Part shown: positions 1-64,000 of the stretch, piece after piece
Numbering within the stretch: position 1 is the stretch's first letter
How the letters are laid out: every line of letters begins with the position of its first letter
Assembly (NCBI GenBank): GCA_964187785.1
Contig: OZ076409.1
Coordinates: 39,806,001-39,870,000, forward strand
Source: Amphiscolops sp. MND2022
Lineage: Eukaryota
Reading direction: 5' to 3'
Length of the DNA: 64,000 nucleotides
Made by a program: the position numbers and the translations under genes
Notes under the pieces: generated by a model
Told to the model about the DNA's origin: nothing
Database searches by the model: none
The model's input: the letters and a program-made list of their open reading frames with translations, nothing else

Positions 1-100
1 GCTCATACTCACTGACAAACAAAATATCTGAATTTTTCAGTAGGTTCTCGACATCACGACCAAAATTTAACTGAAAAAAAGTTCAATAATTCAGATTTCA

Positions 101-1073
101 ACACAGAGGCGAGGCCGTGCTTCGCAAACACTTGCGAAGAAAGTTGTGAACTATTCAAAAGAAAACCAAATAGCAATATCATACGGACAATAATGTTAAA
201 ATTTCATCAATTTTACAGCCGCAAAAATACCGGAAGGGATACGCCTAAGTCTCAAAAACCATTCTTCCCCAACTGGAAACAGCAAAAAACTCATCTTTCT
301 CAACGGAAAAAAAACAGAAAATTGAGGAAAACAATTTTCGAAATTATCCGAAATTTTTTTGATGAAGTTCTCCGTTAAGTCGCATAGTGCCGAAAACGTT
401 GAGGAGTCCTTTACGCTGCAAAACGTTTCGTTTCTTGTGAAAATTGAGGGGGCTTCGATGAAAACGAATTTTTAAAAAAAGTCGCATAGAAAAAACACCT
501 GTCTTTAAAAAAAATCGGATATAGCGTTCTGGGTCTGAGAAAACCTAATTTTTCAAGACAAAAATTATTCCTTTGGAAAAATCTCACAATGCCGAAAACT
601 GTTTAAGGGGGGGCTTTGAGATTTTCTAACATCCATTCTGTTGCAAAAATTCTAAAAACTGAAGGGAGACCGTTTGGAGTCTTTCGAAAAATTTTCGACA
701 GAAATGCGAAATTTTAACAGTCTAATAGTGCCGAAAAATCTGAAAAAAAGTACCCTTTGGGGATTTTTAGCATTCGTTGTTGCAAAATATCAAACAAATT
801 GAAGGGAGGACACTTTGGGGACATTAAAAAAGTTTCGAAAAAAAGTCTCACAAAGCCGAAAAAAGGGGGGAGTCTCCAACTGCCGAAAAAAGGGAGAACC
901 TTCTGCTTCGTAATACTTGAAAAAATATTAGCGGGTTCGAACACGAAACCTCTGGGTTGAAAAGCAAACATCTTACCACTAGACCACGAACGCGTGAACT
1001 GTGCGACTTGCCGCGTGAAACGAGAGAGTTGTCGCCCGGAAAATTTCCCATAACACTTGCTCATCGCAAGTGT
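101..1073. mobile_element. Helentron-associated (HINE-like) element, family 2 (further copies 5756-6694 truncated, 11919-12769, from 24189)
   Basis: One end is acacagaggcga(a/g)gccgtg with subTIR acacttgcga; the other is the hairpin acacttgctcatcgcaagtgt. No TSD; inserted in an A-run. Internal ~80-bp subrepeats and a tRNA-like segment. Confidence 0.6.
930..990 (-). pseudogene. tRNA-derived segment (A box and B box) embedded in a HINE; not a functional tRNA
   Basis: Minus strand reads cgTGGTCTAGTGGtaagatgtttgcttttcaacccagaggtttcgtGTTCGAAccc. Similar segments at ~6551, ~25005 and, as a variant, at ~5305, 10925, 12570, 18730 and 60210. Confidence 0.5.
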
Positions 1074-1102
1074 AAGAATATTCCTGCTATCGCAGAAATA
1101 AT

Positions 1103-1823
1103 AACAAGCCGAGAACGGCCAAAGTCGGCGCTATATCTAAGGCTCAAAAAGTGCAAAATATGCTCATGACGTTTTTTTTATGAAAAACTCACAAACAAGT
1201 TTCACCCAAAGGAAGCCTTCCGTGCTGGGAAAACGATTCAGAAGTTCGGATATAGCGGCTGGGACAAATGCGAGTACTTGTTTTCGAACCTCCACCTCCT
1301 CCTCCTCAGTGAAACGGAATATACTTCGGAAATAACATCAAAAATTCGGATATAGCGCTTTACTCGGGATATTACGTTCAAATTTCGGATAGTATTGAAA
1401 AAAATATTGGTGGATATGTATTGAGAAAACCTAATGTCAGATGAAAAATGACAATATTGAACAGTCTCATAGTGCCGAAAAATCTGAAAGGGGGGACCCT
1501 TTGGGATTTTCAAACATCTATTATGTTCCAAAATATGAAAAAAATTGAAAGGGGGACCCTTTGGTACAATCAAAAAATTATCGAAAAAAAGTCTCATAGT
1601 GCCGAAAAAATCCAAGTTAAAAACACCCAGATAGCCAAAGTGGGGATCCTTAGTTGTTTTCAAGGTTCTGGACGTCGGTTTTATAATTTTGGATGAGATT
1701 CTAAGGTTTGCGGTATGTTTTGGTCAAACTGAACAAATGAACAAAAAAAGGACCTTACGCGAGTAAAAAAAAACTACCCACTGTAAGAGTCGGGCAAATT
1801 TTCTACTAAAATGCGCCGACTAA
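1103..1823. mobile_element. HINE-like element, family 1 (duplicate at 6723-7443)
   Basis: One end has acaagccg-ggaa-cggc hairpin plus subTIR agtcggcgc. The other end is the stem agtcgggc...gcgccgact. Internal subrepeats aaaagtctcatagtgccgaaaa...gggggacccttt; no TSD. Confidence 0.65.
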
Positions 1824-2403
1824 TAACAAGCCGTAATAGTAAGCAATTTAACTTCGGCATCATACTTTGGATATAAATTGACAACGGCCCGTTACCAGAA
1901 TTTTTGAAGAGGATCAACCACTATTGATAAAACTGGCAGCCGCAAAATAATTGGTTTACGGTTGATTTAAATAATAAACTCTATTGAGCTGTATTGAGTA
2001 TACAGTTTGAAAAGAATGGACTAGTTGCATAAGATTCTAAAATCTAATATCGCAAAACCTATTACTCATAAATATTTGGATAATTTTATGATACGAAAAT
2101 TTCCGCACAAAAGCTTCTGAACAGTGCAAAAACAGCAAGTTATGATTGTTGAGAAGCGTCTCTCAACGCTTTTAAACTCAACTCTAAAAACGCTATTTCT
2201 TAAATAGTCAAATTTAATGCCAATTCTAAAGAAAACTTTTTAGGCTTCAATTTTCGGATTTTTGAACAAAATTTAGACAATTTTTTGAACATGTGTTACA
2301 AAATTTCGAGGCGGAAAATGTCCAAGTGCTAAGCAGGCGTTTCAATTAGTAGACCAAAACAGGGTCTGTAAATTCTGCCTAGCTTTCGAAATCGCAGACG
2401 AAC

Positions 2404-3222
2404 CTTCTTGTCAGTGTTGGATGAAATGAAATTAGTTCTAGACACGATAACTTCGAGAACAGGTCCTCGGTCGTCACCCAGTAGATGTATCTCGTCAATC
2501 ACGATAAGAGCGACAGATCGCACGAACTGTCTCGTCTGCCAAGACCGACTCACTCCATCCCACTTCTCGGGTGTGGTCACAATGACGTCAGCAGAGGCGA
2601 TGGCTTGTGAGTCTGGCACGACGTCTCCAGTCAGCTCAACAACTAACTTGCCCAGTCTCTGCTCCAGCCTCACTTTCCAGTCCTTCACTCTTTCTCGCAC
2701 CAATGCTTTCAGTGGCGCGATGTACACCACCTTCATATCTGAACAGTTTCACTCCCTGTTACTTTTGAATCTAACAACAATTTGTTTCACTGAAATTTTG
2801 TTTTTCTCAAGACAAAAACACTTCGGATTAGTTGGAGAGCCGAAAATTGATCAGAAATCAGAGAACCGGTTTCGAACTTCAGAAAAAGATCCTTATAGTT
2901 ATCAATCGAAAAATTGAATTGAAAATTAGAACCTGGATAATCTCGGAAGACTTTGAAGAAAGCTATTTCAGCAGAAATAGTTTTTCCTGATCCAGTTGGA
3001 GCGCCCAGAAGAACATTTACATCAGTGTAATACATGGTGTGGAAGATTTGCGTTTGAATGGGATTGAAATGCGAAAATGTGAAGAGATCTTCCCATTCTT
3101 TGTTGCCAAGAGCACTTTTAGGAATTGGATCCAAATCTAACAACTCCGTATGAGGCGGATGCTGCTCTGGGAGAATGAGATGACGGAACGAAAGGGCAGT
3201 TTGTACTCCACATCCTACCCAT
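2404..3222 (-). CDS. ASCC3: Intact downstream copy of the ASCC3 C-cassette exons (3222-2933, 2738-2404)
   Basis: [32 protein letters not shown] and DEIHLLG in open frame with canonical splice sites. Confidence 0.88.
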
Positions 3223-6200
3223 CTAAACAAACCTGTACTTTATTAGCTTCTTTTTTGGAACTTAACCTCTTGAAAGCAGCAATTTACTAACTCTAGTATC
3301 AAGAAATGCATCTTCCCAGAAAGTAAACATGGTCACATACGGTATTCCACAGCAACACTCACCAAACTCATGTAAAGTGATAAATTTTTGATTTATAATG
3401 TTTTCAAATCAAAAAAACTGGCCTCTTCGTGATTTAAAATTAGGCCCCTGCGGGCACGACATTATTTCTGCTTTTTAGGCTTTCATGATCATAATAGAAG
3501 GAATATCTGGAATAACTAAACACTCCTGTTTGATCATTATATAGCGCACAATTATTCACTGTACTAGTTTACACCACCTTTAATTCTTCTCGAACTAAAG
3601 AAAATATAACTACTAAGCGTAGACCAAGTTTCATATTCGCATTTGAATGCAGGCGAAGCTCTCGGCGAACGAATATTAACACTGGTTCGCTTCAGCTTCA
3701 TCTCAATAAATCGGCGTACGAAAGCATAATTACGCACATTAGCTCGCTTCATCTCACTGAATTCGGCGTACGAATGCATAATTACCACTCGCTCGTTTCA
3801 TCACACGAGAAACAAATTGTCGTCGGCAGCTTGAGAAATTTAAATCTCTTTTACTTACTGCCGAACAAAATATCTGAATTTTTCAGTAGGTACTCGAATC
3901 GTGTACGAAAAGTTGACTTAAAAAAGTTGCTAAGTTCAGATTCCAAAATTATTCCTGCTATCGCTGAAATAATAATAATAATCAGCAATTGCAAAAAAGT
4001 GGATGAATTTCAAAAACTCCATCATCATTTTCACAAAATTTTTCGGGATAAAATCATTCGTAAATATTCGGAAGTGAATTCTCCAATCCCAAACAAATTT
4101 CGCCAAAACCCTTGAGTTTCATGATAGTGCAAAGCTAGTATTTTCACTGAAATCATGAATATCTTAGTTTCAAATATCCGTTTTGGTGCTGAAATATTTT
4201 GGTGCTGAAATAGTTATACTAGATGCTAAGAGAACAAGAGGCGCAGTGGAACTACGATATTTTTCGTATACTGTTTTGGGAGGCCGTTGGAAAAAATTCG
4301 ACACTTACTAAACTCTTGTTTCGAGACAAAAGCAAGGGAAGTCTTTACTAAAATGTCTCTAATGCTCTGAAAACCAGCTCAAGTATATTTGTATATGAGT
4401 CTTAAAAGGCTATTCGAAAACCAGTATAACTCCGCTTATCCTTTCATATTTCACATGACTTGATTGGATAAGTCATGTTTTATTAAACTTAAATTTATTA
4501 ACCTGGATAAACTGCATTCGTGTCGTTGTCACAAAACGATTTTCGAGGAGTTGAATTTGGCAATAAACAAAAGTTTGTAAACGAATAAATTTCTCCTTTA
4601 ATTTTTTTCTGTCAAGACAAAAATCAGCAAAAAACCTCAAAGATTCGGATATAGCGCTATCTTCATTGAAATTATTATCCGAAATAGGTTTTATCATGGT
4701 TCATTTTGAAAAGTTGCAGAAGCTCGTAATGGGTTTGTTGTGAACTGCCACGGTGGAAAAACTATATAGTGAGAAAGTTTTAAACAAGTACAAGGACGTA
4801 ATATTTTCAAGGGGACCTTTCAGGGTTTAAGACTTTTTTCATCGAAAGTATCACAAAACCTGAATTTAACCTTTCTCCAAATTTTTTAATCGAAACAAAA
4901 TTGCACACAGGAGAAAGTACCCAAAAGCACCTTTTAGGCTCGAAAAACGCGAATTTCTAACTGAAAACTTCAAAAAAATCGTAATTTGAAAACCTGAAAA
5001 AACTTCTAGTGAAAATGAAGAATGTTTGTAAAAATTCACATAGATCCAAAAAAAGTTGTAGATTTTTCCATATTGTTAAATACAGTTACTGAAAAAACTC
5101 TCGTCAGTACCAGAGTGCCAAAAATATCCAAAGAGGCCATCCCTAGGTATTGAAAAACGGTTTTTCTTATCAGACAATCTCAAAAAATCAAAATTTGTGG
5201 GATTTAGGTGGGCCCTTCGGTGAATATCAGAATAATGCCTCATAGAGCCGAAAAAAACACCACATGTCTTCTCGACGATTGCAAGCGTACAGAAATTTTT
5301 TCGGAATGCGGGACTCGAGCCCACGTTCTCCTGCTTCGTCACGAGCCATAGAAGTCGGAGTTAACCGCTAGGTCAAGTGAAGAGTACTTTCCAACAGCGC
5401 TTCTGGTAGCTATTGGTAAAAATCTATGGAAAAGAAAAATTCCGCGCTAGATTTTTCGCCTTTTAAAAACGGGAATAAAGTATTTTGGCAAGAAAACGGT
5501 TGAGTTAGCGGCGTTACAATAGTACCCCAGCTAACGCAGGAATATTGAAAACAATTTAACCTGTCGCTTTCGACTCGAAGCAGATATTGAGTCGGTAGAG
5601 GTTCATGGATTGGAATTGTGAAAACAACTTCATGAGGATCAGAAGTAGACGCATTTCTCTTGACGACTTGTTTCTTTGAGAGTGTCACGAACTCATTGTG
5701 GTAGATGTAGTTGCTTTCAGGGTCTTCTACCCACAGCCACCAGGGCTCCAGGCACAAGTTGTGAACTATTCAAAAGAAAACCAAATAGCAATATCATACG
5801 GACAATAATGTTAAAATTTCATCAATTTTACAGCCGCAAAAATACCGGAAGGGATACGCCTAAGTCTCAAAAACCATTCTTCCCCAACTGGAAACAGCAA
5901 AAAAAAACTCATCTTTCTCAACGGAAAAAAAAACAGAAAATTGAGGAAAACAATTTTCGAAATTATCCGAAATTTTTTTGATGAAGTTCTCCGTTAAGTC
6001 GCATAGTGCCGAAAACGTTGAGGAGTCCTTTACGCTGCAAAACGTTTCGTTTCTTGTGAAAATTGAGGGGGCTTCGATGAAAACGAATTTTTAAAAAAAG
6101 TCGCATAGAAAAAACACCTGTCTTTAAAAAAAAATCGGATATAGCGTTCTGGGTCTGAGAAAACCTAATTTTTCAAGACAAAAATTATTCCTTTGGAAAA

Positions 6201-9200
6201 ATCTCACAATGCCGAAAACTGTATAAGGGGGGGGCTTTGAGATTTTCTAACATCCATTCTGTTGCAAAAATTCTAAAAACTGAAGGGAGACCGTTTGGAG
6301 TCTTTCGAAAAATTTTCGAGAGAAATGCGAAATTTTAACAGTCTAATAGTGCCGAAAAATCTGAAAAAAAGTACCCTTTGGGGATTTTTAGCATTCGTTG
6401 TTGCAAAATATCAAACAAATTGAAGGGAGGACACTTTGGGGACATTAAAAAAGTTTCGAAAAAAAGTCTCACAAAGCCGAAAAAAGGGGGGAGTCTCCAA
6501 CTGCCGAAAAAAGGGAGAACCTTCTGCTTCGTAATACTTGAAAAAATATTAGCGGGTTCGAACACGAAACCTCTGGGTTGAAAAGCAAACATCTTACCAC
6601 TAGACCACGAACGCGTGAACTGTGCGACTTGCCGCGTGAAACGAGAGAGTTGTCGCCCGGAAAATTTCCCATAACACTTGCTCATCGCAAGTGTAAGAAT
6701 ATTCCTGCTATCGCAGAAATAATAACAAGCCGAGAACGGCCAAAGTCGGCGCTATATCTAAGGCTCAAAAAGTGCAAAATATGCTCATGACGTTTTTTTA
6801 TGAAAAACTCACAAACAAGTTTCACCCAAAGGAAGCCTTCCGTGCTGGGAAAACGATTCAGAAGTTCGGATATAGCGGCTGGGACAAATGCGAGTACTTG
6901 TTTTCGAACCTCCACCTCCTCCTCCTCAGTGAAACGGAATATACTTCGGAAATAACATCAAAAATTCGGATATAGCGCTTTACTCGGGATATTACGTTCA
7001 AATTTCGGATAGTATTGAAAAAAATATTGGTGGATATGTATTGAGAAAACCTAATGTCAGATGAAAAATGACAATATTGAACAGTCTCATAGTGCCGAAA
7101 AATCTGAAAGGGGGGACCCTTTGGGATTTTCAAACATCTATTATGTTCCAAAATATGAAAAAAATTGAAAGGGGGACCCTTTGGTACAATCAAAAAATTA
7201 TCGAAAAAAAGTCTCATAGTGCCGAAAAAATCCAAGTTAAAAACACCCAGATAGCCAAAGTGGGGATCCTTAGTTGTTTTCAAGGTTCTGGACGTCGGTT
7301 TTATAATTTTGGATGAGATTCTAAGGTTTGCGGTATGTTTTGGTCAAACTGAACAAATGAACAAAAAAAGGACCTTACGCGAGTAAAAAAAAACTACCCA
7401 CTGTAAGAGTCGGGCAAATTTTCTACTAAAATGCGCCGACTAATAACAAGCCGTAATAGTAAGCAATTTAACTTCGGCATCATACTTTGGATATAAATTG
7501 ACAACGGCCCGTTACCAGAATTTTTGAAGAGGATCAACCACTATTGATAAAACTGGCAGCCGCAAAATAATTGGTTTACGGTTGATTTAAATAATAAACT
7601 CTATTGAGCTGTATTGAGTATACAGTTTGAAAAGAATGGACTAGTTGCATAAGATTCTAAAATCTAATATCGCAAAACCTATTACTCATAAATATTTGGA
7701 TAATTTTATGATACGAAAATTTCCGCACAAAAGCTTCTGAACAGTGCAAAAACAGCAAGTTATGATTGTTGAGAAGCGTCTCTCAACGCTTTTAAACTCA
7801 ACTCTAAAAACGCTATTTCTTAAATAGTCAAATTTAATGCCAATTCTAAAGAAAACTTTTTAGGCTTCAATTTTCGGATTTTTGAACAAAATTTAGACAA
7901 TTTTTTGAACATGTGTTACAAAATTTCGAGGCGGAAAATGTCCAAGTGCTAAGCAGGCGTTTCAATTAGTAGACCAAAACAGGGTCTGTAAATTCTGCCT
8001 AGCTTTCGAAATCGCAGACGAACCTTCTTGTCAGTGTTGGATGAAATGAAATTAGTTCTAGACACGATAACTTCGAGAACAGGTCCTCGGTCGTCACCCA
8101 GTAGATGTATCTCGTCAATCACGATAAGAGCGACAGATCGCACGAACTGTCTCGTCTGCCAAGACCGACTCACTCCATCCCACTTCTCGGGTGTGGTCAC
8201 AATGACGTCAGCAGAGGCGATGGCTTGTGAGTCTGGCACGACGTCTCCAGTCAGCTCAACAACTAACTTGCCCAGTCTCTGCTCCAGCCTCACTTTCCAG
8301 TCCTTCACTCTTTCTCACACCAATGCTTTCAGTGGCGCGATGTACACCACCTTCATATCTGAACAGTTTCACTCCCTGTTACTTTTGAATCTAACAACAA
8401 TTTGTTTCACTGAAATTTTGTTTTTCTCAAGACAAAAACACTTCGGATTAGTTGGAGAGCCGAAAATTGATCAGAAATCAGAGAACCGGTTTCGAACTTC
8501 AGAAAAAGATCCTTATAGTTATCAATCGAAAAATTGAATTGAAAATTAGAACCTGGATAATCTCGGAAGACTTTGAAGAAAGCTATTTCAGCAGAAATAG
8601 TTTTTCCTGATCCAGTTGGAGCGCCGAGAAGAACATTTACATCAGTGTAATACATGGTGTGGAAGATTTGCGTTTGAATGGGATTGAAATGCGAAAATGT
8701 GAAGAGATCTTCCCATTCTTTGTTGCCAAGAGCACTTTTAGGAATTGGATCCAAATCTAACAACTCCGTATGAGGCGGATGCTGCTCTGGGAGAATGAGA
8801 TGACGGAACGAAAGGGCAGTTTGTACTCCACATCCTACCCATCTAAACAAACCTGTACTTTATTAGCTTCTTTTTTGGAACTTAACCTCTTGAAAGCAGC
8901 AATTTACTAACTCTAGTATCAAGAAATGCATCTTCCCAGAAAGTAAACATGGTCACATACGGTATTCCACAGCAACACTCACCAAACTCATGTAAAGTGA
9001 TAAATTTTTGATTTATAATGTTTTCAAATCAAAAAAACTGGCCTCTTCGTGATTTAAAATTAGGCCCCTGCGGGCACGACATTATTTCTGCTTTTTAGGC
9101 TTTCATGATCATAATAGAAGGAATATCTGGAATAACTAAACACTCCTGTTTGATCATTATATAGCGCACAATTATTCACTGTACTAGTTTACACCACCTT

Positions 9201-12200
9201 TAATTCTTCTCGAACTAAAGAAAATATAACTACTAAGCGTAGACCAAGTTTCATATTCGCATTTGAATGCAGGCGAAGCTCTCGGCGAACGAATATTAAC
9301 ACTGGTTCGCTTCAGCTTCATCTCAATAAATCGGCGTACGAAAGCATAATTACGCACATTAGCTCGCTTCATCTCACTGAATTCGGCGTACGAATGCATA
9401 ATTACCACTCGCTCGTTTCATCACACGAGAAACAAATTGTCGTCGGCAGCTTGAGAAATTTAAATCTCTTTTACTTACTGCCGAACAAAATATCTGAATT
9501 TTTCAGTAGGTACTCGAATCGTGTACGAAAAGTTGACTAAAAAAAGTTGCTAAGTTCAGATTCCAAAATTATTCCTGCTATCGCTGAAATAATAATAATA
9601 ATCAGCAATTGCAAAAACGTGGATGAATTTCAAAAACTCCATCATCATTTTCACAAAATTTTTCGGGATAAAATCATTCGTAAATATTCGGAAGTGAATT
9701 CTCCAATCCCAAACAAATTTCGCCAAAACCCTTGAGTTTCATGATAGTGCAAAGCTAGTATTTTCACTGAAATCATGAATATCTTAGTTTCAAATATCCG
9801 TTTTGGTGCTGAAATATTTTGGTGCTGAAATAGTTATACTAGATGCTAAGAGAACAAGAGGCGCAGTGGAACTACGATATTTTTCGTATACTGTTTTGGG
9901 AGGCCGTTGGAAAAAATTCGACACTTACTAAACTCTTGTTTCGAGACAAAAGCAAGGGAAGTCTTTACTAAAATGTCTCTAATGCTCTGAAAACCAGCTC
10001 AAGTATATTTGTATATGAGTCTTAAAAGGCTATTCGAAAACCAGTATAACTCCGCTTATCCTTTCATATTTCACATGACTTGATTGGATAAGTCATGTTT
10101 TATTAAACTTAAATTTATTAACCTGGATAAACTGCATTCGTGTCGTTGTCACAAAACGATTTTCGAGGAGTTGAATTTGGCAATAAACAAAAGTTTGTAA
10201 ACGAATAAATTTCTCCTTTAATTTTTTTCTGTCAAGACAAAAATCAGCAAAAAACCTCAAAGATTCGGATATAGCGCTATCTTCATTGAAATTATTATCC
10301 GAAATAGGTTTTATCATGGTTCATTTTGAAAAGTTGCAGAAGCTCGTAATGGGTTTGTTGTGAACTGCCACGGTGGAAAAACTATATAGTGAGAAAGTTT
10401 TAAACAAGTACAAGGACGTAATATTTTCAAGGGGACCTTTCAGGGTTTAAGACTTTTTTCATCGAAAGTATCACAAAACCTGAATTTAACCTTTCTCCAA
10501 ATTTTTTAATCGAAACAAAATTGCACACAGGAGAAAGTACCCAAAAGCACCTTTTAGGCTCGAAAAACGCGAATTTCTAACTGAAAACTTCAAAAAAATC
10601 GTAATTTGAAAACCTGAAAAAACTTCTAGTGAAAATGAAGAATGTTTGTAAAAATTCACATAGATCCAAAAAAAGTTGTAGATTTTTCCATATTGTTAAA
10701 TACAGTTACTGAAAAAACTCTCGTCAGTACCAGAGTGCCAAAAATATCCAAAGAGGCCATCCCTAGGTATTGAAAAACGGTTTTTCTTATCAGACAATCT
10801 CAAAAAATCAAAATTTGTGGGATTTAGGTGGGCCCTTCGGTGAATATCAGAATAATGCCTCATAGAGCCGAAAAAAACACCACATGTCTTCTCGACGATT
10901 GCAAGCGTACAGAAATTTTTTCGGAATGCGGGACTCGAGCCCACGTTCTCCTGCTTCGTCACGAGCCATAGAAGTCGGAGTTAACCGCTAGGTGAAGTGA
11001 AGAGTACTTTCCAACAGCGCTTCTGGTAGCTATTGGTAAAAATCTATGGAAAAGAAAAATTCCGCGCTAGATTTTTTTTCGCCTTTTAAAAACGGGAATA
11101 AAGTATTTTGGCAAGAAAACGGTTGAGTTAGCGGCGTTACAATAGTATCCCAGCTAACGCAGGAATATTGAAAACAATTTAACCTGTCGCTTTCGACTCG
11201 AAGCAGATATTGAGTCGGTAGAGGTTCATGGATTGGAATTGTGAAAACAACTTCATGAGGATCAGAAGTAGACGCATTTCTCTTGACGACTTGTTTCTTT
11301 GAGAGTGTCACGAACTCATTGTGGTAGATGTAGTTGCTTTCAGGGTCTTCTACCCACAGCCACCAGGGCTCCGAACTGGGCCCGGACACTTTGTCTATCC
11401 ACGTGAACATGGGGTAGATACAGACTTTAACCCTCAAAACAGTTCTAGTAATTGGCTGAACGGTGGCCTCCACTTTAATGGCTGGTAAACTTCTGGCCAA
11501 CTCTTTAATACGTTTTCCTTGAGTTGGGTTCAATCGGAGCAAAGACGATATCTCATTGGCTGGCATGTCTATCAATCGTTCCAAAGAAAGATTCGACCTT
11601 TCCAGTTTCTGGAGAAGCTCTTCTTTGATTAGGTCAGCAGGAAGTTGTCTTAGAGGATGTTGCTGTTCCCACAGTCTTTGCTCAGTGCATTTACATATAG
11701 AGAGCAACCGACTAGCTGCGTTGGCCCAGTTGTTTTTCAGAGCAATTTCAAACAGAGCTCTCGCAATTCGGGAAGCGTTCGTCGACACATACAGTTGATC
11801 GCTCGTCAGAGAGAAGCTACTAATTCGGATCCTGTTCACGTATGATTGCAAAAGAATATTAACTTTTCCATGGTTGTTCTCTGCTCCACCTGAAACAAGT
11901 AACTTGATACCATTCTTAACACAGAGGCGAAGCCGTGCTTCGCAAACACTTGCGAAGAAAGTTGCGAACTTTTGAAGAAACCCAAATAAGCAATATCATA
12001 CGGAGAGCCAAGGGTAAAAGGACATTGTTAAAATTTCATCAATTTTACGCCAAAAAATCCCGAAGGGATACCCATAAATCTCGAAAACAATTCTTCTCCA
12101 ACTGGAAACAACAGAAAACCCATCTTTCTCAACCGTAAACCTTTAAAAAACAGAAAATTGAGAAAAAAATTTTCGAAAATTTTTTTTGATGAAGGTCTCC

Positions 12201-15200
12201 GGCAAGTTACATAGTGCCGAAAACCTTGAGCAGTGCTTTATGCTCGCAAAACGTTTCGTTTCTAGTAAAAATTGAGGGGGCTTTGATGAAAACAAATTAG
12301 AAAAAAAGTCGCATAGAAAAAACAGCGGTCTTTAAAAAAAAACAAAAATCGGATATAGCGTGCTGGGCCTGAGAAAACCTAATTTTAAGACAAAAATTAT
12401 TCGATTTGAAAAATCTCACAATGCCGAAAACTGTAAAGGGGGGGCACTTTGAGATTTTTTAACATCCATTCTTTTGCAAAATAGAAAAAAAATGAAGGGG
12501 ACCCTTTGGGGACATTGAAAGAATTTGCAGTCTCACAAAGCAGAAATAACATGCACAAAAAAATTTGGTCAAGGGCGAGACTCGAACCCACGTCCTTCTG
12601 CTTGGCAGACCTCAAAAAATGCTAATTAACCTCTATGCCAAGTGCCCGAAGTTGCGACTTGCACGGCCACAAATTCAGACTATGCGACTTGCGGTCTGAA
12701 ACGAGAGAGTTGTCGCGCGGAAAAAAAGCACCCGCACTTTCCCATAACACTTGCTTATCGCAAGTGTAATTAACACCATATGCTGACAACGACTCCCTAG
12801 AACTGTTCACATTTTAAGAGTGATAGAGCTGGATCAAAGCAAAAGATACTCTACACTTTTTGATACTACGAATTTATCGAACTCTTCGTCTAAATTAAAG
12901 TCAAAAGCATAGTTTTGAAAATTTTATTTGACACTAATTAGTTTGACGCACTCACATATATATCTTCACATTTTGACTACAGGGCTTCCTTTTGTTCAAT
13001 TAATGTACATACTTTGATATAGCAATGGACAATCTATAGCACAAAAAAAACGAAACAATGGAATTTCTCAGAAAGTACGACAGATGAGTACTTCGAAAAA
13101 TGAGAATGGCTAGGCTTGAACTTATGATACCCTACTGCATGAAAATACACAAGAAAATAATTGTAAATGACTTACCGGAGCAATCATACCAGCAATCGAG
13201 CATGAGCTGGGACAACTCGTCAAGTTCTTCGTCTCTCACTTTCACCTGCTGGAATTCTTCAGCCATTGAAATTATCTTGAGGATCTCGGTCTCGAAAACA
13301 TTGCCATTCATGTGCTCATTCACCAGAACAATTGTATGAAAATTGATGTAGTAATGAGACGCAGTTCTTCCAAGGTCAGTGGGGTAAAGGTATCCAGTAC
13401 TTTCGATGTACCTGGTCATTTTAGCATCATCCAATTGCTTGGCTGCGTGAACAATCAATTCCCTGCGATGATTGATCAAGTCGGGGTCTTTCATGTACTC
13501 AGTATAGTTGACGCCGTATGCTAACGGGTTACCCTTCATTCTGATCAGAAGATAAGTGTAGCTCAACCATTGGATGGCCTCGTCAATGCTGTTAACAGTG
13601 CCAAGCACTATTTCGGCATTCAAGTGATCTGTTAAACTCTCAACGTACTGAGACTCAATTGGTGTTTGACGGGTTAGCAAGTTCAAATAATGACTGAGTT
13701 TGCTGTAAGTTGTCAATATATACGCTTCTCCAAACGTGTCATACTGGGGTCTTCCGGCACGGCCGAAAATTTGCAGCACGTCCAAGATCCCAATATCTAC
13801 AAACGAACTTTTCTGTGCATCGTAATACTGAGTGCCTTTGATGACAACGGCATGAGCAGGTAAATTGACACCCCAGGCTAAAGTAGCCGTGCACACCAAA
13901 ACTCGGATATGACCTTTTGCAAAGTTTCGCTCCACAATATTTCGATCTTGACGAAGCATTCCAGCATGATGAACACTGAAACCGTATCCGAACAATTCTT
14001 TCAATTCTTTATTGCGAGACCTTTCAAACTCTTTTCTAGCACTAATATACTCTGGTTTCCATGTTTCAGCCAGAAACATCGAATGTTCGTTTCGATGGGT
14101 CGCCCTCTCTTTGAGTGCTTGGGCTGTTTTGACTGTTCCGGAACGCGAATGTACAAAAACCATACACTGGTAACCTCGTTCTATCACATTTTTGACCTTT
14201 TCGTAACAAACGTCATCAAGATCGATCATTTGCTGCATAATGTTTATAGCTTTGATCCCAATGAACGTTTGACTCAAAGGAACAGGTCGGAAACGCCCAT
14301 CAAAGTAAAAGAGTCCTTTGTAAGGATCAACTCGTAAGAACCTCGCCACATCTAGGTAATTTGGAAGTGTCGCTGAAAGAGCAACCAATCTAATTCGACT
14401 TTGGGTGGATTCAATCTGCCTCAAGGTTCGAGCCACTAGGGTCTCGATGACGGATCCACGATCTTCATGTAGTAAATGGACTTCATCAATGATCAACAAT
14501 TTCACACTTTGCACCAAACTCAAATCCCCGGTTCCTTTTCTTGTAACCACGTCCCATTTTTCAGGAGTCGTGACTAGCATCTGGGTTTTCATTATCTCTG
14601 ATTTGCTCAATTGCATGTCACCTGTCAGCTCTTTGACAGCTAAACCTAAGGGGGCCAAACGTTTACCAAAATTCTCAGTCATCTCAGCAGCCAGAGCTTT
14701 CATAGGGGCAACGTAAATTATTTTGAAATCTTTGTCTTCCAAAGATCCGTCACTTTTCACATGCTGGCCAACTTCATGCAGAATTGCCAAAAGGGCTATG
14801 TTCGTTTTACCAGCCCCTGTGGGAGCACTTATGAGCAGATTATCTGCAGTGAACAGCGCAGCTTTGTGTACAACAGATTGAATCAAATTCAATTCCTTGA
14901 ATCCCTGAAACGCTTTTTGGGCAAAATCGGGCAGAGAAGAAATCTTGACTCTGTCTTTTCCAACCTCCGTTGGAGGCTGCTTGCTCGGTGGGATGTGAAC
15001 TTCTTCCTTTATCTTGTCACTTTCGTACTTTGTGTCTTTTGGGAGCATTATTCTGGCAGACCCGAGGAGGGCCGCTTTTTGGGCAACTTCCAGCCTCAGA
15101 TCGTAAACGTGAGGATATCGGATAGCACTAGTATCCACAGTTGGATCACGCAGTGTTGGCTTCGACTGTGCAACTACCAATTTCATTTGAGACGATGCAA

Positions 15201-18200
15201 ACGATTTGGCACTGTCTTCTAAAAACACAAATATGGAAAGAACGTTTTCACCTCTATATTAGTGTACATAGACGCATTTGAAATTAATTTGCACATTGAA
15301 ATGATCTGCTCAGACCTCTCTTTCTCATTCTACCATCTTGCTCACTGCGAGACAGTTTTGAAGGTCAGATATACTGACTGACAAGAAATGATACAGCCTT
15401 CGTGCGAAAGCGGCAAGGCAAAGACTCTTTTGCGGAAAATATCTTAGTGCTCGAGTTCATTTCAGTTTAACCGGTCAACACAGTTTCACTCATTTCCATG
15501 AGAAAAACAAATGAAAAAATCAACAAACAGGAAAAATGACAAAAGTGAAACTTTACCGTACTCACCCATAGTGTCAAACGAGTTTCCGACCGCCTTGCGG
15601 AATTTTTTCTCTTCTTTTCTCACATGTTTTCTCATTTCCTTTTCCTCTTCAGACTGGACTACAATCTGACACCCAGCACCAGATACGTGAGTAGGCTTGG
15701 GAAGAAGTTTGCGAAGAACTGTAGGGTCCGATAGCACTGTTTGACGGATCATGGCTTTAGATTTCTCTTCATTTTTCGATTTGAAATCATCTTCCGTCAA
15801 AACAATGGCATCGCGGTGCGTCAAGATTTCTCCGACCAGGTCCACCCTGGTTAAGAAACACACTGATTATGTCTCCTATAGCAATAAACGGCATGAAAAA
15901 AGCCCAAAATACAATACACAAATCAGAACAATGAATGTCTCTACAAAAAACAAGGGCGTATCACAGATCCATCAATCAAGAGTTGAAACTAGTCAACTCG
16001 GGTTACAAAAATGGCGCGTGTACGACATTCATTTCGTTATAACAACACGTCGTTACGAAAAGTTTATATGAAACTATTCTGTCTAATGAAAAATTTTGTT
16101 GTAACCAGAAGACACGAATTTAGAAGATTAGATTAAAGAATTAAATAGTTTCTGCTCGAAAGTTCAACATCTCAATTCCCACGATGCATATTACCTATTG
16201 AATTGTTTCGCTATTCCCAAATTACTTTAACACGCTCCGAACGTGCTTTGTTGGAAACATGCCCCAGTTGCTGCAGATGGACAAGGCCTTGACTGACTGT
16301 CTTGAATGTATTTCCAACGTCCGCATCGAGAGAGATACCGCCTTACACATTCTTCCTGTCAAGAACGGAGGTTTCGGAATTCCACAGTCGTCTATTATCT
16401 GCTCTGCTGTATATCTTTCCTCAGTTTTCAAATCGCAAAGTGTAGTAGGCCTTATTCTTGGCGCTAACCCCGACAACTCGGTTATGTTAAACGATGCCCT
16501 GGCTCACAGGGCAAAATTTAGCAGAAGGCGTGCTTCCCCAAGTTTTGAGCTATATCCAAAAGATATGGTTATCGCCAGTCTATACCAAAATCCAGTCGAA
16601 AATTTCTGAAACAACAACAGCCCTCCTGAATGGCGTTTCAGCACCCGGCGCAAGCGATTGGTTGAATGCTGTACCATCTTCTACTAATGGCCTCCGGCTA
16701 GAAAGCAGACAGTTTCAGATAGCCGCTGGTCTCCGTTTGGGAGCTTCAGTTTGTACTAAACACACTTGTGTGTGCGGTTCCCAAGTCGAGGCTTCAGGCA
16801 ACCATGCCCTTGTCTGCGCAAAACTCAAAGGGAGGCATATGCGACACAGACTTGCAAATGACATTGTGAAACACTCTTTTGCAACAGCAGAGCTGCCCTC
16901 CACACTTGAACCCTCCGGTCTCTGTATTTCGAACGCAAAGCGACCTGACGGTTTAACATTACTCCCCTACAGTAGGGGCAAGGCTTTAGTTTGGGATTTC
17001 ATCTTGTTCACCGACTTGCAGCTTCTCATACAGGGTTGAGTAATCATGTTGGAGCAACAGTAGAACAAGCGGGGTCTAGAAAGTTGAGAACTCATCAAGA
17101 ATTGGAGCAAAACTATACTGTACAGCCTATTGCAATTGAATCACTTGGCGGCATCGGCCCAGATTCATTTAAATTCCTGAAAGACTTGGGAAGAAGGATG
17201 AGTTTAGTCTACGGGAACACTTTAGAACCAGCCTTCCTCCGTCAAAGACTTGCATTTGCAATCCAGCGTGGTAACGCTGCCTGCATTTTAGGAAACCTAC
17301 AGTCGCTATACTCGGACAACAAAGACTGTTAACCCAGTTTTTTTGACATATTACTATTTTCCCCTATCTATGTTTCCATCTGTTTACTTGCTTGAATGAA
17401 CTGCTTCTATTAATTTTATAACACTGTTGTTTTTTTATAATTTAGAATAGATATTACATGCCCCGGCGTGAAATTGCGAACAGTTTGGAAAGCGTCCATT
17501 CCACATTTAGGTGGTTAGGATTACCGTTAACCGATCGTAAACGGTTAAAATTCAACTTCTTGATAACCGTCGTCGTCCATTCGCTGTAAACGACGGAATC
17601 CTGACCTGTTTGGGCTGAAACATCGTGATTATTTCGTTATAACGCGCAGTGGACTATAAATACTTCCAAAAGCATACATTATTTGAAATTGTCTAACCTG
17701 TCGAGTCCCACAAGCTCCACGAGGTCAGATTGTAGGTCATCAGTTGCCTTCACGCTTTTCAACAGCTGCATGATGGCGTTGCACATGTCCGAAGAGCTCA
17801 TCCCTATTGCAGACAAGTCTGACTGGGGAAACCTTTGCTTCACTTGGGAGACTAGCCATTGGTAGGAGTGGAAGAACTGTTCGTCATTTGCATTCGCCGA
17901 CATTCCACTTTGCATCAAGTGGCTATCGTCGAGGTTGCATTTAACTTTGGCGGTTAACCCCGGGAATGTATTCAGAGAGATAGCGCTTCCAAAAGGTTTA
18001 TCCATTAGGTCTTTGCTTTTAGGGGGCGAATCCATCTCGCTCCATTTAATGATACCAATCATGGATAGTTTTTCAATCTCTTCCACTAAATTGGATGCAC
18101 GATTGATGGGGTTGTCAGAATAATCACCGAAATAGAGCCGCAGTTGCTGCTTTTGTTCGTTTGAAACGTATTTTGTTCCTCGTAACGTTTTCACAAGGTA

Positions 18201-19393
18201 CACAACACCAGCTTGTATTTGAGATGTGTCGACTTCTTTTCCGAGCAATTCCTTAACGATATTTTTGCGATTTGTATATCAAAGACAACAATTGAAACAT
18301 TAAAACTCAACTAATTTCATTTTGATAAAAATTGACTTCTTGAAAACTAATCGAAGGTGATTTAGGGCTCTTCAATAAACGGTATAACAAACTCAATTAC
18401 ACCCACAAGGTTGAATAAGAAGACGGGAACGTCCCAAGTCGGCGCCATATCTAAGACTCAAAAATATTCAAGGAACAACTATTGGAAACATTTGGAAATT
18501 TTTTCTCAAAGTTTTTTTTAAAAAAAGTCGCATAATGCCGAAAAACTCAAAAAGAGGCCATTTAGTCTCATTAAACGTTTTTACAAACCGAAAACTTCAA
18601 AAAAATGCAAGGGGTACCCTTTGATAGAATTCGAAAATTTTCGACAAAAAGTCGCATAGTGCCGAAAAAAAACCAACGGGGGACCCTTTGGTCTTGCCTC
18701 TACTTTTGGAAGCATAAAAAATTGTGGTTTAGTGCGAGAATCGAACCCACGATCTCCTGCTTCTCAGAAAATTAGTTGAGCAAATGAACAAAAGATTGTA
18801 AAAAAATGGACCATTCAGAGTGAGATTGTAAGCTGAAAAAGAAAAACTACCCACTGTAATAGTCGGGCTTTTTTCCTTAAGGGAAAAGGCGCCGACTAAA
18901 AATACATGGGTTAACAACTTCATTATAGAAACATACATTTAATAAGAGATATTTACCATGACTGTTTCATAGAACAAAAATTTTTAAAAGTAACAATACT
19001 TACCTTTGAAGTATCACAAAACTTCTTCAGAACTGTAGTAACTTCGCCATGTCTAGAAGCAGGTACTTGGACCCTGATGAACTCACAAAGCGAGTTCCAA
19101 GACCAGCTGTCACTCTGACGTTCCTCTTGTTGCGCTCTTTTGAATTCATACAACTCAGATTTTGATCGAAAGCCACCCGCCTTAAGGGCCTCAGCATCTA
19201 CTGTGTCAGTATCGAGAGAGGAACCAAGATTGGATGAAGTAGAATCATTAGTTCCAGACGCGAAAAAGCTCAATAACTGCGGGTAAGATATTTCAACAGC
19301 GGCAATGTCAAAAGGTAAGGAGTAATTGTCGACATCGCCAATGTTGGGGTTCTGATTTTCGTGAAAACTGTCACTCGACCCCCCTTCAGCCAT
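2404..19393 (-). CDS. ASCC3: Activating signal cointegrator 1 complex subunit 3 (Ski2-like tandem-cassette DExH helicase), multi-exon, 3' end beyond the left window edge
   Basis: Phase-compatible GT-AG exons: 19393-19004, 18251-17698, 15846-15557, 15218-13176, 11889-11184, 8842-8553, 8358-8024. The last exons are duplicated at 5749-5561 (partial), 3222-2933 and 2738-2404. Motifs: [18 protein letters not shown] and [12 protein letters not shown] in cassette 1; a Sec63 region; APTGSGKT and DEIH in cassette 2; ASCC3-type YPHVYD and [16 protein letters not shown]. Confidence 0.93.
3560..3975. mobile_element. HINE-like element, family 3, with ~55-bp internal tandem repeats (duplicate ~9180-9595; related end at 1-1100)
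   Basis: Terminal hairpin attcctgctatcgctgaaat is shared with 1079-1100, and sequence 3855-3945 matches 15-100. Confidence 0.45.
8024..8842 (-). pseudogene. ASCC3: Upstream duplicate copy of two ASCC3 C-cassette exons (8842-8553, 8358-8024); the second has an in-frame TGA
   Basis: Essentially identical to 3222-2933 and 2738-2404, except CGA>TGA at 8315-8317 (LVRERV becomes LV*ERV) and a silent change at 8626. Confidence 0.75.
11184..11889 (-). CDS. ASCC3: ASCC3 exon encoding the first Sec63 domain
   Basis: Peptides [22 protein letters not shown] and WWLWVEDPE. Acceptor tttcag and donor AG|gttaaa. Confidence 0.9.
13176..15218 (-). CDS. ASCC3: ASCC3 large exon encoding the N-terminal helicase cassette
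   Basis: ORF 13132-15228. Acceptor ttttag at 15219-15220 and donor G|gtaagt at 13175. Confidence 0.93.
16085..17450 (+). mobile_element. 5'-truncated CRE-clade non-LTR retrotransposon (zinc knuckle plus restriction-like endonuclease), antisense in an ASCC3 intron
   Basis: Frameshifted peptides [33 protein letters not shown]...[30 protein letters not shown]. Confidence 0.85.
18417..18900. mobile_element. HINE-like family 1 copy in an ASCC3 intron
   Basis: aagacgggaacgtcccaagtcggcgcc ... agtcgggc...ggcgccgactaa; carries a tRNA B-box-like segment. Confidence 0.6.
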
Positions 19394-19504
19394 CCCTAAC
19401 CTGGAAATTCAAAGGAACAAAATTAAACTAGTGAGTCAAAACTTCTTTTCTCATTTCAAGCTGCTCTGTGAGGAAGGTTTTAGAGTGAAGTAAATCAGAA
19501 TTAA

Positions 19505-20221
19505 CCGTAAATAGCATGGGCGTTTGTGCCAATTTTCGAAAATTTCGGAAACATTTTTCAACCGGTAATATCTCCCCATACGCATACCAGAGAAATGAAT
19601 TGCAGCGCGTTTGAAAGGTCTAATACTGAGCTTTCATTTTGTTTTAGTGAGCCCCAGTCGCCGCGTGCCCCTTTGTTAAAACTTACTTTTTCCGGTACCG
19701 CCTACTTCGGGAGCTTGTAGTAACAACATATTATTCGGTTTTGTTGCAAAAGGTCTTGTTGTAAAAGGATTTGGGGATGCCTTCCTTTATGGGTCAAGAA
19801 CTTTTGAGAAAATTGAATTTTCCCACAAAGGGAAATTTGGAAAAGTTCAACCTTTTTTCGCAAGACAAAGCCACTTTTCTCAGCGTCGAAGAAAACTTCA
19901 CTTTTGCTAATGCTTGTGCTGTTCGGACCAAACACGGTACAAATGTTAAATAAAAACTGCCAAACAAGATGGGCTTCTGGTAAAACGATTCAGAAGTTTA
20001 CACAAAAAATGTATGCTCCTTCTTAGTAACGCAATGCAATTTAAGCCACTTTTCTCAGCGTCGGAGAAAACTTCACTCTTGCTAATGCTTATGCTGTTCG
20101 GACCAAACACGGTACAAATGTTAAATAAAAACTGCCAAACAAGATGGGCTTCTGGTAAAACGATTCAGAAGTTTACACAAAAAATGTATGCTCCTTCTTA
20201 GTAACGCAATGCAATTTAAGG
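19505..20221. mobile_element. piggyBac-like non-autonomous element containing a ~175-bp internal tandem duplication (19868-20220)
   Basis: TTAA|ccgtaaa ... tttaagg|TTAA. Confidence 0.5.
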
Positions 20222-20437
20222 TTAAAACAACAATTGCTCAACCCAACAGAGACCTCCCAGTTCTAACAATTTTAGTTTCCAAAAATTTCATTTCAAAGAC
20301 ACAGTAAATGAAACTTTTTCCCAATTTAACGAGCCACATTTGTTGGTAAGGAGTGAAGAGCATTTGTATTCTCTAGAAGTATCCGAACATCAACAAAATT
20401 AACCAGCTGATAAAATGCACCAAAAATATTCCACAAA

Positions 20438-21003
20438 ACAAGCCAGGAATGGCATGTCGGCGCCATATCTAAGGCTCAAACATAGCAAAAGTATTTCAAA
20501 GTGTGAAGAGTTTTTAACAGTACCCGAAAAACCCAAAAATTGGACCGAATTGGCGCGCTAAGAGGGAGACCCTTTGGGATTTTTCAACATTTCTGTCACA
20601 AAACATCAGAAAAAATTGAGAGGGACCCTTTGGAGTCATTAAAAATTTTTCGTCAAAAAGTCTCTCTTTGAGCCTGAAAAACTGAAAGGGGACCATTTGG
20701 GATTTTTCAACATCCATTCTGTCACAAAACATCAAAAAAAGTGATGAGGGACCCTTTTTTCGAAAAAAGTCTCAATGCCGAAAATAACTGAAAGGGGGGA
20801 CACTCTGGTCTCTCGCCCCGCATTGTATGTTACGCGGAAAAAGAATAACTTTTATATTTCAGTTACTTGTGCCAAATTTCTGACTAATTTGCCAATTTGT
20901 AAAATTGCCATAATTTTGGCATTCGGCATGAAATGGTCAGTTTGTGTGGGTTGAAAAAAAGTCACTATAATAGTCGAGTTTCACTTCATGAAGCGTCGAC
21001 TAA
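20438..21003 (+). mobile_element. HINE-like family 1 copy
   Basis: acaagccaggaatggcatgtcggcgcc ... agtcgag...gcgtcgactaa. Confidence 0.55.
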
Positions 21004-21011
21004 AAACTTAC

Positions 21012-21046
21012 CTCACTGTGCGAGTCATTCCCGACTCTTTGTAGAG
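21012..21046 (-). CDS. Candidate 35-nt ASCC3 micro-exon with an upstream ATG (MTRTVR-LG-MAE...)
   Basis: Reads ttag|CTCTAC...GTGAG|gtaagt on the minus strand. The ATG at 21028 splices in phase 2, in frame, to the acceptor at 19401 (exon begins G TTA GGG ATG). Confidence 0.45.
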
Positions 21047-21130
21047 CTAAATTTTGCATATAAAAACCAACTTATTGTACGCTTTCGGGCAACAAATGAT
21101 TATTTCAATTCATTCTACGCCATTTGATTT

Positions 21131-21909
21131 TTAGTCGGCGCTTCATGAAGTGAAACGCGACTATTATAGTGATTTTTTTTTCAATCCACACGAACTGACC
21201 AAAATAGTTCTTGAAAGTTCTACAAAATATTATTGCACCATTTGGCCTAGCGAACTGAACCAAAAAGGTTTTTCCGCGTAACATGCCATACCGGGCGAGA
21301 CCAAAGGGTCCCCCCTTTCAATTTTTTTTGGCACTGCGAGACTTTTTTCCCCAAAGGGTCCCCCCTTCAATTTTTTTGCTGTTTTGCGACAGAATGTTGA
21401 AAAACCCCAAAGGCCCCCCTTTCAGTTTTTCGGCATTGTGAGACTTTCTTCTAAAAATTTTTTCTCTTCAAAGGGTCCCCCTTCAATTTCTTTGATATTT
21501 TACAACAGATTGGGGTTTAAAAATCCCAAAGGGTCCCCCCTTTGTTTTTCGGCATTGTGAGACTTTTTTTCCGCGATGAACACAATCCGCGATGAACACG
21601 ATGCACTGTTTGACTAGAATACGGTTGGCTCTCGTTTTACGGAAAATACACTTTACACTGGATGATAAAGTCCACTTTTGCGGCATATGTATCGTAATGG
21701 TCCCCCCTTCAACTGCGACAAAAATGTTGACAATTTCGGAAGTGTCCCCCTTTTAGCGCGCCAGGGGTTCGCGCTAGCGGGCCTCGGCGCGCCACTCGGT
21801 CCATTTTTTTGGGTTTTCGATTTTTGAGTACTGTAAATTGACACTTGGAAGTCCTTTTGCTATTTTTGAGCCTTGGATATGGCGGCGATTTGGGCCGGTC
21901 CCGGCTTGT
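21131..21909 (-). mobile_element. HINE-like family 1 copy, inverted relative to 20438-21003
   Basis: ttagtcggcgc ... ggccggtcccggcttgt; internal subrepeats in reverse orientation. Confidence 0.6.
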
Positions 21910-22199
21910 CAGTTAAAAGCAGAGGTTTGACCACTGGTTTAGCTTATCGGTAATAATATCATAAAACTCAATGTAAGACCATGAGATGGCATTTCAAAAA
22001 AACGTATTCCATTCAATTCTCATACGAGATAAACTCAGAAACTTCGCATATTTTAAGGGCCGTACAAGGAAAATTTTGACAGGATGTTATTTTCATTCGG
22101 TATATTCGTACGGTAAAAAACATTTGGCCTAGCAAGCACGCTATATAATTTTGACATTATACCCGAAGTAAATTGCGTTTTACTCAGGAGGCCGAAGTT

Positions 22200-25100
22200 T
22201 AAAAAAAGCGCTCCCGCGTGACCCAATTTCGACAAGTTTTTTTCAAAAGTTGGGTTTTCTGATGTTTCGAGTTAAATGCGACTTTTCTGGATAAACTCAT
22301 TCTATCAAAGGCTACCCCCTTGGGTTGCATGAAAACTGGAATTTCGGCTGGAAAAAACTTTAGCGAGCCTAAGGGTCCTTTTTCGGTACTATAAGAGGAA
22401 GAGACAAATTTTCGAAAAAAAAATGTTTTGATGTTTCCAGTTGGGGAAAAGCGCACTTTGATTCTATCTATTCGAGTATTTTTTGGTGCTGTAAATTCGA
22501 TAACAATGCCGTGCCTTCGCATATTGAAAAGACTTTGCTATTTTTAAACTTAAGCGGGGCGCCGACTTTGGCCGTTCCCGGCTTGTTTTAGCTTGAAATA
22601 AAGCTAAAAATCATCTTGAGCATATATTAAAGACTCAGCTGTTTATAAGCCTTGAGTGGGCGCCGTTTTGTCGAAACGGCCTCGTCGATTCAACAAAACG
22701 GCACCCACTCAAGGCTCATTAACCGCTAAATCTTTAATATATGCTAAGGGTGATTTTTAGGAAAATTCCCATAAATCTCCAAAGTGCCGAAAAAAACCAA
22801 AGGGCAGATACTTTGGTAAAAGTATAAGCCGAGAACGGCTTAAGTGGTCTTTTCATCAAAAATTCGAAAAACAGTTTCACAGTTCCGAAAATAACTTTTT
22901 TTTCTAATAATTATTTTTCGAAAAAACTCATTTAATCCGAATAAGTATGTGAAAATAGCAATGGGGAGACCCTTTCGACTATTTGCCAATTTGTAAAGTT
23001 TTGGATATTCTGGCATTCGGCATGAAATTGTAATTTCGATCGGATTGAAAAAAAACAGGAAAAGTCACTATAATAGTCACTGATTATTTCATATCATTTC
23101 ATAAAGCGCCGACTAAAAAGTGCACAGTGCCAAAAATGAGACGACTAAAACATCCCTATTGAAGTTTGTCATCGATTGGACCAGTTCAATTTGGAATCGC
23201 AGTAAGTTCGAGAAACTTCACTCGACCAATTTTCTGCTCTTTTCGAGGCAATTCTTGTAGCTGTCAAAAAAACCTCGAGCTTTCCGAAAAAGGTAAGTTT
23301 TTGGAATAAGAATTAGCAACTGGACATCAAGTGATGAAGCAAATTTTTTCACTTCAAATCGGCACCTAAGGACCTCAGAGACTTCCCGAAAGCATCCAAC
23401 GCTTGGACTATGAGTTTTTTCCTTATAGAGAAATATAGTATCTCTATACCTGAACAAAATAATACTGATGACAAGCCGAGAACGGCATAAAGCGGCGCTT
23501 CTCTTAAGGTCAAAAGTACTTCAAAGCGTCAAGGATTCTCTTTCAAATAAATTGTTTCACGGTGCCGAAAAAAAAACAATTATTGAAAAAGCTTTCATCA
23601 GTCCCAAAGGCTTGGAAAATATACTAAAACTTAAAACCCTTAAAACTCGGAAATCGGTTTTCCTTAACTGAAGACCTCAAAAAACCAAAAATTGTGAAAA
23701 AAAAATCAAAAGTTTACTTTTCAAAAACCGAAGGGGACAGAAACCCAAAAATCGAAATATACATCAGGGTACCAAAAAAACTAAAGACAAAGATAAAATG
23801 TCCGAAATGAAAATTGAAGAACAGTGTCGAAAGTACTAAAATGGTCCAAGTTTTTTCCTGACCTAAAAAATTTCGATATTGCATAAAGTTCAAAAATACA
23901 ATGTAATACAAAAACGTTTGTGATTCAAATTAGATTTCAAAACAACAATTACCTGTTATAAATCCATACAGAATCGGAGAGATTTCATCGTACTATTTTT
24001 CCGTTAAATGCAACTTCAAACAATATTGCGCTTCCAAAGATTTCGTCTGCGATATTCGCCGCCTAATTTTTGGTGCTCTAGTATATTAAAAGGGCGTCGG
24101 TGAGCTCAGGGGGTATGTCTATTGATGATGAAATTTCTTTAAAATTTCAAGCAAACGTAGGCCGAGAAGGAGAAAACATCAACTTTGTACACAGAGGCTA
24201 AGCCGTGCTTCGCAAACACTTGCGAATTTTTGAAGAGAAAACCAAATAAGTAATATCATACGGAGAACCAAGTGTTGAGGAGTCTGATAATTTTTGTACT
24301 AATTGATCAATTTAACACAAGACGGGAACGTCTAAAGCCGGCGCTATACTTAAGGTTCAAAAAGCGCAAAGTTTCAAAAATATGCTCAGGACTATTAGGA
24401 TTTAATCAATTTTACAATACCAAAAAACGCGAAGGGATAGGCATCAGACTCGAAAAACACTTTTTCCCAACTGGATACAACAAAGCATCTACTTTTGGAA
24501 CAAAAATTGGGATTTTTTCTTTCGGAAAAACTCCAATAGTACCGAAAAACCTAAAAGGAGACCTATTAACGTCACAGAACGCTTTTTTCAAACCAAAAAC
24601 TTTGTAAAAAGTGAAGGGTACCATTTTACCGAGAAAACTGTTTCGAAAAAGTCGCACAGTGCCGAAAAAAGCCGTACATCTTTTGCCCAGTTATTGAGAA
24701 AACTTTCATCAGCCCGACAGGACTAAAAAGTAAACTAGAGGTTACAATTAAAAGTGAGAAAACGGTTTCGCTCAACCGAAAAATTGCGAAAATTCGTTTT
24801 TTTTTAATTTTTTCTCCAAAAAATGTCTCCGGTGAGTCGCATAGTGCCAAAAAACGTAAGGAGTGACTCTGGGCAAAATTTTATGAAAATAGTATGGACA
24901 GTTTTTGAGAAATTTGAAATTTTCATTTAAAGGTGGGGAGAAAAAAAAACGATACGGTTGCATAAGTAGTCGAAACTTTTTTCCGACTCCTAAAATTAGC
25001 GCATACGCATCGGTTCGAACATGAGACCTCTGGGTTGAAAAGCAAGCATCTTACCACTAGACCATGAAACGAGTTGTCGCGCGGAAAAACAAGCCGGGAC

Positions 25101-26120
25101 CAGCCCAAGTCGGCGCCCCGCTCAAATTCCTTGAATATGCAAAGGACACTGTTTTTAAATTTTTATCACTTTCTCAGTGACGGAAATTACCCAAAGGATA
25201 CGCAAAGGACTCGAAAACCACATTTTCCGCAACTGGAAACAAAATCCATTTTTCGAAAAAAATCTGTTTTTTAGGAAAAGTCTCATATTGCCGAAAAAGG
25301 ATATTTCAGCTCAAAGAACAACCTTTTCTCAAGCCGAAATCAGCTATGCAAGCGGGAGGGTACCCTTTGACCAAATGAAAGTTTCGAAAAAAAGGCACAG
25401 AGCCAAAAAAAGTAAACAAATTATGATAAAGTATTGAGAATAAAACAGCTGTTCCGTTAAGTTGAAAAAGAATAAGGTCTTACAATACCGAAAAAAAACT
25501 TCAAAGGGGGACCCTTTGGCTTTAAATGACTTTGTAGTAACTCTAAATATCCTAAAAATCGAAAAGGGGGACCCTTTTGTAAAATTGAAAAACTCTCCAA
25601 GAAGCGTTATGTCCGGTATACGTTAGATCCTCATTTCCGGTTTGCGCTAAATCCGGTATGGGTTGTGTTATTGTCGAGGGGACTCCTTTACTGTTCAAAG
25701 GTAGTATGTAGATTACCAAAAGCGATATAGCTAAAATTGAAGAACTTTTGGTAGAACTATTTTGGGCAGTTCAGGTGTATCGAAAAAACAAGCCGGGAAC
25801 GGCCCAAGTCGGCGCCATATCCAGGGCTCAAAAATAGCAAAAGGACTTCAAAGTGTCGAGTATTCTCTTCTACAGTACCCGCATGAGGAAAAAATTGAAA
25901 AAATCCCATTTTTTTCGAAGTTTTTTTTTCAAAATTTTTTCGGTCTCCCATAAGTCGCATAGTGCCGAAAAATGTAGAAGAGGACCTCAAAAAAGCCTAA
26001 TTAACCTCTATCTCAAGTGCCAGTAGAAGTGTGGCATTTAGTGTTAGTTCAAGTCAGCTTATAAAGCTTATAAAATCTGTCACTTCATTGGTCTTTAAAA
26101 AATAAAAAAAGTAACTACCA
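22200..26120. mobile_element. Cluster of fragmented HINE-like elements upstream of ASCC3
   Basis: Family-1 termini at ~22586, 22826, 23471, 24317, 25090 and 25789; family-2 terminus at 24189. Confidence 0.55.
22604..22760. repeat. ~157-bp imperfect palindrome (fold-back MITE-like)
   Basis: ctaaaaatca..agcatatattaaaga..gccttgagtggg.gccgttttgt pairs with acaaaacggcacccactcaaggc..tctttaatatatgct..tgatttttag. Confidence 0.7.
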
Positions 26121-26250
26121 CTTCAAATTTTACCACTTTTCAAAATTCACTGCCGTCTATGAGAAAATCAATTAGGATACTTGCTGATGCTGCTTCTTCA
26201 GATATCACTACTGTAACTTTTTGTCTCTTTGGAGGGTGGGGTGCCATTTA

Positions 26251-26720
26251 GCAGAATATCTACTAGTCCGAAAAAAAACAAAAGGTTTCACTTACCCAGG
26301 GTTGCCACTCTTTTTCGAAAAAAAATAACGACCTGTCATGTTTTTTGAAAAAACGACCAACAAAACTACAAATAACGTCTTTTTTGGAACTTTATTTTTA
26401 AACTTTAAACTTGCACTTACCCGAAGAATACTCAACATATTTGTTGTATGGCTGGGTCGCTCCGCTCCCTTCGCCAAGTAGCAACATTGAGGCATGGCCA
26501 TATGGCACGTTGCTTCGCTCCTGCATTTAGGGCACTACTAGGAGTATGTGAACATAGCTGACTAGGGGAAATTGAAAAATTCATTTTTTTCATCTTTGAA
26601 CGGACTTCGTTCCGGTCCGCCCGCGTCAGCCAATCAGATTGCAGAGAAAAAAGCGTCCAATAATTATTTTTCGGGTAAGTGAAACCTTTTGTTTTTTTTT
26701 CGGACAAATGAATATTCTGC
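26251..26720. mobile_element. TIR element (gcagaatat..tccgaaaaaaaacaaaaggtttcacttaccc arms) carrying core B
   Basis: ~45-bp inverted arms; core B at ~26436-26563; no clear TSD. Confidence 0.65.
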
Positions 26721-28098
26721 GCCCCCCTTTGTAGGTGCCCCTTTGTGGTAAGCCTCCCTTTGGAGGAACATTAAATCGTTTTTGGAGTTCATTAATGCCT
26801 TTCAGATATTTATAACAATGTAAACATTTCTGGCTAGAGTTACAGACTGACGATCCTCAATGAACGGCTAATTTCACAGAGCCTCTGAGTCTTTGGTTAT
26901 TTTTTTAGACAATGAATTTTTTAAAGACAACAATATCATATGAAGCCGTGTATAATTGAAAGTACCTATATTCTAGCTCGAGATTTTCCCAACATTACTT
27001 TTTGTCATCGTAATCAAAAAGCATGATTGATGCTGTGGAAATGGCAATTTGAAACCATACATTTTGAGTACCAAAGCTATTATTTTCTATTTTTGAACCT
27101 ATTTTACCATCATAATCGAAATCTGGAAGTCAAAACAGCACGTTATCGCATAAAGCTTGAAGCATAACTTGATATTTCCGAAAGTCTTCGAAAATATTTT
27201 TTCGTTAATTAATGAAAAACGCTCAAAGACCCTTTTGTAGTTTTCTGCAAAACTTCTCGCAATGAAAAAAAATATTTAGAAAATTTAATTGTGAATATAA
27301 CTTTTTACAATAAAACAGAAAGAAAACTTAAGACATCATAACGATTCGATATTTTTTTATAAAGAAATGGTGATAATGAAAATATTCAAGATCTCATACC
27401 AATATCGAACCGTTTCCAATAAAAGAAGTAGTGCCAAGAATTATTAAAACCAATGAAAACAACTTCAAGGATTGCTTGATAATTCTCCATTGATTATAAT
27501 CCCAATTCCCTACTGATAAAATGAACGAAACTAACAAGATGTCAATTGAAAAAACCACGCAAAAAATGAATGCAGTTTTTGATTCAATCAATTTTACAGG
27601 CATTTTCAATCGTTTCTGCAATTGATATCTAGTTAGCGAGGACTTCAGTTTGAACATATTTAACTACGGCTATTCTATAATAGTAATATAAGTAACTATA
27701 ACCACGGAGGTATAAATTGAACAGGATGCCGATGAACAGGCAGCGGAGACACGGTTTTGAAAAGTCAGAACAAAAGTTTCCTTGTTCATCAGGTTAGCAA
27801 CTCTTCATGTCCAATAGGGTTTCTTCGATTATTTCTCAACCACAGGTATTCCTCCTTTACAATAAAATATTATGATAATTGAGATGCGAAGATCATTTGC
27901 ATAAATGAAAAAGTACGTCTTGAAATAAAATCTATGGAACAAAGTTATTACATCTCAGCAGGAGTTTTGGGTGGATCAAACGATACGAAAACCCAGAAAA
28001 TATGAAATTGCAGATTTTGTCAACGAAGGGTGAAGTTTGGAATTGAACAAGGTAAATTCTATGGGAGTGAACTAAACCGAATGTAGAAAAAGAACTCT

Positions 28099-31000
28099 TC
28101 AAGAGACAGTAGCAGAGCGACTAGCAAGGGCATGGAGACTTTCCGCACCAGCCCTGACATCCTCTGATATCATTTCAAGGTTGTTTGGAGTTGAGCCTGT
28201 ATTGCAACGACTCGTGCCACAGGTGGTAGGGGATGCTGTGGACGTTGCTACGACGGAAGTGTTGGTTGGTGCTGGTTGCTCACGCAAACGGGGAGACGAA
28301 GCGGAGGATAGCTCAGTGAAGGGCGAAGGCGATTCACTGCTGACGTGTGACGACGATTGAGTTTGTGAAGGAGGGCATGCGTCTGCGCTTTTTGAATTGT
28401 TGTTCTTTGTTGAAGACGAGGCGCTCGGGGGACCGAAATTTTGGAGATTATCTCTGGTTCGAGGTAGAGCTTGAAGAACGGAATGATTGGCCATTGTGCT
28501 GCTGTTACTGCTGTCACCACCACTATTTGGATCCTGAACACTCGGGACACACAACTGGCATATGAAGTCTTCAGTTTCGGCCTGCTTAGCAGTTATGCCA
28601 ACACACTGCAAGTGATACCATTCTTCGCATTTGTCGCAACAAACCCAATTTATACCCTTGCCTCTAGGTTCTCGACAAGCCGATTGGAGAGCACACAACT
28701 CTGTCGATGACGATCTTTTACGTGGTCTTCCTCCAGTGCGTCCTCTAGGTTTATGTCCACTGACAACATTACTACCAGGTGCAGCTGCATGCTCTTCTTC
28801 GGGCTTCAGACTCTTGTCTGATTTTCTCTTCTTGGATGAATACGTTGGAGAATCAGGTTGTTTTTTAATTTGCACACCCTGGGAACTCCTGGGGACGTTG
28901 TGGGAAACTTGAGAATCAGTAGAAGAGCTATTAGTTAATTGCGTTTTCCTGAAACAAAAACCGATGAAGTGTTGAACAAACTAGCATTAAACTAATAAAT
29001 GAAAGATTTAAAAGGAATTTTCGCCAACTATCTTGCATAAAGTTTAATTTCAGGGGTAGTGACTCACTTATTAGGGATTTTTGGACGAGCTTTATGCGCA
29101 TCGGGACCACTTTTTCTTTTTACTGGTCTGGAAGCTTCAGATTTGAAATTCAGAGTCTCAGGTGCCTGAGTTTTGCCAGCGTTGGCTACATCTCTGGGTT
29201 TTGACTCGACTACTTCTTCAACTGCATCCATGTCTTCTGCTTCTTCTTGCTCGTCTGCTGCCAAAGCAGCCTGCAGAATAGTCCACAAGTAGTGAGTTTC
29301 ATCCAAGCCAATCTCAATGAGGTCTCCTTCAAGCAATAAGTCCTCCATTACCTCCAAATCTCTTTCGGATACCATCACAGGCAAGCCCTCAATGTGGATA
29401 GTCTTATCAGCAACTTCTGATTTAACAGAAACAAGGAGCGTAGACTCGTTGTTGTTATCAAAGCTTGCATCTGTGCCAACTTCTGCAGACGGAAAATTGT
29501 CCAAATCAACTTTTACGTCAACTTCTTTCTTGAGCACATGCTCAAAGGTTTCGTCTTCAGAACTGTTGTTTTCGAAATTCTCCGTTTTGGGATTGAGAAC
29601 AGGGTAAATAGTTTCAGGTGGTTTTTTCATTGCCATCCTGGTTAAAGCCGTTTTTAGCTTTTCTTGGGAGGCGAAGAAGTCACGAGCCTTTTTACGCCAT
29701 CGCATTGCACGCTCAAAAAGACATTGCAATGCCTCACCTTCGACCAAACGCAAGGGAATTTCTTCCAAACATGCCAACAGCGAGACAACACTCTCCAGTC
29801 TCGGTCTCCTAGACCGCTTACACATGGGACAAAGATACTTCAAATCTTTGATTGCTTCAGTCAAAGCCGTGACAGAGCTTCGGCCTTGCACTTTGTAAGC
29901 AATTGACTTTGGCAGCGGAACGCAAGTTGTGTGGAACCAATCTCTGCATAAGTCACATTGGAGCATAAAACCAGAATAGGTGCGACGGCAAATGCAATAG
30001 AGTTCTTTGTTGTCGTCGTCGTTAGCAGAACGCCCAATGTTTCTCAGCCTCAATTCTTTCATGTCCCTTTGCTCTTCAATCGAAACGTCTTTGTAGTTTT
30101 TAGCAAAATGAGAGGGTGGCTTCGGTTCTTCAAATGAGTAATCCGCTATACGATAAAGAACGTCTGTTTTCCTCCGAGATTTCGCGGCACCTCCGCGAGA
30201 TCTCCCATTCAGATTGCCACGAGGGGTCAGAACATCGATCAGCGTGATGTCATTATTATTATTTTTCAGGAACAGTTTTTCTGACCTCTCTCTCCAATCT
30301 TGTGCTGCATCTAATAATGCCTGAACAACTCCGTGGTTGCTGAGTTGAACCGGAAGCATTTTGCCTTTAGCCGCCAAGCCTTCCACTACAGAAAGATACG
30401 GAGGAGGATCGCAGTTCAACAACGCATCCACTTTGGCAACCCAGTCTTTTGCTTTGCGAAGCGATTCTTGCACAGCGCTAACAGTAGGTAGATATGTTGG
30501 TAATTCGTTGGCATCGTTTATTATAAGCTCTAATTGTTCAATTGTGTATTTAGGACTCGACTGAAGGCAGTACTGGGCTTTGATTTCCCATTCGAGACTT
30601 TTCTCATGGATATTAATCAATTCTTCCAGCTTCTCAGTCACTTCTGAACACGAATTCGAGAGTGTACATTTATCTATTAACGTTTTGAGGTCTTCAATTT
30701 CTATTTGCTCATCATGCATTTTCTCATCCACTGATTTCAACCAATTGGCGGCCTCTAACATTGCTTTGAGGTCGTTGCAATTGGTTATTTCAACATCAAG
30801 TTCAATAGCCTTTTCGTAGAGCTTCTCTAGTTTATCCACATCGCTCATATCTCTACTGTCCAAAACGGCCGCAATGTCCGCGTGCAATGACTCCACACAA
30901 TCTATGACCTCGATAATTTGCTCTGTTTCAGGTAACTCACATGGAATCGTTTGCACTTGGTCCAGAAAAGCTTGCAACTCTTCCAAGGTCAGCTTAGATT

Positions 31001-33350
31001 GCTGGTGTTGCCCCAGTTCATTGGTAGTACTGTTAACAACACCGCCTGTTCGTACTCTGGTTCGGTGTTTCTTTGCGGCTAGTTGCTGAGCTATCAGTTG
31101 TACCTGCTCAGCATCGGCAACAGCCTGCTTCAATTTTTCCAACAAGTCAGGTTCAGTGATGTCTTCATTTTTGGCAAGGTCAATCAGCTCTTTAAACTCT
31201 GCGACGGTAAGCTTTGAGCCGGGCCAAGCCTCAAGGCCATTAGTTGTCCTCGAGTACCAGTCAGTGTATGTTTCCACTCTCTGTAACATCTTGTCGCGCA
31301 TGTTTTTCATTTCGTCTATGGTGTATCTGTATTGAAGAGTTTTGGAAGAATATGGGCACTCACAGAGTTTACTATGATCATACAAGCAAACCAATTTACC
31401 AGGAGAGCAGTTACATGTAATGGCACTGTAAAAGCAGGTGATATCACATGCATCGCACACCCGTAAGTCATCCGCAATGGCTTCGAATTTGATGAAACAG
31501 GAAGAGTCGATTCCAGCTTCAGACACCTCGGCTCTCACGGCCTCTTCTCTCGTTACCGCACAAGCCAGATCGTCGTGCAAGTTTTGTGCAAAATCGGCAT
31601 CGAATTTTTCACCCGATTCAACGATTTTTGAGATAAGTTCATCATGGCAGAAAACGTTGTAACGTTTCACCGTCCTATAGTGTTGAAGACAATCTCGGCC
31701 CATCGAAATCCAATTCGGCAAACAAAAGTTGACAGCTTCTGCACAGTTGTACCCCTGGTTAAATCCAGCGTGGTATGCTCGAGGCAACGTTATCACAAAC
31801 TCACCGGCACATTGCATCAGTCTGTAAACATTGACCCCATGATTCATCAGTGTTACGGGACTCATCGTTGTCACGAGATGATGCATAAGGTCTGGTTGAT
31901 TCTCAAACAATTCAGGTGCCGAGCTTCTCACAGATTGTTCCAGTTTTTCTGCATCCTTCGAGGGTACACCATACCAAGTCTTTGCTTCACCCCAGTGCAG
32001 ATAATTGATTGAGTAGCTCCAATGGTCTTCCACATGCCAGCAAAAAGCAGAGAAACACATACCGATGTACAGCCAGGGAAGTTTCATTCCACTAATTTTG
32101 GCTTCTATGAATCGCATCAAAGACCTGGATTCTAGAGGCATATTGTTCAAATTCCATCCAGAGTTCGCGTAGTCATTTGAATCAACTTGAACGTTATTGT
32201 CTAACGTTGGAAACCCACTTCCCAGCTCGAAAGTCTGAAGGTCCGCCCCATACATTACCGATACATCTTCTTCTAAAGTCGATACTAAACGCCAAAACTC
32301 CTGCTCTACTTCTGCGTGTGGCACAGTCGAAGGTGCTCGATTGAAATAACTTCTTTTGAAAGAATCAGCATATTCACCGAAGGTTCTAATGTTGTATTCG
32401 GAGGGCGATTGCTCAAACCCAAATGGATCGTTGCTTTTGGATTTCACAACTTTAACCAGACACTTCTGACAATGCCACTCGGCTTTTGGTATTTCTCTTA
32501 TTGGTGGATCCAGACAAAATGTATGGAAACCACAGCTACACATGTTGCAAGTCAAAATGAGCCGATCTTGACTTGCAGTCCCACAAACACTACATGCAGT
32601 TGTTTGCAACTTGGACGGAGCAAATTTTCCTTTCTTGTTTCCGATGTCGTCTGTTGCCAAGCTGGTATCTGCCATCTTAGGACCCGGTCCGTAAAATTGC
32701 AACTTTCTCAGTTCAGGGTTGTTTTGTACATCGCATCTATCGAAGTTGGTATCTGCGATGCGCCTTGAATATCGCCGCGACACATTCCGGGATCTCGATG
32801 CAATTGCAATTTTCTTGGGTTTCGATGAACCTTCACTTGCAGCAGACTCGTTTTCAGCAAGAAATTTGTCGTAAGGTTTAATGATTCTGTCATAGTGGTT
32901 TTTAAGCGATTGTGCTTTGCTGACATCAACTCCAAGAAGAAATGCTATGTGGGGCCACATCTTTTTCTTTGTTACATGTTCGTAACCACCTTCTTCGACT
33001 ACAAACTTTTTGAGAGCTAAGAGGTCAAGGTATTTCTGCTCAATAACTGGATACTTCAACTTCACATTGTTAATTTCCCAAAACTTGTTAAGTTCTGACA
33101 TGAAATTCAACTTGGCTCTCGACTTTGCATCCATTTCACAAATTCTTTGAACTCTAGGTGTAAACTTGAAGTTTTCGGGATCCAAAGCAAAGGGTGGGCA
33201 CCAAGAACTTGGGGGCTTAATTTTTGCAATTCCAGTATTGTAAACAATGGGGAAAATTGACTCCATATACTTGAGGGGATCTTTGAATTCTTCATCAGTT
33301 GGTTCGAAAGTGGGAGCATCAGGAGGCTGGACCCAAACGTCGTCGTTCAT
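28099..33350 (-). CDS. KDM5: Lysine-specific demethylase 5 (JARID1/lid) H3K4 demethylase, ~1710 aa, coding exons 33350-29068 and 28948-28099
   Basis: Domains in order: JmjN (APTFEPTDEEFKDP), ARID, PHD1, JmjC with HVED and AYHAGFN metal ligands, C5HC2 zinc finger, PLU-1, PHD2, and PHD3 (WVCCDKCEEWYHLQC) in exon 2. The intron AA|gtgagt...tttcag|G keeps the frame. Confidence 0.96.
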
Positions 33351-34312
33351 TATGCTCTCTGAAACAATATCTCATTTCTAGTCTTCGAAAAATGTGCAAA
33401 AGACCTTCCTCGAGTTCAAAAGATCACAAACCCCAAGTCTTCGCTATATACGGCGGTTTCAACCATCAACCGTTGATTGTATTCAAAGACCTCATACAGC
33501 GCAGTATACAGAACTAAAAAAATTGACAATGCGCCCGTGGCCCAAAAGAATTGAGCCTCTCATAAACATCGGAATACCTGAACTGAATACAAAGCATGTA
33601 GGGTTCCACGATACAATGTAATGTAAGTATTTAATATTTCCATAGTCTTCTCATTGGTAAAACATCATCTGGCTTAACGCTCAAAACCATCAGTATAGTA
33701 AGTATGCTCGAGAAGCAAAAAATACCGCATAATGAAATTAAGACTACAAATTAAGAATGACAAAAAACAAGGGGGAACCAACAGAATAGAATGTTGAAAA
33801 ATTGCTTCAGTTTGCCAAAGTTGTTGTACTTCCTGAGAACCAGTACATGTTTCAATCATCCAGCTCTCTTGGAGAAATATGACAAAACCGTGCGCGACGG
33901 ACTTTCCAAAGTGTGTAACGTGAACTTCGACGATATTTCGAGTACTCAGCTGGCTCTGCCTGCTGAGATGGGTGTTGGGGTTTTATCCGCATCATTATTA
34001 GCACTTCCCGCCTTTTTGGCCTCAGCTTTTGGTGCAAGTGACTTTCTCACGACGATTTTCTCGGAAACATTCGAAGATGTTTCGTTTACAAAAGCGCTTG
34101 AGAGGGGGTTGACTTTGACGAATGAACAGGAAAGTCCTCTCGATGGAACTCAGAAAAACTGGACACAACCTGTCTACGTCAAAACTGCCCAAGATTTGAC
34201 TTCTAGAATGGATGACAAACGTTCGAAAGATTTTAGCGCTCATCAAGGCAAATTCGGGTCACAATGGCTGGACGTCGTTCCTTGCAAGAACCTAGGCCTG
34301 AAACTTGACGAT

Positions 34313-34661
34313 GGGTGGGCGGAAGTAGGTCGAAGGAACGGGATCGAAAATCAGAGTTAGTCCTCAGGTCGACCTACCAAATTTTTGAATGGGATCGAAA
34401 CAACTCGGATCGAAATTTTTATAACGTAGTCAGATATGTTCACATACCCCTAGTGCTCTGAATGCAGGAGCGAAGCGAAGCGGAGCGACGTGCCATATGG
34501 CCATGCCTCAATGTTGCTACTTGGCGAAGGGAGCGAAGCGACCGAGCCATACAACAAATACGATAAAATTTGACAGCATTCCATTCGATCCCTGCAACTC
34601 GATCAAAAGGTTCAACCTCTTTCCTTTCGACCAGAAAAATTCGACCTACTTACAGCCACCC
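34313..34661. mobile_element. MULE-like mini-element (GGGTGG..CCACCC arms, TCGA motifs) carrying core B
   Basis: 9-bp TSD cttgacgat (34304-34312 and 34662-34670) interrupting the CRE coding frame. Confidence 0.85.
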
Positions 34662-34701
34662 CTTGACGATCAGCAACTTCGAATTTCAATTGGTTTGCGT
34701 C

Positions 34702-35206
34702 TAGGGCACGGTAAAAAGTTCGAACGCATAAGTTCGAATTTTAATTTCGAATGGACTAAGTTCGAATTTTCCAAAAACCGGAACAAGTTCGAATCACTGT
34801 GTTCGAATTTTGAACAAACCGCCGTAAGTATAAAACGTACCTCTGATAGTTCCCCAATTCATCTAGTGCCCCGCGGCCCCTTGGGGCCGCTTATGTTCCC
34901 ATCTTGCTAAGCGAGGTCGAACAGGAGCAAAGACCTAGCGGGAACGGAGATCGCGAAGCGATCGTAGTGGGAGCTGGTCTTTGTGGCGGTGAGGGCGAGC
35001 GTGCATACACCGGATTTGCCCCACATTAGAAAGGAAAAGTAAAAAAAAATTTCTGAGACATTTACGAAAGGTAATATTTTATTCTTGACACACCGGATAT
35101 GCCCGATATGAAAATTCGAACTTGGTGTCTCGAAACTATTCCTATTCGAACTTATTCCACTAGTTCACATTCGAACCTAGTAAATCAAACTTATTGCCCG
35201 AAGCCT
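34702..35206. mobile_element. hAT-like mini-element (tagggcacgg arms, ttcgaa motifs) carrying core A
   Basis: TSD (t)tgcgtct of 7-8 bp within the CRE GLRLG codons; core A at 34863-35025. Confidence 0.75.
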
Positions 35207-36102
35207 TGCGTCTCGGTGCCAACATCCACGTTGCGCATACGTGCCACTGTGTCTAAAGAGTTGAACGGGACGGTTTACACGGTCTTTCTTGCACCAATAG
35301 TGCTGGTCGCTTCTCACGTCATGCTATTCTCAATTATCTCATAAAGCAGACGTTGGGATCTCTCGACTTGCCTTCAATGCTCGAACCGCGTGGACAGTAC
35401 CGAACTGATGGCAAACACCCAGACGGTGTTACCATGATTCCTTGGGAAATGGGTAAACAGCTGGTGTGGGATGTCACCGTTGTGGATACTCTTGCACCCA
35501 GTCACCTGAAACAAGGTTCTTTATGCAACCCGGGAACCACCGCCACCGAGGCTGAAGCGCGTCAAATTGAGAACTATCGCGAATTATTAGACAGTGGATA
35601 CGTTTTTCAGCCGATGGCCTTGGAAGTGAAGGGTTCTGTAGGCGAGAGCAGTAAAATTTTCATCACGCGTCTCTGTAAGATGCTCTGTCGTTCGCACGAC
35701 GATCAACGAGCTGGCAGCTTTTTGAAGCAACGGATTTCAGTGTCTCTTCAGATCGGCAATGCGGCCTGTGTTCTAGGAACTGTGAGCGACAGAGATGCGT
35801 TCGAAGAAGTTTATTACATATAGCCTAATTTTTTTGACCTTTATATCAGCAGCTTTAAAAAAATTTCTACCGGTCGACTGCATAGTGGCTGGTTTGAGTA
35901 GTTTGTTGATATTTTTTTGTTACTGGTCTACTGGTATAGTGGCTGGTGTGGGGTTCCCTACTTTCGTTGCAGACCACGGGTGTGTGTCTTCTCCCCCCAA
36001 CCTAATGACACACATATCACTTGATTGATGACAAAAATCCATGACATCTGATAGAGGAAAATGAAAGTAAAAAAATTTACTAAAATTTACTAAAAAATTA
36101 CT

Positions 36103-36385
36103 AAAATCAAAATTTCGATCCCAGTTGTTTCGATCCCGTTCAAAAATTTGGTATCAACCTGAGGACTAACTATGATTTTCGATCCCGTTCCTTTGACCTA
36201 ATTCCGCCTACCTTCTCGGCTTGCCTTCAATGCGCGAACCGCGTGGACTGTACCGAACTGATGGCAAGCCGAGAAGGTAGGCGGAATTAGGTCAAAGGAA
36301 CGGGATCGAAAATCATAGTTAGTCCTCAGGTTGATACCAAATTTTTGAACGGGATCGAAACAACTGGGATCGAAATTTTGATTTT
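36103..36385. repeat. Perfect 123-bp inverted repeat with a 37-nt spacer
   Basis: 36103-36225 is the reverse complement of 36263-36385. Confidence 0.9.
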
Positions 36386-36782
36386 TGGGAAACAAATCGA
36401 ATTGCCGCAGATAGAATTTTTTAGAAAAGTATAAAACGTGTCTCGGATATGTCCCCATTTCCTCTAGTGCCCCGGGTCCCCTTGGGACGGCTTATGTTCC
36501 CATCTTGCTAAGCGAGGTCGAAGAGGAGCAAAGACCTAGCGGGAACGGAGATCGCGAAGCGATCGTAGTGGGAGCTGGTCTTTGCGACGGTGAGGGCGAG
36601 CGTGCATACACAGCCTATGCCCCACATTATGATAGTTAATCGACTTGAGGCAAACAAAGAACGTTTTTGACCCGAAGGCTTTGATCAAGTTCGATCGCAT
36701 TCCATTCGATCCCTGCAATTTGATCAGTAGGTTCGACCTCTGTCCTTTCGACCGGAAAAATTCGACCTAATTACAGCCGCCC
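36275..36782. mobile_element. GGGTGG-family mini-element carrying core A
   Basis: Arms match those of 34313-34661; TSD aagccgaga/aaggcgaga; core A at 36464-36626. Confidence 0.8.
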
Positions 36783-39245
36783 AAGGCGAGAGACACCAAA
36801 GTCTGCTTTATGAGAGAATCGAGAGTTGCATGACCTGAGAAGCGATCAGCATTCTTGGCGCCAAAAAGACCGTGTAAACCGTCCTGTTCGACTCTTTTAC
36901 CACAGTGGCAGGTATGCGCAACATAGATGTTGACTCCGAGACGCAAACCAATTGAAATCTGAAGCAGCTGATCATCAAGTTTCAGGCAGGGCTTCCTATT
37001 AATTGGGTCAGCAAGTATTTGGTGTTTGTTTATTTGGTTCGTTACTATTTGGGTTTGGTGTTTGGGTCTTCACCTTCACCAGTATTTGTATTTGGTATTT
37101 GTATTTCTCAAAATCCACTATTTGCATTTGGTATTTGGGTTGGGTCCGGGACATTTCGTCGACAACTATTTCGCCGACAAATTATTTGACTAGTTTCGTC
37201 GATGGGTTTGTCGAAAAATGTTTGAAGTAAAAAGATTAGAGTAACAAATTAAACAGAAAACTGCACAATACTAAAAGTGCATATAACAGCAAAGATAGAG
37301 AGTACAGTATTATCATAATTGACATATGCATGTCTTCGTTACTCATTGCAATAACCCGAAACCGTTTCTGTTACAAAAGTAACACGCATTTGGTATTTGT
37401 ATTTGGTATTTGGGCCTTGCCGAAGTGTTTGGTATTTGGTAATTGGTTTTCTTTATTTTTTTATTTGGCATTTGTATTTGGGTCTAAAACATACCCCATT
37501 ATTTGCTATTTGGGCAATTTATTGGTTGACTATTTGGAATCTCTGGTTGGTTTCAGGCCTAGGTTCTTGAAAGGAACGAGTTTCAGCCATTGAGACCCGA
37601 AATTGCCTTGATGAGCGGTAAAAACTTTCGAACGTTCGTCATCCATTGTAAAAACCAATTGTGGGCGGTTTTGACGTAGACAGGTTGTGTCCAATTCTTT
37701 TGATTTCCGTCGAGAGGATTTTCTTGTTCATTCGTCAAACTCAACCATTTCTCAAGCGCTCTTGTAAACAAAATTCTTCAAAAATTTCCGAGACAATCGT
37801 CGTGAGAAAGTCACTCGCACCAGAAACTGAGGCTAGAAAGGCGGGAAATCCTAATAATGATGGGGATGAAACCACGAGACTACCCGTCTCAGCGGGCAGA
37901 TCCAGCTGAGTACTCGAAACAACGTCGACGTTCACGTTACACACTTTGGAATACCCGTCAAGCACGGTTTTGTCATATTTTTCTGAGAGAGCTGGATGAT
38001 TGAAACATGTACTGGTTCTCAGGAAGTACAACAACTTTGGCAAACTGAAGCAATTTTTCATCATAAAAAAAACCATAGTGCGCATCCAGTTTTTCAACAA
38101 TCTCGTTAACTTTTTCCAGTTTATTTATTTTCTTTTCCAATAAATCTGCTTGTGATTTCGGGCCCAGCAGTGAACCAAGAATGATAAGTTCATCTTTCTT
38201 TGGTGTTTTGATCCCGGGGCAAAGTTGTTGTAAACATGCTAAAACTGTGGATCGTCGTTTTTCAATGATGTCACCAAGGAAAAAAATTCACATTTCGTGG
38301 ATTTTTTTGAGTCCCAACGTTTTTCCCGCTGCAACAATTTTTTTGAGATTTTTCAAAACGTTTCTGTAATCATCATTTGAATTTCCATCGTCAAGGTTCC
38401 ATAAGTTTATTTTCGACTCCAAACTGTCAATCAGATCCTAACTGGAATCCGAAAATAAAGCTGGAGACTCAAGATCTCCTTGCTGGAACACTTCACAAAA
38501 TTTGGTAACTGAATCACCGTGAAGGAGAAAACTTGGCTTACAGTACGCCAATCATGAGTACTTATAAACTTCATTGTGTAGTTCAAAACGTTTCTTTTAG
38601 CATGGATTGTCGGTTTATCGATTTGAAAGCGTTCTCAAATTCACTTTTCAAAATTACGTTTTTTTTGGGCTGGGAGCTTTCTATCAAACAAGGGAAAACA
38701 TGTGAGGCCAATTTATACCCCTTTGGTGCCTGCAACTATGTCGATTCCCATATCTTGCTTGACGTCACTCGAAGACCTTGTATCCGCCACATTTTGCGGA
38801 CAACCGGCGGAATGTATTGCCTACAGCGATAGGACGAAGTCTTCCATTGGGCTTTTTTAGTGCAATTAGTTTCGCACCAATGAAGTGCGGCCGAAGTTCA
38901 GAAGGTACTTTTCCTTCGAGAATGACATTCACAAGATTTGTTACGGCTCTGAGAAAAATAAGTCCGGTTTGCACGTTCAACTTGGTAGTCAAATCTTTCA
39001 AACTTTGTGGCGAAAAGCTATCCAACACTGCACTAGAGCCGTTGGGGAAGGACTTGACAGCCTTGTGGACGAAAAACTCCAAGGTTGAAAAACAATCGAT
39101 ATCTGTGGGATTCGGAACAGAGCAAGTTTCCCTCTGCGGATGTTTCAGCTTGAGGGCAGCGTAGTTCTCGACCGTGAAATCCGCAATCTTGTCGTCGCCT
39201 AATGCCATTCGGATTCCGGCCTTAAAATTACCTTCGTCCGAATAC
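36783..39245 (-). mobile_element. Degenerate CRE-clade element including the RT domain
   Basis: Peptides LRPIAVGNTFRRL, QQGD, WNLDDG, PKLLYFLRT; homologous to 33788-35400. Confidence 0.85.
36987..37549. mobile_element. hAT-like non-autonomous element with (GTATTTG)n arrays, inserted in the CRE element
   Basis: cagggcttcc ... ggaatctctg; 8-bp TSD gtttcagg (4 extra bases on the right). Contains a truncated gggtccgggacatttcg arm at ~37142. Confidence 0.55.
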
Positions 39246-39675
39246 GCTTGGTAATAATTACCCCGAGTAGCGACCTCTGACGTTTATTTCGTCCAAGTGA
39301 ATTTTGCAGAAAACAACTTAGAGAAGAGAGCATTATGCAACACAAGGCAACATTTGACGGGGTTGAAACATAACCAACATTTGACGGTTGAAACATAACC
39401 AATTGCAGGAATACCACATTTGGGTGTGTTTCAATCTCCCCAAAAAAACAATCACAATGGTGAAGCAATCCGTTTATGAAAAAAAACCTTGAATTAATAA
39501 AATGAAATATAAAAGGAATTATCTCACCGGGTTGTGATGGTTCTTTCAGCCCAGGTGCAGCGACAAACCAACAAAACAGCGTCAAAGATATGGTCCAGTT
39601 GTCTCAAATTCGAATGATTGCCATCTCTGAAGCTATTCAACAAGCCCATCACAACAATTTGGCTAACAACTGCGG

Positions 39676-40980
39676 TTAAAGAGTTGAACGAGACGGTTTA
39701 CACGTTCTCTTGCATCAAGAGAACTGTTCGCTTCTCACGTCATGCTTTTCTGAATTCACTCATAAAGCAGACGTTGGGATTTCTCGCCTTGCCTTCAATG
39801 CTCGACCCGCGTGAAATCCACCGAACTGATGGCAGACGCCCAGGGGATGTTACAATCAATCCTTGGGAAATGGGCAAACAGCTGGCGTTGGATGACAAAG
39901 TTTTGGATGCCCTCGCAATCTTCATCAAGCTGAAACAAGGCTCCCCAGGCAACCCCAGAACAACAGCCACCGAGGCTGAAGCGCAAAAAATGTGAGACGT
40001 AACGCGAATTAATAGTCAATGGATACATTTTTCAACCGGTGCCCATGAAAGTGCACGGTTCTTCAGGCGAGAGCAGTGAAATTGAGCGTCTCTGTGAAAT
40101 GCTGTGATTGGCACGACAATCAACGAGCTGGCAGCTTTTTGAAGCAACGGAACTCAATGTCTCTTCAGCTTGACAAGGCGGCGTGTGTTCTAGTAACTTT
40201 GAACGACACAGATGCGTTTGAGGAAATTTATTACATTTGTGTTTTTTTGTACACCAATATATCATTACAGCTTTTTCTGAAACATGTTTCTACCAGTTGA
40301 CTGGGAAAGTAGCTGGTATGAGTAGTTTGTTGATTGGTTTTTGCTGTTAAGGACTTACTGGAATAGTGACTATTTAAGGCTTTCCTTTTTTCGATGCAAA
40401 CCACGGATGTGTGTCTTCTCTCTCCAACATGACGCACATGTCACTAATTAGGTCCAGCTTGTGGAAATCCAGTTTGTAGATTTCTTCACACAAGATCTTG
40501 AGGGCTGCATTGCCTGAGATCTACCGCCTAAGATCTAAAGGAATAACAAAACTGAAAACGCGGGGTTCATCCGGTGTATGCACGCTCGCCCTCACTGTCA
40601 CAAAGAGCAGCTACCACTACTATCGCCTCACGATCTCCGCTCCCTCAGCAAAATTGGAACATATGCGGCCCCCAAGTGCCGCGGGGCACTAGAGGAGTTG
40701 GGGACATTTCCGAGGCACGTTTCATACTTTACGTCAATTCTGCATTATTGGTTGGTTTCATTGTTTTTCTTCTTGAATTGATGATTTCTACAAACTGGTA
40801 TTCTACAGACTAGACCTTATTCAAAATATTACCATGGTCCTGTTTTGTAGAAACAGATTCCACAAACTGGCCTCACTTTTTTACAAACTGGACTCTACAA
40901 TTTGGTTTTTAACAAACTGGTTCATACCTATGGCACTGGACTGATGATGAAGATCCATGATATCTGATGGTGGAAATAAC
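39676..40980 (+). mobile_element. 3' fragment of the CRE-clade element (REL domain plus 3' UTR)
   Basis: Homologous to 35255-36060; interrupted by a core-A element. Confidence 0.8.
40446..40928. mobile_element. Mini-element with ctacaaactgg-motif arms carrying a diverged core A (reverse orientation)
   Basis: Degenerate 9-bp TSD catgtcact/tatggcact in the CRE 3' UTR; core at ~40570-40692. Confidence 0.65.
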
Positions 40981-41299
40981 CGTCTTTACTATGTAGTAGT
41001 AGTGTAAGTGCAAGACATTGTTCCATAAATAGGAAGTAAGATTCAGTCTTCAGTCAAAGAGTTAGAATTAGAAATTTATCAAGTAATTAGGCATGAAAGA
41101 CAGCCGAGAAACACTACGAAAAAGGAACAACTATGAAATAGTTTGAATGAAATTGGATTGTTGTGGAAGAAAATTTCGAAAGATTTAGTGAAAGAGGTTT
41201 GAGGTTGGTCAAAATTGAACACATTGTTTCTAATCAAATCATTTGCACATTTTAAAAAAAACGATACAAGAAACTATTGGTACCTGGTAAATTCTTTGT

Positions 41300-42120
41300 T
41301 AGTGGCATTCATAATCAAGAAATATAACTGCGAGTTTTATTGGGCTTTGATTCTTCCTCTGTGGTGAAATCCTGGTCTATTTGTTTATTCCACACTTTTC
41401 AAAGGAAAGTCAAACCTGCTCCGGCGAGTTGGTAGCAAAGAGGCACGATTTGAAGGCAATGAAAAAATCATTTATGCTTCAGCATAAATCAATCTACACT
41501 TATTGTATACTGGCACCAGCTATCCCTATACAATAATACAGTGTTTTCTCTCTCTCTCAATGATGTTACCGGATGTAGCTATGAACTGGAACAATCCATT
41601 CAATTACTTTCCGTTGAATTTTTTCCAGCTTTTTGAAGTCAGTGCAAGAAGGATGCCAAGCAGAAGAGCAATAAGTCAGAATTGACAGAATCCGATATTG
41701 GTAGATGAGCTTTCACATGATAATTGATACGTTCATTGGAAACCTCCGACGCAAGAAGTTGAACATCTTGTTGCATTTCGCCAGTTCAGCTGAAACATGT
41801 GGAGACCTTTTGAGATCACAAAAAAAGTCATGAGTCCAACATTTCATTTGTTGACTATAACTTGTCCCTTAATAGTTAGGGAAACATTGGTGCCAAATTG
41901 CAACATTTTGATTTTAGATTGGTTGAAAATGCAAGCCATTTTTTAAGGACCAATGAGAAACACTGGCAATGCCTCATTGAACCAAAGTTGGAGCCAAATA
42001 TGACAGAATTAGCGGTCATCACAAAACAAAAGTAGATGGGAGTTGTGAATGCTGTAGTAAGTCGTTAAGAAAAAGAAAGAAAAATATTGGACCCAGAATG
42101 AATCCTTGAGGATCACCTGA
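41300..42120 (-). mobile_element. Highly degenerate LINE RT remnant (CR1/L2-like)
   Basis: Minus strand G.PQG.ILGP at ~42090-42118; no intact ORF. Confidence 0.4.
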
Positions 42121-42429
42121 GGCTATGGGTTTTTACCAAACATGAACTTCAAATATAGAGTATTGGTATGAGACCTTCAGTAATGGCTTTGAGAAAAACA
42201 GTATTGGTATTGGTATTGAAAATCCTTCGAGGTTTTGATATGGGTATTGATAGTGACCCCCTAAGTATTGGTATTGTGGTTTTGGTATTGGTATTGCAAA
42301 ACCTTGGAAAGATCCGTGCGAATCGCTGAAAAAAATAGCTCCAGCAGTGAATAGTCGGGCAAAAAAAATTTTTCGTCGCTGTCGGATCGGAGCAATTATG
42401 CACAAAACAGCATAAAGAATGTGAACAAC

Positions 42430-45400
42430 AAAAAAATGGAAATCGGAGCAGTTTAATAGTTCCGACAAGTCCCTCATCAAAAGAACGTTGCGGGAAAGAA
42501 TTTTCAGCCGTGAGTCATTTGATGACGCAAGTAGTGCAATCGCTGAACGCGAGGCAAACAGAGGAACCTCGAAGCTTCTCATAGCCGAATGGATGTTGAA
42601 ATAGTCAAAAACAATCATCGTTGAGACTGGATGACAAGACTTCCAATTAGAAACCCTCCTCGTAGATGCCAAACAGGTTTTGGACGAAGGTATTCTTTTG
42701 GCCATCAGTGAGCATTTGTTGGTGCAAGCAGAGGAGATGTTGGAATACACAATGTCGGAAGCACTAAAAGAGCATAGAATTTTAGCAACCGCATCAAGCA
42801 AGCAAACGAAGAGTAAGAGTGTGCAGTTTGAACGTCTCGAAGAGAGTGCAGATGTTACCAAAGTACTGCAGTACGTACAGCAAGGAAAATTATTCCGAGT
42901 GACATTTTTCCATGCCGGTAATCTACTCCTTGAAGAAGGAAACAAATGATTTGAAATGGAAAAATGTCATGCATTTGTGAATGAGCAACAATTGACACTG
43001 CAAGAAGGATTGATTGAAAAGTCCATTCATTAAATTTATGCTACGGTGAATATATCAACAGCTATGCAATGAAATGCATTGTCAAAAGTGAAAAACAAGT
43101 CATGAAAGCACGTTTTGGAAGGAAAGCTGATTTCGACTTCAAGGCAAGCCTTGTTGAAGTAGCTATCTTGAGAGATAGCAATGTATGAAACTATTGGAGC
43201 GGTAAAGGAACCTCTAGGCTGATCGCAGTGGCGCACGCTAACGGCACTGATAAATTGGATTTGTGCATTGGCCACATCAGACACTCGACGGAAAGAATTT
43301 GCAAGATTGAACCTAAGCCAAACCTGGTACATGGAATGATGAAAAGAGCTCAAATGAACAAACATTGAATACAAGATGAAAATTTTAGGCTAAGAGCAAA
43401 GAGTAGCAAAGGGACTGAGTTGAAAACACAAAGCCACAACAAGTTGCACTGGGCTTGAGGACTCTGAAAAGAGAAGGAAGGACTTCAGTTACCGTAATAA
43501 TGATACTTTTTTCTGTTTCTTGTTTGTTTATTGTTTTGAGGGACGCTTTCAAGTGTCACGCATCCAAAAAAGAATTATGGAAGGATTAGAGAACGAACTC
43601 GCGTTGACATTTCTTCTCAGTGGTCAGTCAACTTCGATCAGAATATCGGTAGCACAGCAAAAATTGAGGAACTGGTTGAAGACTTTTTCGACTTACCTGG
43701 AAATTGACTCTTTGGATGTTGACGTAAATATAAAGCTGTGTTAATTGAGCTGCAAAATTTTTGTAAAGTACTTTTTAAAGGTTTAAAAGAAGAGCAAGTG
43801 ATTGAACTCAATGAAGGTCGGACGTTGATGTTGAAGTTTCTGATAATTGTCAAAACTATGACTTGAAGTGAGAAAACTGTTTTTGTTTGAATCTTTGGTT
43901 GTCTTAAGTCAATATGTGGGAAAAAAATCTATTGTGAGCGATCTAGACTTCAAACTGAAAAAAATTTTGCACTAGATCACCGACAGTTGATGTGCAATCC
44001 ACAACAATGTGCTAAGTCAAACAGATTTTGAATTCGAGATCAGTGATTGTCAGTAATGATCCTGAAGGGGACAAGACGTTTCGGCGACAGACGTGTCATT
44101 GGACGTTTCGGCGACAAACTGTCGCCGAAACGTCTCTAAACAGGGTGGGAGGAAAACTGTCCCCGAAATGTTTCTTCAAAGGATGGGCCGAAAAAATATA
44201 TGAAGATTACGAGACTTGGCTTTTTTTTTATATATTTTATCACGAGACTTGGCTTTATATACATCATATTGAAGATATCATTTAAAAAGTACAAAACGTG
44301 CCTCGGATAGGTCCATATATACTCTGCAACTGCTCTTTGGATCTCGTGGCATGAATTAACACTGGCGGTGGGTGTTTGGATCGAATGAATTTGCGCGAAT
44401 GTGCAATCTGTCACTGAGATCGAAGTAAAATGGTGAAAGAAAATGAGATCGAATCAATGTTCTCAAATACCTAGCATTTTTAAAACAACAATGTTTTTCG
44501 ACGTCGGATATGCCCCCATTTCCTCTAGTGCCCCGCGGCCCCTTGGGGCCGCTTATGTTCCCATCTTGCTAAGCGATGTCAAACAGGAGCAAAGACCTAG
44601 CGGGAACGGAGATCGCGAAGCGATCGTAGTGGGAGCTGGTCTTTGCAACGGTGAGGGCGAACGTGCATACACAACATATGCCCCACATTTTAGGATTTTT
44701 GCTTTCAGAACGAACGTTTTTGGTTTTTTAGAGGACGTTTCGGCGACACCCTTGTCGCCGAAACCTCCGCCGCCATATTGTCGCCGAAACGTCTCTCACC
44801 GAAACGTCCAGATTCCATCCTGAAGATTTGGAAGCCTTCACTTCATCTCCTTTTCTGCTAGGGCGCGCCAGTCCGGCAATTCCATTCAATCCTGACGCTC
44901 AGTGATATACGGATCTTCGAATAGTTGTCACAGTATCACTAGGAATGAGACATCTAAATGGATCATAGAAGGAGTTTGAAAGTTGGAATTCAAGGATGTG
45001 GTTTGGATAGTTGATGAGAATGTGGCAGGAGCACACTACAAGATGGGTGGAGTGTTGGAAGTCTATCATAGAAGCAAAGAGCGTGTAAGATCAGTGCTGG
45101 TGAAAACGGAAGATGGAAAACTCAAAAGACCAGTATAATACTGGCACTCTCGTTTTACGAATTAATTCTTCGGGAGAAAGACAGGGCCGGCAATGTTGGA
45201 GCCAGTCAATCGCAAGTTCAGAAACTTGAAGTCTAACGTGACTGATGAAACCTATAACTCAAACACCTTGAAAGGTTGTTAGGATTTAGGTTGCAAAATG
45301 AAAGTTTGGCAGAAATAGTGTTGGCGGGACAAAACCCCACCCCTCTTTTTGAGAATCATTCGTACACCTACCCTGAAATTTGTTAAGCATATTCAAGAGA

Positions 45401-45600
45401 CGCTAACTCAACTTTCGTAACGGTGCACTTGACCTCCTATCACCCTGGGTTTCGAAAGTGGTGTAAGTCAACCCCTCCATTGATCAGTACGGTGATACAA
45501 GTTTTTATGTGATTTTCTCTTATGAATTTGAGAAAATTGTAACTCTGTTGATAATAATAATATTTGTGTAAACATACTTTTGGGTCTACCTAGCAACCAT
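42430..45600 (+). mobile_element. Degenerate BEL/Pao LTR retrotransposon remnant with a probable 3' LTR starting at ~45193
   Basis: NSR..VSNDPED-LEA integrase segment; VWIVDEN..G.VLEVY..RVRSVLVKTEDGKLKRPV C-terminal motif; then gggccggcaa|TGTTGG. Confidence 0.6.
44067..44816. mobile_element. Mini-element with gacgtttcggcgaca arms carrying core A plus a captured foreign arm and flank
   Basis: TSD atcctgaa(g) at 44059-44066 and 44817-44824; core A at 44525-44687. Confidence 0.8.
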
Positions 45601-45849
45601 GCCAAAACCACCATATAGTTTACTTACTCAGCCAATAACTTCATAAGATTCTTTAAATGTCATATATTTATTCTTACTTGTTTTCGCCCTATGTTCACTG
45701 AAGACCTGTAAACCTAACAAATACCATAACTTTATAGATATTTTAGCGACTGAATAACTTTAGTCAAGTTAGGACCCAAGCCAACGAGACTAATTAACTT
45801 CCCATTTTGTCCAACTTTACAACTTTTCGCTAGAAGTCGCTACTCTCAT

Positions 45850-47250
45850 AGTTGAACGATGGAGCGCATGAAGGTTTAGAGCAGGACGTTTATGACAGAT
45901 CTGAGAAGATCCACCCTAAGTGTAAAGCCGGATTCCATCGCACCCTCCAACTAAAAGATACAGTGCTTTGAAACACGAAAACCAGAGTTGTTTAAATAAC
46001 GGTGCACCGATTGTCGAGCTTCATTGCAAGCTAAGGCCAAGCAGCAGTTACATACAATTTTGAAATGCTACCGACGGGACAGCGGTTCTTTATAATGGCT
46101 CATAAAACAAGATGTTCAGACGACAAATACTGTCACTCTAGGTAGAAGTCAAACAAGTGGAAAGTCATGGTAAAAAAAGATCAAAAAACGACAACAGTCA
46201 AAACTTGGAAGTCACGAAGAAAGTTTAACGTTCCGCGCCATTCAATCGATATACTTTTACAATCGAATTTAAAACATACAAAACAAAACAATTTGGGCAA
46301 CTAGGTTCAAGTTAGAAAAATTCCCAGCGTCAAAACATGTCTTATTATTGCCCCAGTTGCACTATTGTTTTAACCTCTCAGGCTATTCCGTCATTCCCAA
46401 GGATTCTCGCACAACCCGACCAGTTTCCCACTCCAAAGGCGGAATGTTTTCATCGAACAGAAGAACTAAGTCTCCAATCGTAAGTTAGGCCCATTATTGA
46501 ACTATTTCCCGACTTGAAAAAATGTCAAATAATCTCGCTGCTTAGTGTCCCAGAGACGTTTTTGAATTTGTTGCAATATGTGGAATCGTATATTCAGTTG
46601 AAGTGATAAGTGACTTGCCAGGTGCGGAGCGAAAAATACACCAATCAATAATTGACCGGGTGCCAATTGATTCAAGACATGGGGTTTCGACTCCGATTTC
46701 CGTTCGTTTTGAGCACCGAACAAGTTTAGTCCATTGTCAGTGACGCATGTTGAAGGGTTCCACGTCTGGGTATAAATATTTTAAATGCCAGTATACATGC
46801 ATGCTTTTTTGTGACGTTTGAAACAAGTTAAGTATGTATGACCCTTGTGAAAAAAATTAGAGAGGGGCAAAGTGTCGTTTTTTTTCGCCTTCAAAACCAT
46901 AGGCTGTGTCAAGACCAGACTTCCGGAAGCCAATCCGCATAACGAGAAACAAGTACAGCTTGTGTGCCACGTTCTGTGGGTATATCCGCCATGAGCTGAA
47001 GTTTTGACAATAAGGAGTAACGGAAACAATTCAGAAAAGTTTCAATGATTTTTTGATGACCGGGTGATAGATACCACCCATAACTTAATCTTTTGTTATC
47101 TTATAGCAGCTTTATGTTGAGTGCTCTCTTACGTCGGAGTGTCTCGTCATGAAAATGTTGAAATATTAGGCTACTAAAAGAGACTCGTTCAGAAAAAGTA
47201 GCAAAAATTTTTATCAAATCATTGAGTTTCACATACGACGACCAAATTGC
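45850..47250 (-). mobile_element. Second degenerate BEL/Pao integrase remnant
   Basis: Minus strand, across frameshifts: RRGTPSTCVTDNGLNLFGA and LVLLFDENIPPLEWETGRVV. Confidence 0.55.
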
Positions 47251-47282
47251 ATGGCCTTTGAAACTGGATCGAAGAAGGGACA

Positions 47283-48187
47283 CCCGGGTTTCCCTCCCAT
47301 ACAAAAACAGGTCAATCATACACTGCCATCATACTCACAGTATGATTCCAGGCTGATCATACTCTGGACCATAATGGTTTATGGTTCCAGGCTGACCATA
47401 CTCTGGACATATATGGTCCAGTCTATGATCAGCCTGGAACCATAAAAAAGCAAAGTTTATGGTTCCAGCCTGACCATATTCTGGGCCATATATGGTTCAG
47501 TCTATGATCAGCCTGGAACCATAAACCTTTATGGCCCAGAGTATGGTCAGCCTGGAGCCATAAAAAGAAATTTAGGATAATGTAGTCAATTAACACGTAC
47601 ACTGATGAAATTACAAGATATTCCTCAACCAAAGGTCCAATACAATCACCAAATTGAAAACAAGGTAGCAATTATCAATTTTGGGCATCTTTTGCTGAAT
47701 TATTGGTAATTTTTCTCGAAATAATCGAAAATCATACTGCAAAGTGGGTACTGCTATAACAAAAGAGTTAGTTATTAACTAATGAGTGGCTGAGAACAAA
47801 TTGAGTTACTATAGTTTGTCTTTAACTCCGCTTAGAGCTTAACGGAGTTCTGACCTGCAATGTATCGTTCGCAGATACAAAAGGTCGAATGTGGCTCCAT
47901 TGCTCTCAGCCTACAAAGCTGGCTGTTCTCAATATTTGAAAATTTTTGTTTGAAAATTAAAAAAATATATATTAAAAAAATTTATGATTCCAGGCTGACC
48001 ATACTCTGAACCATATATGATTCCAGGCCGATCATACTCTGGACCATATATGATTCCAGGCCGATCATACTCTGGACCATATATGATCCCAGGCCGATCA
48101 TAGCAAGATCATAGTAAGGAAATTTGTATTAGTTCTATGGTGCCATAATATGGTCAGATTATGATCGGCCTGGTCGGGAAACCCGGG
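47283..48187. mobile_element. CMC/EnSpm-like non-autonomous element with subterminal ~33-bp tandem repeats
   Basis: TIR cccgggtttccc/gggaaacccggg with 2-bp TSD CA; repeat unit atgattccaggc(t/c)gatcatactctggaccatat in both orientations. Confidence 0.7.
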
Positions 48188-48749
48188 CAGAAATTTCTAA
48201 GAGTGAATGACTTTAGGAATTCTTAATGATGCTTAAAAGGATTGGACCCTTTCCGCTGGCACCCTTTCTGTTTGAAGATAACAATGCATATTTTGGTGCA
48301 TTTGTTTTAGGAGTGGTGAGAGGTTCCACATTCGGGTTTTGTTTTTGATTAGCCGCCAAGGCTGAAACTCTGCAAAGTTTAACGACTTTTGAGAATCTTT
48401 TCTAATTGATGATCTGAAGTACAAATGAGAAAACCAAAGGTTGTTTTGGATGCCGTCTTTCAGGGATTCTCTCATTTGTAGGACTATAATGCACACGATC
48501 CAATTCTTGAACTCAGTTCAGTGAAATTTGAGGATCTCGAAGAATCGATTATTTGCGGTACAACTGAGACAGCAAAACTTTTCTGATTGTCGTCTTTCAG
48601 GAACTTTTCATTTGTGGGCTTATATTGAGTAAAAGTCGATGATTCAAACTGGATTAGCGAACAAAGTACTCAACGCTCGTTTTAATTTGGTGAACCACTT
48701 CAGAAAAATTGTGTTATCCGTTCATGGAAAGACATCAAGAACTTCAAGA

Positions 48750-51250
48750 GCTTGGCTTATTTGAAACAAAATGGTTAACTCCCATCTGATCTAAACAAAG
48801 TCTTGGACGTGACCCTCATGAAAAATCAAAAGTTCTAAAGGACACTTTCTTCAGTGGGAGGCACCTGGAAGAAGAATTTTTTGACAATACTTTCTGTGAC
48901 TCTATGGACAAAAATCTGCGAATGATAAATGACCTGGAAAAAAAACGAAACCTATGAAAACGAATGGTATAATCGTGAAATTACTCTGGACGAGCTTGAT
49001 GGAGTCCTTGGTAATTTACGGAACGCATCCAGCTCTTTGGATGACGACAATCTTCACCCAAAAATGATAGTATTTTCCGGTCTATATTTCCGCACGGTTC
49101 GTATCACTTTGTTTAACTGGTGTCTTGTCACATCTGAATGGCCGTGGCCTGAAGCCCGTGGTCTCTTCATGGAGAAACCCTCGAAACCGGACTACATGGA
49201 CCCAACTGTCTACAGACCTCTGTCAATTACTAGCCGTATTGGAAAAATTTTTGAAAGTATTCTAAACAACTGTCTAACGGATTTCTTGATGAAAAATCAA
49301 CTGATCGACCACGAACAAGAAGGTTTGCTCGCGAACAGAAACACCACGAGATCATTATTCTGAATAAAAATTGAACACGAAAATCTGAAAAGGCGGAAAA
49401 AAGTTGCGACGTGATAAACTTAAGTTTGCAAAAAGCTTTCGACAGTGAGTGGCAAAACTGACTCCTAGCAAAGCTATGGACTGCTGGTATTCGGGCTGTT
49501 TCTTCCGTATTATTGCGACATACCTTAAGAGTGGACTTCAATGAACAAAAATTGATGGCTGGCACAGCCAAGTTTTCACCCCAAAACAAGGTCTTCCTAA
49601 AGGGAGTGTGATTTCACCAACACTAATCAGTTTTTACATAGCCGACATGCTCAAAACAAGCTATGGAGTGAAGTTCAAGTATGCTGACGACTCTCAGTTC
49701 CTTGTCACGGCAGCTAACGAGGAAAGTAGTTCAACACATCATTCAAAGGACCCTAACAACTGTACAGCAATGGTACCGCCCGTGGCGCCTGGAAAAGACC
49801 GATGTTGTACTCATTAACGGTATAGCGCCATGCGTTCAAACCTTCTACCTCGGCAATCAGAAATGTAAAGTTAAGAATAACACCAAAATTCTTGGAATAT
49901 TGTTGATGAAAAAATGACTTTCAGACAACATACCCAATCTGGTATAGGTAGGGGCAAAAACAAATGGAAAGAGCATCGACTGTCTTGCACGAAAAAATGG
50001 AGTTTATCTAGGCGAACTTTAGTTAGTTTGTACAAACCACTAATCCTCCCTCAAGTTCTTTATTGCGCTCCTGTATGGACACTGATTAACTACAACAGAC
50101 TTAACAGTTTCCAAGGCTTCATATTAAGCGACATTATGGACACAACTCAGAACCCGCACTCCAAAGCTGCGGAAGTTTTTCTCGCTACTACCAATCGACA
50201 TTATATGAAAATATACCCGTCAAGTTCATGACTAAAGCACTCACATCAACAGACAAACTGCAACGATTGATACTGGAGAACCAGCAACGCCTCAACTTTG
50301 TAACAATCCACTCTAACTGTTTGAAGCAGTTTTACAACAATAGGATTCTCGAACTGACTGACCTTCTGAATTACACAGGCACAACCCGTCGATTTGATAT
50401 CTTTAGACGATGGAATGACCGAAGAGGAACAAAATGGACTTCGATACTCACCTTAACATTCTTGTCCCTAGAAGAAAAATGGAGTCAATGTTAGGGTGGG
50501 GTATTTTGGATCGGATTTTTATGTGAGCGAAAAGCGAGATCGAAAACGTATCGAAAGGTTTGAGATCGAATTGTTACGTTTTTGCTATTATTTTGCTCCT
50601 GCAAAGCGTTCAAATTATTTGAGGTACTTTTCTGCACCTAATATGGAGTCATATACGGTGTATGCACGCTCGCCCTCACCGTTGCAAAGACCAGCTCCCA
50701 CTACGATCGCGTCGCGATCTCCGTTCCCGCTAGGTCTTTGCTCCTGTTCGACCTCGCTTAGCAAGATGGGAACATAAGCGGCCCCAAGGTGCCGCGGGGC
50801 ACTAGAGGAAATGGGGGCATATCCGACGCCGAAAAACATTGTTGTTTGAGAACGCTAGGTATTTGAAAACATTGAGTCGATCTCATTTTCTTTCACCATT
50901 TTACTTCGATCTCAGTGACAGATTGCATAATCGCGCAAACTCATTCGATCCAAACACCCACCGCCAGTGTTAATTCATGCCACGAGATCCAAAGAGCAGT
51001 TGCAGATAGAATTGGAACTTTTACTTGATACCTGTCCTACAATAAACAACTTTGCCTACAACAGGAGCCTAACAGCCAGTCCGCTCTGCTCTTGCGGAAG
51101 AAATGAAGTGACTGTGATATACTTTCTTTTTTACTGTCAGCTTTATGAAAACAGAGAATTGTCTACGGAAAAACTCCACATTCACGACTGGGAAGACTAG
51201 TCGACACTTGGTAATTGATATACTTCTAGTGGGCAATTTGCACTCGAAGG
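48750..51250 (+). mobile_element. Degenerate APE-type LINE ORF2 (RT and C-terminal CCHC region)
   Basis: YRPLSITSRIGKIFESIL, KAFD, KYADD, CSCG..E...FLFYC; related to the LINE at 53.9-58.5 kb. Confidence 0.8.
50494..50963. mobile_element. Mini-element with gggtggggtattttggatcg arms carrying core A (reverse orientation), inserted in the LINE
   Basis: Degenerate TSD tcaatgtta/ccagtgtta; core at ~50657-50805. Confidence 0.75.
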
Positions 51251-51889
51251 AAACGATATTGCTACTAACGAGACATCAACCTTGGAGGTTGACCCATCCA
51301 ACGAACAACAAACTGAGCTAGCAAACAAGTGAACCGATATATTTATCTTTTCTAGTCTATTGATGTATATATCTAGTCTTCCACTGTAAAAGGATCTCAA
51401 TCAGTTGACTAGTCGTACAATTTTGATTGTTTTTGCTTTTATGTGCCGAAATAGAGTTATTGATTATGTCGTGCCAATTATTTCTTTACTTCTGCTAAAA
51501 CTTCCACGAATCAGAAGGTTTTGTAAAATTTCAAGGCTGCTTTTGGCACTGATATTGAAATTCAGTCCAAGCAAAGAATAACAGTAACGTCTGAAAATTT
51601 TTCGTTGTCAAAAGGGGATAGAAGCAAAGGTACGGTCCAGTCAGATGGCATCGGTTAAAAATACCAACAAGACGGGAACCTCTAAAGCCGGTGCCATATC
51701 CAATGCTCAAAAAGCTCAAACTTTTTGAAATTGTAAAAGGGGTTTTTTGGGTTTTTGAAAATCCATTTTGTTGCGGTGTGTAACGTTTCAAACTTCGGAT
51801 ATAGCGTGCTGGCCCACATGGGAGCGCTTTTTGAACCTCCGCCTCCTCTTTCGTAAAACGGAATATAATTCGGAGATGACATCAAAAAT

Positions 51890-52620
51890 TCGGAACTAAT
51901 TGCGCTTTTCTCAAACAGGAATTAGAACTAATTTGTTTCAGGAATTGGAACTAAAAACAGGGATTAGAACTAATTCGTTACGGGAGTTGGATTTAAAAAA
52001 GTGGGAATAAGACCTTGAATGTGGAATGAGGCCCAAGATGAGAACGAAATTTTATCTAAAGTAATAATATCTAAAGTTTTTCGAAGTATCAAACCTCTGA
52101 TTTTTCCCCATTACTAGTGTCCCGCTGGTTCTTGGGCAGGGGTTGGCAATCAATTATAGGGTATTCAATTAATTGCAATTATTGGTAGCAATTAATTGAT
52201 CGGTATCGTTTTTCAATATCAATTTTTGATTGACGTGTGGCAATTATTGCAAATGTTTAAATATACGTTTAAAAAATGTTTAAAAAATTGGAAGACAATT
52301 TGTCGAAAATACTTTTACGAGAAAAGTACGGATAGTGATGATTGGATGTGTGGCTGTGGAAAATAGTTGAAGAAGAGGCACGAGACTGGTTGGACTAACC
52401 TCTATGCCCATCCAAGCGTTCAACATGATGTTCCTTTGAGGCCGCTTATGTTCTCATCTTGCTAAGCGAATTCGAACAGGAGCAAAGACCTAGCGGGAAC
52501 GGAGATCGTGAAGCGATCGTAGTTGGAGCTGATCTTTGCGACGGTGAGGGCAACGTGCATACACCGAATATGCCACACAGAAGAAAGTACTGATCTTTTT
52601 GTGAGACATTTACGAAAGTT
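51890..52620. mobile_element. Element with a gaactaa-motif arm carrying core A split by a caggggttggc hAT-like fragment
   Basis: ctagtgtcccgc at 52114; the rest of the core at ~52440-52578. Confidence 0.55.
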
Positions 52621-52753
52621 AAACTTATTTTCTTGAATGAAATGATTCGAGATCCGACTATTTTATAAAATCAATGGGAGGAAAAATATAATGATTGTAT
52701 CAATTTTATGTTGTTCAATTGTGTTACCTTATATTCGTACTACTTTCATGTTC

Positions 52754-53095
52754 GGGTCAGGGACATTTCGTCACAAGCCATTTGGGCGACAATATGGCGT
52801 CGGTCACATGGGCGACAAAAGTGTCGACCAAATGGGTTGATCAAACTGATCAATTAACTAATATATAAAGAGGTTAGCATATTTGTTGTATGACTCGGTC
52901 GCTTCGATCCCTTCCCCAAGTAGCAACATTGAGGCATTGCCATATGGCACGTCGCTCCGCTTCGCTTCGCACCTGCATCTAGGGTACTAGGGGTATGTGA
53001 ACATATTTGACGGGACATTCGGCCGACATTACTGTCGCCCAAATGGGCATTCATTTTTGTCGCCCAAATGGCTGGTGACGAAATGCCCCTGCCCC
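52754..53095. mobile_element. MULE-like mini-element (gggtcagggacatttcgtcac arms) carrying core B
   Basis: Perfect 9-bp TSD ttcatgttc; core B at ~52878-53005. Confidence 0.85.
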
Positions 53096-53695
53096 TTCAT
53101 GTTCCACGTTTCCAATTTGCGTTTTGTACCATGTTTTTATCGGATTCCGGACGTTTCGGCAAAAGACGCTTCGGCAAAAACATGGCGTCGGACGTTTCGG
53201 CAAAAAAATATGCCGAAACGTCTCAGGCTAAAAGCATTTGCCGAGACGTTTCGTATGATATGTGGGGCATATCCGGTGTATGCACGCTCTCCCTCACCGT
53301 CGCAAAGACCTGCTCCCACTATGATCGCTTCGCGATCTCCGTTCCCGCTAGTTTTTGCTCCTGTTCGACCTCGCTTAGCAAGATGGGAATATAAGCGGCC
53401 CCAAGGGGATGCGGGGCACTAGAGGAAATGGGGACATATCCGAGGCACCTTTTATGCTTCGCATCATTCCTACATTATTGGTCTCATCGTTTTTCTTGGG
53501 TGGGCGGAAATAGGTCGAAGGAACGGATCGAAAATCAGAGTTAGTCCTTAGGTCGACATACCAAATTTTTGAATGGGATCGAAACAACTCGGATCGAAAT
53601 TTTTATAACGTAGTCAGAAATGTTCACATACCCCTAGTGCCCTGAATGCAGGAGCGAAGCGAAGCGGAGCGACGTGCCATATGGCCATGCCTCAA

Positions 53696-53895
53696 NNNNN
53701 NNNNNNNNNNNNNNNNNNNNNNNNNNNNNNNNNNNNNNNNNNNNNNNNNNNNNNNNNNNNNNNNNNNNNNNNNNNNNNNNNNNNNNNNNNNNNNNNNNNN
53801 NNNNNNNNNNNNNNNNNNNNNNNNNNNNNNNNNNNNNNNNNNNNNNNNNNNNNNNNNNNNNNNNNNNNNNNNNNNNNNNNNNNNNNNNNNNNNNN
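53696..53895. other. Assembly gap (200 N)
   Basis: Run of N. Confidence 1.
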
Positions 53896-56800
53896 ATGAA
53901 TAGCGGGAGCTGTGAGTTTAACATGGATTCGGCGAGGTTTCCAAAGTTGAATTTACTCCGGATTTCTTCGTATCTGGGACATTCTAATATGAAGTGGTGA
54001 ACAGATTCTACGTTTGATCCACATGGACAGCGTGGGGATTCGGTTAACCAAACTTTGTATAGAAAGCCGTTGAGAGGGCAGTGTCCCGTTAGGAGTCGGA
54101 AAGTGTTGACTTCATTTTCTCTAGAGTGTGTCGTGAAGAGGGAGCGCGGGGGGATGTGGAAAATTCTTCTGAGGTGCGAGTCTTGGTACAGCCAGTAATT
54201 TACCCACAGATGGTGTTCATATCTATTGATATCGGATTTTCTGTATTGGAACGTATGTACGTCAATCTCGTCCAGTTCGAGGCGGTGGCTTGATCGCAGA
54301 TTGTTTTTGAAGGCTAGGAAGCGTTTGAGTATAGTGACATCATTGTTAATTTTAGGGTTGGCTGTGTTGGGATCGAAGATGGTATGTTTCAGATTATCTC
54401 CTTTGACGTAGAGTTTGGCCAAGAATTTTGCGGTTAACAGTTCGATTTGGATTTTAATGGTTTTGATGTCGGTGAGGAGCTCAAGGTCACAATTTGCCGG
54501 GTTGTAGAAGGATCCAGTTGCTGAGTATAACCATGCTCTTTGCAGAGTGATCAGAGGGTCGAGATTGCAATCGGACAGGGCTGAGACTCCGTATAGGATT
54601 TTTGGTAGTGTGAATAATTTGTAGATTTTGAGGATTGATCTTGCGGTGAGTCCGGAGTATGGGCTGCAGAACTCTTTTATCCTGTTGAGATCAGCCCATC
54701 CTTTGCCCGCTGCGGATGTCACTTGTTTCTTGGTGTTGCCTACAATAGTTCCCACTATGATGATATCGTCTTTTAGTACCTTAGTTCCTTTGACTAGGAA
54801 AGTTTCTTGTTCCTTCTTTTCGGAGGGAATGAAGTTAACTGGGAGGAATGCTGTTTTGGATGTGTTAATATTGATCTGGTTCTGATGACACCAGGCAAAG
54901 AGTTTTTCGAGAGTACTTGATGAGTAGCTCATGACTTCGGTTGTATTTTGTGCGGTTAGTAAGATTGAGGTGTCATCTGCGTATTTGTAGACTGAGGCTC
55001 GAGGTTCATTGTCGAGAAGGTCTGTAATGAAGATTATGAAAAACAAAGGCGAGAGGATGCTGCCTTGAGGTAGTCCTATTTGACAGGGTAATTCTTCGGA
55101 GATGAAGTCGTCAAGGATGATCTGTATCTTCCGGGTGCTGAGGAGATTATTGATAATGCCAAGAAGATCTCCCTTTATGCCGGCGAGATGAAGTTTAGTT
55201 ATAAGAATGTTAGTATTTACGCTGTCGAAAGCTTTTTCAAGGTCTATGCTTATCAACATTCCCTTGAGGTTGCTAGTCGTTACCTCTCTCAAGTCAGTGA
55301 AAATTTTGTATAGGAGTCTGGAGGTGCCACGTCCTTTTCTGAAACCTTCCTGATTGTCATCCAAGTAATTATTTATCGAGATTATCGATAGGACTTTCTG
55401 GCTAAGGATCGATTCAAGGATTTTCCCTACAAGGGTGATGGGGCGGTAGCTCTTTGGTTCAAGGTAGTCTTTCTTTCCGCTCTTAGGAATGAATATCACT
55501 TTGCCTTTTTTCCAGACCCAGTGTTGTTTTTGGATGCAGCAGTTGAACAGATGAGTCAGAATAAGTGAGAGACTGGGACCAGAATAGCGAAGCATTTTTG
55601 GGTGGAAACCATCAATATCAAGAGATTTGTTGTTGCTTTTCACTTTCCGTAGTGCTTCTTCAACGTCTGAATGCGAGATTAAACATGCTCCCATCGCGTG
55701 GGAGTTTTCTGTCAGTGCACGGCTGGCCGATAGATAGTTCTCTATATTGCTTTGGGTGGAAAAGTTCTCTGATGCTAGGTGTTCGCCTGTAAAGAAGGAC
55801 TTTCGCAGAAGGTCACTTTTCTCTTGGGGGTTAAAAAGAATCTCGTTTTGATCGTTTTTGAGGGGGCCCATTTTCGATTTGTCGCGGTCGAGAGGTGTAG
55901 TTTTGTATCTTTTCCAGAAGTTAGTTGTGTCTGCTTTGTTAAGATGATCGAGGTAGCGTTGCAGCCAAGAGTTATGAGCTGAAATTATCTCCTCTTTGAA
56001 AGCATCTTTGCTTTTCAAAAGTTCCTCTAAGTTTTCTTGATTATTGCGTTTTCTGTAGGCAATTTTATTTCGTCGAAGAGTTAGAGAGAATTCTGATAGC
56101 TTGCTGTTCCAAAAAGGCTTGGAGTAATTTGACAGTAATTTAACTGGAATAGTAGTGTCGACTGTTCGTATAAGAGCTGATTTTGTGATATCCCAGATTG
56201 TCTCAGGGTCGTCACTTTCGAGGATTCCGTCGAGTTCGGCGGTCAGGTTATCTTCTAGAGCAGTTTTCCAGACGGTCCAGTCGGCGTTGTCGAAGTCTTT
56301 CTTAATTTGTCTAACAGTTTGGCATTTAGAGAAGAGTCTCCAAGACCAGATGATTGGATAATGCCCCCTGCGGGGTGCGCCTGAGAAAAGTTCAGCTCTG
56401 GCCGTTGACCGATACAAATGTTGGCCCATTCGGGTGACTAATGTTCAGATCGTGGTCCTGGAGCAAATTGAAGAGCATGAGTCCGTGTTTGTTCGTCGAA
56501 TGATCAGACCAGGCAGGGTGTCTTGCATTGAAGTCTCCCAGGATTAATACACCGTCTAAAGAGTTACTGCTGACAAATTCCCGACATTTAGACAGGATAC
56601 TATCAAGCATTTTCAATTGTTCTGGATTATCTGGGGGAATGTAAATGCTTGCTACTAGTAATCGAGTATTCTTGTCGCTCGCTAGAACGAATACTGCGTC
56701 GATCTTGTCATTTCAAGGGACGTAACTTCAGCTGAGCTAAGGTTGTCGTGTATTGAGAGGCTCACTCCCCGCCCGACTTTGGATGCGAAGGTTGAGTAGG

Positions 56801-58516
56801 TTTTGAAGTGATTTTTACTCAGTAACCTGGTTGTTTCGCAGATGGCCAGTATGTCAATGTTGTTTTCGAAAACGTATTGTTCGATTGCAAGCTTCGAGTG
56901 CGTGGAAAGGCCGTTTATGTTGATGAGCATAGATTTGATGAAGTTATTTGTGCTAGTCATGATTAGTGTTATTCAACCATTGCGGGATCTCTAGCTGGCA
57001 GAGTTTGAACAGTTTGACTAGAGTTTTCCTATATACAGGGCAGTTGCTACTGTAGCTGACGTGACAATGGTTGCAATTTGAGCATTTAATATCTTTGCTG
57101 TCGTCACAATTGTCGCTAGAGTGTCCATTTTCACCGCAGCGTGAGCATTTCGTTTCTCTGTTGCACAATTTGGCACTATGTCTAAATTTTTGACAGTTGA
57201 AACAACGGATAGCTCGGGGTTTCTCAAAATATTCCTCTGCAGAATAGTGTCGGTTTCCCAGGAAAATTCCGTCTTTGAGGGATTAACTGAACGAGGGTTT
57301 ATCTGGCATGGTGATAAAGGCTGTTTTGAGGACGGTGCCATCTTTTTTTACGAATCGTTGGAAGGAGCAGTTTGGATAGTCGTTTTGCAATAAAGCGATG
57401 ATTCTTTCATCTGTTCCTTCTTCGTCGCAATCTTTGATGATGACACGGTTTGCAATTGTTTTGGAGCGGCGAGCTCGTGTGTCCTCTCCAAGGCATTTGG
57501 ATTTCCAGCTATCGATCATTGTTTGAGCGGTCGCCGCATCTTCCAGATGAAGAAAGACTGATCCGTTCGCGAGTGCTAATGCCTGTTTTATTTTAACTCT
57601 GGGGTAATGGTTCGAGATTTCCCTTTTGATGGCCGAGCTTGACTTAACAGCTTCTTTCATTGTAACGATCTCGATTATGACAATGTGGTTGTTGTCAGCC
57701 GATTTGATATTGACTCTGGGACTCTCTGTGGGGCTGGGCTTTGGGGGTGGTGGCCTGACAAGAGGTTTGGCTTTGGGTTGGGTTACCTGTTGGCTAATGT
57801 GCGAAGGAATGTTTTCTCGACTTGATTCCAGTGATTTGAGAGTGGGGACAACCGTTGAAGGGATTTTACTGACTTCAGCTTTGATTTCGGCGGTCACTTT
57901 GCTTTGAGTAGCTTGTTGAGATCTGACAGTTTCGATTTTGCCTTCGATGTGCTCGGCGTTGGGTTTGGATTGACTTTTCAGCGATGGTAGGCAGGTTTTG
58001 CAATACCAATAGCAGGATTCGTACTTTCCCAGCACAGTAACGTGTTCGGATTTCAATTCGGTGCATTTTGTGTGGAACCTTTTTTCGCACATCTCACAGT
58101 TTATGCTCCTCAAACGCTTTGCTACACTTTTTGCACTTGGACATTATTAAACTTACTGTTTTTCTAACGGAAGCCAGCGGAATCGGAACCCCGACAGGCC
58201 TCAGTCAGAAATTAACAGAAAGTGTGTCTACTTTGACCGTTTTGCGCCCTCTGGACAATTTACTGTAGTATACTACAGACAAAAAAGGCACACGACTCGT
58301 GATACCTAAGGTCTGGAAAAGACTATGGGTTTCTTGAAAGCCAACTTAGGTACTGTCTCTTGCGGTCTTCGGGCAAACTCGTCCACTTTCTGCCTCTTTC
58401 TGGAAATCTTTAGATAAGAGGCAACCAACACCAACAACAAACAACAGCTGAAGCTATTTAATAAGTTTATCACAACAATTAGGCTGGGGACAAACAATCA
58501 CAAACAATCACAACAA
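53896..58516 (-). mobile_element. Near full-length APE-type LINE: ORF1 (PHD plus three CCHC knuckles, ~58144-56953) and ORF2 (APE, RT, CCHC; 56960 to the gap), with frameshifts
   Basis: ININGL, ICET, GDFNARH, YRPITL, IDLEKAFDSV, GLPQGSILSP, YADD, CPCG..ESVHHFILEC. No RNase H motif seen; clade not determined. Confidence 0.92.
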
Positions 58517-58750
58517 TTCGATCAAAAGGTTCGACCTCTGTCCTTTCTACCAGAAAAGTTCGACCCATTTACAGCCACCCGTTTTTCTTCAATTCCAGAA
58601 TTCTACAAACTGGTATTCTACAAGCTGGACCTAACCAGTTTGTAGAAAACCAAAAACAAAACCAAGATAATACGGGACGTTTCGGCATGAAAAATTTGCC
58701 GAAACGTCTCGAGTTTTTTTTTTGCCGAAACGTCCTGTTCCCTTTTTATC

Positions 58751-59201
58751 GGCTTCCGGTAATAAAGTCGAATTTTGACTCGTCGAATGAATAACGTCGA
58801 ATGAATAGCGTAGAATTTAGTCAAACAGAAAATTTTAGGTTGAAAAAATATTTGAGGTTCTTTTCCCCACCTAGTATGGGGTCATATACGGTGTATGCAC
58901 GCTCGCCCTCACCGTCGCAAAGGCCAGCTTCCACTACGATCGCTTCGCGATCTCCGTTCCCGCTGGGTCTTTGGTCCTGTTCGTTCTCGCTTAGCAAGAT
59001 GGGGACATAAGCGGCCCCAACGGGCCGCGGGGCACTAGAGGAAATGGGGCATATCCGACGGCCAAAACATTGTTTGACCATTTTACATTTGCAATGACAT
59101 CGACGCAATTACTTCGACATAAGCCCGTCGACGATGGTACTTCGACGCTAGTTAAACGGTTCAAATTCGACTTTAGTCGTTCGACTTTATTGCTGGACAC
59201 T
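58751..59201. mobile_element. Mini-element with ggcttccggtaataaagtcgaa arms carrying core A (reverse orientation)
   Basis: 22-bp imperfect TIR flanked by (c/g)tttttatc; core at ~58889-59038. Confidence 0.75.
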
Positions 59202-59807
59202 GTTTTTATCAGCTGCGTTTTTTTCCTATTTCAATTAGTCCTATTTCCATTAGTTCTGAGGCGGCACTAAGAAGAATTAGTTTAGTCCTTTAAAATTTCC
59301 ATTAGTCCTATTTCAGTTTTGATCATTAGTCATATATATTTGAAAGATCGCCCAATTCAAGTGTCTGAAATTGATTGTCCTAGAAATAGTGTCTTTGATA
59401 ATTAGTGGAATACTTGACGCGATCAGAACCTCTTACACTGAAATTGATCGCGATGATGATGTGGTGATTTAACAATTGACCAATGACGATCATGTCGAGA
59501 AATCTTTCAACTTCATTTCGAGATGTTCTTCTTGTAGCTCTATTCAATAGTACTTCTATCTTAGCAGGATTATGAAAACACGGACAGTTGACAACTCGAT
59601 TTTTTTAAAAATTGTTCATAGAGTCTGATTTTTTTCATAGAAGAATTTTCCAATGACAGTCGTTGAACACGAGTGTTTACTATCATTCGATAAATGCTCA
59701 GTGTGCATTCGAAAGGGGCTGTTCTGCCTTGTAGATTAGAATCTTCATGTGAAGGCCATCGTAGCCTTATACAATGCGGAGGTAGACCAGACGAGACTTT
59801 GAGCAAA

Positions 59808-59966
59808 GTGTGATTGGCTGTCTAATGATTTGAGAAGCTTATTAAACCTTCGGCACCACGTCGCTTTTAAAACTTATACTCATTATGTTATCTCTATATA
59901 TCAATTGTGCTTTAACTCCATTGCATTGAAATTTTCAGTGGACACAATTTCGACCAATCGAATACG
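59808..59966. promoter_or_regulatory. Putative promoter upstream of TLK with two divergent CCAAT boxes
   Basis: gattggctg at ~59812 and gaccaatcg at ~59952 in non-repetitive DNA ~550 bp before the TLK ATG exon, which itself starts at an acceptor (ttttcag|AAATG). Confidence 0.35.
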
Positions 59967-60496
59967 TAGAGTTTGTTTGATGATACGTGTTTTTATTTTT
60001 CTGCTTTTTGGTCTATGAGATGATCTTTTACCGTACGTTTCATCATTTGACTTCATCCCAAAAACTTAGAACTTTTTGAAATTATTTTTCGAAATATTTA
60101 TTTTCAGTCGGCGCTTCAGAGAAAGCCGACTAAAGTAATGGCTTTTTTAAGAACAGTGAACTGACAGATTTCATTAAGTTGCTTCGACTGTAAAGCAACG
60201 TGCATGTGCGTAGGTTCGAATCCTAGTATCGACAATCTGATTTTCGCAGCAGTAAACGAGACCAAAAAGAAGGTCATTTTTTTCAAAGTTTGATGTTTCC
60301 AGTTCAGAAAAACTTCGAGTCTCAAGGGTCACCCCTTCGAATAGTGTTTGGCACTTTATGGTAATTGAAAAGTTACACAATAGTTGTCCCTTGAGTATTT
60401 CAAACCGGTGAATTCTTTTTGAACCAGTGAATTTTCATAGCAAGTTATAACTCCCTTATAATTGAGTATTTGACAATTCCACGGACTTTTTCAGAA

Positions 60497-63400
60497 ATGG
60501 ATAATGGTGAATCTAATCCTGTTATGGAGATACAACATTTTGCGTCCAATTTTACTGGAAGTGATGTAGCGAAGTTGGAGCTACTCGAAGCAAGGCTCCA
60601 GGGACAACCTCTACCCAACAGGGAGGTATCGAACAACGTCGTTCAACATTTTCAATCCAGCAATTCTCAGCATTCCCCAAACCATGGTGCAACTACCCCC
60701 ACTCCGTCTGAAGAACCCATGAGCGACGAGGTCAGCGGTGGAGGTATGTCAATGGACCACACTGACCAAGAAGTAATAGTCGTTCGAGAAAGCAAAACAC
60801 CCAAGCACAAAGCTAGGAAAAGGAAAATGGCCGAAGATCCCGCTTCTGCATCCAAAAAAGACAAAGAAAGGGATCCGGGGAAGAAAATTGACGAGTACTT
60901 CAACAAAAATCATTCAATAAAATTCGAGCATATTGGCAGGACCGGACTCTTTCAAAACTCTCCTAACTCCCCGAATGATAATTCTACTTCGCAATGTGTT
61001 CAAACAGAGTTAACAGGTAGGGTCAATCCAAAGCTGATTATTCCTCTCATTGTGGGGACCTTTATTGATCCTTCTTCATTTTTAGGCATTGTCCTCCAAG
61101 AGCAACAGCAGCGTTCAGCGTCCAATATCGAAGAGAAAGATTCCCAAATTCACAATTTAATATATCGAATGGAAACAACTGCACAGGAAAACGAGCAATT
61201 GAAAAATGAATGCAAGTCTCTCCGTGAATCAGTGTCTCGTTTCTCTGACATCATCAAAGAACTCCTCATAGAGAAAGCTAGAGCCGAAAGGCGGGAAACA
61301 CGAAGGTGCACGCTTGAGAAAAAACTTCGTTTAGGCCAATTTGTAAATGTTCGGCAAGGTGCTACATACGTCGAGCAATGGCAAGACGGGTGAGTACTGC
61401 GTGCTCCCTAGATAACTACATGTTTGTGACCGTCTTTTTATATTGATTCTGTTGTTTTAGCTTTGCTTTTAAAGAAATAGCCAAGCGTCAGGAAGAAATA
61501 GCAAAAGAACGGGATCTTATGGAAAAAGAAAGAAAACTACTTGTAAAACAGAAGCCGTCTGCAAATTCCAACCAGAATTCAGAATCAACTGGGAAACCGA
61601 CATCCGAAAAGGTACTTCCTTTCAAAATAACTTCTCTAATATCCCTAGTCTCTAAAGATTTTACACAGTCAATCTTCATTTTTTAATCTAAATTTTTGAG
61701 CCTTATTAAATAATACGAAATTGGCTGACGTGGGCGCCGCTTTATGACGGCGGAGGTTTTAATTTTTTGCTGATGCCAGCTCGAGAAAGATGTACTATAA
61801 TTTTGATTGTTGTTCTCAAGTTTTGTTTTGTTCTGAGGAAGTGTCTGTTCTTATTTGATCCGAATGAAGGGACGAGTGAAAATTTGGTTTTGTCTGCCTG
61901 AGTATATTCATGTATAATTTTGATGCGTTCGCTTTTAGAAAATGTCATTACCAACGTTGACCCAAATAGAGTTTCACGAGAGAGACGAAATCTTGAAGCT
62001 TCGTGGATTATGGTTACGCAAAGAGGAGTCTGACCTAGCTACTGAATTAGAGAAAATTGAGCGCGAGCGCAACCTTCATGTTCGTGATCTGAAGAGGCAA
62101 AACGCCGAAGATGAGAGTCAGTATAGGAGTTTCCCTACTTTAAACAATCGTTATCTTCTGCTGGAGCTTCTCGGAAAAGGAGGCTTCAGTGAAGTTTACA
62201 AGGCTTTCGATTTGAGAGAGCAGCAATTTGTAGCGTGCAAAATTCATCACTGCAATAAAGAATGGAGAGAAGAAAAGAAGCAAAATTACATCAAACATGC
62301 ATGTCGGGAATACGAGATCCATAAACAGTTAGCCCACTCCAGGATTGTGAAACTGTTCGATGTGTTCGAAATCTCTCAAGATTCGTTTTGCACTGTCATG
62401 GAGTATTGCGATGGCAACGATTTAGGTAAGTTTCACCAAGTCCCTACATCTTTAGCCATTTCTCTGATGCCTTAAATGATGTAAACTATACGTGCTTCTT
62501 CAAAGTGTAACTAAATCATAGTAAATTTTAAAGTTTGAAGGAATAATAGATATGAAAAGCATTTTTTGCGCCTATGAAGTACCCTCTATTTAGATGTTTT
62601 TTGGAACTGAGATTTTTCTGAATTTCTTGAAACTAGCCCCGCCCCCATAATTAAGAAAAATTCCGAGAAATGCCAGCCGGAAGAACTCAAAAGGGCAGTT
62701 GGGTGCAATGAAAAATTTTCGAAAAGGATTGCACAGATCCGGAAAAAAACGCAAATGGGATCCTTTGGCCTCACTGGTTTTGTAATTCACATAGAATTGT
62801 AAAATTATCAGAGGAGATGGACTCTGGAGGATGTAAACAGTCGATCATGTAAGTAAGTGTGATGTTAGTAGTCTGTGAAAAATAAATTATTAGTCGGCGC
62901 TTTTCTAGTGAAAAGTGCCCGACTCTTACAGTGGCTAGTTTTTTTTCTTTTTTTTTTCGTCAGACTACAATCTCACTCTGATTGGGCCACTTTTCTTACA
63001 ATCGAAACTACTAAAACTACCATAAGGCCAAGTCAGGTCAGCGGAAATTAGTGCAAAAGGGTCCCCCCTTTCATTTTTTACTTTTTTAACGTAACCTACA
63101 AAACCGGACGAGACTAAAGGGTCCCCCTTTCGATTTTTTTTTCTCGGCATTGTGCGACTTTTTCGAAAATTTTTTAATGTCTCAAAAGAGTCCCCCTTTC
63201 GAGTTTTTTATATTTTGCAACAGAATATATGTTAATAAAGCCCGAAGGGTCCCCCTTTTACATTTTTTGGCAATATGCGACATTTTCTGAAAAAAAAATT
63301 CAAGTTTTTTTTTCAAAAAAAATTTTGCGCTTTTTGAGCCTTAGATATAGCGCCGACTTTAGACGTTCCCGTCTTGTTTTCTCTAACGGTGACTAAATCT

Positions 63401-64000
63401 AAGCTCTTGATGAATTTTATAATATTTGTGGTAACCTTGCCCCTGCGTGTTTCAGATTTTTGTTTAAAACAATCGAAAAATTTACCCGAGAGGGAAGCCA
63501 AGTCAGTCATTCAGCAGGTTGTCTCGGCCTTGAAGTATTTGAATCAACTGAAGAAGCCAATCATCCATTACGATTTGAAGCCCGCTAACATCCTCATGGG
63601 CAAAGACTCACATGCAGGAGAGATTAAGATTACTGATTTTGGACTTAGTAAAATCATGGACGAGGAAACTTACAGTGAGACTCAAGGTGGCATTGAACTT
63701 ACGTCTCAAGGAACTGGCACTTATTGGTATCTACCACCGGAGGTGTTCGACGATGCTGCACAGGGTCCAGTCGTGATTTCTTCCAAGGTCGACGTGTGGA
63801 GCGTCGGTGTTCTTTTTTATCAAATACTGTACGGCAAGAAGCCATATGGGCATAATGAATCACAAGCAAGTATTTTGAAGAATGACACCATTAGAAACGC
63901 AGGGCCAGTGGAGTTTCCAGCCAAACCAACAATTTCACCTGAAGCAAAAAATTTCATCCGTCGTTGTCTGCAGAGAGTGCATCAACGACCCGATGTTCTC
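60497..64000 (+). CDS. TLK: Tousled-like serine/threonine kinase, 3' end beyond the right window edge
   Basis: Exons 60497-61016, 61086-61389, 61461-61611, 61939-62425 and 63456->64000, all phase compatible. Motifs: [61 protein letters not shown]. Confidence 0.95.
62889..63378 (-). mobile_element. HINE-like family 1 copy in a TLK intron
   Basis: tagtcggcgc...gcccgact ... gcgccgactttagacgttcccgtcttgtt. Confidence 0.6.

Follow-up and report, generated by a model that had tools for sequence, protein, structure and literature searches.

Two internal cores shared by many families of foldback MULE MITEs in Amphiscolops sp. MND2022, possibly captured filler kept for raising amplification

It has long been asked why MITEs are more numerous than their autonomous parents, and whether what lies inside them matters. 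The CMITEs of the coral Acropora are piggyBac/TTAA elements of about 100 bp, grouped in six families with about 1,600 copies, which carry different TIRs (13-14 bp) around an internal region that is more conserved than the TIRs themselves. One partner was identified, and this region is described as absent from it and of unknown origin, the authors suggesting that it could aid transposition (PMC2872659). As presented there in 2010, the same pattern as the one described here was raised and its origin and function were left open (PMC2872659). The earlier note on the present DNA had taken a conserved core between unrelated arms to be the reverse of the MITE norm; the coral elements show, however, that the pattern has a precedent. 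In both systems the interior varies less between families than the TIRs do, and both include tandem arrays (here L047-L049, with 403-bp spacing). Unlike the CMITEs, the Amphiscolops elements show neither piggyBac ends nor TTAA, but GG...CC ends with a variable TSD of 8-9 bp and MULE foldback arms; they contain two cores with common ends, number in the order of 10,000 copies in at least 14 TIR groupings (counts of arm families come from end clustering and reading by eye), have 7-9 identified partners, and allow constraint to be tested at the level of lineages. The pattern is thus of a known type, here larger and directly testable.

In their arms, these elements resemble Muta1 of Aedes aegypti and Tm1 of Meloidogyne, which are described with 8-9-bp TSDs, long TIRs made of short tandem repeats and derivatives with foreign interiors, such as Tm1-HH with its conserved captured hairpin (PMC5225508, PMC3169594); Tm1, in addition, has a FLYWCH-MULE transposase (PMC3169594). 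Muta1 interiors, however, are reported as heterogeneous within the family (PMC5225508) and the Tm1-HH interior as confined to one family (PMC3169594), whereas here one interior is common to many families. The proposed acquisition of filler through neighbouring or nested insertions, template switching and microhomology junctions recalls Pack-MULE and Pack-TYPE elements and abortive gap repair (PMC8903248, PMC3814204, PMC3310237), with the difference from Pack-MULEs that the cargo is the centre of another MITE, recurs, and includes no recognised gene fragment. Short non-coding elements with hairpins or terminal direct repeats are also known as Helentron-associated HINE/DINE-1, Replitrons and Cryptons (PMC4067079, PMC10288648, PMC3212892), but these are free-standing with defined ends, and the cores were found only with MULE arms.

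The window, that is, the whole stretch of 64,000 nt analysed, contains eight copies of core A and four of core B by profile search, recovered at all the places where the earlier note had put them. Both cores extend further left than the lengths given for them (about 165 bp for A, about 125 bp for B), and the element at 26 kb starts at 26235 instead of 26251. The elements are as follows.

26235-26757, minus strand: MULE-type MITE with core B, 8-bp TSD, arms related to the L182 autonomous family
26435-26564, minus strand: core B of this MITE (profile search)
34313-34661, plus strand: MITE with core B, 9-bp TSD, family of L031-L060
34427-34562, plus strand: core B of this MITE (profile search)
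34703-35205, plus strand: MITE with core A, 8-bp TSD, family of L001-L030
34837-35028, plus strand: core A of this MITE (profile search)
36103-36385, no strand assigned: fold-back duplication, 93.7% self-inverted, of a left arm together with about 54 bp of host DNA
36275-36782, plus strand: MITE with arms of the 34313 family and core A in place of B, 9-bp TSD with one mismatch
36438-36630, plus strand: core A of this MITE (profile search)
40446-40821, minus strand: decayed MITE with inverted arms, no TSD recovered
40557-40718, minus strand: its core A, decayed, with an internal deletion (profile search)
44068-44816, plus strand: composite MITE with a 9-bp TSD and arms related to the L188 autonomous family; contains one core-A left-end stub and a nested left arm of the 50494 family with core A
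44501-44691, plus strand: core A in this composite (profile search)
50494-50964, minus strand: MITE with core A, 8-bp TSD with one mismatch
50639-50829, minus strand: core A of this MITE (profile search)
52095-52579, plus strand: split core A, no TSD recovered; left stub near 52095-52135, remainder at 52431-52579, about 300 bp of other DNA between
52754-53096, minus strand: MITE with core B, 8-bp TSD
52877-53012, minus strand: core B of this MITE (profile search)
53142-53497, minus strand: MITE with core A (53258-53448) and one arm, the other cut at the start of the next element
53498-53695, plus strand: left arm and core B (53611-53695), ended by an assembly gap (53696-53895)
58755-59197, minus strand: MITE with core A (58873-59060) and short inverted arms, no TSD recovered

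Seven of the 12 core copies lie inside elements with an 8- or 9-bp TSD (five exact, two with one mismatch), and the other five are decayed, split or truncated, either at a nested element or at the N gap (53696-53895). Apart from the decayed copy at 40.6 kb, core-A copies are 91-97% identical to the one at 34863; for core-B copies, identity is 86-98%. An exact 31-letter word of core A occurs 2,405 times genome-wide and a 30-letter word of core B 4,877 times, the reversed controls giving 0 in each case. The two cores have both ends in common and different middles: the alignment score of their left ends (43) was matched by none of 1,000 shuffles and that of the right ends (26) by two, against 183 of 1,000 for the middle. 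The description of both as hairpins holds for A (z about -2) and fails for B (z +0.4 to +3.2). Three public runs contain matches, with small shares; contigs from them are short and of low depth, and no RNA run appeared among the matches listed.

The arms are the foldback ends (GG...CC, 8-9-bp TSD) of many Mutator families of the MULE Phantom/Muta1 type, with long TIRs in which a short terminal motif is followed by short tandem repeats, as the definition of MULE foldback ends requires (PMC5225508, PMC3169594). Seven arm types were paired by BLAST, at 78-100% identity, with the ends of transposase-coding MULEs (L171, L176, L179, L182 and L184 for core B; L188 and L189 for core A), and two further pairings were made by eye (L172 and L185). 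The MULE domain was present in all nine proteins scanned, with FLYWCH above the cut-off in six, and several families have uninterrupted transposase reading frames in this one genome. Autonomous loci were examined in 20 of at least 150 matches; among these 20, several arm families, including the two commonest, had no partner, as was the case for the window families of 34313, 34703, 50494 and 58755. Every identified partner is a MULE, which lends no support to the proposal that the arms come from several superfamilies. Termini and TSD lengths do not separate superfamilies either, since 59 distinct insertions divide into 30 with 8 bp and 29 with 9 bp (the finder being set to these two lengths only), both within the 8-10 bp typical of MULEs, and the leading T of the five-letter terminus belongs to the TSD and differs among copies. 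The core's left end faces the 5' TIR in six of eight pairings, so its orientation is not fixed.

The cognate transposases are only 18-34% identical among the partners of B and 20-42% among those of A, which bears out the view that the cores lie between unrelated TIR arms. Mean core identity between elements with unrelated distal flanks is, nevertheless, 92.7% (374 pairs) and 93.6% (770 pairs). The families are too divergent for the core to have descended with them, and the cores have therefore moved between families. A single arm family can carry core A in some copies and core B in others, as seen in the window (36275 and 34313) and in the L189 family. No core was integral to any of the 20 autonomous MULE loci, the cores seen there belonging to nested or adjacent MITEs. 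Among 60 copies gathered without bias there was no clear solo core, in line with the earlier note, which had seen no free-standing one: arms were present on both sides in 48, on one side in 11, and as weak inverted arms, seen by eye, in one. Neither a majority of solo cores with ends of their own nor homologous arms of one diverged family was found.

Core edges are graded and carry remnants of donor MITEs, with flank sharing that fades over 10-50 nt outward from the core. Some copies of the L176 family (L223, L238) retain a piece of another family's arm, core-bearing copies of the L189 family show at least two junction types, and the left and right flanks of the L182 MITE trace to different donors, so that recombination through the core does occur. 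L234, the one L176 copy that is complete and lacks a core, does not present a clean empty site. Of the 59 insertions, 12 are in members of the system, against a background cover of 0.8%. The core is not a hot spot within its elements, because the nested insertions (four in core, five in arm or inner flank) match its 34% share of the length. These edges fit capture by repair or nesting better than self-mobility, and the earlier idea of a separate element with defined ends of its own is countered by them and by the concentration of lineage-fixed changes in the core ends. No sequence turned up from which the core could derive, a single-copy source being indistinguishable among thousands of copies.

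The distribution of fixed changes is strongly uneven. In core B, across 12 arm families, one lineage-fixed substitution falls in the 98 interior nt and 11 in the left 35 nt (p=0.003), and in core A, across 15 subfamilies, four fall in the 132 interior nt and 39 in the 68 nt of ends and flanks (p=6e-8). Changes are thus about 20-30 times denser in the ends and flanks, with two reservations on this ratio: indels and non-homologous replacements push up the flank counts, and many loci were picked by core similarity, which lowers interior variation, so that only the two arm-selected sets are free of this bias. Throughout the interior, individual copies accumulate private mutations (126 over 98 nt in B, 163 over 132 nt in A), from which it follows that the constraint acts on replicating lineages and not on resident copies. 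Weight is put on these lineage-fixed counts, since the whole-flank identity test, like the first shared-variant test (four of six groups significant), is inflated by gapped alignment and breakpoints; the inverted-repeat control for the A set was left out because a related element lies inside the control DNA. CpG transitions were in no clear excess (93/712 in A, 24/506 in B). Fixed changes are too few to reveal selection on structure, two of them breaking a predicted pair in A, and the contrast between paired and unpaired positions (p=0.04, 0.005) is confounded with position. Among copies selected by their arms, the core was present in 19 of 20 of the L176 family and in 19 of 20 of the L189 family, and in none of 13 of the L173 and none of seven of the L177 family, both of which have plain derivatives of their own. 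The core is therefore dispensable, yet dominant where it has been acquired. The notion that it boosts amplification fits the near-invariant interior and the 19/20 dominance in two families; the boost itself we infer.

On balance, we favour a core that was captured as filler by non-autonomous foldback MULE MITEs and has been kept because amplification rises with it. The arms match transposase-coding MULE ends and are flanked by TSDs of 8-9 bp, and each foldback MITE would be cut and pasted by the transposase of its own family. A new family is likely to take the core, as filler, from a MITE that already has it, either through template switching in gap repair or through nesting and subsequent deletion, which would bring along donor flanks of variable length. 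Selection among elements would then probably keep the interior, with core-bearing derivatives out-replicating plain ones. Alternatively, capture may be neutral, core-bearing MITEs being the commonest templates and nesting targets in a rich-get-richer process in which the core does nothing and its uniform centre reflects a recent sweep or gene conversion. The strong nesting bias with no preference for the core, the recombination through it and the existence of core-less families all agree with this explanation, which is unlikely, if worth serious weight, because contiguous DNA without selection should diverge evenly, contrary to the excess of fixed changes outside the interior, and because conversion from dead copies, diverged by a few percent, would be expected to import changes instead of restoring the sequence.

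We consider it quite improbable that the core has mobility of its own, as a non-autonomous element (rolling-circle Helitron/Helentron/Replitron-like, or Crypton-like) whose ends are fuzzy and which targets the centres of MULE derivatives, in the manner of the colonising module of the earlier note. A and B, with common ends and different middles, would pass for sister elements; in A reversed, a GC-rich hairpin is followed after a few bases by a CTRR tetranucleotide; short imperfect direct repeats lie near both core ends (by eye), without marking where homology stops; the genome has at least 150 RepHel matches, and Replitron-1 insertions are reported to have fuzzy ends (PMC10288648). Yet fixed changes sit in the ends, the part that such an element would need most, both edges are graded, clear solos are lacking, L234 gives no clean empty site, and 51 truncation points share no common long continuation. 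A Helitron end was rejected by eye, with about 25 conserved nt running on past CTRR, and a Helitron origin found no support at 10 of about 150 RepHel loci (20 regions), where the ends that could be delimited are unlike the cores and some ends lie outside the regions. HINE-type subterminal inverted repeats of 11-15 bp did not appear, by eye, in the core alignments, and 0-1 of the 60 unbiased copies lack arms, which speaks against free-standing, HINE-like copies with defined ends and no TSD. All 99 left-end variants genome-wide (eight fetched) are A or B, with no third core family or element type, no long parent with the common left end and no enzyme gene with core-type ends. A SINE was discarded as well (no tRNA genes by ARAGORN, no Rfam match at the gathering score, no core-level TSD). 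The same tRNA and Rfam results speak against a regulatory sequence or small RNA gene under host-level selection, as do the private mutations of resident copies; interior invariance and the Tm1-HH derivatives with a captured histone hairpin (PMC3169594) would suit such a sequence, which we consider very unlikely. One old MITE family with diverged arms is hardly credible: the arms share one architecture with GG...CC ends, and inner flanks are homologous in subsets, but the arm types fit transposase-coding elements that differ from one type to the next (up to 100%), the core consensuses of the families hardly differ despite the divergent transposases, and one arm family carries A in some copies and B in others.

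As for how captured filler would raise amplification, since the transposases that the core serves have no more than 18-42% identity, its most likely means of action is a host DNA-binding or chromatin factor, or a DNA shape, and not transposase-specific sites. A bolder and tentative version is that of a portable, transposase-independent amplification enhancer, an immobile selfish module that probably recruits a host factor, with A and B competing for MULE ends; it would spread because whichever family captures it replicates more than its plain derivatives do. This one genome supplies what a direct test needs, namely transposase frames and natural MITEs that carry core A, core B or neither; in addition, a yeast assay has been published for a related transposase. 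For annotation, clustering by internal similarity would merge many of these families into one. If a boost across such divergent enzymes is true, the core would be a generic cis-enhancer, useful for transposon tools, and would illustrate selection on a module that parasites have in common.

Profile search of the window located eight copies of core A and four of core B, the two conserved central sequences of small non-autonomous transposons (MITEs), at the positions given by the earlier note; 7 of these 12 copies lie in elements bounded by a target site duplication (TSD). In the 1.07-Gb genome, exact words of core A and core B have 2,405 and 4,877 matches respectively, both lower bounds (reversed controls, 0), and a profile search of 20 arbitrary 10-kb regions found six core matches confined to two of them, so the copy number is of the order of 10,000, and clustered. 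The description of the cores as hairpins fits core A, which folds somewhat better than shuffles (z ~ -2), and not core B, which folds no better. Fold-back rearrangements, in which one arm or core is duplicated in inverted orientation (window 36103-36385 and loci L002, L003, L031, L057 and L131), suggest frequent aberrant transposition or repair. Whole core-B MITEs also form a tandem array with 403-bp spacing (L047-L049, G000:C4:26175122-26176060).

Many core-bearing MITEs are carried by repeated fragments at window 33791-38064 and 39669-40445, which had no match in a Pfam search and which, from their motifs, resemble a CRE-type non-LTR element. A further dispersed repeat family (window 500-26000; for instance 20564-21539, a 1-kb self-inverted copy, 70%) contains neither core by profile search. 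The window also holds a head-to-tail 5.6-kb duplication of 99.7% identity (141-5749 and 5756-11372), either segmental and recent in origin or a product of misassembly, and the following coding features, the first presumably HFM1/MER3-like or Brr2-like from its domain order.

Coding features in the window
11030-15258, minus strand: DEAD helicase and Sec63 domains, two long frames
28099-33371, minus strand: KDM5-type histone demethylase domains (JmjN, ARID, JmjC, PLU-1, PHD), one unbroken 1,435-aa frame and a PHD frame
53896-56444, minus strand: reverse transcriptase frame, adjoining the assembly gap 53696-53895

All the arms have GG...CC ends, short-repeat arrays and 8-9-bp TSDs (8 bp in 30 and 9 bp in 29 of 59 insertions), a layout like that described for Muta1 (PMC5225508) and Tm1 (PMC3169594). 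Among the first 30 matches of each exact core word on C1, the contig whose positions 39806001-39870000 make up the window, taken blind to arms, TIR and TSD were called automatically for 11 core-A copies (8 end clusters) and 10 core-B copies (6 end clusters), and reading all 60 by eye gave about 12 and 15 arm types, respectively. A genome search for Mutator-type transposons (MULEs) yielded 305 candidates, of which 150 matches were listed and 20 with long frames fetched; seven arm types pair with autonomous MULE ends by BLAST (78-100%) and two more by eye, and the partner proteins contain a MULE domain (9/9) and FLYWCH above the cut-off (6/9). The MULE identity of the elements is well supported, and several arm families with no partner in this partial sample of 20 loci, including the two commonest in window searches, are assigned to MULEs on structural grounds only. 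A core was an integral part of the autonomous element in none of the 20 MULE loci, three of which have a core-B MITE inside or beside its partner.

Core-B MITEs with their own TSD, inside or ~20 bp from their autonomous partner
L179:1874-2409
L182:1790-2225
L184:4133-4617

The partner transposases of core-B MITEs (six) share 18-34% pairwise identity and those of core-A MITEs (three) 20-42%, whereas the cores average 93% between elements with unrelated distal flanks; from these sequence comparisons, joint inheritance of core and arms is excluded, and core transfer across families is well supported. Each MITE is composed of an autonomous end, a filler and another autonomous end, the filler being the core plus 0 to ~60 nt of flank common to other arm families to varying depth. 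Some copies of the L176 family (families are named after MULE loci) retain a piece of another family's arm, window 44068-44816 encloses a nested arm and core from another family, and the two flanks of the L182 MITE match different donors. In addition, 12 of the 59 insertions hit members of this system, against 0.8% background cover (of three into autonomous elements, two come from loci picked as MULE), with no preference for core over arms. These features would be consistent with acquisition of the core through nesting followed by deletion, or through template switching during gap repair, routes described for TIR elements in PMC8903248 and PMC3814204.

Core A and core B resemble each other over the leftmost ~45 nt and the rightmost ~25 nt and differ in the middle, which suggested that they could be sister non-autonomous elements, in line with the earlier proposal that the core is a separate element. 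However, that proposal was not borne out. The 60 arm-blind copies include no clear solo core: arm or inner-flank sequence is recognisable on both sides in 48, on one side in 11 and on neither in one, where weak inverted arms are visible by eye. Moreover, the core edges are graded, the core ends do not match the RepHel ends delimitable in 10 loci, 99 variant left ends are spelled only as A or B type, and 51 truncation points show no recurring continuation (HINE, Crypton and Replitron were defined after PMC4067079, PMC3212892 and PMC10288648, respectively). Alternatively, the common ends may represent inherited flanks of greater age. Helitron-type frames of ~2,370 aa are clustered at G000:C1:73.4-76.5 Mb (loci L104, L106, L107 and L110), and two RepHel groups have in common a ~50-nt motif, near the 5' end in one and the 3' end in the other.

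Copies were also chosen by their arms, as subsets of each search's best matches (the query and some known or likely autonomous copies skipped), and read 630 bp inward from the end. Core B is present in 19/20 L176-family copies, and 19/20 copies of the L189 family contain a core, with two or more kinds of junction, against 0/13 in the L173 family, whose long copies could hide a deeper core, and 0/7 in the L177 family; the core is therefore dispensable, yet dominant after acquisition. Over 12 arm families, core B has one fixed substitution and one 10-nt loss within its 98-nt interior, versus 11 substitutions within its leftmost 35 nt (p=0.003). Over 15 subfamilies of core A, the 132-nt interior has 4 fixed substitutions and the 68 nt made up of ends and flanks have 39 (p=6e-8), though not every flank position is homologous. 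Private mutations do strike the interior (126 in B, 163 in A), so the constraint acts on replicating lineages. Many loci were picked by core similarity, which biases this comparison; both arm-selected consensuses (L176 and L189 families) agree with the remaining ones. The constraint is most simply read as selection for amplification; the main rival is interior uniformity produced by a recent sweep or conversion. A putative enhancer function of the core is plausible.

The shared-core pattern is real, and its closest known counterpart is that of the CMITEs, piggyBac MITE families of Acropora corals whose interior, of unknown origin, is more conserved than their TIRs (PMC2872659). As here, an interior is conserved across MITE families, although those are piggyBac elements and these are MULEs. 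PMC3310237 reports that MULEs with extra TIRs amplify better. Searches of the open literature (subscription papers, Dfam and Repbase aside) turned up no report of a conserved interior for MULEs and no paper other than PMC2872659 that uses the name CMITE.

Follow-up and report, generated by a model that had tools for sequence, protein, structure and literature searches.

Does a shared pair of transposon arms mark a slot into which different centres can be exchanged? The question is raised by three elements (E1, E2 and E3) in the window, the whole 64-kb stretch of DNA analysed here, which have related GGGTGG arms around one of two centres, core A or core B. A preliminary description held that these arms carry different cargo, that homology stops abruptly at about the same internal positions, and that the centre behaves as an exchangeable cassette slot. 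Our evidence base comprises the window and eight contigs of one public run. The three elements are laid out as follows:

34313..34661, + strand: E1, a GGGTGG-arm element with core B; target duplication CTTGACGAT at 34304-34312 and 34662-34670
34313..34422, + strand: E1 left arm, carrying repeated GGATCGAA units
34427..34561, + strand: core B of E1, with end motif TCAGATATG..CTAGTG, four GC-GNA-GC mini-hairpins on the same strand and far end CATAC..ATA(T/C)G
34562..34661, + strand: E1 right arm
36275..36782, + strand: E3, of the E1/E2 arm family; core A with spacers of ~44 bp and ~53 bp; duplication 8/9 at 36266-36274 and 36783-36791
36464..36611, + strand: strict core A of E3, 148 bp, from CTAGTG to GCATACAC
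53498..58580, + strand: E2; left arm 53498-53606, partial core B 53611-53695, N gap 53696-53895, nested LINE, right arm 58514-58580; duplication GTTTTTCTT
36103..36234, − strand: inverted duplicate of the E3 left arm plus flank, 108/108 identical within the arm; a fold-back rearrangement or an assembly artefact

By alignment, the left arms match at 106/109 positions for E1/E2, 99/108 for E1/E3 and 97/107 for E2/E3 (E3 left arm, 36275-36382), and the right arms of E1 (34562-34661) and E3 (36683-36782) match at 86/100; overall, the E3 arms diverge from those of E1/E2 by 8-14%. The claim of shared arms around cores B and A therefore holds for all three left arms and for the right arms of E1 (core B) and E3 (core A), but E2 is only partly visible, with 198 bp (85 bp of it core B) followed by a 200-N gap, a LINE with a reverse transcriptase and 67 bp of right arm. 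We treat E2 as one element because its two target-duplication copies match. E3 starts with AGGTAGGCGG and not with GGGTGGGCGG. Between E1 and E3, arm homology stops on the left at 34422/36382 and resumes on the right at 34562/36683, enclosing a centre of 139 bp in E1 that is nearly all core B and a centre of 300 bp in E3 that comprises core A and two spacers. The reported agreement of breakpoints is thus borne out for one A-versus-B comparison, without a replicate, since E1 and E2 are one subfamily; nor does similarity vanish at the breakpoints, as the two centres still align in the same orientation (score 41 versus 22.9 ± 3.9 for shuffles, P 0.001). The sole other junction nearby is that of the inverted copy of the E3 left arm (36103-36234), which stops ~3 bp further in than the left breakpoint and is itself a possible assembly artefact. 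The fold-back spans 36103-36385, with 132 bp of E3 left arm and flank in near-perfect (98%) inversion and short microhomology at the switch, and may be a template-switch inversion or an artefact of assembly. An Rfam match to MIR949 at 36185-36303 reflects this palindrome and scores 42.5 bits against a gathering score of 100.

The 9-bp target duplications around E1, E2 and E3 all differ from one another (matching at 9/9, 9/9 and 8/9 positions), and hence each element moved as a unit; the chance of a 9-bp duplication at two fixed positions is 5e-6 for an exact match and 2e-4 with at most one mismatch. A paralogous or allelic empty site with one target copy is present for all three. The E3 target occurs in single copy within host paralogues at 35340-35400 and 39770-39820, the E2 target in single copy within the paralogue at 40750-40800, and the E1 host site is empty in a public contig that joins 34312 to 35210, without E1 and the neighbouring F element. 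The ends of E1-E3 are imperfect inverted repeats, GGGTGG..TAGGTCGAA, that start with G runs, and the arms of each element contain three or four GGATCGA units. E1-E3 thus have the 9-bp duplication usual for Mutator/foldback elements (range 8-10 bp), composite terminal inverted repeats with short repeated motifs, and a variable non-coding middle, the 139-bp and 300-bp centres having no Rfam or tRNA match at threshold. With every sequence feature tested being present, E1-E3 look like non-autonomous Mutator/foldback-type miniature transposons in an animal genome. The host repeat that holds E1, E3 and F is, we presume from its translation, a restriction-like-endonuclease non-LTR retrotransposon; the two ORFs tested matched no Pfam family.

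The window encodes a KDM5 demethylase, SNRNP200-type helicase fragments, a kinase and a reverse transcriptase, and the best named relatives of the KDM5 are animal proteins. No transposase, MULE DDE included, was found among the 14 window ORFs scanned. The KDM5 gene (29064-33350, − strand) is a single ORF of 1428 codons, apparently intron-free over that stretch. A nearly identical 5.6-kb tandem duplication at 222-12510 overlaps helicase gene fragments, either as a recent duplication or as a haplotype artefact, and exons of the kinase gene, with a coiled-coil region and a Pfam Pkinase assignment, lie at 60431-62475 (+ strand); we take this gene to resemble a tousled-like kinase. A separate, abundant dispersed repeat family with GCCGAAAAA / GGGACCCTTTGG units has many diverged copies at 300-26000 and 62700-63400, and a tandem repeat at 47338-48102 has a 33-39-bp unit with internal palindromes of the CCAGGCTGATCATACTCTGG type.

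The same cores lie within a wider set of elements:

34704..35205, + strand: F element; GTTCGAA-repeat arms, core A at 34863-35010, duplication 8/9
40451..40816, − strand: Z element; GG..CC arms, 3-bp TTA duplication, older core A with a 29-bp deletion
44068..44816, + strand: Y44 element; GACGTTTCGG arms, duplication 9/9, broken core-A start at 44281-44325, then 372 bp 94% identical to half of X plus flank
50494..50963, − strand: X element; GATCGAA-repeat arms, core A, weak duplication 7/9
52754..53095, − strand: W element; GGG(T/G)CAGGG(A/G)CATTTCG arms, core B, duplication 9/9
53142..58741, − strand: Y53 element; Y arms, core A at 53260-53459, captured Z-type arm, E2 nested within, duplication 8/9
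58751..59201, − strand: V element; GTCGAA-repeat arms, core A, target 9-mer in common with Y53 (8/9)
26251..26720, − strand: T element; 48-bp inverted arms, core B at 26436-26564, bounds provisional
51880..59345 (approximate), + strand: U element; loosely inverted GGA(A)CTAA-repeat arms, core A split at ~52097-52136 and 52431-52579; host to W, Y53, E2 and V

In total, the window contains eight copies of core A (one split) and four of core B, and a profile search of it found no further full core and no third core type. All 12 copies lie between inverted arms and none is free-standing; the core is central in these elements, mostly with 80-200 bp per side. The arms fall into about nine types, designated G (E1-E3), F, V, X, Y (two copies), W, Z, T and U. 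A 9-bp duplication flanks eight of the elements at 8/9 or 9/9 positions and X at 7/9, while the 3-bp duplication (TTA) of Z is weak evidence alone; together with the GG..CC ends, we take it to be a PIF/Harbinger-like signature. When 10 elements were compared in 45 pairings, the arms resembled each other clearly beyond shuffled sequence only in E1/E3, Y44/Y53, W with both Y copies, and the two captured halves described below. In pairs other than the G, Y, W-Y and captured-half ones, scores run from 15 to 32 where shuffle maxima run from 23 to 33, with marginal similarity for F/V, X/V and E3/V (29-32 versus 27-28). One further core-A element occurs in the public contigs, at another host-repeat site and with a 9-bp overlap; its side stretches of 150 and 172 letters have no placement on 33500-37500.

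The region 51880-59345 is deeply nested, with W, Y53 and V inside U, E2 inside Y53 and the LINE inside E2. Y53 and V lie head to tail, and their common target 9-mer is present three times (53133, 58742 and 59202). The insertion that splits core A of U (52136-52430) starts with CAGGGGTTGGCA, and a related CAGGGTTGCCAC end is found inside T (26298-26312); both ends look to us like those of hAT-type elements. On the right side of the F element, at 35091-35111, lies a third copy of the right-end motif of core A (ACACCGGATATGCCC).

Seen against this wider set, the cassette-slot idea is partly right and was placed too narrowly. The same arms do carry two centres, both of which moved as units. Tabulated over the window, GGGTGG arms hold core B twice and core A once, and BLAST and profile searches of the window found none with an empty or third-cargo centre, so that a dedicated slot at the inner arm ends does not emerge; the A version is a single copy, yet has its own duplication. 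None of the eight contigs of the public run spans a GGGTGG element. The sharper boundary is formed by the core's own ends, CTAG and CATAC, not by the inner arm ends. Because cores sit in many unrelated arm families, their exchange is not special to GGGTGG arms and belongs to the cores.

Among seven of its eight copies, strict core A (148 bp) keeps 89-97% identity despite unrelated arms, with private differences only; the Z copy is older, at 82-87% identity to the others. Divergence from the core-A consensus rises from 30/887 (3.4%) inside CTAG..CATAC to 27/227 (11.9%) just outside (Fisher P 4e-6), as calculated over six copies, Z excluded, with flanks of 21 bp and 17 bp and boundaries chosen after alignment. 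One end of both cores has TC-RR-ATATG ... CTAGT and the opposite end has CATAC ... ATATG; within G arms, the two cores point the same way. Similarity between B and A reaches P<0.01 in 18/21 pairs at the left end and P<0.05 in 16/21 at the right. A degenerate left-end motif, which was built from these A and B ends and so shows sharing, not prediction, finds 12 sites with at most two mismatches (0.76 expected), of which 11 are ends of cores and the other is a chance match within the LINE. Because their ends and orientation are shared, A and B are two versions of one kind of module, not unrelated cargo; what remains of the "different cargo" is two distinct but related centres. The same shared motifs make homology available for exchange. 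Within GGGTGG arms, B probably replaced an A-type centre, a tentative reading suggested by E1/E2, which keep a TATAACGT flank that resembles the TATAAAACGT of A and is absent from the other two B copies.

Standard folding gave a z of about -2 for core A and no signal for core B. GNA-type mini-hairpin motifs are stable in single-stranded DNA. In core B, GC-GNA-GC mini-hairpins number four, three and two on one strand and zero on the other (P<0.001, 0.005 and 0.022; 0.31 expected for the count of four), and core A has a hairpin in which 20-bp arms enclose a GAA loop and the mismatches pair purine with purine (P 0.002 or less in 4/4 copies tested); these values are suggestive only, as the hairpin score was devised after sequence inspection and a whole-window scan also ranks unrelated AT-rich sites high. 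On its minus strand, core A also has a perfect 7-bp hairpin before CTAG. No covariation was found in core A (1/50 pairs), and its copies show decay. As candidate identities for the cores, a tRNA-derived SINE and a known structured RNA were both rejected, with no tRNAs found, no Rfam hits at gathering and no match on either core in a relaxed Rfam search; a riboswitch match in the relaxed search was noise (E 0.64).

Two elements retain traces of how cores may change partners. Although its Y arms are intact and its duplication is exact, Y44 holds the first 45 bp of the core-A end and, after it, a 372-bp stretch with 94% identity to half of X; this stretch takes in 43 bp past the end of X (43/43 identical). 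In Y53, a Z-type arm lies beside the core, inside intact Y arms with a duplication. Both are templated captures that left the core on its CTAG side. The capture junction of Y44 falls inside the TCT of the CTAG end, with 3-bp microhomology to the donor, and fits either repair or a dedicated nuclease.

We lean, with modest confidence, towards an account in which the mobile unit is defined by the arms and cores travel from one family to another through homology-primed repair. The arm-to-arm unit transposes and leaves a 9-bp target duplication, as the duplications themselves attest. A Mutator-type DDE transposase encoded elsewhere would bind the repeated GGATCGAA arm units, then cut and paste the unit. 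The centre is one of two related hairpin-rich modules, A or B, found in common across many arm families. Breaks in or beside it, whether excision gaps or breaks at hairpin ends, might be repaired by strand invasion into another element via the core or the short shared end motifs, whereupon one centre would overwrite another or a neighbour's arm would be dragged along. The new arm-core combination could then amplify as its own subfamily. Three different 9-bp duplications, paralogous empty sites and repeated-unit arms with G-rich ends favour this repair account, and core A at 89-97% identity across unrelated arms, the templated captures in Y44 and Y53, the end motifs common to A and B, and the variable middles of published Mutator/foldback families (PMC3169594, PMC4079207, PMC2817404) point the same way. 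Against it, ordinary repair predicts neither the conservation step at CTAG/CATAC nor the Y44 joint at the CTAG end, and accounts neither for the central position of 12/12 cores nor for so many core-bearing arm families; only three GGGTGG copies are available, and no transposase is among the 14 window ORFs. Strand-invasion repair thus explains the captures, whereas the sharp boundary and the position of the junction keep a dedicated nuclease in play.

Such a nuclease is central to a rival that we consider rather unlikely, in which the core is a tiny single-strand mobile module of the HUH/rolling-circle type that has CTAG and CATAC as its ends, hitch-hikes on the arms, and inserts or exchanges at a conserved GATATG..CAT motif in the middle of a mini-transposon. 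This amounts to the earlier cassette idea with the slot shifted inward to the core's own ends. In its fullest form, which is doubtful, A and B would be two families of a single-strand DNA module not described before, one that lives on mini-transposons as their parasite or helper, nuclease-cut at CTAG/CATAC and exchanged site-specifically among unrelated Mutator-like and Harbinger-like elements. Both the conservation step and the Y44 capture joined at the CTAG end are what such a module would leave, and the 7-bp hairpin before CTAG on the A minus strand and the strand-specific DNA-type hairpins of B (4 versus 0) and A, by the post hoc score, are in keeping with it. TC starts 13/13 left ends, as in Helitron HLE1; however, C or G precedes each and never A, where the rule is insertion between A and T, and CTAG is internal to the shared sequence, mostly without a T after it (terminal rules from the passages of PMC11417382 on Helitrons and Helentrons). 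HLE1 has a terminal hairpin followed by CTRR at its 3' end; the A minus strand offers a counterpart, but the CTAG there is internal to the shared sequence and shares its end of the core with TC, and B lacks the hairpin. HLE2/Helentron, which has 11-18-nt terminal inverted repeats and a stem-loop, was rejected for want of such a repeat in 9/9 cores (best inverted score 4-7, P 0.34-1.0). Short direct repeats at both core ends, a Replitron feature in the passages of PMC10288648, reach P<=0.016 in 4/7 A copies but are not significant in 3/3 B copies, and those passages report no Replitron in animals. The module reading also has to contend with folding that is modest for A and absent for B, with the 1/50 covarying pairs, with the lack of a stand-alone core (0/12), and with the absence of an HUH gene from the 64-kb window.

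A selected role for the core, which we judge quite unlikely, would make it a cis-acting transposition helper, such as an internal enhancer, a bending or pairing element or a gap-repair priming site, that sweeps unrelated arm families; families capturing it would amplify better, which is compatible with exchange by repair. The central position of every core within inverted arms, its greater conservation than the flanks, and the retention of the same end motifs and hairpin type by two divergent cores would all fit, and internal sequences tune MITE mobility (PMC9921582). Recent spread by conversion, however, yields the same conservation pattern; that copies decay without compensation is expected after insertion and is neutral on selection in active copies. 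Finally, E3 could be a one-off recombinant, or A and B could be unrelated repeats that landed independently in the same arms. The single A-bearing copy of GGGTGG arms in the window, the heavy nesting and rearrangement of the region, and the fold-back duplicate of the E3 left arm would suit such an accident, which we nevertheless hold to be highly improbable: with its own duplication and arms 8-14% off E1/E2, E3 transposed as a whole and did not arise freshly as a hybrid of E1/E2 copies, and A and B are related at both ends in the same orientation. Moreover, since the E3 spacers resemble those of Y44 and F (P 0.002, 0.001 and <0.0005, with part of the signal supplied by a shared AAGTATAAAACGT flank), its centre is not a unique scrap.

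How mini-transposons that share almost nothing with an autonomous element originate and amplify is an open question, and here a fixed arm-core-arm body plan recurs across unrelated arm families with traces of exchange still visible. If the core is merely passed by repair, as we favour, the locus would clearly document how modules are shuffled among transposon families in nature, and would also be a warning for repeat annotation, in which the core would merge unrelated families. If it brings its own cutting machinery or raises mobility, the core would form a new tier of selfish element and offer a short cis-module open to direct testing. A nuclease-exchanged module, if true, would mean that the mini-transposons of this genome are built combinatorially from interchangeable arms and cores.

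Searches for relatives found no match to the GGGTGG arm pattern in metagenome contigs, and the one match to the core A pattern there was a chance match in a GC-rich coding contig. Pattern scans found none in viral contigs or prokaryote genomes; core A had no match in phage or plasmid records, nor core B in plasmid records. The literature, surveyed by titles and abstract openings with thin coverage of subscription papers, gave no account of one core common to unrelated arm families in an animal. FB and sea-urchin TU are further foldback elements, and the TU work, which lies outside that coverage, may be the closest precedent.

Set against known systems, the same ends with two related hairpin-rich centres are ordinary for such elements: because middles vary in published Mutator/foldback and MITE families, the finding of two centres in the same arms, taken alone, is an expected property of a known kind of element. 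The same centres inside many elements with unrelated ends are unusual, and suggest that the centre spreads between families. Single-strand elements offer partial parallels. In the passages on HLE1/HLE2 (PMC11417382) and Replitrons (PMC10288648), these resemble the cores in the hairpin that precedes CTAG on the minus strand of core A, in having TC at one end, in the short direct repeats near the A ends and in capture beyond one end, and differ in insertion-site and terminal rules that the cores do not follow, in that the cores have no free-standing copies, and in that no Rep/HUH gene is known here. Among foldback elements, Tetris of Drosophila virilis has middles that differ between members in the passages of PMC4079207; our elements, by contrast, have short arms (100-150 bp) with imperfect inversion, and what lies between them is a module that is shared, structured and conserved, not miscellaneous filler. 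The passages on grapevine Pack-MITEs, for example mPifvine-2 and mPifvine-4.1/Mila (PMC2817404), describe 13 internal sequences within the same ends and one family amplified with part of another repeat in its centre, a likeness in same ends and different centres; the pieces captured there come for the most part from genes, and each belongs to a single MITE family, whereas here two related non-coding cores cross families with different duplication lengths. As described in the passages of PMC3169594, the Tm1 Mutator/Foldback family of root-knot nematodes is like E1-E3 in its composite repeated-motif arms, asymmetric short termini and 9-bp duplications, in its non-coding members of <0.5 kb, and in classes set by inter-arm content (hairpin-containing, MITE-like or transposase). 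Unlike our elements, Tm1 has a known transposase-coding member, and those passages contain no middles common to unrelated arms, whereas here the core recurs in about nine arm types.

What the first reader, a model, noticed from the sequence alone, without database searches (positions are those of the whole stretch)
44323..44690. Core-linked capture: arm plus 43 bp of LINE flank from the 50.5-kb element copied into the 44-kb element
44323-44670 is a close inverted match to 50657-51006. It includes core A, the whole right arm of element 50494-50963 and 43 bp of the LINE that flanks it (44323-44365 matches 50964-51006). The recipient keeps its own arms and TSD. Its native pre-core flank (aaaacgtgcctcggataggtcc) breaks about 10 nt before where CTAG would be. 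The LINE is continuous at 50-51 kb, so that locus, or a copy of it, is the donor. This looks like a snapshot of how cores and arms get swapped, by copying that runs out through the CTAG side.
Basis: partly seen in the sequence, partly recalled or inferred. Interest (0 to 1): 0.7.

Follow-up and report, generated by a model that had tools for sequence, protein, structure and literature searches.

The report
Transposon copied its neighbour's arm
A small jumping-DNA element in an animal genome copied about 200 bases from a neighbour 6 kb away, most likely by ordinary break repair guided by a short sequence the two share, which shows one way such elements can trade arms.

Summary
44323-44671 matches 50659-51006 inverted (16 differences in 349 nt), including 43 of 43 nt of LINE flank. 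The LINE is colinear across the 50.5-kb element, so transfer ran 50→44 kb. Two corrections. First, only about 200 nt beyond CTAG (44323-44524) is demonstrably foreign; copying of the core itself rests on one shared change. Second, the native flank resumes in ungapped register with CTAG through a 3-nt overlap (AGA), so no length was lost. Best reading: a break near CTAG was repaired by one-sided invasion of the nearby homologous core, copying 200 nt and returning by microhomology. This resembles single-copy Pack-TIR gap filling, except that a shared internal module guides entry. A second chimera (53 kb) has the same polarity, but 2 of 2 proves nothing, and a core-free arm-plus-flank fold-back exists at 36.1 kb. 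The stranger feature is the module: 12 copies of two related hairpin/CTAG-ended cores with direct-repeat flanks, central in at least six TIR arm types. Rolling-circle read-through is not excluded. No genome, reads or outside copies were available.

The parts
44068..44816 (.). Recipient non-autonomous TIR element with GG ends and a perfect 9-bp TSD (44059-44067 / 44817-44825); the sequence to its right is a decayed DUF5641 (BEL/Pao-type, family link recalled) LTR-retrotransposon remnant
   Evidence: TSD 9 of 9; arm repeats; DUF5641 at 44980-45135, E 4e-6
44525..44671 (-). Core A of the recipient (147 nt, TGTATG ... hairpin ... CTAG); native or converted, not resolved
   Evidence: 3' hairpin folds at z = -2.9
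44672..44688 (-). Native pre-core flank (type I, not donor type); left copy of the module's direct repeat
   Evidence: 6 of 17 differences from the donor; flank table
44503..44524 (-). Captured: donor-type (type II) segment just after CTAG
   Evidence: 0 of 22 differences from 50806-50827
44366..44502 (-). Captured: whole right arm of the 50.5-kb element, to its terminus
   Evidence: 10 of 137 differences from 50828-50963
44323..44365 (-). Captured: donor's right TSD copy (44357-44365) plus 34 nt of LINE; last 3 nt (44323-44325) are the microhomology with the native junction
   Evidence: 43 of 43 identical to 50964-51006; register
44287..44322 (-). Native type I post-CTAG flank, resuming in register; 44315-44321 is either decayed native sequence or same-length filler
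   Evidence: matches the 34.8, 36.4, 40.7 and 53.4-kb flanks at 86-89%; alignment
50494..50963 (.). Donor TIR element with different arms; degenerate 9-bp TSD (50485-50493 / 50964-50972, 7 of 9)
50659..50805 (+). Core A of the donor, the homology that guides entry
50806..51006 (+). Donor tract beyond CTAG that was copied (post segment, arm, TSD, LINE)
48811..51150 (+). Decayed LINE (RT-bearing) interrupted by the donor element and colinear across it
   Evidence: tblastn; RVT_1 hits
53142..58741 (+). Second, more diverged one-sided chimera: 44-kb-type arms at both ends, core A (53277-53422), then a 40-kb-type arm (53461-53497 and 58590-58632); interrupted by a nested core-B element (53498-58580) that holds an assembly gap and a LINE
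   Evidence: 29/38 and 35/42 to the 40-kb element, 0 of 200 shuffles; no significant match to the 44-kb native flank; TSDs

Best explanation
A non-reciprocal, homology-primed templated insertion (one-sided gap filling). SHOWN: about 200 nt that follow CTAG in the 50.5-kb element now follow CTAG in the 44-kb element, 6.3 kb away and inverted. The entry junction lies somewhere in the roughly 160 nt the two share (core plus first 11 post nt). The return junction is a 3-nt overlap in register with the recipient's own CTAG. The recipient kept its arms and TSD. INFERRED: a break or collapsed fork at or just past the recipient's CTAG left core homology on one end only. That 3' end invaded the nearby core, was extended through the foreign arm into the LINE, disengaged where the LINE resembles the native junction, and rejoined the other end by microhomology, perhaps with a short templated filler. 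Outward-through-CTAG direction follows from where the break fell, and a break at the other edge should capture the other side. Because unrelated TIR elements share the core, this repair can hand an arm from one family to another.
For: Direction from LINE colinearity. Mosaic flanks: type I before the core, type II after CTAG, type I again after the insert. Microhomology of 3 nt is reached by 17 of 1000 donor exits at the fixed register. The donor exit also matches the native junction at 12 of 21 to 15 of 30 nt, ranking 2-44 of 1000 positions depending on the window chosen (8 windows tried). A 7-nt match to the possible filler lies at 44256, about 60 nt away; that 7-mer occurs 6 times in the window. 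In animals, 56.9% of 281 Pack-TIRs lie within 15 kb of their donor, 67.6% have breakpoint microhomology (median 2 bp), and gaps are small (median 4.6% of the element) (PMC8277862, passages). No DNA-transposase, Helitron or Rep Pfam hit among 94 frames of 85 aa or more ending beyond position 16000. Other local template-switch products exist.
Against: The return point falls at CTAG itself, which break repair does not require. If the position-25 change is inherited, at least 123 nt of core were also replaced, which needs a long conversion tract or a core-sized gap. If the register is left free, 22% of exits have 3 nt of microhomology, so the junction statistics are modest and post hoc. Nothing shows that the capture happened in place rather than before the recipient's insertion here. 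All of it rests on one window.
Confidence: 0.65

Rival explanations
1. The core is a non-autonomous rolling-circle (HUH-mobilised) module. A nick-primed copy ran past the hairpin/CTAG stop of the 50.5-kb copy (read-through) and was delivered into, or replaced, the module of the 44-kb element, so polarity is built in.
For: A hairpin lies about 10 nt before CTAG in the intact core A copies aligned, strongly folding in the 44-kb copy. The return junction is in register with CTAG. Both one-sided chimeras are on the CTAG side. Direct repeats flank core A (16 of 19 nt, 0 of 200 shuffles) and, weakly, core B (11 of 13, 5 of 200). Cores A and B are unrelated internally by local alignment yet share a 39-nt end around CTAG (29 of 39). 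One arm family carries either core in the same orientation. Helitron read-through is demonstrated, about 11.7% of events, and new ends need no palindrome (PMC4778049). Replitron-1 copies carry downstream flank of the parent (PMC10288648).
Against: Ends are G|TGTATG and CTAG|A, not A|TC and CTRR|T. No subterminal inverted repeat in 4 of 4 modules tested. No empty pre|post site in the window. No Rep or RepHel hit. Conservation runs about 38 nt past CTAG, so CTAG is not the visible boundary. The hairpin is weak in two of three copies folded (z -0.9).
Confidence: 0.2
2. The composite formed elsewhere or earlier, for example by fork stalling and template switching followed by transposition, or from another copy of an element-plus-LINE segment. 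It then inserted here, so closeness to the 50.5-kb locus is incidental or a local hop.
For: The tract is 4.6% diverged while the recipient's TSD is perfect and the donor's is 7 of 9. The recipient keeps both termini, so it could move as a unit. A transposition-coupled route is proposed for multicopy Pack-TIRs (PMC8277862).
Against: A perfect 9-mer is still the likely outcome at this divergence, and 2 or more mismatches in 9 has probability 0.06. A donor 6.3 kb away is unlikely by chance. Multicopy Pack-TIRs were distal to their parents in that paper.
Confidence: 0.11
3. Assembly mis-join between two inverted copies of the core.
For: The window has a gap (about 53.7-53.9 kb) and a 5.6-kb tandem duplicate at 99.7%. 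No reads could be checked.
Against: The tracts differ at 16 of 349 positions spread over core and arm. The sequence returns to native flank after 43 nt with microhomology. Both loci have intact outer flanks and TSDs.
Confidence: 0.03

Closest known systems
Single-copy Pack-TIRs made by transposition-independent gap filling (Tan et al. 2021, PMC8277862)
   Same: TIR element with an internal piece copied from a locus under 15 kb away; small or no gap; short microhomology at a breakpoint; internal break; termini and TSD kept.
   Different: Entry is through about 160 nt of shared internal homology, not microhomology. Most of the filler is another element's arm. That pipeline excluded donors with TEs within 100 bp (section 14), so this class was not sampled there.
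One-sided invasion / SDSA with end-joining return, and polymerase-theta templated insertions (as summarised in PMC9299229 passages; detail from own knowledge)
   Same: One homologous junction, one microhomology junction, possible short filler.
   Different: Inferred from a fossil junction in a dispersed repeat; no enzyme is identified.
Helitron (HLE1) 3' read-through transduction (Helraiser, PMC4778049)
   Same: Hairpin then CTAG; capture of sequence downstream of CTAG.
   Different: No 5' TC, no A|T target; the product sits at a homologous module position inside another element; no RepHel partner seen.
Replitrons (Craig 2023, PMC10288648)
   Same: Short direct repeats at or near both ends; a hairpin near one end; one end can carry parental downstream flank.
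   Different: Reported from plants, algae and protists. No Rep found here. The module always sits inside TIR elements, and its mobility is not shown.
Mutator-like non-autonomous elements (9-bp TSD, GG ends, long sub-repeated TIRs; hallmarks recalled)
   Same: 9-bp TSD at 8-9 of 9 in 8 of 12 module-bearing elements, 7 of 9 in 2, unresolved in 2.
   Different: No transposase seen. Unrelated arm types share a central module, the reverse of the usual pattern of shared ends and variable middles.

Membership tests
Single-copy Pack-TIR (gap filling) | Captured segment over 100 bp, at least 90% identical to a parent, inside one TIR element with both termini | tested here: met
   about 200 nt at 95% (10 differences in 202), TSD 9 of 9
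Single-copy Pack-TIR (gap filling) | Donor nearby in cis; microhomology at a breakpoint; small gap | tested here: met
   6281 nt apart; 3-nt overlap, no net loss
Single-copy Pack-TIR (gap filling) | Parent not associated with a TE (operational criterion of the published set) | tested here: not met
   the parent is a TIR element arm plus LINE; criterion read
Single-copy Pack-TIR (gap filling) | Single copy genome-wide; uncaptured element at the orthologous site | not testable with these tools
   no genome held; no runs listed; unique within the window only
Helitron HLE1 | Hairpin about 10 nt before a 3' CTRR | tested here: met
   fold is significant in 1 of 3 copies folded
Helitron HLE1 | 5' TC start and insertion between A and T | tested here: not met
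   G before TGTATG and A after CTAG in 7 of 7 tabulated core A copies; criteria from PMC11417382
Helitron HLE1 | RepHel-encoding partner with the same ends | not testable with these tools
   none among 94 frames scanned; rest of the genome unavailable
Helentron / HINE (HLE2) | 11-15 bp subterminal inverted repeats | tested here: not met
   none of 8 nt exact, or 9 nt or more with one mismatch, between the ends in 4 of 4 modules; criteria from PMC4067079
Helentron / HINE (HLE2) | Insertion in TT, no TSD | tested here: inconclusive
   the type I post flank ends in a T-rich stretch, but module boundaries cannot be fixed without empty sites
Replitron | Short direct repeats at or near both termini | tested here: met
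   core A 16 of 19 nt (0 of 200 shuffles); core B 11 of 13 (5 of 200)
Replitron | Y1 Rep HUH transposase; copy-and-paste insertion with empty sites | not testable with these tools
   no coding partner or empty site in the window
Mutator-like MITE (host elements) | 9-bp TSD and TIRs | tested here: met
   boundaries were chosen by an offset search, which gave 5-6 of 9 for two elements without a clear TSD
Mutator-like MITE (host elements) | MULE transposase partner with matching TIRs | not testable with these tools
   no hit; genome unavailable
Structured RNA gene / SINE core | Rfam or tRNA match, or covariation | tested here: not met
   no Rfam hit on the cores in 43-54 kb; no tRNA; 1 of 46 predicted pairs compensatory among 7 copies (little power at this identity)

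The most novel reading that the evidence does not exclude
The roughly 200-nt hairpin/CTAG module with direct-repeat ends is an undescribed HUH-type mobile unit that homes to the centre of unrelated TIR transposons in this animal. Nicking at CTAG drives polar copying, so cores and arms are shuffled between transposon families, and the 44-kb element is a frozen read-through product.
Probability: 0.2. Interest if true: 0.8.

Novelty: new variant of a known kind. Interest (0 to 1): 0.4.

Why it matters
As a single event it is a clean example of known repair chemistry. Its value is that it gives a concrete, directional route by which TIR elements of different families exchange arms through a shared internal module, a class that the one animal-wide Pack-TIR survey filtered out by design. 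It also makes a testable question of the odder observation that at least six arm types carry one of two related central modules. Counting junction positions and sides genome-wide would separate passive homology-guided repair from a dedicated nicking system. The second outcome would be a new kind of parasite-of-transposons, and similar core-in-unrelated-arms layouts were noted, unchecked, in bacterial windows of this scan.

Tried and rejected
Whole-genome search: no genome is held. Sequencing runs: none was listed for 43-52 kb, which is no evidence either way, so junction support by reads is open. Outside copies of the core: 39 metagenome matches to an 18-mer, 1 prokaryote-genome match and 1 + 0 viral matches did not extend beyond 37 nt and are treated as chance. 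Earlier scan notes: nothing by sequence for either core or by place or by two word searches. Reciprocal inversion between the two cores: rejected, because both loci keep their own outer flanks and TSDs. Alternative transposition: rejected, because junctions are not at TIR ends. Reverse direction (44→50 kb): rejected by LINE colinearity. CpG hot-spot explanation for the shared position-25 change: not supported, since window CpG o/e is 0.96 and CpG sites change at 0.040 vs 0.027, although that dinucleotide is altered in 4 of 8 copies. Hairpin terminator at the donor exit: none (z = 0). A TTA-type TSD for the 40-kb element was considered by eye and left unresolved. Literature: searches returned no paper describing a shared central core across TIR families in animals; the library lacks most subscription papers. 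A homologue search with one LINE fragment gave unnamed close relatives and did not fix the host lineage.

Full report
Setting. The window is from an animal-type genome: it holds a KDM5-like gene and a kinase (Pfam), a helicase that I read as ASCC3-like (name recalled), and decayed LINEs. The lineage was not established. No genome is held and no sequencing run was listed, so all structural evidence comes from this window.

The observation. 44323-44694 matches 51006-50637 at 94%. Split by segment, the recipient differs from the donor at 0 of 43 nt in the flank, 10 of 137 in the arm, 0 of 22 just after CTAG, 5 of 147 in the core and 6 of 17 before the core. The recipient 44068-44816 has a perfect 9-bp TSD. 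The donor 50494-50963 has a 7-of-9 TSD whose right copy is the first 9 of the 43 captured bases. A LINE protein from 54-56 kb aligns on both sides of the donor element with the expected spacing, so the flank belongs at 51 kb and transfer ran towards 44 kb. Arm and flank have no third copy in the window.

What was copied. Core A has eight copies in the window, with two flank types. Type I occurs at 34.9, 36.5, 40.6 and 53.3 kb; type II at 50.7 and 58.9 kb. Read in core orientation, the 44-kb element is type I before the core, type II after CTAG, then donor arm and LINE, then type I again. That mosaic independently confirms an insertion into a native type I module. The demonstrably foreign part is 44323-44524. 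Whether the core came too is open. It is as far from the donor core (5 of 147) as the 34.9-kb core is. The two do share the only derived change found among 10 pairs of the five gap-free cores (position 25; the three cores with gaps were left out of that count). With them included, other pairs also share single changes. I take this as suggestive only.

The return junction. Ungapped, however, the flank is in exact register: the last three donor bases equal the AG of CTAG plus the next A, a native G follows, then 7 nt with 4 mismatches, then native sequence. A 3-nt overlap at that fixed register is reached by 17 of 1000 donor positions, but by 22% if the register is free. The donor also resembles the native junction past the exit (12 of 21 to 15 of 30 nt; rank 2 to 44 of 1000 over eight windows). 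The mismatched stretch has a 7-nt match about 60 nt away and could be templated filler. These figures are post hoc and modest. They do say that the join lies at or within about 10 nt of CTAG with no net loss.

Context. Twelve modules lie between 26 and 59 kb: eight core A (one split by an insert) and four core B (one cut by the gap). Eight host elements have 9-bp TSDs at 8-9 of 9, two at 7 of 9, and two are unresolved. In the seven simple elements the core is central, with 104-211 nt on each side. At least six arm types do not match each other. Cores A and B share only a 39-nt end around CTAG (29 of 39), and each is flanked by a short direct repeat. One arm family carries core B at 34.5 and 53.6 kb and core A at 36.5 kb in the same orientation, with extra sequence on both sides. 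The element at 53142-58741 has 44-kb-type arms at both ends but a 40-kb-type arm after CTAG: a second one-sided chimera, same side, different return point. It could also be a nested insertion that lost one arm. Against a core-specific process, 36103-36225 is a perfect 123-nt inverted copy of an arm plus LINE flank around a 37-nt spacer, with no core involved.

Mechanism. The best-supported account (0.65) is one-sided, homology-primed gap filling. A break near CTAG leaves core homology on one end, which invades the inverted core 6.3 kb away, copies 200 nt and returns by microhomology. The sequence mosaic, direction and junction are shown. The break, the invasion and in-place timing are inferred. 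CTAG lies about 20 nt from the edge of donor-recipient homology, so this route needs no special nick, and polarity would reflect break position. The rival (0.2) is rolling-circle read-through by an HUH enzyme. It is favoured by the hairpin/CTAG end, the direct repeats, the register at CTAG and 2 of 2 polarity. It is disfavoured by non-Helitron ends, no subterminal inverted repeats, no empty sites and no partner among 94 frames (frames under 85 aa, those ending before 16 kb and those with gap residues were not scanned there). Formation elsewhere followed by transposition (0.11) and mis-assembly (0.03) are less likely.

Comparison with the known. It works like a single-copy Pack-TIR: Tan et al. 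report donors within 15 kb in 56.9% of 281 cases, microhomology in 67.6% and small internal gaps (PMC8277862; abstract, passages and methods section 14 seen). It fails their operational criterion of a TE-free parent, so it is a variant that their set did not sample. It resembles Helitron read-through (PMC4778049; passages) and Replitron fuzzy ends (PMC10288648; passages and the first part of section 9), but is not filed under either. HLE1 and HLE2 criteria were taken from passages of PMC11417382 and PMC4067079. One-sided invasion and templated filler come from passages of PMC9299229. No supplements were read; Repbase-type catalogues and those supplements may already list such elements. Four searches found no description of a shared central core across animal TIR families, in a library that lacks most subscription papers. 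Five earlier scan notes describe a similar layout in bacteria; they are unchecked leads, not support.

Verdict. Real, correctly located and correctly directed. The mechanism is most likely known repair acting on an unusual substrate. Polarity and any special role of CTAG are untested. New variant of a known kind; interest 0.4, rising to about 0.8 if genome-wide junctions prove fixed and polar.

Noticed in passing
window 26234-59201: Twelve copies of two related modules (core A 147 nt, core B about 105 nt), TGTATG-to-CTAG with direct-repeat flanks, central in at least six TIR arm types, most with 9-bp TSDs. Probably more interesting than the single capture.
   Followed up: partly
window 34313-34661, 36276-36782, 53498-58580: One arm family carries core B (34.5, 53.6 kb) or core A (36.5 kb) in the same orientation; the core A copy has about 50 and 60 extra nt on the two sides.
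   Followed up: partly
window 36103-36385: Perfect 123-nt inverted duplication of an arm plus LINE flank around a 37-nt spacer, switching at a short natural inverted repeat; a short tandem A-rich repeat sits at the outer junction. A recent fold-back product without a core.
   Followed up: yes
window 53142-59201: Nest of elements: a chimeric core A element, a core B element inside it holding an assembly gap and a roughly 4.6-kb LINE, and a further core A element (58751-59201) inserted in tandem so that three near-identical 9-bp target copies are present.
   Followed up: partly
window 36407-36418 and 51002-51013: The 12-mer spanning the donor exit site also occurs, inverted relative to the core, in the extra post-CTAG sequence of the 36.5-kb element; these are its only two + strand copies in the window. 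Noticed by eye; may be chance.
   Followed up: partly
window 35094-35104: A second copy of the pre-core direct repeat followed by the first three core bases lies about 80 nt upstream of the 34.9-kb core, like an aborted or duplicated start.
   Followed up: no
window 52070-52640: Core A copy split inside its 3' hairpin by a 292-nt insert (52141-52432); its arms and TSD were not found.
   Followed up: partly
window 44140-44286: Even without the 201-nt insert the CTAG side of the 44-kb element is about 255 nt against 145 nt on the other side, and holds an 18-nt direct repeat; possibly an older addition.
   Followed up: no
window 33791-40445: Two or more copies of a non-LTR retrotransposon lie in pieces of opposite orientation, several breaks coinciding with TIR elements.
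   Followed up: no
window 141-11372 and 19868-20220: 5.6-kb tandem duplicate at 99.7% covering helicase exons (recent duplication or assembly redundancy), and a 175-nt tandem duplicate at 98%.
   Followed up: no
window 47277-48190: Fold-back element built of 33-39-nt sub-repeats, with neither core A nor core B.
   Followed up: no
window 500-26000 and 62886-63383: A separate, abundant family of A-rich palindromic repeats around the helicase gene, unrelated by BLAST to the core-bearing elements.
   Followed up: no
window 28102-33371 (-): KDM5-like gene with a 1435-codon uninterrupted frame (ARID, JmjC, PLU-1, PHD).
   Followed up: no
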